This document shows positions 1 through 64,000 of a DNA stretch of 64,000 nt, one piece after another; position 1 is the first letter of the stretch; each line of letters starts with the position of its first letter. The DNA comes from Vitrella brassicaformis CCMP3155. Lineage: Eukaryota; Protista; Chromerida. The stretch lies in the NCBI GenBank assembly GCA_001179505.1, contig CDMY01000200.1:62001-126000 (forward strand). The letters run 5' to 3'. Under the pieces are notes generated by a model, which did no database searches, was not told where the DNA came from, and was given only the letters and a program-made list of their open reading frames with translations. The position numbers were made by a program, and so were the translations under genes.

Positions 1-2592
1 GTCTCATCCTCATCTCTCCTCGCGGCATCATCAGAGGGGCAGACAGATGGAGGGGCCGGGGGATGAGGCACCGCGTCGAGATCACCCCAAGCAGGGAGGG
101 GGCCGTGCTCCTCCCGTGGTGGCGGCTCACCCTGGCCGTTCTCCTCTGCATCTTCAGCATACTGCGGAAGGGTCACCTGGTGGCACATGGTTGCCGTTGT
201 GGGCATCTCACTGAGAGGCAACACGGGGTAGATGAGCCCACTGACATCCAACTTGGGTGTGGGTGTCGGCAGCGGTCCTCTTGTCAGCTCGATAAGGGCG
301 AAGCGCGGCAGATTGTTGACGTCGATCCAAGCGGACGGCAGATTCAGCAGCCAGTCCACTATGACCTGCTGCTCACTCGTGACGCTCTCCACCTCTTCTG
401 CTTCTTCTGGCTCCTCTCCCTTTGCCTCTCCCTCTGGCTCCTTTGTCTTTCCCTCTTCTGGCTCCCTCTCGACCACCACCGCACCTTCCCCGGGCGCCTC
501 AAGGCGTGCTGCCGGTGTCGTGACATCCTCGCCTCCTTCCAGCCCTTCTCGCTCCTCTGGAGGGGCCGTGGGCTCTGGTGGCTCTGGTGGCTCTGTCGGC
601 TCTGGTGGCTCTGGTGGCTCCGTCGGCTCTGCTCCGGGGGCTGGAGCGGGTGGCTCTGCTGGAGGGGAAGGGGGTGGTGGTTCTGCCGGCGGCTCCGATG
701 ACTCGGGGGGAGGCTGCTTGGGAGGGGGAGGGGAAATCTCGGGGCCAACCTCCTTCGCTTTCGCTCGCCTGCAGAGTGGACACATGGGAGCAGTGATCAA
801 TCGCTGTTGTGATGCCCGGTGTTCGTGGCCGGTTACCATCTTGGCAGGAGTGTTGTCCTGAAGATGGACCAGAGAGCGTCGGAGGCCTCGGTGCGCAGGC
901 TGGCATCGGCCAGCACTTGCGACACGAACTCCCGGCCGAGCTCGAGCGTGGCGCTGTCCTTCATGACCTGGGCCGTCACGTGCTGGGCCTGACATGACAC
1001 ACGACACACACATATAGACTCGCACTGGCATGGACACCGATGTGTGAAATGGGCGTCTTGTGAGGAGGTACCAGGTCCACACAGTACTGTCGCACAACCT
1101 CCGAATTAAGAACAGTGTCGGTGCTGAACATCGAACACAGACGAAAACCATTGTTTGTGTTGCCATCTTTCGTTGCCGTGCTTGGCGTCAGGCGTCCTTA
1201 CACTAAATGCTGGGCGGATTCCCGGACATCCTGCAGCAGGAAACGAAACACCAAATAAGTGAAATGACACAACGCAGGAGCCCTTCCATGTCCATCTTGC
1301 TCACATCTCGCTCGAGCAGGACGCCACACCACTCCCCCGCTGCTTTCTGCGCCGATGGACTGCATCATAACGCATCGCATTGAGACCAAAAGCCATCCAT
1401 CACTGCGGCATTCGCATCTTCTTTCGCTTACAGGAAAATGGCCATCACAAGCAGATCAGACACCTGCTGCTGCACAGTCGGGCTCGACGTCAGGTTCCTG
1501 CAGGCGGACATCCACCACACACACATCTGGCTGTTTGTATGCGCCGCCGTCGGCACATGCAGTGGTGGTGGTCGGCTGTCTCACTTGACGATGTCGTTTG
1601 AGATCTGCATGACTTTGTCCATGACGACCTGGGTGTTGAGCGTCCGCACCACCAAAGAGGCCAGCTCGTTCTCCTGACATGACGACACCATGTCAACAAA
1701 CAGAGGCCTGGTGGGAGTGTCGTGCAGCGTGTGGCGAGGCTGCATACCGAGGATGCGAGTATCTCCATGAACCACTTTTGAACGAGCTGCTGGACCTATC
1801 AGACAGGCAGACAGACACACAAGGATGCAGCAGTGAGAAGAACGGCAAGGGCTGTAATGGTGCTCACCCTCTGGTCCTGCAGGACGTCATCGATCAACTG
1901 CTTGGAGAACTGATTCGCTGGCCCGCCACACAGCAAGGCACACAGCCACAGTAATTTGACGGACGAAGCATGAACGATCAGCGTACCAGTGAACTGCAGC
2001 TGCTCGTTGGTGAGTCCTTCCCTCACAACCTCGGCTCCCTGCCTGCATGAGCGCACAGACGAAGGCACACGTCGGTCATTCCGCGGCACACACGCCCCAC
2101 TCACTTGGATATGAGTGACTTGAATGAGTCCCCATAAGCAAACAGCACCACCCCGATGATGGCCCCCGTTATCGACACGGTCACGATGAAGTTCTGATAC
2201 AGCCGGGTCACCACCATCTCGTAACCCTTCTGCGTCTCATGCTCCAGGTAGCGACGCAAGTTCCTCACCTCACCCAGCACCCACCCGTCCCACCCCTGCT
2301 GACTGTCACCCTGGCCTCCTCCTCCTGCCGATTGCTGACCACCCTTCGATTGTTGACTAGCACCCTCCTGACGCTCCGCATTCCTCTGATCGTTGGCCTG
2401 CTTGCCATTGGAGATGACAGAGCGGAAGGATGCGTCCCTCCAGGGCCTGCTGTGCGGGATGGGAGGGGGCGGGGGCCAATGCGGGAGTGTATGAGTGAAA
2501 GGGGATGACGCATGCGGAGGCGGGACCGACGGCGGGCGAATGGCTTTGGAGGCTGCCTGGGAACACTTGAGCTTGGCCAAATGGCGAAGCAT
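1..2592 (-). CDS. Multi-exon hypothetical protein, 3'-partial: basic N-terminal leader, one TM helix, helical region, then a Pro/Glu-rich tail with EPTEPPEPP repeats
   Basis: ATG at 2592 (MLRHLAKLKCSQAASKAIR). TM FIVTVSITGAIIGVVLFAYG. Phase-compatible small exons near 1990-2050, 1870-1925, 1583-1678, 1438-1490, 1200-1230, 1070-1120 and 837-990. An intron GTAACC...CTGCAG joins PRW to RAKAKEVG; the frame then stays open off the left edge. Mitochondrial targeting is only an inference. Confidence 0.7.
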
Positions 2593-3109
2593 TCAGCTGC
2601 CGGGAGGGATTGTTTCTCGATCAAGACAAGCGCTGTGCGTGTCCATCAGCAAGTTGGCGGTATGAGCTGCGGCTCTCATGACTGCTTTCACTCGGAAAGC
2701 ACCACGCAGCGGTTTCAGGGAGCACCCGAAATTGCCGCGCATTGCGAGCTTTGGTACGATCGCCAGAGAAAAGTTCGTTGTCACGGCGGTTCCATACAAT
2801 CTCAATCACCGTGATGAGTTTGACAGACAAGAAGTCATTCAGTCGGTCATAAATGAATTCGGAAACACCGTCCAATTAAACCGGCAGTCCGCCACGCAGT
2901 CAGGCAGCAGGTGCGTCATCACTGCTTCGTTCACCTGACACCTCCACATAAGTGGTGAGCACGTGAACAGCGACGCCTCACCATCTGCCTAGTGAGCCGC
3001 GCGTGCATGTCATACAACGGACGTGACACGCATCGACAAGCATCCACCCCTACACCAAAATTCCCCCGTCTCTGCCTGGCTGCCACGTGCTTGCTATCTT
3101 TGCTCTCTC

Positions 3110-5492
3110 TCATGTGCGCGGCATCAATCTGAAGGTCTCCCTCCCGTCCCGCCCCTTGTCGACCCACCCCACCGCCCCCCACTCCACCACAGCCACATCC
3201 TTGCTGAAGCCGTTGTCGATCTCCCCCGCCAGCCCCCATTTGGCCGCCTCGTCCAGGATGGCCCGCTGCACCACCTCACGCAACTCCATCTTGCGGCCAC
3301 CCACACCGCCCACTACAAAGCACTGCAGCTGCGGCACACGCACCAGCTGGCCGCCCACATCGGCCGTCCCGCCCACCACCTCCCTGTTGCTGCTGGCCTG
3401 GTACACCGCCGAGCGGACAAAATGCTCCGCTGCCGCACACACACGGCGGGCCATGCCGCTGTGCCGCACACCAATGGCCTCACTGATGGCCTCCTGTGCG
3501 GCATCCATGTCGAAGAGGTATGACGCGATGCGCCAGCCGACGATGGGGGCCTCCTGCGGGCCGACGGCCAGCCGGGGGGTCAGGAGGGCCGCGAGGGAGC
3601 GGTGGGGGGCGAGGGCGGCATTGACGGCCGCCATGACGGGGGGACCCAGCTCGTTGAGCACTGTGGCGTACTCGGTGAGCGCCAGCTGGCGCTGACGGCG
3701 GCGCACCGCCGCATGCTCCGGCAGCACCAGCTGGCGCTGATGGCGGTCCTCCTCTATGGGAATGCTGCTGATGTCGGCCCCCACCCGCAGCAGGCTGCGG
3801 ATGATCAGCTTGTAGTTGGGAATCTCGGCGCGATGCCGCTCCTTGGTGGCTTCGGGTGTGTTGGGGTCCTGAACCTCTCGAGTGCAGCGATCGAGCTCAA
3901 AGGCAGCTGTGTCGAGGGGCGTGTCGCCAGAGTTGTCCCGTCTGTTGATCTGGTCAGCGGGCAGCTTGCGGCAGACGTAGTCGGCCACGTGGGGAGAGCT
4001 CCACAGTGCCGCCGTTTGCAGTGGTGTCCATCCAATGCCATTGGCTGCCGTCATGTCGGCCCCTCTCGCCGTGATGAGGTCCAGGTAGCTGTCGATGAAC
4101 CACTGCGGGTAGTGGCCCCGAGCCACCTAAGCTGCCTGGTGCACCAGGTTGTAGCCATAGCGTTGTTCGGTTGCGAGGGTGGGGTCTCGTTGGATGAGGT
4201 GCCGAAACATCGACATGAGCCGCCGCAGATACTCGGAGGGAGGCGGACGCATGGCATAGGGCAGCTCCATCCGCATGCGTGGGCCTCGTGGGCGCAGGTC
4301 GATGTCGTGACGAAGCATCAGCAGCTCGAAGGCCGTCTGATTGCCGGATGCAATCGCCAACCCAATGGGCGTCCAGAGACTCCCATCGGCCTCCAAATTG
4401 AGGTCGGCGCCTCCGTCGAGGAGTGCGGTCAGGACGGCCGACTGCAGCTCGTCAGACGACCCCTGTGGCAGGGCGACGAAACGGAGGACAGCATGACTGT
4501 CTTCTGCTTGGATGGTCGGGACGGCATAATCCGACTTGTCGTCAATGGCGAGCTGGACCAGCGAGTAGGGAAAGCCAGCCCACTCGCTGCTCTTCTGCCG
4601 CAGTCGAGGCACCACATTCGGGTCGGCGCCCTGCCCGATGAGGTCGGTCACTTGCTGGGGGCTGGTGATGGTACGGCCGATGATGCCCAGTGTCAGCTGC
4701 TTGGTGGGGTCGTCCGTGTCGTGGGGGAATCGAGCCTCGATGTCATCGGGTCCCAAACATCCTAAGTCGTCTGGCACCTCAACCGTGGTGGCCGCCACCA
4801 CAGGATGGCCTGCAACACACACACACAGCCACCACACGGCACACACAGAGAAGGAATGTGTGTGCGGATCACATTCTTTCGCCTCTGTCTGTCTGTCTGT
4901 CTGTCTGGCGCACCGTCCTCCTCATTGTCGTCGTCGTCGTCATCGAAGCCGTCGCCCAGCGGCCCACCGTCGTCATCACTGTCATCCTGCACACCATCCT
5001 GCCACAACAAAGAGAGAGAGTGAGAGTGAGAAACACTGCTGACGCTCGTCGCATGGGGCGGCTGGCGCTGTCAATGAGTGACTCACCGATTCGGATTCGC
5101 TATCAGCTGCCGCCTGTAGACCTTCTCCCTCCTCCTCGGCCATCTCGCCGTCCTCCTCATGCGACAAATCTGAAACGAAGACATTCAAACACATTCGTAA
5201 CCAAAGCGAAAATGAGTGTGCTACTGGTGTGTTGATCAGTCTGTGTGGCGGGCTGTTGACTCACCACTGTCAGCGTCACTGTCGTCTTGCCCGTCTGGCT
5301 GCCCGCCGCCATTGTTGTCCTCCTCAGCCACATCGTCTGCACACACCATCGAAGGCACACACACACACACGTGTGGCGCTGATGCTGTGTGTTTGATGTG
5401 TCACATTCATCTGTGTGTGGCGTACCCGCATCGCCACCGTCACCGTCCGCCATGGCAGCGGAGGCCATGTGGCTGTCGTGACCGTCGGACAT
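3110..5492 (-). pseudogene. Ankyrin-repeat family paralog A1 with an in-frame TAG
   Basis: Acidic micro-exons start with MSDGHDSHMASAAMADG (ATG 5492). The large exon has ankyrin motifs (TPIGLAIASGN, WTPLQTAALWSSPHVADYL, DTPLDTAA). TAG at 4127-4129 sits where paralogs have Ile (AAIQAEGRY / AAINALGHY). Confidence 0.8.
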
Positions 5493-6216
5493 CTCACTCA
5501 AACAGACACCAACAGCTGCACCGACCACACACACAGAGAGGCGACAAGAGATGGGCAGACACCTGCTGGATGTCTTGTGTCGTGTCTGTGCTCGCCCCAC
5601 CTAGCTATGAGTCAAATGGTACAAAGGCACTCAATCAGTCCGCCCCGTCACCAAGGCCGACCTGCAGAACACGACACACAACACACGAAGGCCGCACATC
5701 ACCTGACGACTAGTGGTGAACGAATCGCCGTACCGTCGGATGGCTCTCTCCTGCTAAGCGCCGCGATGATAATTCCCCAGAGAAGGCCTCCAGCGATGGG
5801 AAGGAGGCCCGTCCGTCCAAGAGAAATGTCAGAGTGATAGCCAAACGGATGGGCGGAGGGATGGACGTGACCTCAGTGAGTCCCTCCCTTCGTCATCTTT
5901 CCTTCCCCTTCCTCCTCTCCCTGTGCCTCGTCTGCGAGCTTTTTGATCCGACCGCCGAGAAAGGAGGTGACAAAGAACCCCGTTTGAAGAGATCTATGAC
6001 AGGCAGCACACGAGCAGGCAATCTGGATCGACAAAAGCTGAAAGTGACGGCGAAAAACCGACACGAGCGACCCTGGCCGCGAAGTAACCCAGCCGTCGGT
6101 CGTTTGAGAGGCCATTTTTTGACGTTTTGAGCCTTCCCGCGATACGTTTTGAGCCTTCCCGCGATGGCGCAGCCTCAGCCCGAAGGTATCAATGCGCAGA
6201 CGGCTCGACAGTTACC

Positions 6217-8232
6217 ATGGAAAAGCCGAACGTTGCATGTGCTGCAGGCAAGGCATCTGTGGCCACCGGCGAGTCAGCCACGACCTCTCAGCAGCAGCAG
6301 CCGTCGGGTCCCCTCGCCATGGCAACAGCGGCTGCCGTCGGCATCACGGGCAATGGCAATGGCAACGGCGGACACGAGCCTGACATCAGCTCAGCTGCCG
6401 GCGGATGGATGGATGGATGTCCTCTCTTCCGCGTGTTGTCGTCGCTGCAGTGTCTGCTGGTGAGGGTCGTGTGTACGGGCAGCGGGAGTGGAAACTGATC
6501 ACCCCGTGGCTCAAGGGTGCTGGACACACACACGGCACATCCACCATCCACAGCGAGCCGTGTTTGCAATGGTCCTCCTTGGCTGTGTATGGTCTGTGTG
6601 TGCAGTTGGTGACAAGGTGAGTGTGCTCAACGCCAATCCGCTGTACGTGGAGGCCGAGTGCGTCGAGGGCGACCGCAAGGGCGTCACCGGCAGGTTCATG
6701 TCCAAATGCGTCAACTCCGACAACACATTCGTCGGTACGTCGGCAGCCGCCCAAAGCGCAGAGAGGGGGAGGGAACTATGCAGAGCGGTCTGGTGTGTTG
6801 TGTTGTTGGGTCTGTCAGGTGAGATCGTGATGCCTAGTGGTGGTGGTGACGTTAGTGCTGCTGCTGCTGCGGGTACGAATTTCAATACTCAGACGATAAC
6901 CGACACACACACCTATGAGGCCTCCTCCGTCTCCTCCGTGTTGCAGGTTCGTTCTCGATGGCGTATCCCGGTCCGTCTGTGTCGGCCTACCCCGCCGTGC
7001 AGACCGCACTCAGCCACTACGGCTACTACCCAACGCCATACAACGGAGGAGAGGGTGAGGGGAGCACACCGACACGCTGGACGAGGACGGGTGTACACGT
7101 GTGTCTGCCCCTTTGGCAGGTCCGCGTGTGCCGGGGGCGGGTACCATGGTGCAGGAGGTGATCGTGGAGAGACCCAATGGCGGCGTCATGCAGGGTGAGT
7201 GGGTGGACAGAGGGGCGCGGGAGGAGGGTGGCGGCATCGGGTCATACGTCTGTGTGTCTGTGTGTCTGTCTGTCTGTCTGTTGTGTGTAGGTTTCCGTCC
7301 GATGGTTGGTGACATGCCGAGCTACGCTGCGCCCTTCACAAGCATGCCCGGCTACTTGGCTTACCTGACAGGTACATGGCCCTCCCCCCTCTCCCCTTCC
7401 CCATCCCCGCACACACATGTCCGTGTGCAACGATCCCATCCACCCCCCTGTGTGTGTGTAGATGCTGACGAGAAGGCCAAGGTGATGAGTAAGTTGTTGA
7501 GCGCTACGGCCCCTGCCGACATCAGAGCGGCGGTGCAGGAGTACATCCAGCCCATTCTGCCCGTCGCCTGGGTATCCAAAGTCTGCGCCAACATGGTCAT
7601 CGAATACTGCAAAGCCAAAGTAAGCCGGGATGGCTGGATGGACACAAGAGACCGAGACACATTGCGTGTGTTGGCTTCCCCTTTGTCAGCTGACGTCTGA
7701 GGTGCTGGTGGGTCTGGGGAGCGACCCCGCTCCCCCGGCCAAGGCCATCGCACTCGTGCAGGGGCTCTCCGCCGCCCTGCCGTCGCTCACCGAGACCGCC
7801 CCGCCCCCCGACAGCAACACGCCCCTGGCCATCCTGACAACGCCCGCATTCCACAAGGCCATCGCCGACGTAGACATCGACGCCATCGACGAGAACACAT
7901 ACACAAAGCTGCGGGACCTCCTCATGTCCGAGTACGGAACTAACGAAGAGGTCATTGTGGTCATTATGTCCCTCCCTGTGTGTGCATGTTGTCAATGCAG
8001 TTCTGAGTTGGTCAACACGTCCTACGTGTATCTGCTGGCGCTGGTGTGGGTGGCGGTGATGCTCCTGCGCAAGACCAAGTACACCAACATCCAGCTGCAG
8101 CAGGAGGATCTGGAGCTGTCGACGGACGGCATCGTGGGGGTGGGGCTGGAGGCGTGCTTTGCCCCACTGCCAGTGGGCAGCGGCACGGCCGGCAAGGATG
8201 AGAAGGGCGGAGAGGGGGAGGGGGACAAGTGA
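6217..8232 (+). CDS. Multi-exon gene: SH3-like N-terminal exons, Pro/Tyr-rich linker, helical region and C-terminal TM segment (possibly disrupted)
   Basis: Spliced VSAGEGRVYGQREWKLITPWLK|VGDKVSVLNANPLYVEAECVEGDRKGVTGRFMSKCV resembles an SH3 fold. Phase-compatible exons follow, ending YVYLLALVWVAVMLL...EGDK* at 8232. The first donor, present in copy 2 (TACG|GTAAG), has lost 3 bp here. Confidence 0.6.
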
Positions 8233-8930
8233 GTGTCTCTCTCACACACATCACACACATAAGGGAGGGGGTATCTGGGGAGTAGTCAGACGGACGGTAG
8301 CCTCGGCAGTTTTTGCAATGAATCCATCCATCCATCTGTGTGTCCGTTGGATCCTTCAGTGCGATGTTTGTGCAGTCTGACGGCATGAGACACCGATCTC
8401 AATCGTATGCATGTGTGAATGGATGGATGGATGTGTGTGTGTGTGTGTTTGTCTTCTCCTTTGCCGCCCTGCCTGCCAATCGATTCGCCGTGTCTGGACG
8501 TCGCCTCTCCGTGCTTCACCCACCCAGAGGGACGCCTCCTGCCTGCCTGACTGCCTTCCATTTTCTGGCTAAGTCGTCCGTGTGTGTGGTTTGGGTTGTC
8601 CGTGTGTGTGCGTGCGTGTAGACCGTTTGCCGACACTTCGGCATGGAGCGACTGGAGGGATGGAATCAGTTCTGATTGGCGCACACACAACAAGTCACAC
8701 AAACGGACAAATACCACAACGGACACCCTCCCTGTTTACTCAGCTAGATGAAGATCATCATGCAGATGACTAATTGCGTGCGCTACAGCAATGACTGTCC
8801 ATCCAAAGGCATCCCGAATCACGCCATACGACAAACACACACTTAGTACGCACCTTGGGGCACCACACGTGCCTACCTACAGTCACTCCCCCTCCCTCCC
8901 TCCCTCCCTCTTTGTGTGTACAGCAGACCC

Positions 8931-10612
8931 CTATGCAGCCACCACCTTCTGGCGGACGAGCGCAGCTGTGCGGGGGTACCGCTGATCTGGGCGGCGCTTC
9001 CAAGCGACGGGGGGCTCCGTGGTGCAGATCTTCAGGCTCGAGTCAACGCGGACCAGGAAATCATCGGCCGCCTTGTCCCCACAGAGAATGAGGATCGTCC
9101 CATCCCACTCCATACTTGCGCCGTCGACCGACCACTCGTCCGCTTTGCGGCAGCCCTTCCACTGGCCCCGTGGCTGCCGCATGACGTCTTGGGTGAGCTG
9201 GTACTCCTTGGGAGGTGGAATGATGAGGTCATCTGGGAGCGTGAAGTGGGGGCGCAGACGAAAGTCGAACCCGTTCACGAAATCCCTGTCGATCAAAACG
9301 ACGATGATATCCGTGAAGGAAGAGTACACGTACTCGTCACCTGCAGACAGACAGCAGAAATGGAAAGGATCCATGCGCTCTGCGTAACCTCTCTCGGCTG
9401 CTCACGTTTGGTCGGCGGGTCGGGATCAGTCAAATCGATGCTGACGTAGGTCAGGGGGTCTGTTGACCAGTCGGGCCAGCCCAGATAGTCCTGGCCGTTG
9501 ACACGGCTCAGATCCACACACTGGCGGACACGGTGACTGAATAGCGAGTACTGGCGCACCGCCGGGGGCCGCGTGTCGAAGACCGCCCGGCTGCCCGCCT
9601 GCCGCAGATCGTGTGCCGTGATGGTGATGGGCAGAGAGGGGAGGCGGTGGCTGTTCTTGAGGTAGTAGATGAGCGACACACAGCGGTCCCAGCAGCCGCC
9701 CTCCTCGATGACATACAACACCCGCAACAGATAACCCTCCCTGGTGTCGACCAGCCGCAGCACGTCCACCAGGTCATACCAGATTAGACGGCACATTATG
9801 CCCAGGCAGACCGGCAACAATATGCCGAGATGCCATCTCATGGCGACAATGACCGGCTGAACGGAAGACTCGTCGCTCGGGGGCCACATCCAGGCGATGC
9901 AGATCTCAGAGATGAAAAGCAACGCCAGAGCACAATCGAAGCAGATCACGCCGCCGGACCGCAGAAGGTCAAATGCGTCGCCATACGCCACCGAAAACTG
10001 CCGAAACGCTCGCACGACGAAGGACGCCTCCCCAAGCCATCGGATGGCCACGTCAATCACAAGAAACGGAACCACCCAGGCGAGAAGGTAGAGAAGCCCC
10101 TGGAAATCCGCGGGAACACAGCCAGCTGCTGCACCAGAAACGGTGTCAGGACGACGGCCCAGCTGTGGATGGACATGTAAATGAAGATGAAGACGCGGAA
10201 ACCCACGGCTACTTGAACGAACGAGAGTGGAGACCGCACTGAAGATCGCCGCCATCCACTGCAGCAGAATCTGCAGGACCGTCTCGCACCGCTTCTGGTA
10301 GGTGAGCACTCCACTAAGGCCCTTCTCGCGAATGGCCGCGTCGAGGCGGTGCGTCAGGTTGACCTCGCTGACCAGCTGGCAGCCGACGCTCTTGGACGAG
10401 GCTCGAAGGGCGACGCAGTCATATGCCGTCAGGGAGGCCAGCAGCCGCCTCTCCACATCCTCAGGCAAGCCGACCAACGAGCACGCATCGGCGTCCGTCT
10501 GACGTGCACACACACACCCCCGCAGACCCGATAGACCCAGTGGATGCAGGAGTGGCCATGTGTGAGTGGAGTGCTCTCTTACCATTGGTGCCCCTGCTCC
10601 GCTACTCGTCAT
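8931..10612 (-). CDS. F-box-like multi-pass membrane protein, copy 1 (contains compensating frameshifts)
   Basis: Exons 10612-10583, 10498-9406 and 9340-8931. N-terminal SLVGLPEDVERRLLASLTAYDCVALRASSKS fits the F-box consensus. Several hydrophobic segments follow. Confidence 0.7.
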
Positions 10613-10895
10613 CAGATCCCGCCAGCTCTACTAGATCCTGCACCAAGCACAGCCACATATATATGTGCACGGCGTGCTGGTTGTGTTGTTGTTCTTCGTG
10701 TTACCGTGGGCACTGTGTTTGCGCACCGGCATCTGCCGCGATAGAGGATGAGCCCAGGGATGCAAGTATCAGTGACTGTCCTCCGTTCAATGACCACACT
10801 CGAGAGTCAGATCCGATCAGCTGCGTACGCAATGCGCGTCAGATCCCCTTTTCTGCCCCCATCTCCCTTTCCCCTTCCGCCACGCGGGCTTCGAT

Positions 10896-12607
10896 GGAAC
10901 CCCCGCGAACGCGGGTCGACGAACGGGTACGAGGGGGTAGGGGCCCCCTCGTAACGGAAGGCGATCGGAAAGGGACACCTTACAAAATGTCCGGGATCGA
11001 AAGGTACAAAATAAACCAGTGATCGCCAGTGGCCAGTGGTTGACCCTTAGGGTATCCGTCAAAAGGCGGCTGGGCAGTGTGAGGCGATTTGGCAGCCATT
11101 CCTGAAGATCTGGGGAAGCCGAATGAAGAGGTGCTTGCTCGTGAACGACGATGCTGGCCGAGAAACCGAAAATCGGCTGCACTTGTGTGTGATCTGAAGA
11201 GAGGGCACGGACAGCGAAGGGAGGTGGTGAGTCGGACGACGCAATGTCGCCCCCTCCCCCTTGAATGGGGGAGGGGGCTGCAAAAGGTCAGTATCCATCA
11301 GTCAGGGGTCACAGGCAGAAGAGAGCACGTCGACCACAGACCGATTGAAGGCGATGATGGCCGTCACGCAGCATTCTGGCACGCAGATCTACTCTCTGAG
11401 CACTCCTGTGTCTGCCTGGCAGGTGTGTTGATGTTTCGTTTGGCCGGCCGCATTGCCGCTTTCTCCCTAATTGCACGGTGAGCTGATGGCTGTCATGGAG
11501 GATTCTGGCACACAGATCTAGTCGTCTGAGCGCTCCTGTGTTTGCCTGGCAGGTGTGTCGGTGTTTCGTTTGGCCGCATTGCCGCCTTCTCTACTGCACG
11601 GTGAGCTGATGGCCGTCTCGCAGGATTCCGGCACACAGATCTACTCGTCTGAGCGCTCCTGTGTTTGTCTGGCAGGTGTGTTGGTGTTTCGTTTGGCCGC
11701 ATTGCCGCCTTCTCTACTGCACGGTGAGCTGATGGCCGTCACGCAGGATTCCGGCACATAGATCTAGTCGTCTGAGCGCTCTTATGTTTGCCTGGCAGGT
11801 GTGTTGATGTTTTGTTTGCCGCATTGCCGCCGTCTCTACTGCACGGTGAGCTGATGGCCGTCACGCAGGATTCCGGCACAGAGATCTAGTCGTCTGAGCG
11901 CTCTTTTGTTTGCCTGGCAGGTGTGTTGATGTTTTGTTTGCCGCATTGCCGCCGTCTCTACTGCACGGTGATCGCATGAGCTGATGGCCGCGACGCAGTA
12001 TTCCAGCTTATACACATATGCTCCCACATGTGTGCTCCGGTATGCGGGTCCTCTCGCATTCATGTGTATGCGCCATTGATTCGTGCATCCACAGCATCTG
12101 AGCACAAAGCTCTTGGCGTGTTTTATCGTTAATTAATACGCCGACGGATGGGAATGCAGTGAGTGTCTATACAGCGTACAGGGCATGTCGAGCGGGTCAG
12201 CTATATCTGGGTCAGAAGGATAGAAGTGCGAGAGATGTCTGACTACTGCTAAAAGTCTGTTGGGGCCGGTCCGCCGCTCCTCTCCCTTGCTTGTGTCGCA
12301 CCCTAGCGGTGGGATACCGGTGGTGTAGGATTCATATTGTGTCTTTCTTGGCCGTCCCTCCCTCTATCCCAGTCTGTCTCCCTCCATGCTTCTCTTCACG
12401 CCTCCCTTCCAATCGCCTTTTTGCTACCTGCCACGCCCTGTGCCTGCCTTTTTTTATTATGGTATCGCGAAGTCCCACGCGGCAGGTCTTTTTTGCAGAT
12501 CTGCCACGCTTACGATTAATGATGGGGGGGAGGGGGAAGATTGAGACAAACAGAAGCTGCCGTGTGAACAAACCCCGAAAAGCATGAGAAACCACACGCG
12601 TTCCTCC
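10896..12607. mobile_element. About 1.7-kb non-autonomous insertion with target-site duplication
   Basis: Absent from the paralogous site (21326-21340, gcttcgatcgcctcg). Flanked by TCGAT at 10891-10895 and 12608-12612. Ends are GGAAC (10896) and GTTCC (12600-12604). No transposase ORF. Confidence 0.8.
11355..12000. repeat. Tandem array of about 123-bp units (5 full plus 1 partial)
   Basis: Units begin TGATGGCCGTCACGCAGGATT at about 11355, 11484, 11607, 11730, 11852 and 11982. The units are contiguous, with no unique spacers. Confidence 0.95.
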
Positions 12608-12784
12608 TCGATCGCCTCGACGCGGGAAATTAGGAGGCGGACAGCACACCCTTCTGAGTAGATATAAGACAACCAGCGGGCAAGGAGGCAAACGGAATCG
12701 AGAAACCTTCATTCGATTCATTAATTCCTATTCCTGACTTCATGTCGCCTTCTGCCTGGAGCAGCCTTGTGGCCCGTCGGCAGC

Positions 12785-13432
12785 ATGGCTATGGACAATT
12801 TCCTCAAGTTCTTCACCTGCCAGGTGTGCCAGGAGATATACATACGAATGCAAGTCGTACGTCGCCCCCTGCGGCCACTCCATCTGCCTCGGCTGCTGCG
12901 CAAGCCTCACGGACAACAAGTGAGTGACCGACATGAAGGACCTGGGTACGCCACTCTCACTCGTCATTGTGCAGGTGCCCGACGTGCCGCGTGGCCCTTC
13001 CGCCCGCGAGAGAGCGCAAGTTTAGCGTGGATCTGCTGAATGCGGCGCTGAGTGTTGAAGGCGTCACGGAGAGGGAGCGGGAGAAGATCGCCGAGGGGGC
13101 GCCGGCCAAGTTCAGGCAGGAGAGCACCGTCATCGCGCTATTCGTCAAGAACCTCAAAGGTGCGGCGGTTGAGAGGGCGGCGTGGCGCCTCAGGTGGCCC
13201 TCTTCCACGTGTGTCCGTGTGTTCAGGTGCAACGATGTGCTTTGACATCCGTCCGTCGGCCACTGTGAGGAAGCTCAAGGAGATGGTGAAGGACCGAGAG
13301 GGCATCGAGATTGCCCACCAGCGGCTGATCTATGCGGGCAAGCAGCTGGACGACAATGACAAGACGCTCAGGGACTACGGCATCCAGAAGAACGACACCG
13401 TGCACCTCGTCCTCCGGCTGAGAGGAGGCTAA
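12785..13432 (+). pseudogene. RING-ubiquitin fusion, copy 1, RING exon frameshifted
   Basis: [17 protein letters not shown] is followed by a net 2-bp loss (TACATACGAA vs TACTCGGACGAA in copy 2) that breaks the RING frame. Exons 2-3 are intact and end HLVLRLRGG*. Confidence 0.85.
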
Positions 13433-14366
13433 GCGGACTGATGGCCCATTCATTTATCAGTGTGACCCACCCGTCGTCAATGCCACTGCATGCGCACTGT
13501 ACTCTCTTCTTGATGGCATCTCTTTTTTGACGCAGCGCAGCCAGCAGGGAAGTTTCTCGTGTGTGTATTGTAGCGGTGGTGGTGATGCGGTCGTGATGGT
13601 GGGGTGTTTGCCGACAGTGGCACACACACGAGAGAGAGTGTTCCTTTCACGTTTATCCCTTGGACACCTTTTTCACTGTCCGACAGCACGGGTGAGGTTG
13701 TGCGTAGAGGACTCAGCGTCGCACAAGAGGTGACGCCCGTGTGTGTGGCCGATCGTATGAAGGGACATTCATTAATGCATTCGTCGTATGCACACTCACG
13801 AGAGAGAGATAGAAGAGATCCCTTGACACACAACACAACACACATGCACACGCTCACACGCCCTACACAGCCCCCTCCGGTGACAGCAAACGTCTGCTCA
13901 CATGCAGGCAGCAGCTAAGCCATCGCCGTACGTGTCAGTGGCTGGGTGAGTGATCACGCGATGACATCCCCCATCGACCCTGCCTGCCTCCCTCCGCCCC
14001 GCCCTCTCTACTCCCCCACCGCCCGGCGCCATCCAGAGAGATATACCACGCCAATGGCAGACAGACACACAGGCGGGAAGCAGAAGCAATCGATCAAAGA
14101 GCACCAGCCGTTCCCTCCAGCCTCCCCCGCCCTCATCTTTCTGTGTGCCTCTCTCATGCGACGCGCTTGATGCCTCGTCACATTCAGCTCCACCACACGT
14201 CAACCAAACACAGCCACGTCCAACCGACCCACACCCCTCACGCCACAACACACCACACACACAGCCCACCACTACTGTCCATTGCATCATCGCCATTCCC
14301 GCTGTCCGCTGCTGATGTGGGCTGGTGTGAGTTCTGGGCCGCTGCTGGTGCTGGTGCTGGTGTGGG

Positions 14367-16727
14367 CTACCGGAATGCGGCCCCCAGCTGCTGCCATGTG
14401 AACTGGCAGTCGGCATCGCCCAGATGGGTGTTGAAGCCCTTGACCACCGCCCCATCCGCCAGCCCCCACTTGGCCGCCTCGTCCAGCCTGGCCCGATGCA
14501 CCACCTCAGGCAGACCCACACGGCCACGTGTGTGCACCGCCTCACGCGGACGGCTGTCGACACCCTCCAGCTCGAAGCACCGCAGCTGCGGCACACGCAC
14601 CACCTGGCCGCCCACATCGGCCGTCCCGCCCACCACCTCCCTGTTGCTGCTGGCCTGGTACACTGCCGACTTGACGAAGCGCTCCGCTGCCGCACACACA
14701 CGGCGGGCCATGTCGCTGTGCCGCACACCGATGGCCTCACTGACGGCCTCCTGGGCGGCATCCATGTCGAAGAGGTATGACGCGATGCGCCAGCCAAAGA
14801 CGGGGGCCTCCTGCGGGCCGACGGCCAGCCGGGGGGTCAGGAGGGCCGCGAGGGAGCGGTGGGGGGCGAGGGCGGCGTTGACGGCCACCATGACGGCAGC
14901 GGGCAGCTCGTTGAGCACCGCCGCATGCTCCGTCAGCACCAGCTGGCGGCCACGGCGGTCCCTTTGTGTGACTGTGGAGATGGTGTTGATGTCGGCCCCC
15001 GCCCGCAGCAGGCTGCGGATGGTGAGCTTGTAGTTGTCGATCTTGGCTCGATACCGCTCCTTGGCCGGCTCTGGTGTGTCCGGGTCCTGGAGCAATTGAG
15101 TGCGGTGGTCGAGCTCGTAGGCAGCCCAGGCGAGGGGCGTGTCGCCAGAGTTGTCCCGTCTGTTGATCTCGGCAGCGGGCAGCTTGCGGCAGAGGTAGTC
15201 GGCCACGTGGGGAGAGCCACACTCTGCCGCCCAGTGCAGTGGCGTCCATCCGTTGCCGTCGGCTGCCGTCATGTCGGCCCCGTTCGCCGTGATGAGATCC
15301 AGGTAGCTGTCGATGAAGCACTGGGGATAGCGCCCTTCCGCTTGTATGGCTGCCCTGTGCACCAGGTTTTTGCCCCAGACGTCTCGTTCGGCAGCGAGGG
15401 TGGGGTCTCGTGTGATGAGTTGCCGATACATCGACAGCAGCAGCTCCAGATACTGCGGGGGAGGCGGACGCATGGCATAGGGCAGCTCCATCACCATGGG
15501 TGCGTCTGGTGGACGTAGGTCGATTCCGTGCCGCGCCGTCAGGATGTCGAATGCCGTCCGGTTGCCATACGCAATCGCCAATTGGAGGGGCGTCTGTTGG
15601 GGATGATCGGCTGCCGCATTGGGGTCGGCTCCTCCGTCGAGGAGTGCGATCAGGACGGCCGATTGCAGCTCGTCAGACGACCACTTTGGCAGGCAGACAA
15701 GACGGTCATCACCCTCATCGGCTTCTGCTTGGATGGTCGGGACGGCATAGTCCGAGTTGTTGTCAATGGCGAGATGGACCAGCGAGTAGCCGTAGACGGC
15801 ACGACGCATGCTGCCCTTCTGCCGCAGTCGAGGCTCCACATGGGGGTCGGCACCCAGCTCGATGAGGTCGGTCGCGTGCTGCGGGGCGGAGATGGTGCGG
15901 CCGATGATGCCCAATGCCAGCTGCTTGGTGACCTCGTTGGTGCCCAGGGGGAATCGAGCCTCGATGTCGTTGGCTCCCACACAGCCGTCAGGCACCTCAA
16001 CCGTGGTGGCCACCAGCACAGGATGGCCTGCAACACACACACACAGCCACCACACGGCACACACAGTGAAGGAATGTGTGTGAGGATCACATCCTCTCGC
16101 GTCTGTCTGTCTGTCTGTCTGGCGTACCGTCCTCCTCATAGCCGTCGTCTTCATCGCTCTCGTTGTCGTCATCGATGCCGTCGTCGTCGTCGCCCAGCGG
16201 CCCACCGTCGTCATCACTGTCGTCCTGTACACCATCCTGCCACAACAAAGGGAAAAAGTGAGAAACACTGCTGACGGTCGTCGCATGGGGCGGCTGTTGC
16301 TGTCAATGAGTGACTCACCGATTCGGATTCGCTATCAGCTGCCGCCTGTAGACCTTCTCCCTCCTCCTCGGCCATCTCGCCGTCCTCCTCCTCACCCAAC
16401 AAATCTGAAACGAAGACATACCAACACATTCGTCAACAAAGCAAAAATGAGTGTGCCACTGGTGTGTTGATGAGTCTGTGTGGCGTGCTGTTGACTCACC
16501 ACTGTCAGCGTCATTGTCGTCTTGCCCGTCTGGCTGCCCGCCGCCGTTGTTATCCTCCTCAGCCACATCGTCTGCACACACAATCGAAGGCACACACACA
16601 CACACGTGTGGCGCTGATGCTGTGTGTTTGATGTGTCACATTCATCTGTGTGTGGCGTACCCGCATCGCCACCGTCACCGTCCGCCATGGCAGCGGAGGC
16701 CATCTGGCTGTCGTGACCTCCAGACAT
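14367..16727 (-). CDS. Ankyrin-repeat family paralog A2 (apparently intact)
   Basis: Acidic micro-exons from ATG 16727. The large exon lies within the uninterrupted ORF 14367-16286, with TPLQLAIAYGN, WTPLHWAAECGSPHVADYL and DTPLAWAA, plus the family C-terminal domain. Confidence 0.85.
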
Positions 16728-17427
16728 CTCACTCAAACAGACACCAACAGCTGCACCAACCACACACACACAGAGAGGCGACAAGAGATGGGCAGACACC
16801 TGCTGCATGTGTCGTGTGTGTGCTCGCCCACCTAGCTATGAGTCAAATGGTACAAAGGCGCTCAATCAGTCCGCCCCGTCACCAAGGCCGACCTGCACAA
16901 CACGACACCGACACACAAAGGCAGCAAGGCACATCACGACTACTGGTGAACGAATCGCCTGAGCGCGTACCGTCGGGTGGCTCTCTCCTGCTAAGCGCCG
17001 CGATGATTAATTCCCCAGCGAAGGCCTCCGGCGACAGAGAGGAAGGAGGCCCGTCCATGAGGAAACGTCAGAGTGATAGCCAAACGGATGGGCGGAGGGA
17101 TGGACGTGACGTCAGGAGTCCCTCTGGGACGGACGTGACGTCAGGGAGTCCCTCGTCTTTCCTCTCCCTTTTCCCTTTCCCTTTTGCCTGTCTGCGAGCT
17201 TATTCGATCAGACCGGTGCGAGAGCGATAAAGGATCCCGTTTGAAAAGATCTGAGACAGGCAGCACACGAGCAGGCAATCCGGACCGACAAAAGCTGAAA
17301 GTGACGGCGAAAAACCGACCCGAGCGACCCTGGCCGAAGCGACCCAGCCGTCCTTCGTCATTTTGGTTCTCGCGATGGCGCAGCCCCAGTCCGAAGGTAT
17401 CAATGCTCAGATGGGTCGACGCTAACC

Positions 17428-17951
17428 ATGGAAAAGCCGACTGTTGCATGTGTTGCAGCCAAGGCATCTGTGGACGCCGGCGAGTCCGCCACGACCTCTC
17501 AGCAGCAGCAGCCGTCGGGTCCCCTCGCCATGGCAACAGCGGCTGCCGTCGGCACCACGGGCAATGGCAATGGCAACGGCCGATACGGTAAGCCTGACAT
17601 CAGCTGCCGGCGGATGGATGGATGGATGGATGGATGTCCTCTCTTCCGCGTGTTGTCTGTCGTTGCTGCAGTGTCTGTTGGTGAGGGTCGTGTGTACGGG
17701 CAGCGGGAGTGGAAACTGATCACCCCGTGGCTCAAGGGTGCTGCACACACACGGCACACCCACCATCCAGAACGAGCCGTGTTTGCAATGGTCCTTGGCT
17801 GCGTGTGGTCTGTGTGTGCAGTTGGTGACAAGGTGAGTGTGCTGAACGCCAATCCGCTGTACGTGGAGGCCGAGTGCGTCGAGGGCGACCGCAAGGGCGT
17901 CACCGGCAAGTTCATGCCCAAATGCGTCAACTTCGACAACACATTCGTCGG
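17428..17951 (+). CDS. SH3-like 5' exons, copy 2 (fused downstream to histone H1 exons)
   Basis: Near-identical to 6217-6730. All donors are intact (TACG|GTAAG, AAGG|GTGCT, GTCG|GTACGT). Confidence 0.6.
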
Positions 17952-18123
17952 TACGTAACACATTCGTCGGTACGTCGAATGTGTTATCGAAAACTAGGAG
18001 GAGGGGGTGAGGTGGACACACCGACGACCTGGATGGGGGACGCCGCATCAGTGCGTGTGCGTGGGAGACATGGGGTATGGCGATGAACGAGGGTGCTCTG
18101 TGCGTGGGTGTGTGCATTTTCAG

Positions 18124-18708
18124 ATGTTGCTGAGGCCGGCGCTGCCCCGAAGGCGAAAGTAGGCAGCACCACAGCACTACACAGCACCCCTCCATGGCCA
18201 TGCACACCACACACCACACACCACCACACCATACGGAGGGAGATCCAGACGATGACCGTCCTGTGCTCCACCCTTCCCTTGTGTGTCATTGTCGTGTGTG
18301 GTGCAGGCCAAGGGGAAGGGCGAGGCCAAGTCTGGTGGTGGCAAGGCGGGTGCTGCCCCGAAGCACCCTTCGTTTGAGGAGATGATCAAGGAGGCCATCG
18401 GCACACTCAAGGACCAGTCAGGCAGCAGCCTGTTCGCCATCAAGAAGTTCATCCAGGCCAAGTACTCCCTCGACGTCGAGGACGCACGCACCAAGCACCA
18501 CCTCAGCCGCTCACTCTATAAGCCAAGAAACTCATCATGGTATGTACAGGGGGAGGGTAGATGATAATGGTGTGGTGGGATGGTGTGGTGTGGTGTGGTG
18601 TGGTGGGTGCATCTCGACGTGTGGCGTGTGTTGGTGTGTTGTGTGCAGATCAAGGCGTCGTACAAGTTGAACATGAACGTGGGCTGCCAAGATTGGCCGC
18701 CGCTGAGG
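18124..18708 (+). pseudogene. Linker histone H1 winged-helix (H15) fragment with a frameshift
   Basis: [36 protein letters not shown]...HLSRSL and a later exon IKASYKL match the H1 globular domain. The linking KKLIM is in a shifted frame, so splicing gives TG|A stop. Confidence 0.8.
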
Positions 18709-19358
18709 GTACGCACGCACCCCACACAAACCACACACCACACCACACCACACCTTCAGTGTGATGTATGTGTAGTCTGACGACATGAGACACTGATCTC
18801 TATCGTATGCATGTGTGGATGGATGGATGGATGGATGTGTGGATGTGTGTGTTTGTCTTCTCCTTTGCCGCCCTGCCTGCCAATCGATTCGCCGTGTCTG
18901 GGCGTCGCCTCTCCGTTCTTGACCCATGCAGAGCGACGCCTCCTGCCTGCCTGCCTTCTATTCCCTGACTGGCTAAGTCGTCCGTGTGTGTGGTTTGGGG
19001 TGTCCGTGTGTGTGCGTGTGTGTGGACCGTTTGCCGACACTTTGGCATGGAGCGACTGGATGGATGGAGTGAGAATTGATTGATGCACACACAGCAAGTC
19101 ACACGAACGAACAAATACCGCAACAGACAGACATGCCCCCACTCCCTGTCTACTCAGCTAGATGAAGATCATCATGCAGATGACTAATGCATGCGCTGCA
19201 GCAATGACTGACTGTCCATCCAAAGGCATCCCGAATCACGCCATACGACAAACACAGACTTAAGTACCAGCACCTTTGTGGCACCACACGTACCCACTCA
19301 CCTGCAGTCACTCCCCCTCCCTCCCTCCCTCCCTGTGTGTATGGCCAGCAGCCGACCC

Positions 19359-21054
19359 CTACGCCGCCACCTTCTGGCGAACGAGCGCAGCTGTCTGGGG
19401 GTACCGCTCATCTGGGCGGCGCTTCCAAGCAACGGGGGGCTCCGTGGTGCAGATCGTCAGGCGCGAGTCAACGCGGACCAGGAAATCATCGGCCGCCTTG
19501 TCCCCACACAGAATGAGGATCGTCCCATCCAACTGCATACTTGCGCCGTCGACCGACCACTCGTCCGCTTTGCGGCAGCCCTTCCACTGGCCCCGTGGCT
19601 GCCGCATGACGTCTCGGGTGAGCTGGTACTGTTTGGGAGGTGGAATGATGAGGTCATCTGGGAGCGTGAAGTGGGGGCGCAGACGAAAGTCGTTCCCGTC
19701 CACGAAATCCCTGTCGATCAAACGGACGATGATATCCGTGAAGGAAGAGTATACGTACTCGTCACCTGCAGACAGACAGCAGACATGGAAAGGATCCATG
19801 CGCTCTGCGTGATCTCTCTCGGCTGCTCTGCTCACGTTTCGTCGGCGGGTCGGATTCGGTCAAATCGATGCTGACGTACGTCAGCGCACCGGTGTCTGTT
19901 GACCGGTCGGGCCAGCCCAGATAGTCCTGGCCGTTGACACGGCTCAGATCCACACACTGGCGGACACGGTGACTGAATAGCGAGTACTGGCGCACCGCCG
20001 GGGGCCGCGTGTCGAATACCGCCCGGCTGCCCGCTCGCTGGAGATCGTGTGCCGTGATGGTGATGGGCAGAGAGGGGAGGCGGCGGCTGTTCTTGAGGTA
20101 GTAGATGAGCGACACACAGCGGTCCCAGCAGCCGCCCTCCTCGATGACGTACAACACCCGCAACAGATAACCCTCCCTGGTGTCGACCAGCCGCAGCACG
20201 TCCACCAGGTCATACCAGATTAGACGGCACATTATGCCCAGGCAGACCGGCGACAACATGCCGAGATGCCATCTCATGGCGACAATGACCGGCTGAACGG
20301 AAGACTCGTCGCTCGGGGGCCAAATCCAGGAGATGCAGATCTCAGAGATGAAAAGCAACGCCAGAGCACAATCGAAGCAGATCACGCCGCCGGACCGCAG
20401 AAGGTCACATGCGTCGCCATACGCCACCCAAAACTGCCGAAACGCTCGCACGACGAAGGACGCCTCCCCAAGCCATCGGATGGCCACGTCAATCACAAGA
20501 AACGGAACCACCCAGGCGAGAAGGTAGAGAAGCCACTGGATGGGCCACTGAATCCACGGGAACACAGCCAGCTGCTGCACCAGAAACGGTGTCAGGACGA
20601 CGGCCCAGCTGTGGATGGACATGTAAATGAAGATGAAGACGCGGAAACCCACGGCTACTTGAACGAGAGTGGAGACCGCACTGAAGATCGCCGCCATCCA
20701 CTGCAACAGAATCTGCAGGACCGTCTCGCACCGCTTCTGGTAGGTGAGCACTCCACTAAGGCCCTTCTCGCGAATGGCCGCGTCGAGGCGGTGCGTCAGG
20801 TTGACCTCGCTGACCAGCTGGCAGCCGACGCTCTTGGACGAGGCTCGAAGGGCGACGCAGTCATATGCCGTCAGGGAGGCCAGCAGCCGCCTCTCCACAT
20901 CCTCAGGCAAGCCGACCAACGAACACGCATCGGCGTCCGTCTGACGTGCACACACATCCCCACGCAGACCCGACAGACCCAGTGGATGCAGGAGTGGCCA
21001 TGTGTGAGTGGAGTGCTCTCTCACCATCGGTGCCCCTGCTCCGCTACTCGTCAT
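19359..21054 (-). CDS. F-box-like multi-pass membrane protein, copy 2 (intact)
   Basis: Same three-exon structure as copy 1. Continuous hydrophobic region VAVGFRVFIFIYMSIHSWAVVLTPFLVQQLAVFPWIQWPIQWLLYLLAWVVPFLVI. Confidence 0.75.
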
Positions 21055-21508
21055 CAGATCCCGCCAGCTCTACTAGATCCTGCACAAAGCACAGCCACAT
21101 ATATATGTGCACGGCGTGCTGGTTGTGTTGTTGTTCTTCGTGTTACCGTGGGCACTGTGTTTGCGCACCGGCATCTGCCGCGATAAGGATGAGCCCAGGG
21201 ATGCAAGTATCAGTGACTGTCCTCCGTTCAATGACCACACTTGAGAGTCAGATCCGATCAGCTGCGTGCAATGCGCGACAGATCCCCTTTTCTGCCCCCA
21301 TCTCCCTTTCCCCTTCCGCCACGCGAGCTTCGATCGCCTCGACGCGGGAAATTAGGAGGCGGACAGCAGACCCTTCTGAGTAGCTATAAGATGACCAGCG
21401 GGCAAGGAGGCGAACGGAAGCGAAAAGCTTTCATTCGATTCATTAATATTCCTATTCCTGACGTCATGTCGCCTTCTGCCTGGAGCAGCCTTGTGGCCCG
21501 TCGGTAGC

Positions 21509-22161
21509 ATGGATATGGACAATTTCCTCAAGTTTTTCACGTGCCAGGTGTGCCAAGAGATATACTCGGACGAACGCAAGCCGTACGTCGCCCCCTGCGG
21601 TCACTCCATCTGCCTCGGCTGCTGTGCAAGCCTCACGGACAACAAGTGAGTGACCAACATGAATGGCCTGGGTATACCGCCACTCTCACTCGTCATTGTA
21701 CAGGTGCCCGACGTGCCGCGTGGCCCTCCCATCCGCGAGAGAGCGCAACTTCAGTGTGGATCTGCTGAATGCGGCGCTGAGTGTTGAAGGCGTCACGGAG
21801 AGGGAGCGGGAGAAGATCGCCGAGAGGGTGCTGGCCAAGTTCAGGCAGGAGAGCACCGTCATCGCGCTGTTCGTCAAGAACCTCAAAGGTGCGGCGGTTG
21901 AGAGGGCGGCGTGGCGCCTCAGGTGGCCCTGTTCCACGTGTGTCTGTGTGTTCAGGTGCAACGATGTGCTTTGACATCCGTCCGTCGGCCACTGTGAGGA
22001 AGCTCAAGGAGATGGTGAAGGGCCGAGAGGGCATCGAGATTGCCCACCAGCGGCTGATCTATGCGGGCAAGCAGCTGGACGACAATGACAAGACGCTCAG
22101 GGACTACGGCATCCAGAAGAACGACACCGTGCACCTCGTCCTCCGGCTGAGAGGAGGCTAA
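21509..22161 (+). CDS. C3HC4 RING finger fused to a C-terminal ubiquitin domain ending LRLRGG (intact, 173 aa from ATG 21515)
   Basis: Exons 21515-21645, 21704-21888 and 21956-22161 splice in phase. RING: CQVC-x14[10 protein letters not shown]8-CPTC. Ubl: [10 protein letters not shown]...[10 protein letters not shown]...TLRDYGIQK...HLVLRLRGG*. Confidence 0.92.
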
Positions 22162-23061
22162 GCGGACTGATGGCCTATTCATTCATCAGTGTGACCCAAC
22201 CGTCGTGAATGCCACTGCATACGGACTGTACTCTCTTGATGGCGTCTCTTTTTTGACGCTTCCTTCTATTCGATGAGATGAATGAAACGCATTGCCATGC
22301 AGCGCAGTCAGCAGGGTTAATTGTGTGTATTGTAGCGGTGGTGGTGGTGGTGGTGTGGGTGTGTCAGTGGGTTGTTTGCCGACAGTCGCACACAAGAGAG
22401 AGAGAGAGAGTGTGTAAGGCTGTGCGTAGAGGACTCAGCGTCGCACGAGAGGTGACGCCCGTGTGTGTGGCCGATCGTATGAAGGGACATTCATTAACGC
22501 ATTCGTCGTATGCACACTCACGAGAGAGAGATAGAAGAGATCCCTTGACACACAACACAACACACATGCACACGCTCACACGCCCTACACAGCCCCCTCC
22601 GGTGACAGCACACGTCTGCTCACATGCCCGCAGCAGCAGGTAAGCCATCGCCGTACGTGTGAGTGAGTGGGTGAGTAAACACGCGATGACATTCCTCCCT
22701 CATCGGATCCTGCCTGCCTGCCTGCCTCCCTCCGCCCCGCCCTCTCTACTGTCCCACCGCCCGGCGCCATCCAGAGAGATGTACCACGCCAATGGCAGAC
22801 AGACACACAGGCAGGAAGCAGAAGCAATCGATCAAAGAGCACCAGCCGTTCCCTCCAGCCTCCCCTGCCCTCATCTTCATGTGTGCCTGTCTCGTGTAAG
22901 GCGCAGTGGTCTCTATGTGACGCGCTTGATGCCTCGTCACATTCAGCTCCACCACACGTCGATCAAACACAGCCACGTCCAACCGACCCACACCCCTCAC
23001 GTCACAACACCACCACCACACAGCCCACCACTACTGCTCCGTTGCATCATCGCCATTCCAG

Positions 23062-25444
23062 CTATCCGCTGCTGTGGGCTGGTGTGGGCTGTTGGGTCGC
23101 TGCTGGTGCTGGTGCTGGTGTGGGCTGGTGCAATGCGGCCCCTAGTTGCTGCCATGTGAACTGGCAGTCGGCATCGCCCAGGTGGGTGTTGAAGCCCTTG
23201 ACCACCGCCCCATCCGCCAGCCCCCACTTGGCCGCCTCGTCCATCCTGGCCCGATGCACCACCTCACGCAGACCCACACGACCACGAGTGTGCACCGCCT
23301 CACGCGGACGGCTATCGATACCCTTTAGCTCGAAGCACTGCAGCTGCGGCACACGCACCACCTGGCCGCCCACATCGGCCGTCCCGCCCACCACCTCCCT
23401 GTTGCTGCTGGCCTGGTACACCACCGAGCGGACGAAGTGCTCCGCTGCCGCGCACAGACGGCGGGCCATGTCGCTGTGCCGCACACCGATGGCCTCACTG
23501 ATGGCCTCCTGGGCGGCATCCATGTCGAAGAGGTATGACGCGATGCGCCAGCCGAAGATGGGGGCCTCCTGCGGGCCGACGGCCAGCCGGGGGGTCAGAA
23601 GTGCCGCGAGGGAGCGGTGGGGGGCGAGGGCGGCGTTGACTGCCACCATGACGGGGGGACCCACCTTGTTGAGCACTGTGGCGTACTCGGTCAGCACCAC
23701 CTGGCGGCCACAGCGGTCCCTCTCTGTGGCTGTGGGGATGCTGCTGATGTCGGCCCCCGCCCGCAGCAGGCTGCGGATGGTCAGCTTGAAGTTGTCAATA
23801 TCGGCGCGATACTTCTCCTTGAAGTGCTCGGGTGTGTTGGGGTCCTGCAGGTGTCGGATGCGGCGATCGAGCCATCCGGCAGCCCAGGCGAGGGGCGTCT
23901 GGCCTTGGTTGTCCTGTCTGTTGATCTGGTCAGCGGGCAGCTTGCGGCAGAGGTAGTCGGCCACATGGGGAGAACCGATGAAGGCCGCCTTGTGCAATGG
24001 CGTCTGCCCACCGGCATCGCCTGCCGTAATGTCGGCGCCGTTCGCTGTGATGAGGTCCAGGTAGGCGTTGATGAAGGACGGGGGATGGCGCCCCTTTGAG
24101 TTGATGGCTGCCCAGTGCACCAAATTGAAGGCGCCGTTGTCGTGTTCGGTGGCGAGGGTGGGGTCTCGTCGGGCGAGTCGCTCATACATCGACATGAGCC
24201 GCTGCAGATACTCGGGGGGAGGCAGACGCAGTGGGCGGGGCAGCTTCATCACCATGTGAGCGTCTGCTGCGTACAGGTCGATGCCTTGACGAGCCCTCAG
24301 GATGTCGAAGGCCTTCTGATTGCCGGATGCAATCGCCACTTGGAGGGGCGTCTGTTCGGTCTCGTCGGCTGCCACATTGGGGTCGGCTCCTCCGTTGAGG
24401 AGTGCGCTCAGGACGGCCGACTGCAGCTCGTCAGACGACCAGTGTGGCAGGGCGACGGGACGGGGGACAGCAAAATCGTTTTCGGCTTGGATGGTCCGGA
24501 CGGTGCAGTCCGACTTGTTGTCAATGGCGAGACACAGGGGTGGGTAGCTGTAGACCGCACCACTGCTATCCCTGACCACACCGGTCATGACATCTGGGTC
24601 GGCGCCCTGCTGCCGATGAGGTCGGTCATTTGCCGTGCGTCGGTGAAGCGCCGGCCGATGATCCACCGTGACAGCTCCTTGGTGGCGTCGTTGGTGCCCT
24701 TGAGGAACCAAGCCTCTAGCTCATCGAGTCCGATGTGGCCGTCCGGCACGGGAACAGTGGGATCCGCCAGGCCACTGAGAGGATGACCTGCAACACACAC
24801 ACAGCCACCACACAACGGACAGTGATTCTGCGCGCAGGATCTTTTCTCGCGTCTGTCTGGCGTACCTTCCTCCTCATATTCAATGTAGTCGTCGTCGAAG
24901 TATCCGTCATCGATATCGTCATCTTGGTCGCCATCACCATCCTCGTCCTGCATGCCATCCTGACACACAACAAAGAGGCAGAGGGGCGGAAAATGACTCA
25001 AGGGCCTCCATCGCATGGACCAGTGTTGGTGTCGATGAGTGCCTCACCGATTCGTCTCCATCGGCTGCCTGCGGACCATCATCACCGTCGGCCATCTCAT
25101 TGGCCATCGCGCCCTCCTGCTGCTGCTGGCCGCCTGGACACCAACACACACACCCTCACCGACCTGGCGTGAGTGTGCTGCTGATGTGAGTGCGCGTCGA
25201 ATGGTCTGTGTGGCAGGTCTGATCACTCACCGCTGTCTGAGCCATTGCAATCTGATTCCTCCGCCTGTCCCCTGCCGCTATGCTCCTCCTCAGCCACATC
25301 CTCTGAAGACACACACACACACGTGTGGCGCTGATGCTGTGTGTTTGATGTGTCACATTCATCTGTGTGTGGCGTAAACGCATCGTCACCGTCACCGTCA
25401 GCCATGGCAGCGGAGGCCATGTGGCTGTCGTGACCGTCGGACAT
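23062..25444 (-). pseudogene. Ankyrin-repeat family paralog A3 with a frameshift near 24610
   Basis: The two halves are in different frames (ORF 24585-25016 ends DLIGSRAPTQMS*; ORF 23062-24711 resumes QGADPD). The sequence has +2 bp relative to A1 (ATCGGCAGCAGGGC vs ATCGGGCAGGGC). Confidence 0.75.
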
Positions 25445-26214
25445 CTCACTCAAACAGACACCAACAGCTGCACCGACCACACACACAGAGAGGCGACAAG
25501 AGATGGGCAGACACCTGCTGCATGTGTCGTGTCTGTGCTCGCCCCACCTAGCTATGAGTCAAATGGTACAAAGGCACTCAATCAGTCCGCCCCATCACCA
25601 AGGCCGACCTGCACAACACGACACCGACACACAAAGGCAGCAAGCCACGTCATGACTCGTGGTGAACGAATCGCATCGCACTCACTGCCGGATGAGAGCT
25701 GCTAAGCCGCGCGATGATCAAATTCGCTCGTCAGCCAGAGCAGGCCAGTTCACTGCCGCCAGCCGAGAAATGTCTTAAGAATGATGGCTGAAGTGGATGG
25801 AGGGACTCAACCACTTCTCTGTTTGTCACAGCGGCTCACGGCGAGGGCCTCTAAGCAGCGAAGCTCCGCTCCCTCGTCCGCCTGTTAGGTTAGAGCTGAA
25901 GGAGCCAAACCCATCTCACATGGGGGCCAGAGAAGTCCTTAGATGGCTCCGCCGAAAGATCTAGGCCAAGCACAAGGTGGCGACTTTAAGTCAAGGAGGC
26001 CACAGTTTGCGGTGGTGCGGCGAATCGATGAGTATCTGACACCGATAGAGTCACAGTGCGCCTGTCTGTCCCCTGACTGCACGCACAGCAGCACTACGCT
26101 GCGCATGGCAGCAGCTCACCATCCCGCACCATGCTCTTAGCACACTCACCAGACACCAGACCAGATACCAACCAATGCATCTCACCACACACCACGCCCC
26201 GTTCCGCTGTCTGT

Positions 26215-28370
26215 CTAGCTTCTCATGGCGGGCGGCAGGAGGGTCGCCGACCCCTCGCTGCGGTAGTAGCCATCAGGGGCCTGTGAGATAGTGCAGACCG
26301 ACCACATGCATACAGCGCACCCATGCCTGACAGTCCATCTCTCTGTCTGTCTGTCTGTCTGTCTGTCTTTCCTTCTTGCCCACCAGGGACATCATGCTAC
26401 AGAGGTCCACATGAGTCACAACCTGCTTGCCGAAACAGAGGTCCTGACACACACAACACACAAATGTGTGATGCATAGCAGCTCCCCTGCCTGTCTGCCT
26501 GCCTGCCTGTCACCATATCAGGGATGATCTCTGTGTAGTTGGAAATGTCGATGCTCAGCCTACAGACACAGACGTTCGCACGACCACTCGGACTGTGGTG
26601 TGTGCGTGTCACTCACTGTCGGCTCTTCCTGCTGCCTTTCTTCTCGCCCCTCTGCCTCTTCTTCGCTGCCTGGGAGGTCTTGAAGATCGTCATGTGCGGC
26701 GTGAACTCCACCTCATCTCTGTCAGATGGACGCCGGCGACTCGCCTTCTCACGATCCCCTTTCTTGCCCCACTTGGTCCTCTCCCGCCGTCTCCCCGAGC
26801 GAGCCCACACGTCCCCTGCGTCGTCATCTGCATGATGGAGCGGCTCCTGCTCCTGCGCATCGCAATTAGCAGCGCGAGCATCGGCATCCTCTTGGATCAA
26901 GGAAGACGACGAAGCGGCCGGTGCCGGTGCTTCAGGTGTTGCATGCTCCTCAGCTGGCCGCTTGACGCGCCACTCCTTGTGGGATTGTGGGTGGCTCGAC
27001 TGGCTCGGCTGGCCCTTCTGTTTCTTGCGCTTCTTGCCCTTCTGAGGTTGCGCCTCGTGCTTGCTCCTGAATGCCTGAGGCATGCCGGCCGCCTCCATGG
27101 CCGCAGCCTCAACATCCTCTCCGGCATTATCCTCCTGTTGTTCGACGGTCTCGTCCTTGTGTTGCATGGTGGTGTCGTCCTCTTGCCCAGCGTCGGCACT
27201 GGAAGCAGCAGCAGCAAGAGCAGCAGCCAGTGGGATGATGGGGCCTTCCTCCCCTTCGGAGTCGCTCGACGGCGGCAGCTCGGGCTCATCCGGCAGCACC
27301 TCCACCGCCGCCATGTCTGACGGATGGTCCTGCTCGTCCTCCTCCTCCTCCTCCTCCTCCTCGTCGTGGTTGGACTGGGTCTGTCGCTGCTGCTCCTGTT
27401 GCTGTTGCCGTCGCCGCCCCTTGCCCTTCTTGGTGGTGGGCAGGAGGCCCTCACTCTCGAATGCCTTCGTCAGCTCCTGGTTGAGCAGCGTAAGCACGGA
27501 CAGCGACTCGTCAGACACACCGCCTGAAGGACAAGGCACAAGGGAAGGAGGTATGGGGAGCGTCGGCGTCGTCGTTGCGGACTGACCGAAAAGCACTCGT
27601 GTGCCGAATGTGGCCACCTTCATGACATCGACTTCCAGTGGCTCTGTGAGGGAGAGCTGCTCGAGTGCACACTCAACACCTGAGAGCGGGAAGAGGGCAA
27701 AGCCAGGAATCGATCCAGTTAGTTGCCCATCCAGGTCAAGATAATATGGTGCTCTGTTAGATCCATCCCTCTCTCACTGACTCACCTTTCTCCATGGCCC
27801 GGAGGGCGTTTGGGATGTCGCGCTTCTCCAGCGGCAGCACCACCAACGCTGCAAGCACAACGTACGTAGCAATGACAGGAAAGATGCACGATGCACCGCC
27901 CGCCCAGTCATCTCCATGCACTTACAGTAGTGCAGCTTGATGGGCTTGATGGCGCATTGCTCGAGGTCAGGCGAGACGGCGATGATTTTCTGCTGCAGAT
28001 CTTCAACCTTGTCCACTATCTCTTTCGCGTCCACGCGAACCGCTGCATACACCACAACCACACACAGGCAATTAACGACGGGCGTGAGAAGGAAGGCAGC
28101 CGAAGCCGCGCATTCATTCATTCACTGCCTACAGACGAAGTGAGTCGGCTTGCGCTTGACCGCCTTCCGCTTCTTGACAGCCGAGGCATCTGCCTCGCTC
28201 AACGCTCTTTGCTTCATGGCGATGTCGAGGTACTCCGGATAGAGGCCGCACGTCAGCGAACTGCTCAGCGTCGGCCAGTCGCGCAGCAGAAACAGGAAAT
28301 GAGTGCGCGGCGCTGCCAAGCTGTGCTTTGGAGATCTCCAAGCAGCCAATCTGCTCACCAACTGACCCAT
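26215..28370 (-). CDS. AKAP7/ASCC1-type 2H phosphoesterase with a large low-complexity insertion
   Basis: Spliced KPTHFV|RVDAKEIVDKVEDLQQKI...KLHY|SLVVLPL gives the HxS motif. FTPHMTIFK gives the HxT motif. The C-terminus FGKQVVTHVDLCSMMSL|APDGYYRSEG matches the remembered AKAP7 pattern. Confidence 0.8.
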
Positions 28371-28531
28371 CTCTTCTTTTTCTTTCTTGGACCGTCCCGG
28401 CCTTCCAGCTCGCAAATTTAAGCTCGCAGACGGCTGGTGGCGCGGAAAGGAGAATGAGGCTGTGGCACACACACTGAGAGCATCCCGCTAGGCAGGGTCC
28501 TCAACATCTCCTTTGTTCCCCCTCGGCCACG

Positions 28532-31500
28532 ATGGCATCTCATCACCCGCCTCCGCTGGCCAGCCTTGGCTCAGAGGGCCTCCTCATGGTGGCATTGGTG
28601 TGTGTCGTGCTGTGGATGAGCGCCGTGGCTGAAGATTCGGCCTCAGTGATGGAGAAGAGCGCCTCGTTACATCGCACGGTTGACAGCCCAAGCAGCAGGG
28701 AGACGTACGGTGATGCAGAGTATGTCAGGTGAGTCAAACGGACGACCTGAATGAGAGATCTGGGCAGGCAGGCGTGGAAGTGTGTGTGTTCGTGTTGGTT
28801 GTCTGTCTGTCTGTTTGTTTGTCTGTGTCAGTGCCGACGTGTCTGAGGGTGAGGTGGAGTGGCAGAAGGCCAAGGCGCTTCACGAGGCCGACAGGTTCAG
28901 CGCCGCAGCTGCAGTCCTCAAGAAATGCGCACCAAGCAACGCCAAGTAAGGGAGGCACCGCAGCCAGCAGCCAACCGACCGGCCACAATACACTCATGAG
29001 CAGAGCAGTCCCATTTCATCTCTCTCTTTTCGTCTGTCTGTGTATCAATCAGCTGCCAGAATCTGCTGGGTCGATACGCTCTCACAGGGCAGGGCGGCTA
29101 TCCGCAGAATCTCACTATGGCCCTGGCGCACTGGACGGACGCCGCAGACAACGGCCACGCGGACGCGCAGTTCTCACTCGCCCTCTTTTACAGCAACTTC
29201 TTCACACACCAGTACACCTCGAGCACCGACAGCGAATCGTATGAGCGGGACGAGGCGCAGGCGGTGCTGCACCTCTATGCCGCATCGTTTGCCACCCATC
29301 CTGGTGCGCACGCCACGCCAATCGGATGTCCGATTGGGAAGGGAAGCCCGTCCGTCTGTTTGTTCATCTCATCTGGTTCTCACCCCACTCTGTCTGTCTG
29401 TCTGTCTGTCTGTCTGTGTGGGCGGGGCGGGGCGGCAGGTGCGTTGATGGCTTTGGGGTACCGGCATTTGCACGGGTACGGTGTGCCTCGTGTATGTCTG
29501 ACGTCTGCGCTCAACTACATCGAGGTGGCCAAGCGGATCACCCAGGTCTACAGCATGGGGCTGCCGCAGGCACTCGAGCTCGTCAGGCTGGGCGTACACA
29601 ACCCCAAGTCGCCACACAGCAGGGCCAAACAGGGCGAACTCGCCATACTCATACAACTCGCGGAAAAGGTATCTATGCTGGGCGGTGCACAGCACACACG
29701 AGGGTGGGTGCGGTGCGCACGCGTCTGTCAGTGTCCTTTCGGCGGCTGGTGTGTTTATTTCTCTCTCTCTCTCTCTCTCTGTCTGTCAGGGCGATTTGTC
29801 GATGCAGGCAGCAGTTGGCAAGAGGTATCTGTTGGGCATCGATGGCTTCAAGCAGGATTACGCCGAGGCCCGCAAGTTCCTCAGGATGGCCGCAGCAAAC
29901 GCAAATTACCCACCAGAGCCAAAAACCAGAAGCAACGCACTTGCACTCCTCGGCTACGTCTACGCCATGGGACTCGGCGTCGAGACGGTCGCATGCACAG
30001 CGCGGCCTGGCTCACTGGGCTGCCTGCGTGTGTTGACTGACGTGTGTGCTATGTGTGTGTGGGGTGCCAGGATTTGAGCAAAGCCGAGGTGCTCTTCGAG
30101 CAGGCCGTTGCTGAGTACAATGAGCCAATCGGTGGGAGAGAAAAAAGCGGCACAGGCTCGAATTGATTCGTTCAAGGGGGCTGTCGTGGTGTGCGTGTGT
30201 GTGTGTATGGTCTGATGCGATCGATGGATGGCAGCCCACAACGGGTTGGGCTATATCTCTTTCCACGGCACCCCCCAGAGGAAGCGGGACCTGGGGCTGG
30301 CATTCCAGCACTTCAACGAGGTGAAAAAACACTCTGCTGCATGCACACCCACCACACAATCTCTCTCTCTGTCTCTCTCTCCTGTGCGTGTGCCCCAGAG
30401 TGCGCATGGCCACAGTGCCGACGGTCAGTTCAACCTGGCGGCGCTCTACATGACCGGCACAGGAGTCACCCAGTCCTTCCAACGCGCACTCATGTGGTCA
30501 GCCAGCAATCAAATGAACTTAACAACCACATCGACGGATGCAGTCAGTAATCTGTGGGGGGTGTGGTGTGGGGTGCATCAGGTATGCCCGCGCCCTCGAG
30601 AAGGGCCACACGCCTGCAGCCTACTCCCTGGCCGTCATGTACCTCAACGGACTCGGCACTGTCAGGTGTGTATGTGTATGGCACAGAGAGAGAGAGAGAG
30701 AGAGAGAAGCCATCCGTGCAGTGCAGTGCAGCAACTATTGCGTCTGTCTGTCTGGGTGCTGTGCTGGACGCCTTGCGTGTCTGTCTGTTTGTCTGCAGGG
30801 ACTGCAGCATGGCGGTGACGCTGCTGAAGAAGGTCTGCGAGAGGGGCGAGTGGGTCACCAAGGCACTGCAAGACGTACGAAGGACGCACGAGGCCCTCAC
30901 ACCACACCCAGAGAGACGCATGGCCTGGATCAGACACCAGCCAATACTTTGTTGATTTGATGTGTGTGCCTGCAGGCTTATCGATTCGAAAAGGACGAGC
31001 CCAACCTGGCCGCATTCCAGTACTGGAAGCTGGCAGAGGCCGGCCACGAGGTGAGTGAGTGAGACACCCTCACCCGCACCCACACAGAATGGGATGGGCA
31101 GCAGGGGCAATGCAATCCCATGTCGGTCGATATGATCATATCATGATCAGGTGGCGCAGAGCAATCTCGCCCACTTGATCGACTCCGGTGCGGCCAACCT
31201 CTTCTTTGCAAGTGAGCAGAGAAATGCGTGCGACGGATGAAAACGCGGGCAGGACAACCATATTGCATTCGGTGTGTGTGTGTGTGGTGCACCATCAGGT
31301 GACAAGTCTGAGCGGAAGATCCACGCCCAGCGGTTCTACGAAATGTCGGCCGAGCAGGGATCAGCCGCATCGGACCTCAAACTGGGTGTGTACCTAAAAA
31401 GTGTTCTCGCCTGCCTCCTAGACCTTCCCTCCCTCCTTTATGTCACTTATGTCATGTGCCTGTCTCTTCGCTCGTTGATTTCTTCCCTCAGGCGACTATG

Positions 31501-32835
31501 CGTACGGCGGCTGGGGCCTGGAAGCGTCGTACATGCCACGCTCAGGTACACACACACACTACAGACGCACTCACATGCGCCACACACCTCTTGGCTTGGC
31601 ACACTGTACAGGGAGACTTGAGGCCGGCAGCGACTCGGAATCGGCAAATCGCACCACGTCTGTGTCCGTCGAGGACAGCTACTGGTGGGTGGAGCCGGCT
31701 GTGCGGTACGCCCCCCGGCGGCCCAACTACCAGACGGCCGTGGCCTTCTATCGCAAGGCGGCGGAGACCGTTCCCACCAACCAGTGGATGATGAGCCACA
31801 TCGCACGGGCCTCACACGACCTCGGCTTCATGTACCAGTATGGAATGGGCGTGCAGCAGGACCTACACCTTGCTAAAAGGCACTATGAACGGTGAGCGTG
31901 GACCACACACACACACTCAGGGAGAGAGACGTGATCGATCTGGTTGGTGTGTGTGTGTGTGTATGTGTGTGTATGTGTGTGTATGTGTGTGGTGTTTGTG
32001 TGGTGGATGGCTCTGTCTGTCAGAGTGCTTGAGATCGACCCCACTGGTCCGCGGACGCCCGTGCAGCTGTCTCTGCTGCTGCTGGCTGCTTACGGCATGT
32101 ATGTCGAGACGGACTGGAAACAGGTCGGTGCACTGCACACCAAACACCGATACCACACCACACACCACAGCCAGCCGTGGATGATCTGATCTGATCTGTG
32201 TCTGTCTGTCTTTCAGCTGGTGCGGACCTACCTGAGGGACTACCGGATGCTGGCCCTCCTGTGGCACCTGGCTCTCATCACCCTACTCATTCCCATCCGG
32301 TTCATCGTATGGGTACCTTTCTCACACACACACACACACCTCTTTGACGTGAATCCATCGCTCCTTTGTGTCACCCCCCTGTCTGTCTGTCTGTCAGCTT
32401 TTGCAACGGCGTCAGAGGCGGCTGCATCGTCTGGTCAACCCACGGGCACTCGTGGGCACCGACATGGACGTCACCACACTCAGACAGCTCCACCAACGGA
32501 ACCCCGCCATCATACCAATCCCCCCTGGCCCTGGCCCTGCCCCCGCCCCTGTCGCCTCCTCATCCTCTGCCCGCACACCAGCCCCGGCCATCCCACAGAC
32601 ACACACAGAGACACAGCAGCCGATGGCAGGCGACCGCACGAACGAAGCTGTGTCGCCTTCTGATGGTGCTGGTAGTGGTGGCGGCGAGGGTGCGTCGATG
32701 TCAACTGCGAGTGACGAGTCGAGTCAGCGGGAGAGGGAGAGGGAGAGCGGCGTGCAGGAGAAGGTCCAGCCTGACCCGCCGCCATGGGACAAGATCAACG
32801 GCGGCGGGGTGGCTGTGCAGAATGGCGGGGCGTGA
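28532..32835 (+). CDS. SEL1L: SEL1L/Hrd3-like Sel1-repeat ERAD membrane protein
   Basis: N-terminal hydrophobic signal and many Sel1 repeats (ALGYRHLHGYGV, AVGKRYLLGIDG, LLGYVYAMGLGV, FNLAALYMTGTGV, YSLAVMYLNGLGT, HDLGFMYQYGMGVQQDLHLAKRHY). C-terminal TM LALLWHLALITLLIPI. Confidence 0.85.
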
Positions 32836-33333
32836 TTGATGAGATATGACTGGGGGCGTGTCTGTGCAGTTAGAGGGAGGGAGGGAGGGTTGAATTGCGT
32901 CGAACGATTGAAGAGACAGACTTATTTGTCACCTGGGAGATGGTGGGTAATTCATTCATTCATTGGCCAGCCGGGTTTTGGCTGTCCGTCGTGTCGTGTT
33001 GGTGGCGATGTGGGTCTCAAGATTTGGGCGTATGGCACGTGGGCCACTAGCTGGTCGATTCGATGGACGTGACGTAGTCACTGCTACGAACATTGATGGG
33101 ATGGATGCGTCTCACTCACTACACAAAAATCCAAGTCTCTGGTCTCACACAGCATAATCACTGCACTAATCTTCCGGCGGCCACTCCCACGCGTAACTAC
33201 ACAGTACCAGGGCAACGCAAACCATTCCGGCTTTGCTGCCACGTACATGACTGACACGGCCAAAAATCGGTATACATACTAGTCTCCCTACTGCCTACAG
33301 ACGACCGGTCATTCAAACGGAAGGACCGATCAT

Positions 33334-34848
33334 TCACGCTGCTGCTGCTGCTGCTGCTAGCGCCCCGCTCAGCACGGGGCTGAGCGCTTCTGCAGCCTCG
33401 TCAGCAAACTGCTCGTAGCACAGCAAAGCACCTGCACACACACACGGCCACACACACACAGAGGCGCATCCGCATCCATCCACAGCACAAGTGTGTGCAG
33501 CGCACCCCCACACACAGACAGCCCACACACCTGGTATCTCTTTGTATGCGGCGAAGTAGTCCCTCAGCCGATAGAGCTCCTCCTTGCTCGCACTCGGGAA
33601 GTCGGCCCCTCCCAACACACAGGTCTTCTCCCTCAACGCGGCTGGCAGCCCTGCAATCCAACAACCCCACACAGCTTATGTCCAGCCACCATATCCACCC
33701 ACATCCACCCACATGCCCCCTCTCACCCTTCAGGAACTGTGTGACCTCGTCAACGCTCCCGAATGGATCCAGCCCTCCCGTGATGAAGGCAGGCGGCACA
33801 AAGGACGGCCGCTCCACCGTGGCGGCTCTCTGCTTCTCCTCAAGCACCCCACCACCAAGGGCATCCTCAGTCGTGAAGACGTGGCTGCTCAGCGCCTTGG
33901 TCAGCCTGCCCTTGGACGAGAGATAGCCGTGCACCGCCCCGCCCACAAGGGGCGTCCCGTAGGCCCCGCGGATGAGCGATGCGACCGTCTTGCCGGTGTC
34001 TTGCTTGCTGCGGAAGATGGTGGGGAATGGGCCACGCCAGGTGGGCGAGGCGAGCACAAGGCGGTCGAGGGACGACAGAGAGCCGGGGATGAGATCGCGA
34101 TAGGCCTGCATCGCATCAAGCAACCAATGCACACATGACAGACAGATAGAGAGGCTGTCGGCTGTTTATTGAAAAGGAAGGCGCTCGGTGACTCATATAT
34201 ATACCAGGAGGGCAAAGAACCCGGTATGGCCGCCGGCCACTATCCGCAAGCTGCCGGCCCCCCCGTCCTTCTGCAGATGGGAGACCAGGTCGGCAAAGAA
34301 GTGCGTGAAGGTCTCGGCGTTCATGTCCTCCTCCGTCAGAGGCATCTGGTGGTTGCTGCCGTAGCCAGGCAGGTCCACCAGAATGGGCAGCATGCGTGTG
34401 GCGGGGTCCCGCTTCGCCATGGCCTTGACAAGAGGGAGCCACTCCGTCTTGGTCGACACGAATGACGGCGCCGGGATGAACAGGGTGGGCAGCAGGTCTT
34501 TGGAGTCCTCGCTAACCGCCTCACTGCAGCATCACAGACCATCACAGCAAGGCACAGAAGCCCACTCTGAAACCAGCCCCTTCTCCTTGTGTTGTCGACT
34601 CACTTGGGAAAGAGCACATCATACGAGATCTCTCCCTCGCGTCCTTTCCAGCCCCACTTGAAGCTCTTGGCCTGCGCCTTCATCCCATATGCCGTAGCAG
34701 CCAGCATCGACAGATGCCGCAGCTGTTGCATTCCGCAAGCGGCAAAGCGGCATCGTTTGGCGAAGCGCAGAGGCATCGATGGTGACGGCACCAATGCCCA
34801 ACAAATGGACGGCAGCATGACCATAGCCAGCGATGAATAGACAGGCAT
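33334..34848 (-). CDS. Alpha/beta-fold hydrolase with a probable bipartite plastid leader
   Basis: MPVYSSLAMVMLPSICWALVPSPSMPLRFAKR leader; VDLPGYG motif; AGGHTG elbow-like segment; PAFITGGLDPF. Stop at 33334. Confidence 0.75.
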
Positions 34849-35068
34849 TCTCTGAAACCGCGAGATGATCGACCTGACGAGATGACCCTGTCCTCCGTCC
34901 TCTCGCAAGCTGTGCGTGTAGGGAGGCTCTTTTCCCCCCCGCGACCTCAACCTTGTAAGCTCGCAAGGACGAGGGAGGGGAATTTACGAACGACGAGGAT
35001 CTCCCCTAGGAGGGTAGGGTGTGATGTAGCTGGCTGGAGCTCCCCAGCAGACCTTTCCTTTCAGCGAG

Positions 35069-36623
35069 ATGGCGGCCGCCGCCGCAGCAGCGGCGGGACC
35101 ATCCGATTCGTCCAAGAAGAGAAAGCACGACGGCAGCGAGCCCCAACACGAGTCTCTGGTGTTGATGTTCGATGGCGTGACGACGGGCCTCGCGCCGACC
35201 AGCACGTGTTCGCGGAAGCGGCAAACTCTTCGTCGCTGCTCGAGTGCCTGCAGTCGCTTCAGTCCCTGGCAGAGTCAGCGGCTGGGCGGGTCAAGCGGCT
35301 GGCCGCAGAGATCAACGCCACCATCCAGAAGCACGGCGGCATCCCCAGCACGGAGGTGAACCCGGACCAGGAGCCCATCCAGCTGAATGTCGGCGGGCAG
35401 GTGATGGCCATCCCTGCCCGCAGCTTCCTCCACCCCTTCATGCGGCCCACCTACATCGCCACCCTGCTGCTGCAGTTCCGCTCTCGGCTGCCGAGGGACA
35501 AGGACGGCCGGGCGTACCTGGAGGCCTCACCTGACTACATGAGATGGCTCGGCAACAAGCTGGCGCTGCTCGAGAGCCAGAGCAGCGCCAAGATCCAGGA
35601 GGAGCTTCGTGAGGAGCGTGACGAGTACCACGAGCTCTTCATGCAGCGGCTGGGGGAGAGGGGGGCGGAGGCGAAGGTGAAGGTGGAGGGCGGGGAGGCG
35701 ATGGGGATGGGCGGGCGCGGAGGGGAGGTAGAGCTTAGCGTGGAGGGGCAGGTGGACAAGATGCTGCGGTTGCTGGGGCGGCGCAATGCCGCTGTCGAGG
35801 CCCTCGAGTCGGTCAAGACGCGGCTGGCCGACTTTCTCGAGACCATGCGCCCATTCATGAGGCCCATGCATCTTGACTCCACGGAGATCGAGATTTGGAG
35901 CCTGGAGGTGATGGGGCAGGAGGTGGCCATCACGAGCCGCACCCTCTCACACTTGGGGCCCGACCGTACACTCGCCGAGCGCTTCTCGCCGTAAGCAGCA
36001 GGTACACACTTAGCAGTGCCTTGCCACGTGTTTCCATGGATGGATGCGTTTGTGTGCAGGAATCATCCGGCCGGGCGCACCGTCCTGCAGACATCAGCGG
36101 AACACTTCAGCAAGATCGTAGGTGAGTGGGTGCACTCCCAGGCAGGCAGGCAGGCAGGCAGGCAGCCAGACCGCTGAATTCCTCCTCATGTTTCGTTTGC
36201 AGATTATGCTCGTCGCGTGGCCGTGATGCCCAGCCGGATCAAGGTGCATCGGCCAGTCGTCATCCCAAGCGAGCAGGAGGCCTTTCAACACCTCTTCCAG
36301 CTCTATGGCATGGAGGGAATAGGGTCAGCCAACACGCACCCAACACACAGTCAGGGAGACGTGAAGAGGGTCCCGTGTGTTTGCTGTGTAGGTTGATGTA
36401 CCAGATATTCGTCACCTCGGGCAACTTCGCCGGCTTCGGCGCCACGACCATCACAGTGAATGAGCACATGACGGTCGAGAAGGTCAAGACCATCGTCTAC
36501 TCCAAGTGGGGCATTATGGCGCGATACCTCAGGTGTGTCGGCGGCAGATGTCTCATGGACGACGACGCAACAATGGCTCACTGCCAGGTGTGGAAGGAAA
36601 GCACCGTAAAGGTGTATCTGTAG
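35069..36623 (+). CDS. Tandem KCTD-type BTB/T1 domains plus a C-terminal ubiquitin-like domain (no diglycine)
   Basis: EPIQLNVGGQVMAI...LPRDKDGRAYLEASPDYMRWL (BTB1); SLEVMGQEVAITSRTL...HFSKIVDYAR (BTB2); YQIFVTSG...TVEKVKTIV...DDDATMAHCQVWKESTVKVYL* (Ubl). The 5' end needs a 44-nt intron or a frameshift near 35160-35205. Confidence 0.7.
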
Positions 36624-36811
36624 CCACCCTTGGCGAGGAGAGGAGAGAGGGGAGAGGGGGAGGGACCGGAGGGACGGGAGGGTGAATTCGCATGACTGCT
36701 GCATTGCATGCATGTGTCCATATGTATGTATGACATGCATGATGGTTCTGTATACGAACAGCCATGGTTCTATATAACGGAATGCCATCAAACTCGTCGT
36801 TGATGGACTGT

Positions 36812-37166
36812 TGATGACTGGGTCCGGAAGGGTGGGTGGTCATGCGCCCCTCACAGAGATAGAAGGGGCGGGGTGGGGCGGGGCTGTGTGTGTGTGGGCG
36901 GCAGCGAAGAGAGATAGACAGCGGCCCCTTTTCCATTTCAGCTGGTGTTCCAGTGACTGAGCAAGAGGGGATTCGAGTGAGTGGGGGGCTGGGTACTCAG
37001 CCCCCCACTCAGGGGTTGGATGGACTGCTGATGGATAGACGGACGGGCAGACACACTGCACTGATCACACAGGGGGCCTGGTGGGGAGACAGACGGGAAC
37101 AGTGAATAGCAGTGAATTCAAAGTGGGGATTGTTGTCAGGAACAGGATATACCAACCACTTGTCCA
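36812..37166 (+). repeat. Direct repeat, copy 1 (about 350 bp, contains small exons)
   Basis: TGATGACTGGGTCCGGAAGG...CAGCTGGTGTTCCAGTGACTGAGCAA...CAGGATATACCAACCACTTGTCCA recurs at 38479-38852. Confidence 0.9.
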
Positions 37167-37647
37167 CTGGGAGGGTGGCAGGGAGCCCAACCACTGGCCG
37201 AGGGACGACCTGCGGCTGCACATGTGGGAGAACGACGGGGCATGGTGAGTGAGTGGGGGTGGAAGGGCTGGCAGGGATGGCATGGCAGGGAGGAGGCGAA
37301 CAGACAGCGGGCATGTCCTTGTGTGTGTGGTGTGTGGTGTGTGCAGGATGTCTGCTGCTAACGAGATGTGTTATGTGTCGGAGCCAGAGCCTGACACCAC
37401 TGTGCGGGTGCACCAACACCGACACACAGACACACATGGACGCACACAGAGAGACATATGTCATGTCTTTCGTGTCTCGTGCCTCATGTCCCGTTCGTTC
37501 AGCGTGGGAGTGGAGGCCGCTTCTTCTCGCACAGGATATGCTACCACCGCCGATCCTTCATGCACCACGTACGGGCCACCAGCATCGAAATGCCCAAAGG
37601 ATCATCTGTCTGTCTGTCTGTTGACTGATGGATGGCCATGAGTGCAG

Positions 37648-38402
37648 GCCGTGAGTGCTGATCTGGACGATGCCGTGGCCCATTTCCTTGGGGACGTGCG
37701 CAAGCTCGAGTGCCGGTCCAGGTTGACAGACCTGCCGCCCAGCAGACCCTCCACACCCACAGTAACTAAACCACCACAAGAAAGCCCCGACACGTTCATC
37801 CGTCTCTGTATTTTTTTCTTTCTTCTGTCGTAGTCTGAGGGTGCCTCCTCATCTGCATCAGCGTCAGCAGCGGCAGTGTCTGCGAGGGATCGGCGTGTGG
37901 CCCTGACTGGCCTGCGCGAGGTGTCCCGTGCCCTAGCCATGGGGCGGCTCAAGGTCATTCTGGTGGCACCGAACATCGAAGAAATCACCAGCCTAGGTCA
38001 GTCAAGGGGGTAAAGGGGACCACATGGTGCGCAAGAGTGTGCATTGATCATGTACAGGCGGGCTGGAGGACCGTGTCAAGTGTCTGATGATGGGGGCCGC
38101 TAAGAAGGAGGTGCCTGTCATATTCGCACTCAGCAGGTAGAAGGGCGAGAGGATCACGCACACACACACACACCGTGCTGTTTGTGTTGTGCTGCTGACA
38201 GGGCCCAGCTGGGTCGTGCGCTAGGGAAGAACATGAGGGTGAGCCTCGTGGGAGTGCAATCCATCCACAGGTGTGCAGACACGTACAAACAGGTGACTGA
38301 CTGACACGAAAGAGAGAGACACGGAGACGCTTGTTGACATGCGACACCCTGAGTGAGTGAGTCGGTTTGCAGATGATAGATACGTGGCTGCAGCACAAGT
38401 GA
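37648..38402 (+). CDS. SECISBP2: SECIS-binding protein 2-like L7Ae domain (C-terminal part; 5' end unclear)
   Basis: Spliced AVSADLDDAVAHFLGDVRKLEC|...RRVALTGLREVSRAL...KVILVAPNIEEITSLG|GLEDRVKCL...EVPVIFALSR|AQLGRALGKNMRVSLVGV...MIDTWLQHK*. This follows the SBP2 signature (GLREV...PNxE...GGLD...FAL.R..LG). Confidence 0.8.
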
Positions 38403-38478
38403 GGTGAGCGGCACTCAAGACTGATCTCTCTCTCTCTCTGCGCTGTAAACAAAACAAGACGCCAAGCGACGATGCGTG

Positions 38479-38852
38479 TGATGACTGGGTCCGGAAGGGT
38501 GGGTGGTCATGCCCCTCACAAAGATAGATAGATAGAGGGGGCGGCGGGTCGGGGTGGGGCGGGGCTGTGTGTGTGGGCGGCAGCAAAGAAGACGAGATAT
38601 AGATAGCGGCCCTTTCCATTTCAGCTGGTGTTCCAGTGACTGAGCAACAGGGGAGTCGAGTGGGTGAGTGGGTACATTGAGGGATTGAGGGGTTGATGGA
38701 CTGCTGATGGATAGACGGACAGACAGACAGACAGACAGACACACTGCACTGATCACACGGGGGTCATGGTGGGGCGGGAGACAGACGGGAAGAGTGAATT
38801 CAATTCAAAGTGGGGATGTTCTCAGGAACAGGATATACCAACCACTTGTCCA
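38479..38852 (+). repeat. Direct repeat, copy 2
   Basis: Collinear with 36812-37166; breaks off at ...ACTTGTCCA into (CA)n. Confidence 0.9.
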
Positions 38853-39027
38853 CACACGCACACACACACACACACGCACGCACACACGCGTGACACAATC
38901 CATTCACACAAGGACAAAACACAACAGGGCGGGCCGACAGCCGACAGATAACGATCTATCCATCCAACACTCTATGCCCCCCTACCTGCCTGCCTGCCTG
39001 CCACCCAAACCTGTCCATGTGTGCATC

Positions 39028-41344
39028 TCAGGTCATCCCCAGCCGTCTGAATGTCTCCCTGCCGTCCCGGCCCTTGTCGACCCACCCCACCGCCCCCCAC
39101 TCGACGGCAGGCACATCCGTCGTGAAGCCGTTGTCGATCTCCCCCACCAGCCCCCACTTGGCGGCCTCGTCCAGGATGGCCCGCTGCACCACCTCACGCA
39201 ACTCCATCTTGCGGCCACCCACACCGCCCACCACAAAGCACTGCAGCTGCGGCACCGTCACCTTGAGTCGCTTGTCGCCCTGCTGCTCATACCTCGTTCC
39301 GCCCACCACCTCCCTGTTGCTGCTGGCCTGGTACACTGCCGACTTGACAAAGTGCTCCGCTGCCGCACACACACGGCGGGCCATGTCGCTGTGCCGCACA
39401 CGGATGGCCTCACTGATGGCCTTCTGGGCGGCATCCATGTCGAAGAGGTATGACGCGATGCGCCAGCCGAAGATGGCGGCCTCCTGCGGGCCGACGGCCA
39501 GCCGGGGGGTCAGGAGGGCCGCGAGGGAGCGGTGGGGGGCGAGGGCGGCGTTGACGGCCGACATGACGGGGGGACCGAGCTCGTTGAGCACCGTGGCGTA
39601 CTCGGTCAGCACCAGCCGGCGGTGGCGGCGGTCCCTGTGTGTGGCACTGGGGATGCTGCTGATGTCGCCTCCCACCCGCAGCAGCGAATGGATGATCCGC
39701 TTGTACTTGTCACTCTCGGCGCGACACTCCTCCCTGATGGCCCAACCACTGTAGTCATCAAGCTCTCTGGCAGCCCAGGCGAGGGGCGTCTCGCCGCGGC
39801 TGTCCCGTCTGTTGATGTCGTCAGCGGCGGGCAGCTTGCGGCAGAGGTAGCCGGCCACCTTGGGAGAGCCATACCATGCCGCGTAGTGCAGTGGCGTCCA
39901 TTCACCGCCGTCGTCTGCCGTCATGTCGGCCCCGTTCGCCGTGGTGAGATCCAGGTAGCTGTCGATGAAGGACTGGGGGTAGTGGCCCAGTGCGTTGATG
40001 GCTGCCGTGTCCACCAGGCTGTTGCCGTTGTCGTCTCGTTCGGTGGCGAGGGTGTGGTCTCGTTGGATGAGTTGCTCATACATCGACATGAGCCGCTGCA
40101 GATACTCGGGGGGAGGCTGACGCAGGGGACGGGACAGCTCCATCACCATGTATGGGCCTGGTGGGCGCAGGTCGATTCCGGGCCGCTCTATCAGCAGCTC
40201 GAAGGCCTTCTGATTGCCGCATGCAATCGCCAAGTGGACGGGCGTCTGTTCGGTCTCGTCGGCTGCCGCATTGGGGTTGGCTGCTCCGTCGAGGAGTGTG
40301 GTGAGGACGGCCGACTGCAGCTCGTCAGACGACCAGTGGGGCAGGGCGACGGGACGGCGATCATCATTGTCGCCTTGGGCTAGGATGGTCTCGGCGGTGT
40401 AGTCCGACTTGTTGTCAATGGCGAGGGACAACAGGGGGTAGCCGTAGACAGCACCACTGCCCCTGCCCAGCCAGGGGATGATATCCGGGTCGGCGCCCTG
40501 CTTGATGAGGTCGGTCGCGTGCTGGGGGCTGGTGATGGTGCGGCCGATGACGCCCAATGCCAGCTGCCTGGTGGCCTCGTTGGTGCCGCGGGGGAAGCGG
40601 GCCTCGAGCTCATCGGGTCTCCAACAGCCGTCAGGAACAGTCACGCCAGAGGCCGCCACTATTGGATGGCCTGCAACACACACACAGCCACCACACGACA
40701 CACACAGTGAAGGAATGTGTGTGCGGATCACATTCCTTCCCGTCTGTCTGTCTGTCTCTTTGGCGTACCGTCCTCCTCATAGCCGCCGCCGTCGCCCAGC
40801 CCACCGTCGTCATCACTGTCGTCCTGCACACCGTCCTGCCACAACAAAGAGAAAAGAGTGAGGAAAACTGCTGACGCTCGTCGGATGGGGCGGCTGGTGC
40901 TGTCAATGAGTGACTTACCGATTCGGATTCGCTATCAGCTGCCGCCTGTGGACCTTCTTCCTCCTCCGCCATCTCGCCGTCCTCCTCCTCGGCCATCTCG
41001 CCGTCCTCCTCCTCTCGCAACAAATCTGAAACGAAGACATACTAACACATTCGTCAGCAAAGCGAAAATGAGTGTGCCACTGGTGTGTTGATCAGTCTGT
41101 GTGGCGTGCTGTTGACTCACCACTGGCAGCGTCATTGTCGTCTTGCCCGTCTGGCTGCCCGCCGCCATTGTTATCCTCCTCAGCCACATCGTCTGCACAC
41201 ACCATCGAAGACACACACACACGTGTGGCGCTGATGCTGTGTGTTTGATGTGTCACATTCATCTGTGTGTGGCGTACCCGCATCGCCATCGTCACCGTCC
41301 GCCACGGCAGCGGAGGCCATGTGGCTGTCGTGACCGTCGGACAT
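39028..41344 (-). CDS. Ankyrin-repeat family paralog A4 (apparently intact)
   Basis: Micro-exons from ATG 41344. The large exon is uninterrupted in ORF 39028-40731, with TPVHLAIACGN, WTPLHYAAWYGSPKVAGYL and ETPLAWAA. Confidence 0.85.
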
Positions 41345-41764
41345 CTCACTAAAACAGACACCAACAGCTGCACCGACCACACACACACAGAGGCGACAAG
41401 AGATGGGCAGACACCTGCTGCATGTGTCGTGTGTGTGCTCGCCCACCTAGCTATGAGTCAAATGGTACAAAGGCGCTCAATGAGTCCGCCCCGTCACCAA
41501 GGCCGACCTGCACAACACGACACCGACACACAAAGGCTGCAACTCACCTGACGACTACTGGTGAACGAATCGCATGAGCGCGTACCGTCGGATGCCCAAT
41601 CACACACGCAGATACACCAGCTACTAGGGTCAGCTAGGGTTTGGGGTTCTGGGTTTTCTAACCCTTAAACCCCGCGGCTCGCCAAGCTGCCCTGCTTAAC
41701 GTAGAATTCCCACCAGCGTTGTCATCGCACGGCTTGAGTGAGTGTTCACTCTGCTCTGTTGACC

Positions 41765-44028
41765 ATGCCGCGTGCTGAGGCGGGGACGCCCAAATGGTTG
41801 GCCAACAAGATGAAGGCCAAGGGCCTTCAGAAGCTCCGCTGGTACTGCCAGATGTGCCAGAAGCAATGCCGAGACGAAAACGGATTCAAGGTGGGAAGGG
41901 GAAGTGCACACGCAGCCACGCAACGAGTGTCGACGACTGTCCTGTCCCTCTTCCTGTGTGTGTGGTCGTGTTCAGTGTCATCGCATGTCGGAGGGCCACC
42001 AGCGTATGATGCAGACGTTCATCCAGTCGCCCGGCAAGTTCCTCGACGCCTTCTCCCGCGAATTCGAGGAGGGCTTCATGAAGCTCATGCGCACCAAGTC
42101 AGCGACGAGATGTCCCTACACTCACGCATCAACACGGGACCAAAGGCATCTGTTGTGTCGTCTCTGTGTGTCGTGTGTGGCGCTGCAGGTACTCCCGGCA
42201 GCGTGTGCTTGCCAACACGGTGTACTGCGAGTTCATCTCTGATAAGAACCACATCCACATGAACTCCACTATATGGGTCACCCTCTCGGGGTTCTGTCAG
42301 GTAGGATAGGAACACCCCAAACCACACACTACACTACACGACGAGAAGCGAGCACATCTGGAGACCATAGCGCCTTTCTGCCTGTGTGTGTGTGTGTGTG
42401 ATGCAGTATTTGGGCCGCACGGGCAAGTGCAAGATTGACCACACGGAGAAGGGCTGGTACGTCGAATACATCGACCAGGAAAAAATCAAGAGAGAGGTGC
42501 GCACACACACTCTCTGCCAAGGGACACGACACGCCGCCGAACAGCCATTCAGCCATTCATTCTCTATGTGTGTGTTGTGGTGTGTCATCTTTCACAGCAA
42601 GAGTTGGAGGCCAAGCGTGCTTACGAGTTGACTGAGGAGGAGCGCCAGAAGGCCGAGATCGCCGAACGGGTCGAGAAGGCACAGGCCGCCGGGCTGTACA
42701 GGGAAGCGGTAGGGCACCGCAGCCACAGCCACCACCCCCCAGCACACCGTTCACGCGTCGTGTGCTGTACCTGGTTGTTGTTCAGGAGTACACAGAGCTG
42801 ATGCGGGAGGATCCCGACGAGAAGATCGCCTTCAAGGTGAGCTGAGGCTGAGTGTAGCGGACCATACTTGTCTGTCGGTCGACAGTGCTCACACACGGTC
42901 CTTGTTCGTTCATCAGATGCCCGAGGTGCGTCTCAAGGCCGAGAAGACAGAGGAGGGGGAGGAAGGCGCCCCCGGCCCCTCCAAGCCCAGGAACCTCTTT
43001 GCCGAGCTCGCCAAGCAGAGACGCGCAGAGAAGGCGCAGAACAACGGGACGGTGGGGGCCAGTAGCAATGCCAATGGCCATGGGGAGGGGATTGTGGACG
43101 TTAGCGGGCCCGACGCGTCCGCATCTGCATCCGCATCGGCCTCGTTTAGCGGTCAGCTGGATAGGAGGGCCGATGAGAAGGACAAACGGAAGGTGAGAAG
43201 AGGGAGGGAGGATTCAAGTGAGAGGAGAGGACGCGATCTGAATCTCACCTCACACTGTCTGTGTGTGTGTGCGTGTGTGTGATGCAGTTGTCGGCGTTGG
43301 AGCGTCTGCGTTTGGAAAACGAGGAGCGGAAGCTCAAGAAGGTCAAGACAGAGACCAACAGCACACCCACACCTGCACCTGCTCCCGCATCCGCTGTCAA
43401 GCAGGAAGACGTAGAAGAGGAGACGTAAGGGCACAACAGCAGAAACCGGCTACAAGCATGCAGCCATGCTCATGGCACGTGTGTGTATCTGTGTGTGTCA
43501 GTTGGTTGAGTGAGGGTCTGGTTGTCAAGGTGGTGCTCAAGGACTTGGCGGGCGGCAAGTACTACAAGAAGAAGGGCAAAGTCACCAATGTCCCCAAGCC
43601 GTAAGCCCAATCAATCCCCCACAGCATGACGTACCTACCGCACATATACGTCGACGGCTCACCTACACCCCCTGTGTGTGGCACTGCTCAGCTTCACGGG
43701 CGACATCCGCATGCTCGACTCTGGCGACGTCCTCCGCCTCGACGAGACCCACCTCGAGACCGTCATACCGGTACAAACACACAGCCCGCACCCACACAGA
43801 CCGACCCGACTCCTCGCGAAATCGATCGCCCTTGTGTTGTGTTGCTCGCTGCGTGTGTGTCAGAATGTTGGTGGGCGCGTGCGCATCGTCAAGGGTGTGC
43901 ACAGGGGCGAGGAGGGTGTGCTCAAGGCCGTCCACCTGGAGCAGTTTTGCGCGACGGTCGAGACGGCCGCCGGGGTGCGGGAGGGCATGCAGTACGAACA
44001 GGTCTGCAAACTCATGGCCGACGAGTAG
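41765..44028 (+). CDS. KIN17: KIN17 DNA/RNA-binding protein
   Basis: MPRAEAGTPKWLANKMKAKGLQKLRWYCQMCQKQCRDENGFK|CHRMSEGHQR zinc finger; HIHMNST; YLGRTGKCKID..KGWY; C-terminal KOW region RLDETHLETVIP...YEQVCKL. Confidence 0.95.
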
Positions 44029-44778
44029 CGAGGGAAGGGGAGCTGGCTGGTTCGTTGGGGCGTCGGTAGGGAAAGGGAATTTTTCCTCTCTCACTTGCTT
44101 GTGAATGTGTGTGTCCACCGTACGTGGATTGTGAAGTGTGCATATGACTGCCTGACGATGACCGATTGGTTCGATTCAATTGGTTCGTGTCGTGGATGCA
44201 GTGAGTGCATCTCTCCTTATACACTGTACATGATCAATCAAGTGATCCATCAAACGCTATGATCGCGTGACAGCCCCAAAACCTTCTTGCATCTGGAGTG
44301 AATTACGTTTGTGTCTCTTTGCTCTAACCCACAAACGGGGAGGGGACGCCGCTTCCTCTCGTCCTCCATGCTCTTTCTGCGTGAGCGGGTGTCACAACCA
44401 CCAGCACTGGACAGACAAGTCCATTCATTCATTCATCGCTGTTGACGTTCCTCGTCGGACGGCAGCTGCTGGCGGCAGTGAACTGGCCTACCCTGTCTGA
44501 CGAGCGAATTGATCATTGTGAGGCTTAACAGCGTTCACCGACGGTGAGTGCGACGCAATTGGCTCACCACGAGTCACAATGTGGCTTTGCGGCCTTTGTG
44601 TGTCGGTGTGGTGTTCGGCCTTGGTGACGGGGCGGACTTATTGGGCGCCTTTGTACCATTTGACTCATAGCTAGGTGGGCGAGCACACACACGACACATG
44701 CAGCAGGTGTCTGCCCATCTCTTGTCGCCTCTCTGTGTGTGTGTGGTCGGTGCAGCTGTTGGTGTCTGTTTTAGTGAG

Positions 44779-47162
44779 ATGTCTGAGTGTCACGACAGCC
44801 ACATGGCCTCGGCTGCCATGGCGGACGGTGACGGTGGCGATGCGGGTACGCCACACACAGATGAATGTGACACATCAAACACACAGCATCAGCGCCACAC
44901 GTGTGTGTGTGTCTTCGATGGTGTGCAGACGATGTGGCTGAGGAGGACAACAATGGCGGCGGGCAGCCAGACGGCCAAGACGACAATGACGCTGACAGTG
45001 GTGAGTCAACAGCACGCCACACAGACTGATCAGCACACCAGCAGCACAATCATGTTCGCGTTGTTGACGAATGTGTTGAAATGTCTTCGTTTCAGATTTG
45101 TCGCGAGAGGAGGACGGCGAGATGGCGGAGGAGGAGGGAGAAGGTCCACAGGCGGCAGCTGATAGCGAATCCGAATCGGTGAGTCACTCATTGACAGCAC
45201 CAACCGCCCCATGCGACGAGCGTCAGCAGTCTTTCTCACTCTTTCTCTTTGTTGTGGCAGGACGGTGTACAGGACGACAGTGATGACGACGGTGGGCCAC
45301 TGGGCGACGACATGGCTGACGACGACAACGACGGCATCGATGACGACGACTATAACGACGACGAAGCCGACCCCTATGAGGACGACGACGGCTATGAGGA
45401 GGACGGTACACCAGACAGACAGACAGTCAGACGCGAGAGGATGTGATCCTCACACACATTCCTTCACTGTGTGTGCCGTGTGGTGGCTGTGTGTGTGTGT
45501 TGCAGGCCATCCTGTGCTGGCGGCCACCACGGTTGAGGTGCCTGACGGCTGTGTGGGAGCCAACGACATCGAGGCTCGATTCCCCCTGGGCACCAACGAG
45601 GTCACCAAGCAGCTGGCATTGGGCGTCATCGGCCGTACCATCACCAGCCCCCAGCACGTGACCGACCTCATCGAGCAGGGTGCCGACCCCCATGTGGAGC
45701 CTCGACTGCGGCAGAAGGGCAGCGAGTGGGCTGGCGTTCCCTACTCGCTGGTCCATCTCGCCATCGACAACAGGTCGGGCTACACCGTCCCGACCATCGA
45801 CGCCGAAGACAATGATGATTGCCATTGCCGTCCCGTCGCCCTGCCACAGTGGTCGTCTGACGAGCTGCAGGCGGCCGTCCTGACCGCACTCCTCGACGGA
45901 GGAGCCGACCCCAATGCGGCAGCCGATCGGACCGGGGAGACGCCCCTCCGACTGGCGATTGCATCCGGCAATAAGACGGCATTCGAGCCGCTGATGGGTC
46001 GTCAAGACGTCGACCTGCACGCACAAGTCTTAGACGGCGCAGCAATGGTGATGGAGCTGCCGGTCCCCCTGCGTGACCCTCCTACTAACTTCCAAGAGGT
46101 GCTGCTGTCGATGTATCGTCAGCTCATCGAACGATACCCCACCATCGCTGCCGAACGACGCTTCGATGAAATGTGCACCTGGCAGCCATACAAGCGGAAG
46201 GGCGCTATCCCCAGCCCTTCATCGACAGCTACCTGGATCTCATCACGGCGAACGGGGCGGACATGACGGCAGCCGACGGCAACGGATGGACGCCACTGCA
46301 CCGGGCGGCAGGGTTTGGCTCCCCCCACGTGGCCGACTACCTCTGCCGCAAGCTGCCCGCTGACCAGATCAACAGACGGGACAACTACGGCGACATGCCC
46401 CTCGCCACAGCTGCCAGCAGCCTCGATATGCACACCCAAGAGCTGCAGAACCCGAACACACCCGAGCACATCAGGGAGCGGTATCGCGCCACGATTCCCA
46501 ACCACAAGCTGACCATCCGCAGCGTGCTGCGGGCGGGGGCCGACATCAGCACCATCCCCACAGCCACAGAGGGGGACTACCGTGGCCGCCAGCTGGTGCT
46601 GACCGAGTATGCCGGAGTGCTCAACGAGCTGCCCGCTGCCGTCATGGCGGCCGTCAACGCCGCCCTCGCCCCCCACCGCTCCCTCGCGGCCCTCCTGACC
46701 CCCCGGCTGGCCGTCGGCCCGCAGGAGGCCGCCATCTTCGGCTGGCGCATCGCGTCATACCTCTTCGACATGGATGCCGCCCAGGAGGCCATCAGTGAGG
46801 AGGCCGTCGGTGTGCGGCACAGCGACACGGCAGGGCGTGTGTGTGCGGCAGCCGAGCACTTTGTCAAGTCGGCAGTGTACCAGGCCAGCAGCAACAGGGA
46901 GGTGGTGGGCGGGACGAGGTATGAGCAGCAGAGCGACAAGCGGCTCAAGGTGACGGTGCCGCAGCTGCAGTGCTTTGTGGTGGGCGGTGTGGGTGGCCGC
47001 AAGATGGAGTTGCGTGAGGTGGTGCAGCGGGCCATCCTGGACGAGGCCGCAAAGTGGGGGCTGGTGGGGGACATCGACAACGGCTTCAGCAAGGATGTGG
47101 CTGCGGTGATGTGGGGGGCGGTGGGGTGGGTCGACAAGGGGCGGGACGGGAGGCAGACATAG
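44779..47162 (+). pseudogene. Ankyrin-repeat family paralog A5, inverted orientation, frameshift near 46165
   Basis: ORF 45211-46266 leaves frame at AERRFDEMC; ORF 46173-47162 resumes HLAAIQAEGRY. There is a short deletion relative to A2 (ERDVWGKNLVHRAAIQ). Confidence 0.8.
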
Positions 47163-47611
47163 ACAGCTAAGGATGACATGAGACAGGCAAACAGATAGAT
47201 GAGGGCGGGCAGGCTGAGAGATTTCGATGTGTGTATGCGTGGCTGTTGCTCTTTGATCGATTGCTTCTGCTTCCTGCCTGCCGGTCCCTGATGTGTGTCA
47301 CCGGTGTATCAGGGAGGCAGACAGGCAGATGGGATGGGTGGAGAGATGTCATTGCTTACCTGCTGCCTGCATTTTTATCCTGACGTGTTGGTCTTGCATG
47401 TCGCTTCGTCCTTGCCCGTGAGTAAGTGCGGGAGACACGAAGCAAGCAGAGACTTGATGTATTGTCCCTTAAACTTCTTTGTATTCAAACGCACACCAAT
47501 GTCAATCAGACATCACACGCGCTCTTCCTGTCTAGGAGGCCCAAGAAGCACAAATCTTCATCATTTTGGGCCCACTCACACATAGCTACTTCAACAACAC
47601 TAAGAGACATA

Positions 47612-48910
47612 TCATCTGAGGCTTGAAGTGCTGGATGATGCGATGCTCGACGACGTGGACGACTCAGCCTCGTCGGCAGCGGCCTTATCAAGCAACAGTG
47701 ACGCCTGGTGTCTTCCTCGCCTGCTGCTGCTGTTGCTGCTGGTGGTGAGGGAGTATATGGTGTAGGAGTACAGGAGGGCCCCACACGTCGACACAACAAT
47801 GCCTGGACAAGAAGACATTAGGACAAGAGACACGAGGGGAGGGACGGGGCGAACCCACCTGATGTAAAGGAGGGCGTGAGAGCGATGTCTGGGAAAAGCA
47901 TCACGCCAAGCACATCACATATGGTGTTCTTGAAGTTGCTGAGGGTCACATGCAGCACACAGAGAGCAAAAAAGAGTCAAAAAATAGAGCAATCCTCCTC
48001 TCGTCCCCCACCTGCACACTCCCACAGTCATGGCGCTGGTATGATTTGTCGCCATGAAGTGGAAGTAATTCAGCGTCGCTGCCAGCACGGAGTTGACAGC
48101 CGCACATGTCAGGAAGAACGGGGACGTCAGGTCTTTGTAGCTCATGACCGTCTCGTATTCCCCAGCCAGCAGCACCCACACGCCGAGGTAGAAAGACATC
48201 CCGCACGACTGGTAGAAGAGGAGGCTCCACTCATTGTCATGGCCCCTCGAGAGCTCACGCTTGCTGATGACGCTGTACCACGATCCCGAGATCACACCCA
48301 TCAGAATCAAGGTCACGCCAATGGCCGAGAAGAACATGTCTCCCCTGCAATAGACGGATGGAGACAGCAGATTCTTCTTGCGGCGGCCTTTTTTTCCTTT
48401 GTGGCCCACCAGGCTGCCAGCAGTGCCCCAGCGGTCATGATGACGGCAGCAAAGACCACGCCCCAGGAAGGAATGCGGCCGAAGACCCAATACTCACAGG
48501 GCATGGTGAAGAGGCAACTCAGACGAAGAAGGGCTGAATGCATCGGCACATTCAAGTATCTGACCATAGTAACAAGTAGACGTCTTTGCACACTTCAGGT
48601 GCCACGATTCTTACTTGAGTGACGACAGTCCACAGAAAATGCGCAGCACGCTTATGAGCGACATTTCCATGAGCTGCCACTGCCGATGAAGCGTCAAGGG
48701 GGGAAGAGTTATCCACCCCAGCCAGCCGAACCGCCGAACAACCACAGCAGTGAGGAGCTGCTGGGCCAGACAAAGCGCTCCCGCCGCATGGAAGTGAGCC
48801 GTTGAGAAAATGGCCTTGTTGAAGGTCGTCTGCACATCAAACATTACTGCATTCATTCATCCCTGAACAGGACACACAGACACGACGATGAATGGCCCCA
48901 TGTCTCCCCT

Positions 48911-48945
<35 letters not shown>

Positions 48946-49193
48946 CGTAAGTACCTGATGCAGATTGTGCGTGCACGCATAGCTCCACCCAATGCAATGC
49001 GTGCACGCACCAGGCCAACGGAGGTCGCCATGTACGCGGCACAAGCGCCACACGCCGGCCCGACATGCCGGAACTCCTCTGGGTGGGTCGGGGGAGGCCC
49101 TCTTCGTGCAGCTGCGCCCTGCCTCACATGGGCACTCTGCACACATTGGCAGCACTGCATGCATAGTGGCTCTTTCTGTCCTCTGCATTGCAA
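47612..49193 (-). CDS. Nucleotide-sugar transporter (SLC35D/TPT-like)
   Basis: FNKAIFS..HF, LNVPMHSALLRLSCLFTMPCEYWVFGR, LNYFHFMATNHTSAMTVGV and GIVVSTCGALLYSY motifs, with multiple TM segments. The start is uncertain. Confidence 0.8.
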
Positions 49194-49408
49194 AATGGGC
49201 GCACCTTGCGGATGTCGTGGAGGAACCCCACATCGCTCGCCAGCAGGGGCGACCCTTCGAAACGAGGTCTACGAGCAGCCGTGTTCATCCCGCTCATCCT
49301 TTCAGAACCCTTTTGTGTTTACGACAGCGAGCTTTTTGACAATCCCTCCCTGGTTTCTCCCCAAGGGGGCTGTGCTTTGTCTGGGTAGATCTGCCACATT
49401 GACTTAAG

Positions 49409-51044
49409 ATGGAGCCCATCACGCTGGACGAGAACATCTGTTACTATGTGCTCATCCCCATCTTCATCGTCTGCATCATGGTCTCATTCCTCCGGCAGAA
49501 GATCCTCGTCGTCCTCAAAAGCGACACCAAAGTCGACCTCAAGGAAGTCAAAAACTCGTGAGCACACACACTCACCAACGCACCCACAAGAAGCAGCAGA
49601 GATCTCTCTCTCCTTGTGATGATGACGATGTGACACTGATGGTTGATGCTGCAGGCAGCTGCTGACACGTGCGAAGGTGCTGCGTGTCAATGCCGACTTT
49701 CTGCCAGAGAAGGCGTTCCGCTCGCGGAAGGCCTTCTTCAACAAGAAGGACACGGGCGCCTTCTGGAACCCACCTGACACACCAAACCCCCTGCAAGCTA
49801 TGGCCACACAAGGTGGGGGCGGATGAGATGAGACCAGCAGATAAGGCAAGGCCTGTAGTGTGGGTGTGGTTGCGGTTGTGGTTGTGGTTGTGGTTGTGGT
49901 GTGTGGTCAGATCCGACTCAGGTAATGGGCATGCTCAAGTCGCAGATGGCGTTTGTCATCCTCAACGGCGGGCTGGCCTACTGGGTCCACTTCCTCTTCT
50001 CGGGCTTCCTCGTCGGTAAGCTCCCTGCCTACCAGGTTGAACCAACAGAGAGAGAGAGAGAGAGAGAGATGGCCTGTAGTGCTGGACATGTCTGTCTGAG
50101 AGCTGCCTTATGTATGCTGTGGTGTGGTGTGGTGTGGTGTGTGTCGTGTCGTGTCGTGTCGGGTGGGCACACAGCCAAGGCGCCGTTCCCCCTGACCTAC
50201 AAGTTCAAGTTTATGCTGCAGCGGGGGGTGGACCTCAGCTCCCTTGACGTCACATACGTCTCCTCACTCTCATGGTCAGTCAGTCAGTTGGTTAGGTGCG
50301 GTGGCAGACAGACAGAGAGACGGAGAGAGCTGAGGAGGGACACTGTTGACTGACAGCTGCATGCCGTCTGTTGCCGGCCGGGCCGGTGTGGTCATCACTC
50401 ACATCAATCGATCAGGTACTTCTTCATCTTGTTTGCGTCGGGTGGGATCGTCTCGCTGCTGCTGAATCTGCGCGGCGCACGTAAGACAGGCAGGCAGTCG
50501 AACGTTCAACAGAAGGCGACTCGACTCACCATCATCTGTCTGTCTGTCTCGATGCGTGTGTGCGTGTGTGTGTGGCTGTGATGTGCACTGCAGCGCAGCA
50601 CGAGCAGGAGGCGCAGGACATCCAGGCGATGGACATGATCAACCCAATGATGGGCGGCATGGCCGGACCAAGTGAGCCGAGCTGAGCTGAGCTGAGCCGA
50701 GCCAGGCCAGCAGCATCAATCCCTCTCGTATGTGTGTGACATCCCGGTGTTGTGTTGTGTTGTGGGTGGTGTGTGTGTTCAGCTGCGATGCCTGGTATGC
50801 CAGGCTCCCAGCCTGACTTGAAGAAGGTCTATCAGCAGGAGAGAGACAACCTAGACATCGTGGTACGGTCGGTCAGCAACTCCACCCAGCCAGCCCAGCC
50901 ACACTCATATACACTTTTCACGCCAGCACGAGTGCAGTGTGTGGCTGTCTGTGGTCGGTATGTATGTGTCAGTCTCACGACTTTGCCTTGGCGACTGTCG
51001 AGCAGAGGCTGGTACAAAAGTGGACCAAGCAGAAGCAGCACTGA
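49409..51044 (+). CDS. EMC3: ER membrane protein complex subunit 3
   Basis: [21 protein letters not shown]; FRSRKAFF; [10 protein letters not shown]|[34 protein letters not shown]|YF; [14 protein letters not shown]. Confidence 0.93.
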
Positions 51045-51598
51045 TGCGATGCGTGTGAAGAGAGGTGTCGCTGGCTGGTGACAGTGTGACTGACGATTAA
51101 ATGAATGGCCGGCCTTTAGTCGGATGAAGAGAGCTTACTTAGGCACACACACACACAGGAAGGTACTAGGTGTCAGGGTCTATACAAGAGTCACACACCA
51201 CACCACACCACACACCATCCTCGCACACACAACACACGTCACACCAGGCACACCCACCCAGATAGATCGAATGGGCCGGGTGAAAAATCATCTCATCAAC
51301 AGCCAGCACCATGTCCATGTCCAACCATCGACGGCGTTAAAGCAACCATCGTCTCGTACCAACCCATACCAATAAAGCATTAAAATCCGTCCAGCCGTCC
51401 AGCCGTCCATCCATCCATCCATCTCTGCCTCTGATCGATCGCTTCATTGTCAGACCGCATCGGCCAGCCATTCATCCAACGCACCAGCTCCCAGCTCGTC
51501 TGCGTTCCTTATGCCGTAAGGAAGAGACGGAGGAGGCCACGAAAAACCCAGCAGCATCTCACGCGGCAAAAATGCGGTTTGGGGACCCGCCTGCCGCG

Positions 51599-54500
51599 CT
51601 ATGTGTTGACTCCTACTGGTGCAGGCGATGCCTGTGCCTGTGTGCCGTTGGGCTGCTGCTGCTGCTGCTGGGAGGACTCTAGCTCTGCTGATGCGTGGGT
51701 GGGGGACGAGGGGGAAAGGTGGGAGGGGTCTTCTGATGGTGCTGGTGATGGTGCCGGGGGTCTTCTCAGTGACGGGGGCGGTGATGGCGCGGGTGAGCCG
51801 TTGACCGAGGTGAACCGCTTCAGCGTCTCCTGAGGTATCGACAGATACCTGCACACACACGCGCACACACACACACACACAGACACACGTGTCGATGGGC
51901 CGGGCCGTGTTGATGGTTTGATTGACCTTGCAAGCGTTGTCAGTTTCCGTTGCCGCTCGTCAGCCTCTGCCGGCGTGAAGGGCTTCAGCGCATATGACGA
52001 CAACTGACACACACACACACAAGAGGGCATGCATCCCATTCACCAGATTTACTGCCCTCCCTCTCACTCACCAATTGGAATCTCTCTGCGTAGTCCCCAA
52101 TGGCAGCGCCGGTCTCGTTGATGAGCGGCGTGATCTCCTCCTCGACGAGCAGCGGCGCCCAGGTGAAGAACTTGTCGAGGGCCGCCATGGCGTCCTTCCG
52201 CCTGTCGGACTTGATGCTCGTGCCCGCCTCACGCCATGACCACAACACCCTGCGAGATAATAATGAGATCATGCACAGCACACGTGTGTTCGGTGGTGGA
52301 CGGGGTGCGGCCGACTGACTTGTCTTTGACGGCTTGTTCGACTAATCGTGAGGCCTCCTCGTTGTCGAGACCTGGTGGATTGGGGGGAGGGAGAGTGCGG
52401 CGCGCATCAATCAAGCGTCTGTCTGTCTGCCTGTCTGTGTGGGTGTCTGTGTGGGTGTGGGTGGCTTGTGAGCGTACCCAGCTGTTCCTGCACGTCGGTG
52501 AGGTATTCCCTGCACGACTCGTCCAGAGTCCCATCGGCGGTCGGCTCCAGGATGTCCGATACCTCAGCACTGCACACACACACACACACACACATCAGTG
52601 GACGCACCCCATCCCCACCCCCATCACGGCCTCCCTCACTTGAAGTATCTTGTCCTGTCGCTGTCGTCGATCTCCAGGGTGTCGACGAGGTCCAGCCCCA
52701 GCCCGATGGCGCACTCCCGCAGCCGCCGCACGGCAGCGCCCGTCACGCCCTGCCCCACCGAGGTCTCCTGCTCGGCCTTGAGACGCGCGATCTTGACCTC
52801 CAGGATGTACCGCTGGACGTCGTCGTCTGACATGCGGAAGTCATCCTGATGCACACACACACACACACGCACACACAGAGGAAGAGCGACTGTGGGTGTT
52901 GGAGGGAGGGAGGGAGGGGGGGAGGGTGCGTGCGTGCCTTGAGTTGGTTGACGGCCCCCATGTCTGACGCTTCGAGAGCGAACTTGCCCTTGAAGACGTC
53001 GTCCAGGAAACGCCGCAAGATCTTGCCGCCTGAATGACATGACCCACAACACACAACAGACACACACACACACAACACATAAGCCAGCAGCCAGAGAGAA
53101 GGATGCCTTGGCGTACCGATTTCCGCTGACTTGGCCCGCAGCACCGGTCCGGTGAAGCCCACAATGGCGCCGAGCTTGGGCGCCACTTGCAGATGCCGAT
53201 CGCGCTTGGGACCAGCTGCCACACACAGAGACAGACACACACACAAGACAGAGAAAGGGGATGGGTCATTGGTCGGTCGGTCGATCGGCTGGTCGCTCTT
53301 TTTCTGGCTTACGCTCTTCAGTGAAGGCCCTGATGATGTACTGCTCGAAGAACTCGCTCAGTGTCTCGGGCTTGGCCAAACCGCTGCAGTCGAAGGCGAG
53401 TCTGTAGTCGGGCCACCGCTCGCCCTCGATGGGGATCTCCTCGATGAGATTGTTGTCCTCAAAGAAGGCCACGAAGTTGGTCGCCTCGTCCATGAAGTTG
53501 CCCTCCGACTCAAACCCTGCACCCACCCACACATCGCCCACAGACACACACACACAAGGGAGTGGCGTCGCGTGTGTGTCTGTGAAGGTCTGTCTGCTTG
53601 TCGTGCGTGCCTAGAGTGCCGGCGCCTCCCGAGCTGAGGACGAAGGGGTCCTCTCCCGTGTCCCTCTTGTAACGCCGATCGAGGTCTTTCCTGCATGGCA
53701 TAAGCGGAAATGGCGGCGTGTTTGTAACACATTCATGTGGCGTGGTTGTGTGACCTGCCTACCTGGACAGGGTGGCCTTGGCGAGCTCGTACTCGAGTGC
53801 GGGGACGAAGTTCGCCCCAAGGTACTCCCGCATGCCGTCAAAGGTGTACCGCAGCGCAGTGTCCTGCATACACACACAAACCACACACACATCCCCCTAT
53901 CCCATTCCATCCCATCCACCCCTCGAGCTTTCTCTGTTCCTCCCTCACCGGCTTGATGAAGAGCCACCGTCTCAAGGTCTCCAGCTCCCGCTTGACATAG
54001 TCGGTCATCAGCCCCGTCACCCCCAGTCCCTCCCTGACAGCCTGGATGAAGGGCGCCTTGCCGTACCGCTCGTTCAGGTGGTTGATCTGCGCCTGCCGCA
54101 GCCCCAGGGCGGCCCGCGTCTTGAGGAGGTCGGAGCGCTCGGCTGGCGTGGGGATGCGGCCGCCCTTGGTGAGGGTCTTGAGCTTAAAGGTGTAGATCTC
54201 GGTGGCGATGGAGGTGTAGTCCTGGGTGGCCAGCTGATACTTGGACAGCACGGCCGCCATTGACGATGCACTGACAGATACAGAACAGAGAGAGATACAG
54301 ACAGAGAGAGAGATGCGCCTGTGTTGGTGTGTGCTGGGAGGGGTTGGTTCGGTTACGTGGTTGCTGCATGCTGGTCTGCGCGCGTGACGTTCCAGGTGCC
54401 CTCGGGTGCCTTGTCGATGTTGTCCTGCAGCCGGGAGCGCACCTCGTCGAGGCACAGCTCCTTGCGCATCGCCTCCACGTCGGACGCTCTGTTGCCCGTC

Positions 54501-57373
54501 AGGTTGCCCCACATCACCAGATCGCTGTTCAGGTCGCTGCTGTAGGTCTGCACCAAGGCAATCGATCGATGGATGGATGGATCTGTTGTGTGTGGCGGGG
54601 GGAGGGGCTGGGGGGGTACCTGGTGTGTGGTGATGTATTCCTGTGCGACGTATCTGGCGAGGTCGAGGGCGTTCACGGAGTTGGCGCCCTCCCCGCTGAT
54701 GGGATTGCGGACAAAACTGACCACACACAGACAGACACACAGAGAGCGAGAGAGTATGCCCCGGAGGACGCACCTCTCCACGCCATGCTCACTCACTCGT
54801 ATTTGATTTTGTCGTGGAAAGCGTCCCGATCGACCACATTGATGGCATCGGCAAGGGCACCCACACTCTGGTATAACCACACACACACAGAGAGAGACAG
54901 AGAGAGATGCACACAACACAAGACAAGACAAGCATAGCGTTGTGTCTTTCTGTCTTTGCAGACCTGGTGGAACTCCAGGAGTCGGTAGACGAGCTCGACG
55001 GCGATGGCCGTGTTGCCCACCTCGAAGGAACGAACAGCCTCCTGCACACCACACCACCACACAGGCACGCACACAACCAGGGTGTCGCAGGATGATAATG
55101 GGGGCTGGATGAAGACCCACACACAAGGGGCTGCCTGGCTGGGTGGTTGTCTGGGGTGGCTTGGCTCGGCTTACCGAATAGATCTGGAAGGCCTTTTCGT
55201 TGACCCTGTTCTTCAACTCAACGTCCATCCGCTCGGGCTGGATGCGCGCAGAACTGCGCCGCCATCACACAGACACACACCACACACACAGACAGCTCAG
55301 ACGCCGTCACTTCGGTCTGTCTGTGTGGCAGACTGACCTCTGCAGCTGTTTGGCCCTCAAGCCGACGTCGATGATGGAGGTGGTCCTGTTGCCGTACTCG
55401 TCGAGCAGAGACGTCATCGCACGGCGGAACCGGGGCAGCTGACCGACCCAACCACACACACACACACACGGACACCATCCATACAGGCAGGCATCACATC
55501 TCTGTATCTCTGTGTGGCTCACTCACGCCCTCACTCACTCACCGTGTAGGTCTGGATCTCCTCATTGACCGCATACCGATTCACCCTGACCAACACACAG
55601 ACACACAGACACACACACTCAGAAGAGCACGACAACATCATCACCCCCCCCCCCCCCCCCCCCCCNNNNNNNNNNNNNNNNNNNNNNNNNNNNNNNNNNN
55701 NNNNNNNNNNNNNNNNNNNNNNNNNNNNNNNNNNNNNNNNNNNNNNNNNNNNNNNNNNNNNNNNNNNNNNNNNNNNNNNNNNNNNNNNNNNNNNNNNNNN
55801 NNNNNNNNNNNNNNNNNNNNNNNNNNNNNNNNNNNNNNNNNNNNNNNNNNNNNNNNNNNNNNNNNNNNNNNNNNNNNNNNNNNNNNNNNNNNNNNNNNNN
55901 NNNNNNNNNNNNNNNNNNNNNNNNNNNNNNNNNNNNNNNNNNNNNNNNNNNNNNNNNNNNNNNNNCCCCCCCCCCCCCCCCCCCCGCAACTCCCCTACCC
56001 ACCCCAGGACATCGACAAGCGCGTCGATGAGCTGGTTGTCGTTGTCGGACAGGTCGATGTCGAGCTCGTTCAGCCCCCCAACAGTGTCAGTCGAAGTGGC
56101 CGCCATCGATGCCTCGTACAGCTCCTGGATCGTCGGCTGCTTCTTCTCCTCTTTGTCCTGCTTGGTCCCATCACCGGCAGCAGGGGCAGCAGCAGCCCCG
56201 GCGTACTGCCGCGCGACGATGTTGATGTCGTATTTCTCGATGTCAAGGTCGCGCCGCCTTCTCTCCGTCTCTGTCGACGAGCGGCGGAGGTGCCGAATGT
56301 CGAAGTTGATGATCTGGCTCAGCTGACACACACCACACACCACACACACGGAGAGAGACAGAGAGAGAGAATGGATGGGTCTCCCCTCCCACCACTCACA
56401 CACACACACACCCCCCTTCGGCAGAGCGTACCATGATCTCGAAGTGTTTGTTGTGCGTCTCCTCGATGATCTCGTCGCTCACGCCGAAAGCGGCGATCCA
56501 CTCGCCCAGCTCGTCGCGGAGCCTCTGGACCTTGTCATCTGTGAGGCTGTCCATCGACGGCAGCGGGGTGGTGGGGAACATCTCGTTGAGCACCTGCTCG
56601 TACGCGTCGGTCACCAGGCTCTTAAGACGGGCCTGACCGACCTTCTTCTTTATCTGACAGACAGACAAGTGACAGAGAGAGGCCGATGTGTGTGTGTGTG
56701 TGTGTTGGGGGGCGGGGGGAGGAGCGGAGCGGAGCGTGCCTGCAGGTCGCCGATGGTCTCGTCGACTGAGAACTGGTACATGTCTTTGCCGGCCTTGACC
56801 GAGTCGACGTCGCCCTCGACCTCCTCACTCTTGGCCTGTACACACACACACACAGCCCCGCCACCACAACACACACACACATGTGCAACGTACGTCGCAT
56901 GGCATGGATGAGCGTCTCTCTCTCTCTCTCTCTGTGTGCGTGTGTGTGTGACCAGGTTGTCGAAGAGGCAGTGTGCGAAGAAGATGTACTTGTCGAGGAT
57001 TCTGCCGCCGAAGGTGTTGGTCCCCAGGTGCTCCTCCGACTCGTACTCGACGACGGGAGAGCACAGCCGCCTGACCCTGCTGGATGTCTTGGCCATGATG
57101 TCGAGCAGCCTGTCCTGGTCGATGCCCAGCACGTCCCGCCAGTCGAGGAGCTCCAGCAACTCGCGGCGCATGCTGCCCCTGCACACATAATGGACACATC
57201 GATGGATGGATGGCCGTTGTTTTGTGTGGCGCGGTGCGGTGTGTGGTTTGTTCTGTTGTGTGGTTGCTTACCGTTTGCACATGCAGGCGTATAGGAGGAT
57301 GTCCCTGAAGATCTGGTCGCACAACTCGCGAGTTTGCCTGAACGAAGAAACCGACCGACAAGCCGCACGCACA

Positions 57374-57408
<35 letters not shown>

Positions 57409-59069
57409 GCAATCATGACCCTCATATAGAGGTGTGTGGCGGACAGGCCGCCCACCCCCACACCCACCACACACGCACACCCCAACAGCCCCACCCACTC
57501 ACTCACCGTTTGTTGTAACCCCACCCGCCGCCCACATCCAGCAGCTCCTTCCGCTTGATATCCTTCGGCCCCCGCCGCGCCATCAGCCGAGCCAGGTCAC
57601 GCAAGGCGCGCTCTTCAAACTTATCACCCTCTCTGGTCCACAGCCGCAGCCCCAGCGCACCGGCCGGCAGAGCGAGGAGCAGTCTCCGCTGCAGAGGGCC
57701 CAGGAGTGACTGCAGGGTGGGGACCGACGGCAACAGCCGCGCTATGAGGGCCGGCGTACGGACGGGAGGGATGGCCAGGGCAGCGAGGAACAGGGCGGGG
57801 GTCACAGCTGATGTGTGTCAGACACAGAGAGAGGGAGAGAGGGTGGTACGGTGTGTGTGTGTGTGTGTGTGTGGTTGCTCCCTCACGCACCCTGTACGAG
57901 CAGTTTGAACTGTGCGGGTTTGAGGGGGCTGGAAGAGTTGGTCACCCGAAGCAAGGCCTCATCCACGGCTGCACTCCACCTCCACTGCCCACTGCGTTGC
58001 CGGCGAGGCCTCACAGGGTTGGCCATCTGAAGCAACCAACGCAGCGAAGCCATCTGATGCAGTTCTCGGCTGCTCCCCGCTCCTCTCCTCTCCTCTCCTC
58101 TCCTCTGACCTTTTCCAGAAGGGTCGCATTGGGGGGCTGCAGCAAATCCCTCACTGAGCCACACACACACACACACACACAAACACACAAGATGGGCACC
58201 TCTCTCTGCCCACGGTGAGGTGATCGATCCCCCGCTGTCTGCTCTGCCTTGGTTGCTCACGGAGGAAACGGAACTCGTGCGGCTCAGCGTCGAGGAGGAG
58301 CTTGATTGGCTCGCCTTCGTCGAGCGTCGAGTAGACCTCCAGGTTCTTGCGGATGTTCTCCTCGGTCTTCTCGGCCTGGGCCTCCTTCCGCTGCTCCTTG
58401 ATGTAGTCGAGCGGGCCCTTGTCCTCGGGGGGCGGCGACGGCTTCGCGCCCATCTTGATCAGCTGACATGACAACAGAGAGATGGATGGATGGATGGATG
58501 TGTGTGTGTGTGTGTGTGTGTCCATTCATATGGCTGACCACTTCTTGCTCCGAGTAGGAGTCCCGTGGCCATCCCTCGGGCCACAGGGTGAGGTCCTTGA
58601 TGCCCTTGCTTTCACGCTTGACGCGGTCACGGGCTGCCAACTCTTCCTCCAAGGCTGAACGAACCAACGAACCAACGAACCAACGAGCGAATAAGCCATA
58701 GACAATGCGCCTCCCTGTCTGTCTGTCTGTCTGGTCCGTGCATTCCTTGTCCCTCCCTCCCTGCCTTGCCGCCTGTCTGCCTGCCCACCGACCAGTCTTC
58801 ATCTCGTCCTCGTTCATGAGATCTCCAATGGCCATCCGCACACCCCCAGCACCGACAGCATGCCGCCTCGCCACCACCCTCCTCTGTGCATGCCGCACCC
58901 TCAGCGGCGCCACCAGAGGCGCGAACGCCGACGCACGGTGCCTCGTTGGTGTCAGCTGCAGTGCCGCTGCGAGTGCCAGGCCGCACAGAGCGATGGACAG
59001 TTTGCTCAGCAGCAGGTGGGTCAGACCTGACGCCGACGCCTTCTTCTGTTTGTTGGCGTGAGGTGGCAT
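51599..59069 (-). CDS. TIC110: Large plastid-targeted Tic110-like protein (many exons, spans the assembly gap)
   Basis: Signal plus transit leader (ALCGLALAAALQL...ASAFAPLV), N-proximal hydrophobic segments and a long helical body. The C-terminal DDSDRTRYFK|AEVSDIL...GLDNEEASRLVEQAVKDK|VLWSWREA...DAMAALDKFF parallels the remembered plant Tic110 C-terminus. Confidence 0.6.
55666..55965. other. Assembly gap (300 N) flanked by poly-C, inside an intron
   Basis: Run of n characters with C homopolymers on both sides. Confidence 0.98.
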
Positions 59070-59355
59070 GGTTCATCTGCGATACGCGCGCTGAGTGAGG
59101 GGATAGGGGACGAGGGAAGAAGGGAGGGACAACAGGCGGATGGACCAAGACAAGAGAGCGACGAGCCGGTCTGGGAGATCTTGCACGAGCAGCTATCGGG
59201 AAGGCCTTGCAGTGTCAGCAGGCATCAGGCAGGGCCCAAAACAGCACGAAATCACGCCCCTTTCTGCGCGCTCAGCTCGCAGATTTGCGAGCTTGAGACC
59301 AGGGACAGAAAAGATCTGACAACGTGCACAGCTCAGCGCTCATTCACCAGTCAGG

Positions 59356-62306
59356 ATGGGCAAGAAGAGCCGCAAGTTGGTGTTTCTTGACGTGCTGATC
59401 TCCGGCACTCCCGCCGGCCGCGTCGTCATCGAGCTGTTCAATGACATCACGCCCAAGACGTGCGAGAACTTCAGGTCTCGGGGCGGTCAAGAAGGGCGAG
59501 AGGGATGGATGGGTGGTCTCATGCGTGGCATGCATGTCTGTGTGTGTCTGCGTCTGTGTGTGGGTGTTGATTCAGGTGTCTGTGCACCGGCGAGATGGGC
59601 ACGGGGAAGGCCACCCGCCTCCCGCTCACCTTCAGGGGTGAGTGAGCAAAGCCAGAGCAGAGCAGGGGGCATGGACCTCACGTCACTCGTACGGACGGGT
59701 GTCTCTGACATCCCGGGGGGCTCCACATGTAAGTACGTGGTGTGGTGTGCGGTGTCCCGTTCCTTGCGCAGGGAGTCCCTTCCACCGCGTCATCAAGGGT
59801 TTCATGATGCAGGGCGGGGACTTCCAGAACAAAAACGGCACCGGCGGCGAGAGCATCTACGGCGGCAAGTTCCCGGATGAGAACTTCAAGGCCAACCACG
59901 ACAAACGAGGCCTACTCAGCATGGCCAATGCAGGTACCTAGGTGAAACGTGGCGGGGGTGGACGAGTGGACGAGTGGATGAGGAAGATGTGTGTGTGCGT
60001 GTGTGTGTGTGCGTGTGGTTCCACCGCTGTCTGTCGATATATCAGGTCCTGGCACCAACGGCAGCCAGTTCTTCATTACCTTCGCCCCGTGCCCCCATCT
60101 CGACGGGAAGCACGTGGTCTTCGGCCGCGTTGTGGATGGCTTCGACGTGCTAGACGCCGTGGAGCAGATACCCCCAGAGGCAGGCAGCAAAGACAAGTAA
60201 GTGACCAGCAGACCGACAGGCAGACACGACACCAGCCCACATACAGTCTCCATGCGCAAACTCTGTCTCTCTCTGGCAACTCACCAGGCCAAGCGAGCCC
60301 ATTATCATTCGCAAGTGTGGCGAGCTGGTCCTCAACCCCGATACAGCACCGGCAGCAGCACCGGCAGCAGCAGCAGCAGCAGCGGCCGTGCAGCAGCCAG
60401 AAGAGCAGCCAGAAGAGGCCGACCGCCGCTCCCCCCGCACCAAACCCGACAAGAAGAAGAACAAGAAGAAGCGCAAGAAGACCAAAGAAGAGTCAGACGA
60501 GAGTGAGTCCAGCAGTGACGAGAGCAGCAGCAGCAGCAGCGAGTCGTCGTCCGACGAGTCTTCTTCATCCGAGTCCTCCTCGTCGAGTGAGGAGGAGCGT
60601 CGCCGGAGGCGCAGGAAGCGCAAGGCTAGGGGGAAGAAGAGGCGGCGCAAGGACAAGGACAAGGAGAACGAGGAGAAGGACAAGAAGAAGAAGCACAAGC
60701 GGGGCAAGAAGGACAAGGACGACAAGGACGCCATGGCCGAGGATGACCTACCGGACAACAAGCACGTCGAGGAGCCCGCAGACCAGAAGGACAACAAGGA
60801 GCAGGAGGAGCCCGCCGTCAAGCCAGTGGAGATCATACACAAAGGCCGCACCCTCAAAGGCCGGGTCAGCTCGGCCGTGGCTAAGCCCACCCATACACAC
60901 ACACACAGCGACGGACGGCAACATGGCATTCCTCATTGCATTGCATGCCTTCTCAGGGTCACACTGTCTTCAGGAGCAGCCGCTTCGACCCGATCGAGGC
61001 ACCAGTCGACCCCTGGAAGGCCACAGACTGCCCCTACGACGACAGAGGCCGCAAACGACGCCCACCGCCACCAGTCGACAAAGCGGCCAAAGACAGTGCC
61101 GCCCACCCCCCTCCCGACCGAGAGCAGCCCCAGGTTCCTCCGCCCCACTCGGCCGCCGAGCGCCGTGACCACTACTACAGTGCCACATCTCGTGCTGAGC
61201 GTGAGGAGGATGTGCCCATGTACCCTCTGTATGGCGATGAGGAGGAGAGGGGCCGCAAGCGCGCCAGGCCCCGCCAGCAGATGACGGCGGACCGCTGGGG
61301 TGGTGGGCCCTCTCGCGAGGGCGAGGACACCACCGAGCAGATCCGGTTGCACGCCAAGGCCTCGGTCAAGAATGTCCTCGACCAGCACCCGGAGAGGGAG
61401 GGCGACAAGCGGGGGCCTGACGATCGGCCGAGAGAACCGCGACGCCAGGAGCGAGACGACCGTAGGGATGATGATCGGCGGGGCCCCTACGACCGCCCGC
61501 CGCCACGAGACGACAGGGGCCGTGACGTCGACTGGCGCGATAGGCGTGGCGGCTATGGGTCTCGACGTGACGACAGAGATCGCGAGTGGTATCGTGAGAG
61601 GCGCGAGGAGAGGGGGGACATGCGGCGTGGTGGGTATCGTGAGAGGGAGAGGGAGGAGAGGGACCGGCGCGAGAGGGGGCGGTGGATGGACGGGGGGGCT
61701 GACGGTGGAGACCGTCGACATCGAGACGATGAGGTGAGGTAACAACACAGCACACACACAGACGACACAAGAAACCCATTCCATGGACACCCCCTCGTCT
61801 GTCTGTCCCCTGCTCTTTCACGCAGCGTGACCGAGATCGTGAGCAGGACCGTTCTGACAAGGATGGCAGGCGCATACCAGACTATCGAGATCTGGAGGAG
61901 GTGAGGACATCAAGACCCCACTCGAACGAGCAAAGCAGCCAGCTAAGACACCTCCACTGCCTGTCTCTCCCTGCAGGATGATCGTGATCGCGGCCGTGAC
62001 CGACGCGAGGCTGACAGAGACCGCCCCCCAGGGGCTCGCGATGAGGACGACCGACGCACAAGGGACATCCGTCGGCGCGAGAGGGACGGGAGGCAGGAGG
62101 ATGGCGAGCTGAATGACGCCAACTCTAAGAAAGGAGGACAGCGTGATGATGATGGCGATCGCCCTGGTGAGGAGAGGAGCCCTGACAGCGGCGGCGTGAA
62201 GGGCGGCGGGAAGAAAAGGTCTCGATGGGACATGACAGCTCCCCGGAAGGACGACAGGGAGGGAGGGGGGGAGGGGAAGGGGGACAAGGAGTACGTGCCC
62301 GAGTGA
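59356..62306 (+). CDS. Cyclophilin with K/S-rich and R/D-rich tail (PPIG/CYP63-like splicing-associated)
   Basis: VFLDV...[20 protein letters not shown]|CLCTGE...[15 protein letters not shown]...[15 protein letters not shown]...LLSMANAG|[25 protein letters not shown], followed by charged low-complexity exons to YVPE*. Confidence 0.9.
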
Positions 62307-62884
62307 GGGAGGGCAGAGAGAGAGAGAGACAAAGAGGCAGGCAGGCAGGCAGATAGACGGGGCTGTCTGTCTGTCTGTCTGTGTTGCGTAAGGTGGGCTA
62401 TGTGATGACGGGCGGCTGGTTGTTTGTTTGCTGATGTCCATGGTGATGCATAGGGGTGGGGTCTTTCTGACAGAAGCGGAAAGGGCCGTTGCTTCACCGC
62501 TGGCGAGAAGAAGCGACCTCAGACACGAGCAAACTGACGACAGACAGACAAACAGACAGACAGTGGCTCACTTGATGTGCACCGGTCCACTGCGTGAATG
62601 CGAGTCGCATCTGCCTACTTTTTCTCATCTGTCGTGCTCTGGATAATATGGCTGACTTGGGGACTGGGGTGTGGGTGGCGTGAGTGTGTTTAAGAGAGAC
62701 AGACGCCGCGCACACACATGACATGACATGGCCGGCGATGCGGTGTGTGACTCACGCGACAGATTGATGGATGGATCACATCAACCAACGAGCGATTCAA
62801 CACATACGTGATGATGTCGGATGCTATCAACGCCATGACTGACAAGTCGCCACACCCCACCATGTACAGTAGCCGGTCGGTCCA

Positions 62885-64000
62885 TCAGTCCAACTCAATC
62901 ACATCGGGCGAGCCTTGCAGCTGCTGGTCGTCGCCCGTCAGATCCATCGCTGCAGGGTTGTGCTGGGCGCTGCGCGCCACATTCTGCTGGCGCTGCCTCT
63001 GCTGCACTTGGGGTGCCAGCCGAGAGGGAAACATGGGCCACGCTGGGCGGGATGGGGGGACGCTGGCAGCAGCAGCACCACCACCAGCAGCAGCAGCAGC
63101 AGCAGCGGCATCCCCACGCCTTATCTAAAAGACGGAAGAGAGGATTGGGGCAGAGAGCGGTGAGAGAGACACCACACACGTCGGATGGCATTCTGCCTTT
63201 CATTTCATTCTCTCCTCTCACCAGATCGGCGAATGGGTCGGGTTTCCTTTCCTGTTCGCCAGGCAGCTTCCTGGCCTGCTCGTCGGCCGCCTTCTTAACC
63301 GCCACGAGGCCCTTGCGGACGGCCGATGACGACTGCAAGCCGCCCATCTTGGCCAGGATGTGGCCGAAGACGCAGCTGTCGTACCTCACTAGGAGGCGCT
63401 CGATCTCGACGTCAACCAGCCGCCGTAAGGCCTAAGGGAGAAGACAGCAGATGGAGAGGAAGGGCTGTGTCTGTATGAGGCAGGGACGTGTGTTGGTCTG
63501 TTGTACCTACCATGATGAGGTCGGTCTTCATCCTCTCCCCTGGGCTCACTGGGCCGCCATCTCTGCCGCCTTGACTCAGCTCCACCGGACGCACACCACT
63601 CGCCCGCCCCTCCCCACCTTCCTCCTCCCCATCACCCATACCCACACCCACGCTCATACTCACACAGCCGGCGACGAGGTCAGCCACGTCCCCGTGTGCG
63701 GCGTCTTGTGCCGGCCCCTCGGTCGTCGTGAGCATCTGGCCGAATGCGTGCAGCTGCTGGTCGCCAGTCGTCAGGACGAAAAGCAGGAGGGCTGCGTAGC
63801 TGTCTGTCGACTCCTTCATCGCCGCCAGCACTCGGGGCTCCACTGCCGATGGCATGCGCTTTTGACGCTGCTGGTGCTGCTGCTGGTGGTGATTTAGGGG
63901 CCAGATGAGGGGGATGTTGGGTGGGGGAGGGGACAAGGGCGATTGGCTGGCCTGGCCGCTGACCCGCTGCAGGATGGTGCGGCTGATGTTGCACTCGTGT
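62885..64000 (-). CDS. Hypothetical protein, 5'-partial
   Basis: Exons ...STDSYAALLLFVLTTGDQQL..., ALRRLVDVEIERLLVRYDSCVFGHILAKMGG... and a last exon ending MDLTGDDQQLQGSPDVIELD* (TGA 62885-62887). Confidence 0.6.

What the first reader, a model, noticed from the sequence alone, without database searches (positions are those of the whole stretch)
3110..25700. Duplicated four-gene cassette enriched in ubiquitin-ligase parts: a candidate eukaryotic defence or effector island
Seen: the unit ankyrin(-), SH3-like(+), F-box-TM(-), RING-Ub(+) occurs twice in tandem, followed by a third ankyrin gene. A BTB-BTB-Ubl gene and two more ankyrin paralogs lie nearby. Many copies carry stops, frameshifts, insertions or swapped halves, while neighbouring housekeeping genes look intact. 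Established: F-box and BTB proteins are cullin-RING substrate adaptors, and birth-and-death expansion of such adaptors is typical of host-pathogen conflict. Inference: the genes may be a co-inherited functional module for ubiquitin-based recognition and destruction.
Basis: partly seen in the sequence, partly recalled or inferred. Interest (0 to 1): 0.75.

Follow-up and report, generated by a model that had tools for sequence, protein, structure and literature searches.

The report
Duplicated ankyrin / F-box-like / RING-ubiquitin gene block
In the alga Vitrella brassicaformis a block of four genes (ankyrin protein, linker-histone-like protein, membrane F-box-like protein, RING ligase fused to ubiquitin) was recently duplicated in tandem; one copy is intact and the other is decaying, so it looks like ordinary gene-family turnover rather than a proven four-gene ubiquitin machine.

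Summary
The DNA observation holds. On Vitrella brassicaformis scaffold C200 a 9-11 kb unit (A ankyrin -, B +, C -, D +) occurs twice in tandem, followed by a third A.

Domain calls are partly right:
- A is ankyrin plus a constant C-terminal domain with no known relatives.
- D is RING-HC plus ubiquitin, ending LRLRGG-stop.
- C has a sub-threshold F-box-like N-terminus, 4-5 hydrophobic helices and an unassigned alpha/beta domain.
- B shows no detectable SH3. In unit 2 it is a linker-histone (H15) protein.
- The 'BTB' gene gets no Pfam hit.

Unit 2 is intact. Unit 1 is decaying: TAG in A1, an out-of-frame stretch in C1, a 2-bp frameshift in D1's RING, and a 1.7-kb transposon in the C-D promoter.

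A (>=225 loci) and the C domain (>=300 loci) are giant families seen only in Vitrella. The full four-gene order exists only here. Elsewhere there are partial, degraded blocks, and D2 is the only intact RING-Ub gene found.

Best reading: a recent segmental duplication inside a birth-and-death array, not a demonstrated module. A real ubiquitin link exists for C/D only: a 566-bp head-to-head promoter, and distant C-domain paralogues fused to a ubiquitin-like domain. A defence or effector role is untested.

The scan's other notes concern this same scaffold, not other DNA.

The parts
3113..5492 (-). A1, an ankyrin-family gene of unit 1 and a pseudogene. The main exon 3113-4921 is interrupted by an in-frame TAG at 4127-4129. 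The 5' exons lie near 5266-5340 and 5427-5492. It carries the type-2 C-terminal tail.
6250..8232 (+). B1. Its 5' exons (6250-6348, 6450-6515, 6605-6772) are shared with B2. Its 3' half (about 7101-8232) is unrelated to B2 and has no Pfam hit. The same 3' half recurs at C200:142348-143393 (91%).
8934..10501 (-). C1 (gene model P0001, 501 aa): F-box-like N-terminus, hydrophobic helices, C-domain. Exons are 9404-10498 and 8934-9338. A 10-bp deletion near 10104 and a 4-bp insertion near 10215 throw 37 codons out of frame, so one hydrophobic helix is lost.
10896..12607 (.). A dispersed repeat, probably a non-autonomous transposon, inserted in the C1-D1 intergenic promoter. It is flanked by a TCGAT duplication and has internal 122-nt tandem repeats at 11355-12007. 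It is absent from unit 2.
12785..13432 (+). D1, a RING-ubiquitin gene of unit 1 and a pseudogene. A 2-bp deletion near 12840 shifts the frame between the first Cys pair and the C-x-H of the RING. The Ubl exon 13232-13429 is intact.
14370..16727 (-). A2 (gene model P0021, 664 aa, 5 exons), intact. It has an acidic N-terminus, an ankyrin core and a constant C-terminal domain with the type-1 tail.
17375..18973 (+). B2 (gene model P0220, 240 aa, 8 exons). Its beta-rich 5' exons (the 'SH3-like' part, unverified) are joined to an H15 linker-histone domain at 18307-18543.
19362..20943 (-). C2 (gene model P0002, 504 aa, 2 exons), intact. It has an F-box-like three-helix N-terminus (residues about 10-70), 4-5 hydrophobic helices (about 75-250) and an alpha/beta C-domain (256-504).
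21509..22161 (+). D2, an intact RING-HC plus ubiquitin gene in 3 exons (21509-21646, about 21663-21930, about 21961-22158), ending LRLRGG-stop. It is the only intact copy found in the genome. Its start lies 566 bp from the start of C2, on the opposite strand.
23065..25560 (-). A3, the third ankyrin-family gene and a pseudogene (2-bp insertion near 24613). It shares the type-1 tail with A2 and is 95.5% identical to it at the 3' end.
34837..36620 (+). The Ubl exon (36126-36620) is weak (E=0.005) and there is no BTB hit. It is not part of the repeat.
39031..41344 (-). A4 (gene model P0049, 651 aa), an intact ankyrin-family paralogue outside the repeat.
44779..47159 (+). A5, an inverted ankyrin-family paralogue and a pseudogene (7-bp deletion near 46171).

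Best explanation
This is a young tandem segmental duplication inside a large, fast-turning-over array of gene families seen only in Vitrella. It is not a demonstrated four-gene machine.

Likely origin (inferred). The ancestral arrangement was A(-) B(+) C(-) D(+) A(-). The flanking A genes lie in the same orientation, and their 5' and 3' ends are kept 93-99% identical across the whole family. Unequal (non-allelic) homologous recombination between them would duplicate A-B-C-D and leave the observed 'two units plus a third A'.

After the duplication (shown). Unit 2 kept all four genes open. Unit 1 acquired a stop in A1, an out-of-frame stretch in C1, a RING frameshift in D1, a transposon in the C-D promoter, and a different 3' half in B.

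Likely functions (inferred).
- C2 is a membrane-anchored SCF-type substrate-receptor candidate. Its F-box-like N-terminus would dock SKP1, and its novel alpha/beta C-domain would bind the target.
- D2 is a RING E3 that carries its own ubiquitin with a free GG tail. It is probably co-expressed with C2 from a shared 566-bp bidirectional promoter.
- A proteins are cytosolic ankyrin binders. They have a hypervariable, recombining core and a constant docking domain.
- B2 is a chromatin protein (H15) that merely shares a promoter with A2.
For: - Repeat architecture.
- The C-D part is 93-100% identical between units, with dS 0.05-0.07 and omega 0.5-0.7.
- The D-downstream spacer is 92-93% identical. 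A2 and A3 share the type-1 tail and are each other's best match at the 3' end (95.5%). This fits a repeat unit that runs from inside one A to inside the next.
- All A copies, even across scaffolds, share 93-99% identical ends but 75-88% mosaic cores. For A1 vs A2 the core dS is about 0.27.
- Unit-1 lesions and the transposon with its TCGAT duplication. All four unit-2 genes match full-length database gene models or open exons.
- Family sizes: A has 225 candidate loci and 114 proteins, all Vitrella or unnamed metagenome contigs. C has 271-300 candidate loci and 94 representatives.
- Only partial blocks exist elsewhere: C273 (A, B-5', C, C), C200:139-151 kb (A, B, A, C), C164:54-61 kb (C, degraded D, A), C556 (C, A).
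- The middle exon of D is found only in the two window copies.
- Ubiquitin link of the C domain: P0143 (C396:43400-45005), P0138, and loci on C218 and C524 carry the C-domain followed by a Ubl.
Against: - Partial linkage (A-B, B-C, C-D, D-A) does recur on at least five other scaffolds at 70-75% identity. Some selective value of the neighbourhood therefore cannot be excluded.
- The recombination origin is inferred. The A cores are too scrambled to show the expected A1/A3 chimera in A2.
- The pseudogene calls rest on one short-read-era assembly.
- The F-box assignment is sub-threshold, and no SKP1, cullin or E2 partner was examined.
- No expression data could be consulted for these particular copies.
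Confidence: 0.7

Rival explanations
1. One reading: the four genes form a co-inherited functional module for ubiquitin-based recognition and destruction. Ankyrin and F-box-like proteins act as receptors, and RING-Ub acts as ligase and modifier. The module is amplified under host-pathogen or symbiosis conflict.
For: - D is a true RING plus ubiquitin.
- C has recurrent sub-threshold F-box hits and a confident three-helix N-terminus.
- The A-B and C-D pairs are head to head, with 648-bp and 566-bp spacers.
- Partial linkage recurs on other scaffolds.
- C-domain paralogues are fused to Ubl or BTB_2.
- The ankyrin cores are hypervariable, with omega 0.7-1.2.
Against: - B2 is a linker histone.
- The complete order occurs only in this tandem pair.
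- D is degraded or absent in every other block, and D2 is the sole intact copy.
- Unit 1 decays in A, C and D at once.
- Most A and C-family loci lie apart from each other.
- The high dS of the ankyrin cores points to paralogue exchange rather than simple positive selection.
Confidence: 0.15
2. The block is cargo of a mobile element or an integrated large DNA virus. Such elements often carry ankyrin, F-box, BTB, RING and ubiquitin genes.
For: - The domain mix resembles giant-virus and poxvirus host-manipulation genes.
- Partial blocks are dispersed over many scaffolds.
- Two giant-virus F-box proteins appear among non-significant BFVD hits.
Against: - G+C is 56-65% throughout the window, with no boundary at the block.
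- The genes have spliceosomal-type introns and database gene models.
- Ordinary genes flank the block: EMC3 and cyclophilin exons.
- No structural match to viral proteins reaches E<=0.001.
- No terminal repeats bound the unit. The only transposon seen is a small insertion in unit 1.
Confidence: 0.05
3. Assembly artefact: the two units are mis-joined haplotypes or a collapsed or expanded repeat.
For: The scaffold is rich in near-identical repeat ends, which are hard to assemble. Many A copies sit at scaffold ends.
Against: - The units differ by a 1.7-kb transposon, an unrelated 3' half of B, about 5% substitutions in C-D and about 20% in the ankyrin core.
- That is far beyond allelic variation.
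- Similar arrays occur on other scaffolds.
Confidence: 0.03

Closest known systems
Lineage-specific F-box and MATH-BTB adaptor expansions (C. elegans FTH/FBA2 F-box genes, plant F-box families). From my own knowledge of the literature, not checked here.
   Same: An N-terminal F-box-type motif is joined to a variable C-terminal binding domain. There are hundreds of paralogues in clusters, many of them pseudogenes, with tandem duplication and birth-and-death turnover.
   Different: The F-box here is only sub-threshold. The close subfamily has 4-5 hydrophobic helices. The C-terminal domain matches no Pfam family or PDB sequence. No SKP1 binding is shown.
FBXO3-type F-box + SUKH (Smi1/Knr4) substrate receptors (Zhang, Iyer and Aravind 2011, PMC3113570)
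   Same: F-box followed by an alpha+beta binding domain. The language-model search put SMI1/KNR4 families nearest to the C-domain, with a score of 0.83.
   Different: A score of 0.83 is within the chance range. No member gets a Pfam SUKH hit. The paper reports no lineage-specific expansion of SUKH in eukaryotes, whereas this family has hundreds of loci.
Ankyrin proteins with a constant C-terminal ligase-docking box (poxvirus Ank-PRANC, ASB Ank-SOCS box, Legionella AnkB). From my own knowledge.
   Same: Variable ankyrin repeats are followed by a constant C-terminal module, in a multigene family.
   Different: The constant domain of A (about 190 aa) has no detectable similarity to PRANC, F-box, SOCS box or anything else.
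Natural ubiquitin fusion genes and Ubl-RING ligases (UBA52, RPS27A, polyubiquitin, Parkin). From my own knowledge.
   Same: A bona fide ubiquitin fold is encoded in one reading frame with another protein. I44, K48, K63 and the LRLRGG tail are kept.
   Different: Here ubiquitin is at the C-terminus of a RING protein and ends in GG-stop. The whole RING protein could therefore in principle be activated and conjugated. In the known fusions ubiquitin is N-terminal and is cleaved off.
Contingency or variant gene families with conserved ends and recombining cores. A general class, from my own knowledge.
   Same: The ends of A genes are homogenised family-wide (93-99%). The core is mosaic, and its nearest paralogue changes every ~200 bp.
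   Different: The products are intracellular-looking ankyrin proteins of a free-living or coral-associated alga. They have no signal peptide, and no known switching mechanism.

Membership tests
F-box (PF00646 / PF12937), gene C | Profile match above the curated threshold over the ~45-residue motif | tested here: inconclusive
   P0001 and P0002 get no hit at E<=1. Among 97 family members, F-box-like hits 5 (best E=0.0037) and F-box hits 3 (best 0.02). These are the only recurrent weak families, and all are below cut-off. UniRef labels P0002 'F-box domain-containing'.
F-box (PF00646 / PF12937), gene C | Three-helix bundle fold at the N-terminus | tested here: inconclusive
   The AlphaFold model has helices 14-23, 26-35 and 39-59 with pLDDT 90-97. 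Fold searches of the whole 504-residue model were swamped by the long helices, so this part was not tested.
F-box (PF00646 / PF12937), gene C | Binding to SKP1 in an SCF complex | not testable with these tools
   Needs co-IP, two-hybrid or a co-folding run.
RING-HC zinc finger, gene D | C3HC4 ligand spacing and a profile match | tested here: met
   D2 exon 1 alone scores zf-RING_UBOX 29.8 bits against a cut-off of 25.2. The last Cys pair (C-P-x-C) lies in exon 2. In D1 the pattern is broken by a 2-bp deletion.
Ubiquitin (PF00240), gene D | Beta-grasp profile match and a C-terminal di-glycine available for conjugation | tested here: met
   78.5 bits, E=3e-22. Both copies end LRLRGG followed directly by a stop. 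Actual conjugation was not tested.
Ankyrin repeat, gene A | Profile match to Ank repeats | tested here: met
   Ank_2 E=3e-15 and Ank E=1e-12 in A2, and similar values in A3 and A4. PDB profile hits to ankyrins reach E=3e-44.
SH3 / SH3-like, gene B | Profile or sequence match to an SH3-fold family | tested here: not met
   No Pfam hit at E<=10 for P0220, P0221 or the exon frames. The PDB sequence search hits only H1/H5 histones. The fold itself was not modelled.
Linker histone H1/H5 (PF00538), gene B2 | Profile match to the winged-helix globular domain | tested here: met
   E=7e-17 on exon 18256-18561, and E=6e-16 on P0220. PDB H1.2 and H1.4 match at E=0.005.
BTB/POZ, gene at 34837-35991 | Profile match to BTB or BTB_2 | tested here: not met
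   No Pfam hit at E<=1 or at E<=10. Only a by-eye resemblance to the T1/KCTD motif remains.
Co-inherited functional gene module | The same gene set is linked at independent loci, beyond what block duplication gives | tested here: not met
   The full A-B-C-D order occurs only in the tandem pair. Other scaffolds hold partial blocks that share spacer homology, which indicates common descent, and D there is degraded or absent.
Co-inherited functional gene module | Co-expression and physical interaction of the products | not testable with these tools
   No expression data were reachable. MMETSP transcripts exist for other members of the A and C families only.

The most novel reading that the evidence does not exclude
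C and D would be the core of a chromerid-specific ubiquitin pathway. In this reading:
- hundreds of F-box-like receptors carry a previously undescribed, possibly SUKH-like, target-binding domain, and some are membrane-anchored;
- they work with a RING ligase that carries its own conjugatable ubiquitin;
- the recombining ankyrin family supplies a variable intracellular recognition repertoire.

Together these would form an innate-immunity-like or symbiosis-control system in a photosynthetic relative of apicomplexans.
Probability: 0.1. Interest if true: 0.8.

Novelty: new variant of a known kind. Interest (0 to 1): 0.4.

Why it matters
Chromerids are the closest free-living, photosynthetic relatives of apicomplexan parasites, and their large lineage-specific gene families are essentially undescribed. 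This locus exposes three of them at once:
- an ankyrin family of at least 225 loci, with homogenised ends and a recombining core;
- a family of at least 300 loci with an F-box-like head and an unassigned alpha/beta domain that is sometimes fused to ubiquitin-like, BTB or chromatin domains;
- a single intact RING protein that ends in a conjugatable-looking ubiquitin.

If the C and D products do work together, the locus offers an entry point to a new branch of ubiquitin signalling. If not, it is a clean textbook case of duplication followed by decay of one copy.

Tried and rejected
TOOLS THAT WERE CLOSED OR EXHAUSTED
Several cassette-bearing contigs (C887, C571, parts of C164 and C200) were therefore read only through search coordinates.

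SEARCHES THAT GAVE NOTHING USEFUL
- A first AlphaFold run of C with 16 close paralogues was useless (pLDDT 43.7). A 97-sequence alignment gave pLDDT 81.8.
- Foldseek against PDB and BFVD, and VIA-align (wide and second-look), gave only long-helix matches. The folds of the N- and C-terminal domains remain unassigned, not shown to be new.
- PDB profile searches for C and for the constant domain of A found nothing beyond ankyrin repeats.
- The protein atlas gave SMI1/KNR4 at 0.83 for the C-domain, and nothing named for the A domain. I treat these as leads only.

IDEAS CONSIDERED AND DROPPED OR DOWNGRADED
- Ubiquitin genes lying near C-family loci: 5-6 observed. The expectation is 0.8 with the 85 scored loci, but about 3.3 once the family size (>=300) is taken into account. 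Adjacency alone is therefore not significant, and only the fused gene models count.
- No telomere repeats were found in the fetched parts of C200 or C164.
- The literature search found nothing on these Vitrella families.

STEP LEFT OUT: I built no joined (spliced) protein model of D or B1. D was searched exon by exon by reference, so no search or fold of a joined product was done.
Full report
ORGANISM AND SETTING

The window is G000:C200:62001-126000 of a 72.7-Mb, 1064-contig genome of about 60% G+C. Protein searches identify the organism as Vitrella brassicaformis CCMP3155, a chromerid alga.

IS THE REPEAT THERE?

Yes. Self-BLASTN gives these matches:
- 3202-6740 ~ 14429-17956 (83%)
- 8353-10895 ~ 18753-21334 (93%)
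- 12608-16958 ~ 21330-25674 (82%)

There are five copies of a 2.6-kb ankyrin gene: 3128-5742, 14429-16976, 23187-25725, 39046-41594 and, inverted, 44538-47158.

Unit 1 is therefore A1(-) B1(+) C1(-) D1(+), and unit 2 is A2(-) B2(+) C2(-) D2(+), followed by A3(-). The periods are 11.2 kb and 8.8 kb. The difference comes from a 1.7-kb insertion at 10896-12607 and from a different, longer 3' half of B1.

WHAT ARE THE FOUR GENES?

A is ankyrin (Ank_2 E=3e-15). It also has an acidic N-terminus and a constant C-terminal domain of about 190 residues. That domain has no Pfam, PDB-sequence or atlas relative.

D was searched exon by exon; I built no joined model.
- Exon 1 (21509-21646) is a RING: zf-RING_UBOX scores 29.8 bits against a cut-off of 25.2.
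- Exon 2 supplies the last Cys pair and the first strand of ubiquitin.
- Exon 3 is ubiquitin (PF00240 E=3e-22) and ends LRLRGG-stop.

C is represented by gene models P0001 (unit 1) and P0002 (unit 2).
- Neither has a Pfam hit.
- Scanning 97 family members at a loose threshold, the only recurrent weak families are F-box-like (5 members, best E=0.0037) and F-box (3 members).
- With a 97-sequence alignment AlphaFold gives pLDDT 81.8. The model has a confident three-helix N-terminus (residues 10-70), long hydrophobic helices (Kyte-Doolittle segments between 75 and 250) and a confident alpha/beta domain at 256-504.
- Fold searches of the whole model returned only helix matches, so the fold of this domain is unassigned.

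B is not detectably SH3. The unit-2 gene (P0220, 240 aa, 8 exons) joins the shared beta-rich exons to an H15 linker-histone domain (PF00538 E=7e-17). B1 joins the same 5' exons to an unrelated 3' half that recurs at C200:142348-143393.

The nearby 'BTB-BTB-Ubl' gene has a weak Ubl (E=0.005) and no BTB hit, even at E<=10.

STATE OF THE COPIES

Unit 2 is intact. A2, B2 and C2 match full-length gene models exon for exon, and the D2 exons are open.

Unit 1 is broken in three genes:
- A1 has an in-frame TAG at 4127-4129.
- C1 has a 10-bp deletion near 10104 and a 4-bp insertion near 10215. Thirty-seven codons are read out of frame and one hydrophobic helix is lost. Other paralogues agree with C2.
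- D1 has a 2-bp deletion near 12840 inside the RING.

The 1.7-kb insertion in the C1-D1 spacer is a dispersed repeat. It has at least 84 genomic candidates, internal 122-nt tandem repeats, and a TCGAT duplication at its ends.

A3 (2-bp insertion near 24613) and A5 (7-bp deletion near 46171) are also broken. A4 is intact.

HISTORY

- The C-D part and its spacers are 92-100% identical between the units, with dS 0.05-0.07 and omega 0.5-0.7.
- The ankyrin cores are only 76-84% identical, with dS about 0.27.
- A sliding comparison shows that every A copy shares 93-99% identical 5' exons, promoter and 3' constant-domain ends. This holds even for copies on scaffold C164.
- The core, by contrast, is a mosaic whose nearest paralogue changes every ~200 bp.
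- The core divergence therefore reflects exchange among paralogues rather than simple point-mutation selection.
- A2 and A3 share one type of C-terminal tail and are each other's best 3' match. A1, A4 and A5 share another type.

This fits a repeat unit that starts and ends inside A genes. It points to unequal homologous recombination between same-orientation A genes as the duplicating mechanism. That mechanism is an inference.

IS THE LINKAGE MORE THAN LOCAL?

A is a giant family: 225 candidate loci, at least 14 of them on this scaffold, and 114 proteins, all Vitrella or unnamed metagenome contigs. The C-domain family is equally large: 271-300 candidate loci, and 94 representatives at 50% identity among 1.84 billion proteins.

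Close C paralogues (55-75% identity) lie on about ten loci. Partial blocks recur as follows:
- C200:139-151 kb: A, B, A, C
- C273: A, B-5', C, inverted C
- C164:54-61 kb: C, D remnant, A
- C556: C, A
- C891: B, C fragment

Other close C copies stand without A in the parts I could read: C687 and C814.

The 'D' hits next to C on C687 and at C200:150.8 kb are only the shared upstream spacer. The D on C164 is a heavily degraded remnant. The middle exon of D exists only in the two window copies. D2 is thus the only intact RING-Ub gene found.

The complete four-gene order is therefore confined to this tandem pair. What recurs elsewhere looks like descent from the same block, followed by decay.

WHAT SUPPORTS A UBIQUITIN CONNECTION?

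- The start codons of C2 and D2 are 566 bp apart on opposite strands. Those of A2 and B2 are 648 bp apart.
- More telling, distant C-domain paralogues are fused in one gene model to a C-terminal ubiquitin-like domain. These are P0143 at C396:43400-45005, P0138, and similar exon series on C218 and C524.
- One paralogue carries BTB_2 plus TLDc, and two carry SAP plus HMG box.
- Mere adjacency of ubiquitin loci to C-family loci is not significant once the family size is allowed for.
- The atlas placed SMI1/KNR4 (SUKH) families nearest to the C-domain, at 0.83, which is within the chance range. F-box plus SUKH is a known receptor architecture, FBXO3 (PMC3113570). No SUKH profile hit was obtained.

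VERDICT

The birth-and-death description is right.

The four-gene 'module' is not supported:
- one member is a histone-like protein;
- one belongs to a family spread across the genome;
- the ligase member is single-copy;
- one whole unit is decaying.

The defence or effector label is untested. None of the products begins with a signal-like hydrophobic stretch. A C-D functional pair is plausible and worth testing.

Other notes of the scan (RING-Ub, exon shuffling in B, the ankyrin array upstream) concern this same scaffold and agree with what I found. A withheld follow-up overlaps this stretch.

Noticed in passing
window 10896-12607: A 1.7-kb dispersed repeat is inserted in the C1-D1 spacer. 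It is flanked by a TCGAT duplication, contains four to five 122-nt tandem repeats (11355-12007), and has at least 84 candidate copies in the genome. It is probably a non-autonomous transposon.
   Followed up: partly
window 3128-5742, 14429-16976, 23187-25725, 39046-41594, 44538-47158; L010, L014, L016, L021: All ankyrin-family genes keep 93-99% identical 5' exons, promoter and 3' constant-domain ends, even between scaffolds. Their cores are 75-88% mosaics whose nearest paralogue changes every ~200 bp. The pattern is concerted evolution at the ends with a recombining middle.
   Followed up: partly
L029 (C396:41900-45541), L030 (C218:91728-95354); C524:2056-4904: Distant paralogues of the C-domain are followed, in the same gene model, by a C-terminal ubiquitin-like domain that lacks the GG tail (P0143, P0138). 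Others are fused to BTB_2+TLDc (P0158) or SAP+HMG box (P0144, P0145).
   Followed up: partly
protein P0017 (a 331,701-bp contig, not fetched): A C-family gene model ends in the characteristic C-terminal tail of the ankyrin (A) family. This suggests exon exchange between the two neighbouring families, or a fused gene model.
   Followed up: no
window 21509-22161: D2 is the only intact RING plus ubiquitin (LRLRGG-stop) gene found in the genome. D1 is frameshifted, and the copy at C164:56.8-57.4 kb (L037) is reduced to short remnants.
   Followed up: yes
window 36812-37167 and 38479-38853: Two 79%-identical ~360-bp segments lie downstream of the Ubl gene. They are rich in CTGT/GATG-type microsatellites, which also fill many introns in the window.
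   Followed up: no
window 49859-50350 and 59320-59877: Exons of ordinary genes flank the array: EMC3/TMCO1-like (E=1e-16) and a cyclophilin-type isomerase (weak hit on one exon).
   Followed up: no
MMETSP transcript P0007 vs window 8934-9338: The last ~130 residues of this transcript are nearly identical to exon 2 of C1, but its upstream part is only ~55% identical to exon 1 of C1. It is either another paralogue with a converted exon or a chimeric transcript assembly.
   Followed up: partly

What the first reader, a model, noticed from the sequence alone, without database searches (positions are those of the whole stretch)
21509..22161. RING E3 ligase fused to a potentially conjugatable ubiquitin (free C-terminal LRLRGG)
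Seen: three in-phase exons give a 173-aa protein made of a complete C3HC4 RING, a short helical linker, and a ubiquitin domain as the extreme C-terminus ending RLRGG-stop. By hand alignment 40 of 76 positions match ubiquitin, keeping L8/I44/H68/V70, K6/K27/K48/K63 and R72. Established: natural ubiquitin fusions put Ub at the N-terminus to be cleaved off (RPL40, RPS27A), and Ubl domains inside E3s such as parkin lack a free GG. R72 is the residue that selects the ubiquitin E1 over the NEDD8 E1. Inference: the whole ligase could be adenylated and charged by E1 and covalently attached to targets, depositing an E3 on the substrate that then builds its own chains. It could alternatively act as an E1/E2/DUB decoy.
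Basis: partly seen in the sequence, partly recalled or inferred. Interest (0 to 1): 0.88.

Follow-up and report, generated by a model that had tools for sequence, protein, structure and literature searches.

The report
RING ligase ending in conjugatable-looking ubiquitin
The alga Vitrella brassicaformis has a small gene that joins a RING ubiquitin-ligase domain to a ubiquitin-like domain ending in a free Gly-Gly, so the whole ligase might be attached to other proteins, but only its broken neighbouring copy is seen in RNA and no function has been tested.

Summary
Three exons (21509-21645, 21704-21888, 21956-22161, +) encode 175 aa, or 173 aa from the second ATG. That shorter form is the public model CEL93951.1/A0A0G4EEY5 of Vitrella brassicaformis. 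The protein has a complete C3HC4 RING, a roughly 48-aa linker predicted as two helices, and a ubiquitin-like domain ending LRLRGG-stop.

New facts:
- The gene lies in an 11-kb tandem duplication. Its paralogue (12785-13432) has a 2-nt deletion inside the RING.
- The RNA contigs that confirm both GT..AG introns carry the paralogue's SNPs, so expression of the intact copy is not shown.
- The linker has no homologue among 1.84 billion representative proteins.
- The architecture is not unique. A U-box-Ubl family always ends at GG or GG plus one residue, and two metagenomic ESM Atlas clusters carry RING plus ubiquitin.
- I found no paper describing a natural E3-Ub(GG) fusion. Engineered ones (UBAITs) are activated by E1/E2 and become covalently attached to partners.

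Conjugation of the whole ligase is therefore chemically plausible and fits the sequence, but it is untested. I class it as a new variant of a known kind, of moderate interest.

The parts
21509..21645 (+). Exon 1 of copy A. ATG at 21509, second ATG at 21515; encodes the first six RING ligands.
   Evidence: the donor GTGAGT follows 21645.
21646..21703 (+). Intron 1, 58 nt, GT..AG.
   Evidence: joint 21645->21704 in RNA contig X1 (paralogue transcript with the same junction); absent from DNA runs X3/X4.
21704..21888 (+). Exon 2: the last RING CxxC plus the Arg that follows it, the linker, and the first strand of the Ubl.
21889..21955 (+). Intron 2, 67 nt, GT..AG.
   Evidence: joint 21886->21954 (cut +2, i.e. 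21888->21956) in RNA contigs X1 and X2.
21956..22161 (+). Exon 3: the rest of the Ubl, ending LRLRGG, then TAA at 22159-22161.
   Evidence: (PF00240 E 9e-21 on the exon alone).
21542..21716 (+). C3HC4 RING finger, residues 12-50 of the 175-aa protein, interrupted by intron 1.
21717..21860 (+). Linker, residues 51-98. Predicted as two helices at moderate confidence. No homologue outside this gene pair.
21861..22158 (+). Ubiquitin-like domain, residues 99-175, interrupted by intron 2.
   Evidence: pLDDT about 90.
12785..13432 (+). Paralogue, copy B (exons 12785-12919, 12975-13159, 13227-13432). A 2-nt deletion between 12840 and 12841 shifts the frame inside the RING. The public model P0005/CEL93947.1 (141 aa) bypasses the break with another donor and loses the RING. 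Copy B is transcribed and spliced.
14429..22723 (.). Second unit of a tandem segmental duplication; the first unit is 3202-13993 and a partial third is 23187-25725. Each full unit carries an ankyrin gene, a gene between the ankyrin and membrane-protein genes that differs between the two units (a 240-aa linker-histone model in the second, a 441-aa model without Pfam hit in the first), a membrane-protein gene and the RING-Ub gene.

Best explanation
Shown: this is a real, publicly annotated but uncharacterised Vitrella brassicaformis gene for a minimal RING-type E3. Its C-terminal domain is a diverged ubiquitin (about 51% identical) that keeps the E1/E2 recognition surface and ends in a free LRLRGG. 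It is the intact member of a tandem pair; the other copy is frameshifted in the RING.

Inferred mechanism:
- The ubiquitin E1 adenylates and thioesterifies the protein's own C-terminal Gly and passes it to an E2.
- The tethered RING binds that E2 and promotes discharge, so the whole RING-Ub is ligated to a nearby lysine. That lysine could be on a partner or on another RING-Ub molecule at K48 or K63.
- The attached RING can then recruit further E2~Ub.

In effect it would be a natural counterpart of the engineered UBAIT reagents: a self-transferring, single-use ligase.
For: The gene model and domains are established. The E1-relevant residues and the tail are intact. The last 10 residues are 9/10 identical to ubiquitin against 30/67 for the rest (Fisher p 0.014), so the tail has been preserved while the domain diverged. 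The branch to the Vitrella Ubl is long, 0.97 substitutions per site, so this is not a recent copy of polyubiquitin that has simply not yet decayed. The RING is most similar by sequence to RNF4 (4ap4). The Arg after the last Cys aligns with the RNF4 Arg in CPTCR, which from my own knowledge is the 'linchpin' that holds E2~Ub closed. The Ubl folds confidently with a floppy tail, and the linker is predicted as two helices. UBAITs show that E3-Ub(GG) fusions, RING E3s included, are E1/E2-activated and covalently captured on partners (PMC7056813). The independent U-box-Ubl family has 7 of 7 members ending at GG or GG plus one cap residue.
Against: There is no evidence that the intact copy is expressed. 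Both RNA contig sets carry only copy-B alleles at every A/B-discriminating site. Copy-A-specific exon-1 words occur in DNA runs but in no RNA run (only 8 words, so the test is weak). One of the two copies has already lost its RING, so the function is at least dispensable in double dose. The near-identity of exon 3 between the copies (1 of 206 nt, and 2 of 67 nt in intron 2, against about 7% elsewhere) looks like gene conversion rather than selection. No orthologue with this linker exists anywhere in the databases searched. The protein has no substrate-binding module. The RING part of the model is low-confidence. No biochemical data exist.
Confidence: 0.35

Rival explanations
1. The Ubl is never conjugated and works in cis as an integral domain of a minimal E3. 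It could supply the non-covalent 'backside' ubiquitin that stimulates UbcH5-type E2s, serve as a built-in chain acceptor on K48/K63 for self-ubiquitylation and turnover, or dock the ligase on proteasome or UIM/UBA receptors as the Ubls of parkin and Rad23 do.
For: The L8/I44/V70 patch, K48 and K63 are intact. Ubl-plus-RING proteins are common, for example the Atlas clusters of 355 and 391 aa with PF00240 plus zf-RING_2. The protein has no substrate-binding domain, which suits an accessory or regulatory protein.
Against: Integral Ubl domains normally lose the LRLRGG tail and do not sit at the extreme C-terminus. Here the tail is the best-conserved part and the stop follows GG directly. The analogous U-box-Ubl family also keeps GG at the end in all members.
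Confidence: 0.3
2. It is a young, lineage-specific chimeric gene of little or no function. It sits in an unstable tandem array, one copy is already a transcribed pseudogene, and the intact ORF of copy A persists by chance or gene conversion and makes little or no protein.
For: Copy B is frameshifted but is the copy seen in RNA. Copy A is not detected in RNA. The linker is an orphan. The A/B differences in the linker include Arg>Gly, Val>Ala and Leu>Pro.
Against: Copy A keeps a complete RING, both splice sites and an uninterrupted 175-codon ORF. The Ubl is anciently diverged yet retains its functional residues and tail. Roughly equal numbers of synonymous and non-synonymous A/B differences give a rough dN/dS near 0.35, not 1; this is my own count and the numbers are small. 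Similar small RING-plus-ubiquitin proteins recur in metagenomes.
Confidence: 0.25
3. It acts as a decoy or competitor. The protein is charged by E1/E2 or bound by DUBs, but it acts mainly by sequestering them or by capping chains: the N-terminus of its ubiquitin is blocked and K11, K29 and K33 are missing.
For: The same E1/DUB recognition determinants are present. The ubiquitin M1 is fused, so linear chains cannot be built on it.
Against: A catalytically complete-looking RING is unnecessary for a decoy. Nothing points to high expression.
Confidence: 0.07

Closest known systems
UBAITs (ubiquitin-activated interaction traps; O'Connor et al. 2015, as described in PMC7056813)
   Same: An E3 (HECT or RING) sits N-terminal to a ubiquitin with a free C-terminal GG. 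E1 and E2 activate the fused ubiquitin, and the whole fusion becomes amide-linked to proteins near the E3.
   Different: UBAITs are engineered, with affinity tags and full-length E3s that carry substrate-binding domains. Here the fusion is natural, the E3 is a bare RING, the ubiquitin is only about 51% identical to canonical ubiquitin, and no activity has been tested.
Ubl-domain E3s such as parkin, UHRF1 and HOIL-1L (type-II Ubl proteins)
   Same: A ubiquitin-fold domain and a RING-type domain lie in one polypeptide.
   Different: Their Ubl is N-terminal or internal, lacks an exposed GG and is not conjugated. Here the Ubl is the extreme C-terminus and ends LRLRGG-stop.
Ubiquitin precursor fusions (Ub-RPL40, Ub-RPS27A, polyubiquitin)
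   Same: Ubiquitin is genetically fused to another protein, with a conserved LRLRGG.
   Different: In those, ubiquitin is N-terminal and is released by DUB cleavage after GG. Here nothing follows GG, and no known protease cuts in front of ubiquitin, so the RING should stay attached.
U-box-Ubl proteins P0117, P0118 and P0121-P0125 (about 160 aa, from Logan/ENA assemblies; one lies on a 23% GC contig)
   Same: An E3 catalytic domain sits at the N-terminus, followed by a short linker and a C-terminal ubiquitin-like domain ending GG or GG plus one residue. They share the one-residue insertion in the 52-54 loop.
   Different: They carry a U-box rather than a zinc RING, and the linker is unrelated. 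A tree of the Ubl domains does not join them to the Vitrella Ubl, so they are probably an independent fusion. They are uncharacterised and their organism is unknown.
Ubiquitin-zinc RING finger fusions listed for Bigelowiella natans and Guillardia theta (PMC6332867)
   Same: Ubiquitin and a RING-like zinc finger are encoded in one expressed algal gene.
   Different: At least one has ubiquitin at the N-terminus and others carry two ubiquitin units. The order of domains is not stated in the text for the rest, and no function or conjugation was proposed or tested.

Membership tests
RING-type E3 ligase (C3HC4 RING finger) | Eight zinc ligands in cross-brace spacing, plus a match to the RING profiles | tested here: met
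   The pattern C-x2-C-x14-C-x-H-x2-C-x2-C-x8-C-x2-C spans residues 12-50. zf-RING_5 scores 33.7 bits against a cut-off of 27.9, and zf-C3HC4_3 scores 28.3 against 27.
RING-type E3 ligase (C3HC4 RING finger) | E2-binding and E2~Ub-activating residues (hydrophobic residue in the first CxxC, Pro in the last CPxC, linchpin Arg/Lys after the last Cys) | tested here: inconclusive
   By sequence only: CQVC, CPTC and the following Arg align with RNF4 CPIC...CPTCR in 4ap4. The RING part of the model has pLDDT of 39-59.
RING-type E3 ligase (C3HC4 RING finger) | E2-dependent ubiquitin-transfer activity | not testable with these tools
   This needs a biochemical assay.
Conjugatable (type-I) ubiquitin-family modifier | Beta-grasp ubiquitin fold | tested here: met
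   PF00240 at E 3.4e-23 covers the full profile length. The AF2 model of residues 97-170 has pLDDT of about 90 with the ubiquitin order of strands and helix.
Conjugatable (type-I) ubiquitin-family modifier | C-terminal Gly-Gly that is exposed or followed only by a short removable cap | tested here: met
   TAA follows GG directly in copy A and copy B, and in the copy-B RNA contigs.
Conjugatable (type-I) ubiquitin-family modifier | Determinants for the ubiquitin E1 (R42, R72, the L71-G76 tail, the L8/I44/V70 patch) | tested here: met
   All are identical to ubiquitin. That these residues specify UBA1 rather than the NEDD8 E1 is established knowledge and was not tested here.
Conjugatable (type-I) ubiquitin-family modifier | Small free modifier (free N-terminus, about 76-100 aa) | tested here: not met
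   A 98-residue RING-plus-linker extension precedes the domain, and no known processing site precedes the Ubl.
Conjugatable (type-I) ubiquitin-family modifier | Observed thioester intermediates and isopeptide conjugates | not testable with these tools
   This needs biochemistry or proteomics.
Integral (type-II) Ubl-domain protein | Ubl embedded in the protein without a usable C-terminal GG | tested here: not met
   The Ubl is terminal and ends LRLRGG-stop.
Ubiquitin precursor fusion (Ub-ribosomal protein, polyubiquitin) | Ubiquitin N-terminal to its partner, released by cleavage after GG | tested here: not met
   The domain order is reversed and nothing follows GG.
UBAIT-like self-transferring E3 (functional analogy; engineered class) | E3 domain N-terminal to a ubiquitin with a free GG, joined by a spacer | tested here: met
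UBAIT-like self-transferring E3 (functional analogy; engineered class) | E1/E2- and GG-dependent covalent attachment of the fusion to partners | not testable with these tools
   This is known for engineered UBAITs only (PMC7056813).

The most novel reading that the evidence does not exclude
Vitrella's RING-Ub, together with the independently evolved U-box-Ubl proteins and the metagenomic RING-plus-ubiquitin clusters, represents a natural class of 'self-conjugating' E3 ligases. The enzyme is itself the modifier: it is charged by E1/E2 through its own GG and deposited covalently on targets or on itself, forming branched poly-E3 assemblies. This would be a natural version of the UBAIT principle.
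Probability: 0.27. Interest if true: 0.85.

Novelty: new variant of a known kind. Interest (0 to 1): 0.55.

Why it matters
In every characterised pathway the ubiquitin ligase and the modifier are separate molecules. If this protein is conjugated, a ligase that is its own modifier would be a new logic: single-turnover, self-depositing E3s that seed chains where they land. It would also show that the trick invented for UBAIT reagents already exists in nature. The architecture seems to have arisen at least twice, with a RING here and a U-box elsewhere, and the GG end is conserved in the second family. That gives a comparative reason to test the idea. If the protein is not conjugated, this is one more lineage-specific domain shuffle in a genome that has several.

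Tried and rejected
1. Word-based search with the N-terminus plus linker and a full HMMER scan of 1.84 billion representatives with exon 2 both returned only the gene's own cluster.

2. A metagenome scan with P0142 gave six loci. They encode a 123-aa protein with a C-terminal RING sharing only the TDNKCPTCR stretch, with no ubiquitin domain. I rejected them as relatives.

3. A viral-contig scan with the E3-Ubl alignment gave at least 585 viral ubiquitin genes. None of the 80 best has an N-terminal extension over 25 aa or a RING pattern, so there is no sign of a giant-virus origin.

4. The shared one-residue loop insertion suggested common ancestry of the Vitrella Ubl and the U-box-Ubl family, but the tree does not support it. 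Those hits had also been selected by shared words, which is a bias.

5. I considered a plastid (SELMA/PUBL-type) ubiquitin. The protein starts directly at the RING with no signal or transit peptide, so I rejected this.

6. A ubiquitin-precursor role is rejected because of the domain order.

7. AF2 on the single sequence was useless (pLDDT 43). A 31-row alignment gave a good Ubl but a poor RING.

8. The divergently transcribed neighbour (19762-21054, -) looked F-box-like by eye, but it has no Pfam hit.

9. The full 175-aa spliced protein could not be handed to the large searches until the public model P0142 was found.

Full report
**Observation**

The stretch 21509-22161 (+) contains three exons: 21509-21645, 21704-21888 and 21956-22161. 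Both introns, of 58 and 67 nt, are GT..AG. Joining the exons gives an uninterrupted 528-nt reading frame of 175 codons ending GGA GGC TAA.

The three exon translations hit RING profiles (exon 1) and PF00240 ubiquitin (exon 3, E 9e-21). The full public protein P0142 gives ubiquitin at E 3.4e-23 (residues 99-171, full profile length). It also gives zf-RING_5 and zf-C3HC4_3 above their curated cut-offs (residues 9-50). All eight zinc ligands are present with canonical spacing.

Against a canonical ubiquitin unit, 39 of 76 positions are identical, with one extra residue in the 52-54 loop. K6, L8, K27, I36, R42, I44, K48, K63, H68, V70 and the whole L71-G76 tail are kept. K11, K29 and K33 are lost.

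**Organism and public annotation**

The window is part of contig CDMY01000200.1 of Vitrella brassicaformis CCMP3155 (GCA_001179505.1). The gene is already annotated as CEL93951.1 / UniProt A0A0G4EEY5, 'RING-type domain-containing protein', 173 aa. It is identical to my model from Met3 onward. It is a public but uncharacterised protein.

**A broken twin, and whose RNA it is**

The window holds a tandem segmental duplication. One unit spans 3202-13993, a second spans 14429-22723, and a partial third spans 23187-25725. Each full unit carries an ankyrin gene, a gene between the ankyrin and membrane-protein genes that differs between the two units (a 240-aa linker-histone model in the second, a 441-aa model without Pfam hit in the first), a membrane-protein gene and a RING-Ub gene.

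The upstream copy B has exons 12785-12919, 12975-13159 and 13227-13432. It is 94% identical in DNA and has a 2-nt deletion between 12840 and 12841. That position lies between the first CxxC and the CxH of the RING. Read from its ATG, copy B stops after 61 codons. The ubiquitin frame has no upstream ATG. The public model for B (P0005/CEL93947.1, 141 aa) escapes the frameshift by using another donor and has no RING. It looks like a workaround by the gene predictor, because the RNA contig includes sequence that this model treats as intron.

Two RNA contig sets (X1, X2) show both splice joints, and the DNA runs X3/X4 do not, so the introns are real. At every site that tells A from B, however, the RNA contigs carry the B allele. 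These sites are 21625, 21749/52/55, 21825/29/32, 21869, 22022, six 3'-UTR sites and a TCT insertion. Copy-A-specific exon-1 words are found in the DNA runs but in no RNA run. That test had only 8 sampled words, and contigs drop rare variants, so it is weak.

Splicing and the stop codon are therefore confirmed on the paralogue, whose junctions are the same. Expression of the intact copy is not shown.

Divergence between the copies is about 7% in the 5' flank, exon 1, intron 1 and the 3' UTR. It is only 0.5% in exon 3 and 3% in intron 2. Because the intron shares the low divergence, gene conversion of the 3' part is the simplest reading. Selection on copy B is less likely.

**Domains**

By sequence the RING is closest to solved RINGs of RNF4, RNF125, PML and TRIM proteins. 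In the RNF4 alignment the CPTC-Arg at the end of the Vitrella RING lines up with RNF4 CPTC-Arg. From my own knowledge, that Arg is the linchpin that holds E2~Ub in the closed, reactive state (Plechanovova et al. 2012, PDB 4AP4).

An AF2 model built with a 31-row alignment gives a confident ubiquitin fold (pLDDT about 90, residues 97-170) with a floppy tail. It predicts two linker helices (55-69 and 76-94, pLDDT 56-77) and a poorly defined RING, for which the alignment has no depth. The single-sequence model was useless.

The ubiquitin-like domain is not a fresh copy of polyubiquitin. It sits on a long branch of 0.97 substitutions per site. Yet its last ten residues are 9/10 identical to ubiquitin, against 30/67 for the rest (p 0.014).

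**Distribution**

The linker has no homologue. A word search and a full HMMER scan of 1.84 billion representatives return only the gene's own cluster.

The architecture is not unique, though.
- **U-box-Ubl family.** The ubiquitin search turned up a family of about 160-aa proteins with an N-terminal U-box and a C-terminal ubiquitin-like domain (P0117, P0118, P0121-P0125). Every member ends at GG or at GG plus one residue (K, Y or L), as modifier precursors do. One member lies on a 23% GC contig of unknown origin. A tree does not join their Ubl to the Vitrella one, so this is probably an independent fusion.
- **ESM Atlas clusters.** Two metagenomic clusters (62 and 94 members, 158 and 156 aa) carry ubiquitin plus RING profiles. 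They score 0.94 and 0.93 against P0142. I could not retrieve their sequences.
- **Algal fusions in the literature.** A survey of algal ubiquitin fusions lists Ub-zinc-RING fusions in Bigelowiella and Guillardia, without analysing them (PMC6332867).
- **Negative scans.** Scans of JGI metagenome contigs and IMG/VR viral contigs gave no further RING-Ub genes.

**Mechanism**

What is shown is the anatomy. What follows is inference.

Ubiquitin tolerates N-terminal extensions in activation and transfer. The direct precedent is the UBAIT method. E3-Ub fusions with a free GG, RING E3s included, are activated by cellular E1 and E2 and become amide-linked to proteins that bind the E3 (PMC7056813). Phrase searches for natural E3-ubiquitin fusions returned only UBAIT papers.

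The Vitrella protein has every element of a UBAIT. I therefore rank 'charged through its own GG and ligated as a whole' first, at about 0.35.

The rivals, in order:
- A non-conjugated cis-acting Ubl, acting as a backside activator of the E2, a built-in chain acceptor or a proteasome handle (about 0.3). The terminal, perfectly conserved GG tail counts against it.
- A decaying lineage-specific chimera that makes little protein (about 0.25). The broken but expressed twin, the missing RNA evidence for copy A and the orphan linker favour it. The intact ORF, the intact functional residues and the recurrence of the architecture count against it.
- A decoy for E1, E2 or DUBs (below 0.1).

**Comparison, novelty and score**

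The protein meets the sequence definition of a RING finger. It also meets the definition of a conjugatable ubiquitin-family member, except that it is not a small free modifier. It does not fit integral-Ubl E3s such as parkin, because of the terminal GG. It does not fit ubiquitin precursors, because the domain order is reversed.

I found no description of a natural E3 ending in a usable ubiquitin. The protein is already in public databases, related small RING or U-box plus ubiquitin proteins exist, and the principle is known from engineering. I rate it a new variant of a known kind.

Interest is moderate at 0.55. The idea is testable and would be striking if true. The present evidence is sequence only, and the intact copy has no demonstrated expression.

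**Limits**

Read laying could be used only once, and it works on assembled contigs for these runs.

Noticed in passing
window 3202-13993, 14429-22723, 23187-25725: Tandem segmental duplication of an ~11-kb unit carrying an ankyrin gene, a gene between the ankyrin and membrane-protein genes that differs between the two units (a 240-aa linker-histone model in the second, a 441-aa model without Pfam hit in the first), a membrane-protein gene and the RING-Ub gene. Blocks are 75-93% identical, and a partial third unit follows.
   Followed up: partly
window 10896-12607: A 1.7-kb insertion present only in the copy-B unit, about 175 nt upstream of copy B's ATG. It contains a tandem array with a period of about 123 bp (11355-12007, copies 82-90% alike). 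Copy B is still transcribed.
   Followed up: partly
window 12785-13432 (public model CEL93947.1 = P0005): The public 141-aa model for copy B uses an alternative donor inside exon 1 to skip a genomic 2-nt deletion. The RNA contig X1 includes sequence that this model treats as intron, so the model is probably an annotation artefact of a pseudogene.
   Followed up: yes
L001 992-1480, and proteins P0117, P0118, P0121-P0125: A family of about 160-aa U-box plus C-terminal ubiquitin-like proteins ending GG, GGK, GGY or GGL. They come from Logan/ENA assemblies; one lies on a 23% GC contig of an unidentified eukaryote. They appear to be undescribed.
   Followed up: partly
L003 1467-1838, L006 1800-2171 (JGI marine metagenome contigs): A 123-aa protein with a C-terminal RING that shares the TDNKCPTCR stretch with the Vitrella RING but has no ubiquitin domain. 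It is found on six near-identical contigs.
   Followed up: no
window 19762-21054 (-) and 9293-10612 (-): The divergently transcribed, co-duplicated neighbour is a multi-pass membrane protein. Its N-terminus looks F-box-like by eye (LPEDV...LL..L), but it has no Pfam hit at E<=1.
   Followed up: partly
window 22334-22360 and 22396-22412: (GGT)n and (GA)n microsatellites lie about 175-250 nt downstream of the stop. Contigs of all runs break or differ here, and copy B has a 41-nt deletion nearby.
   Followed up: no
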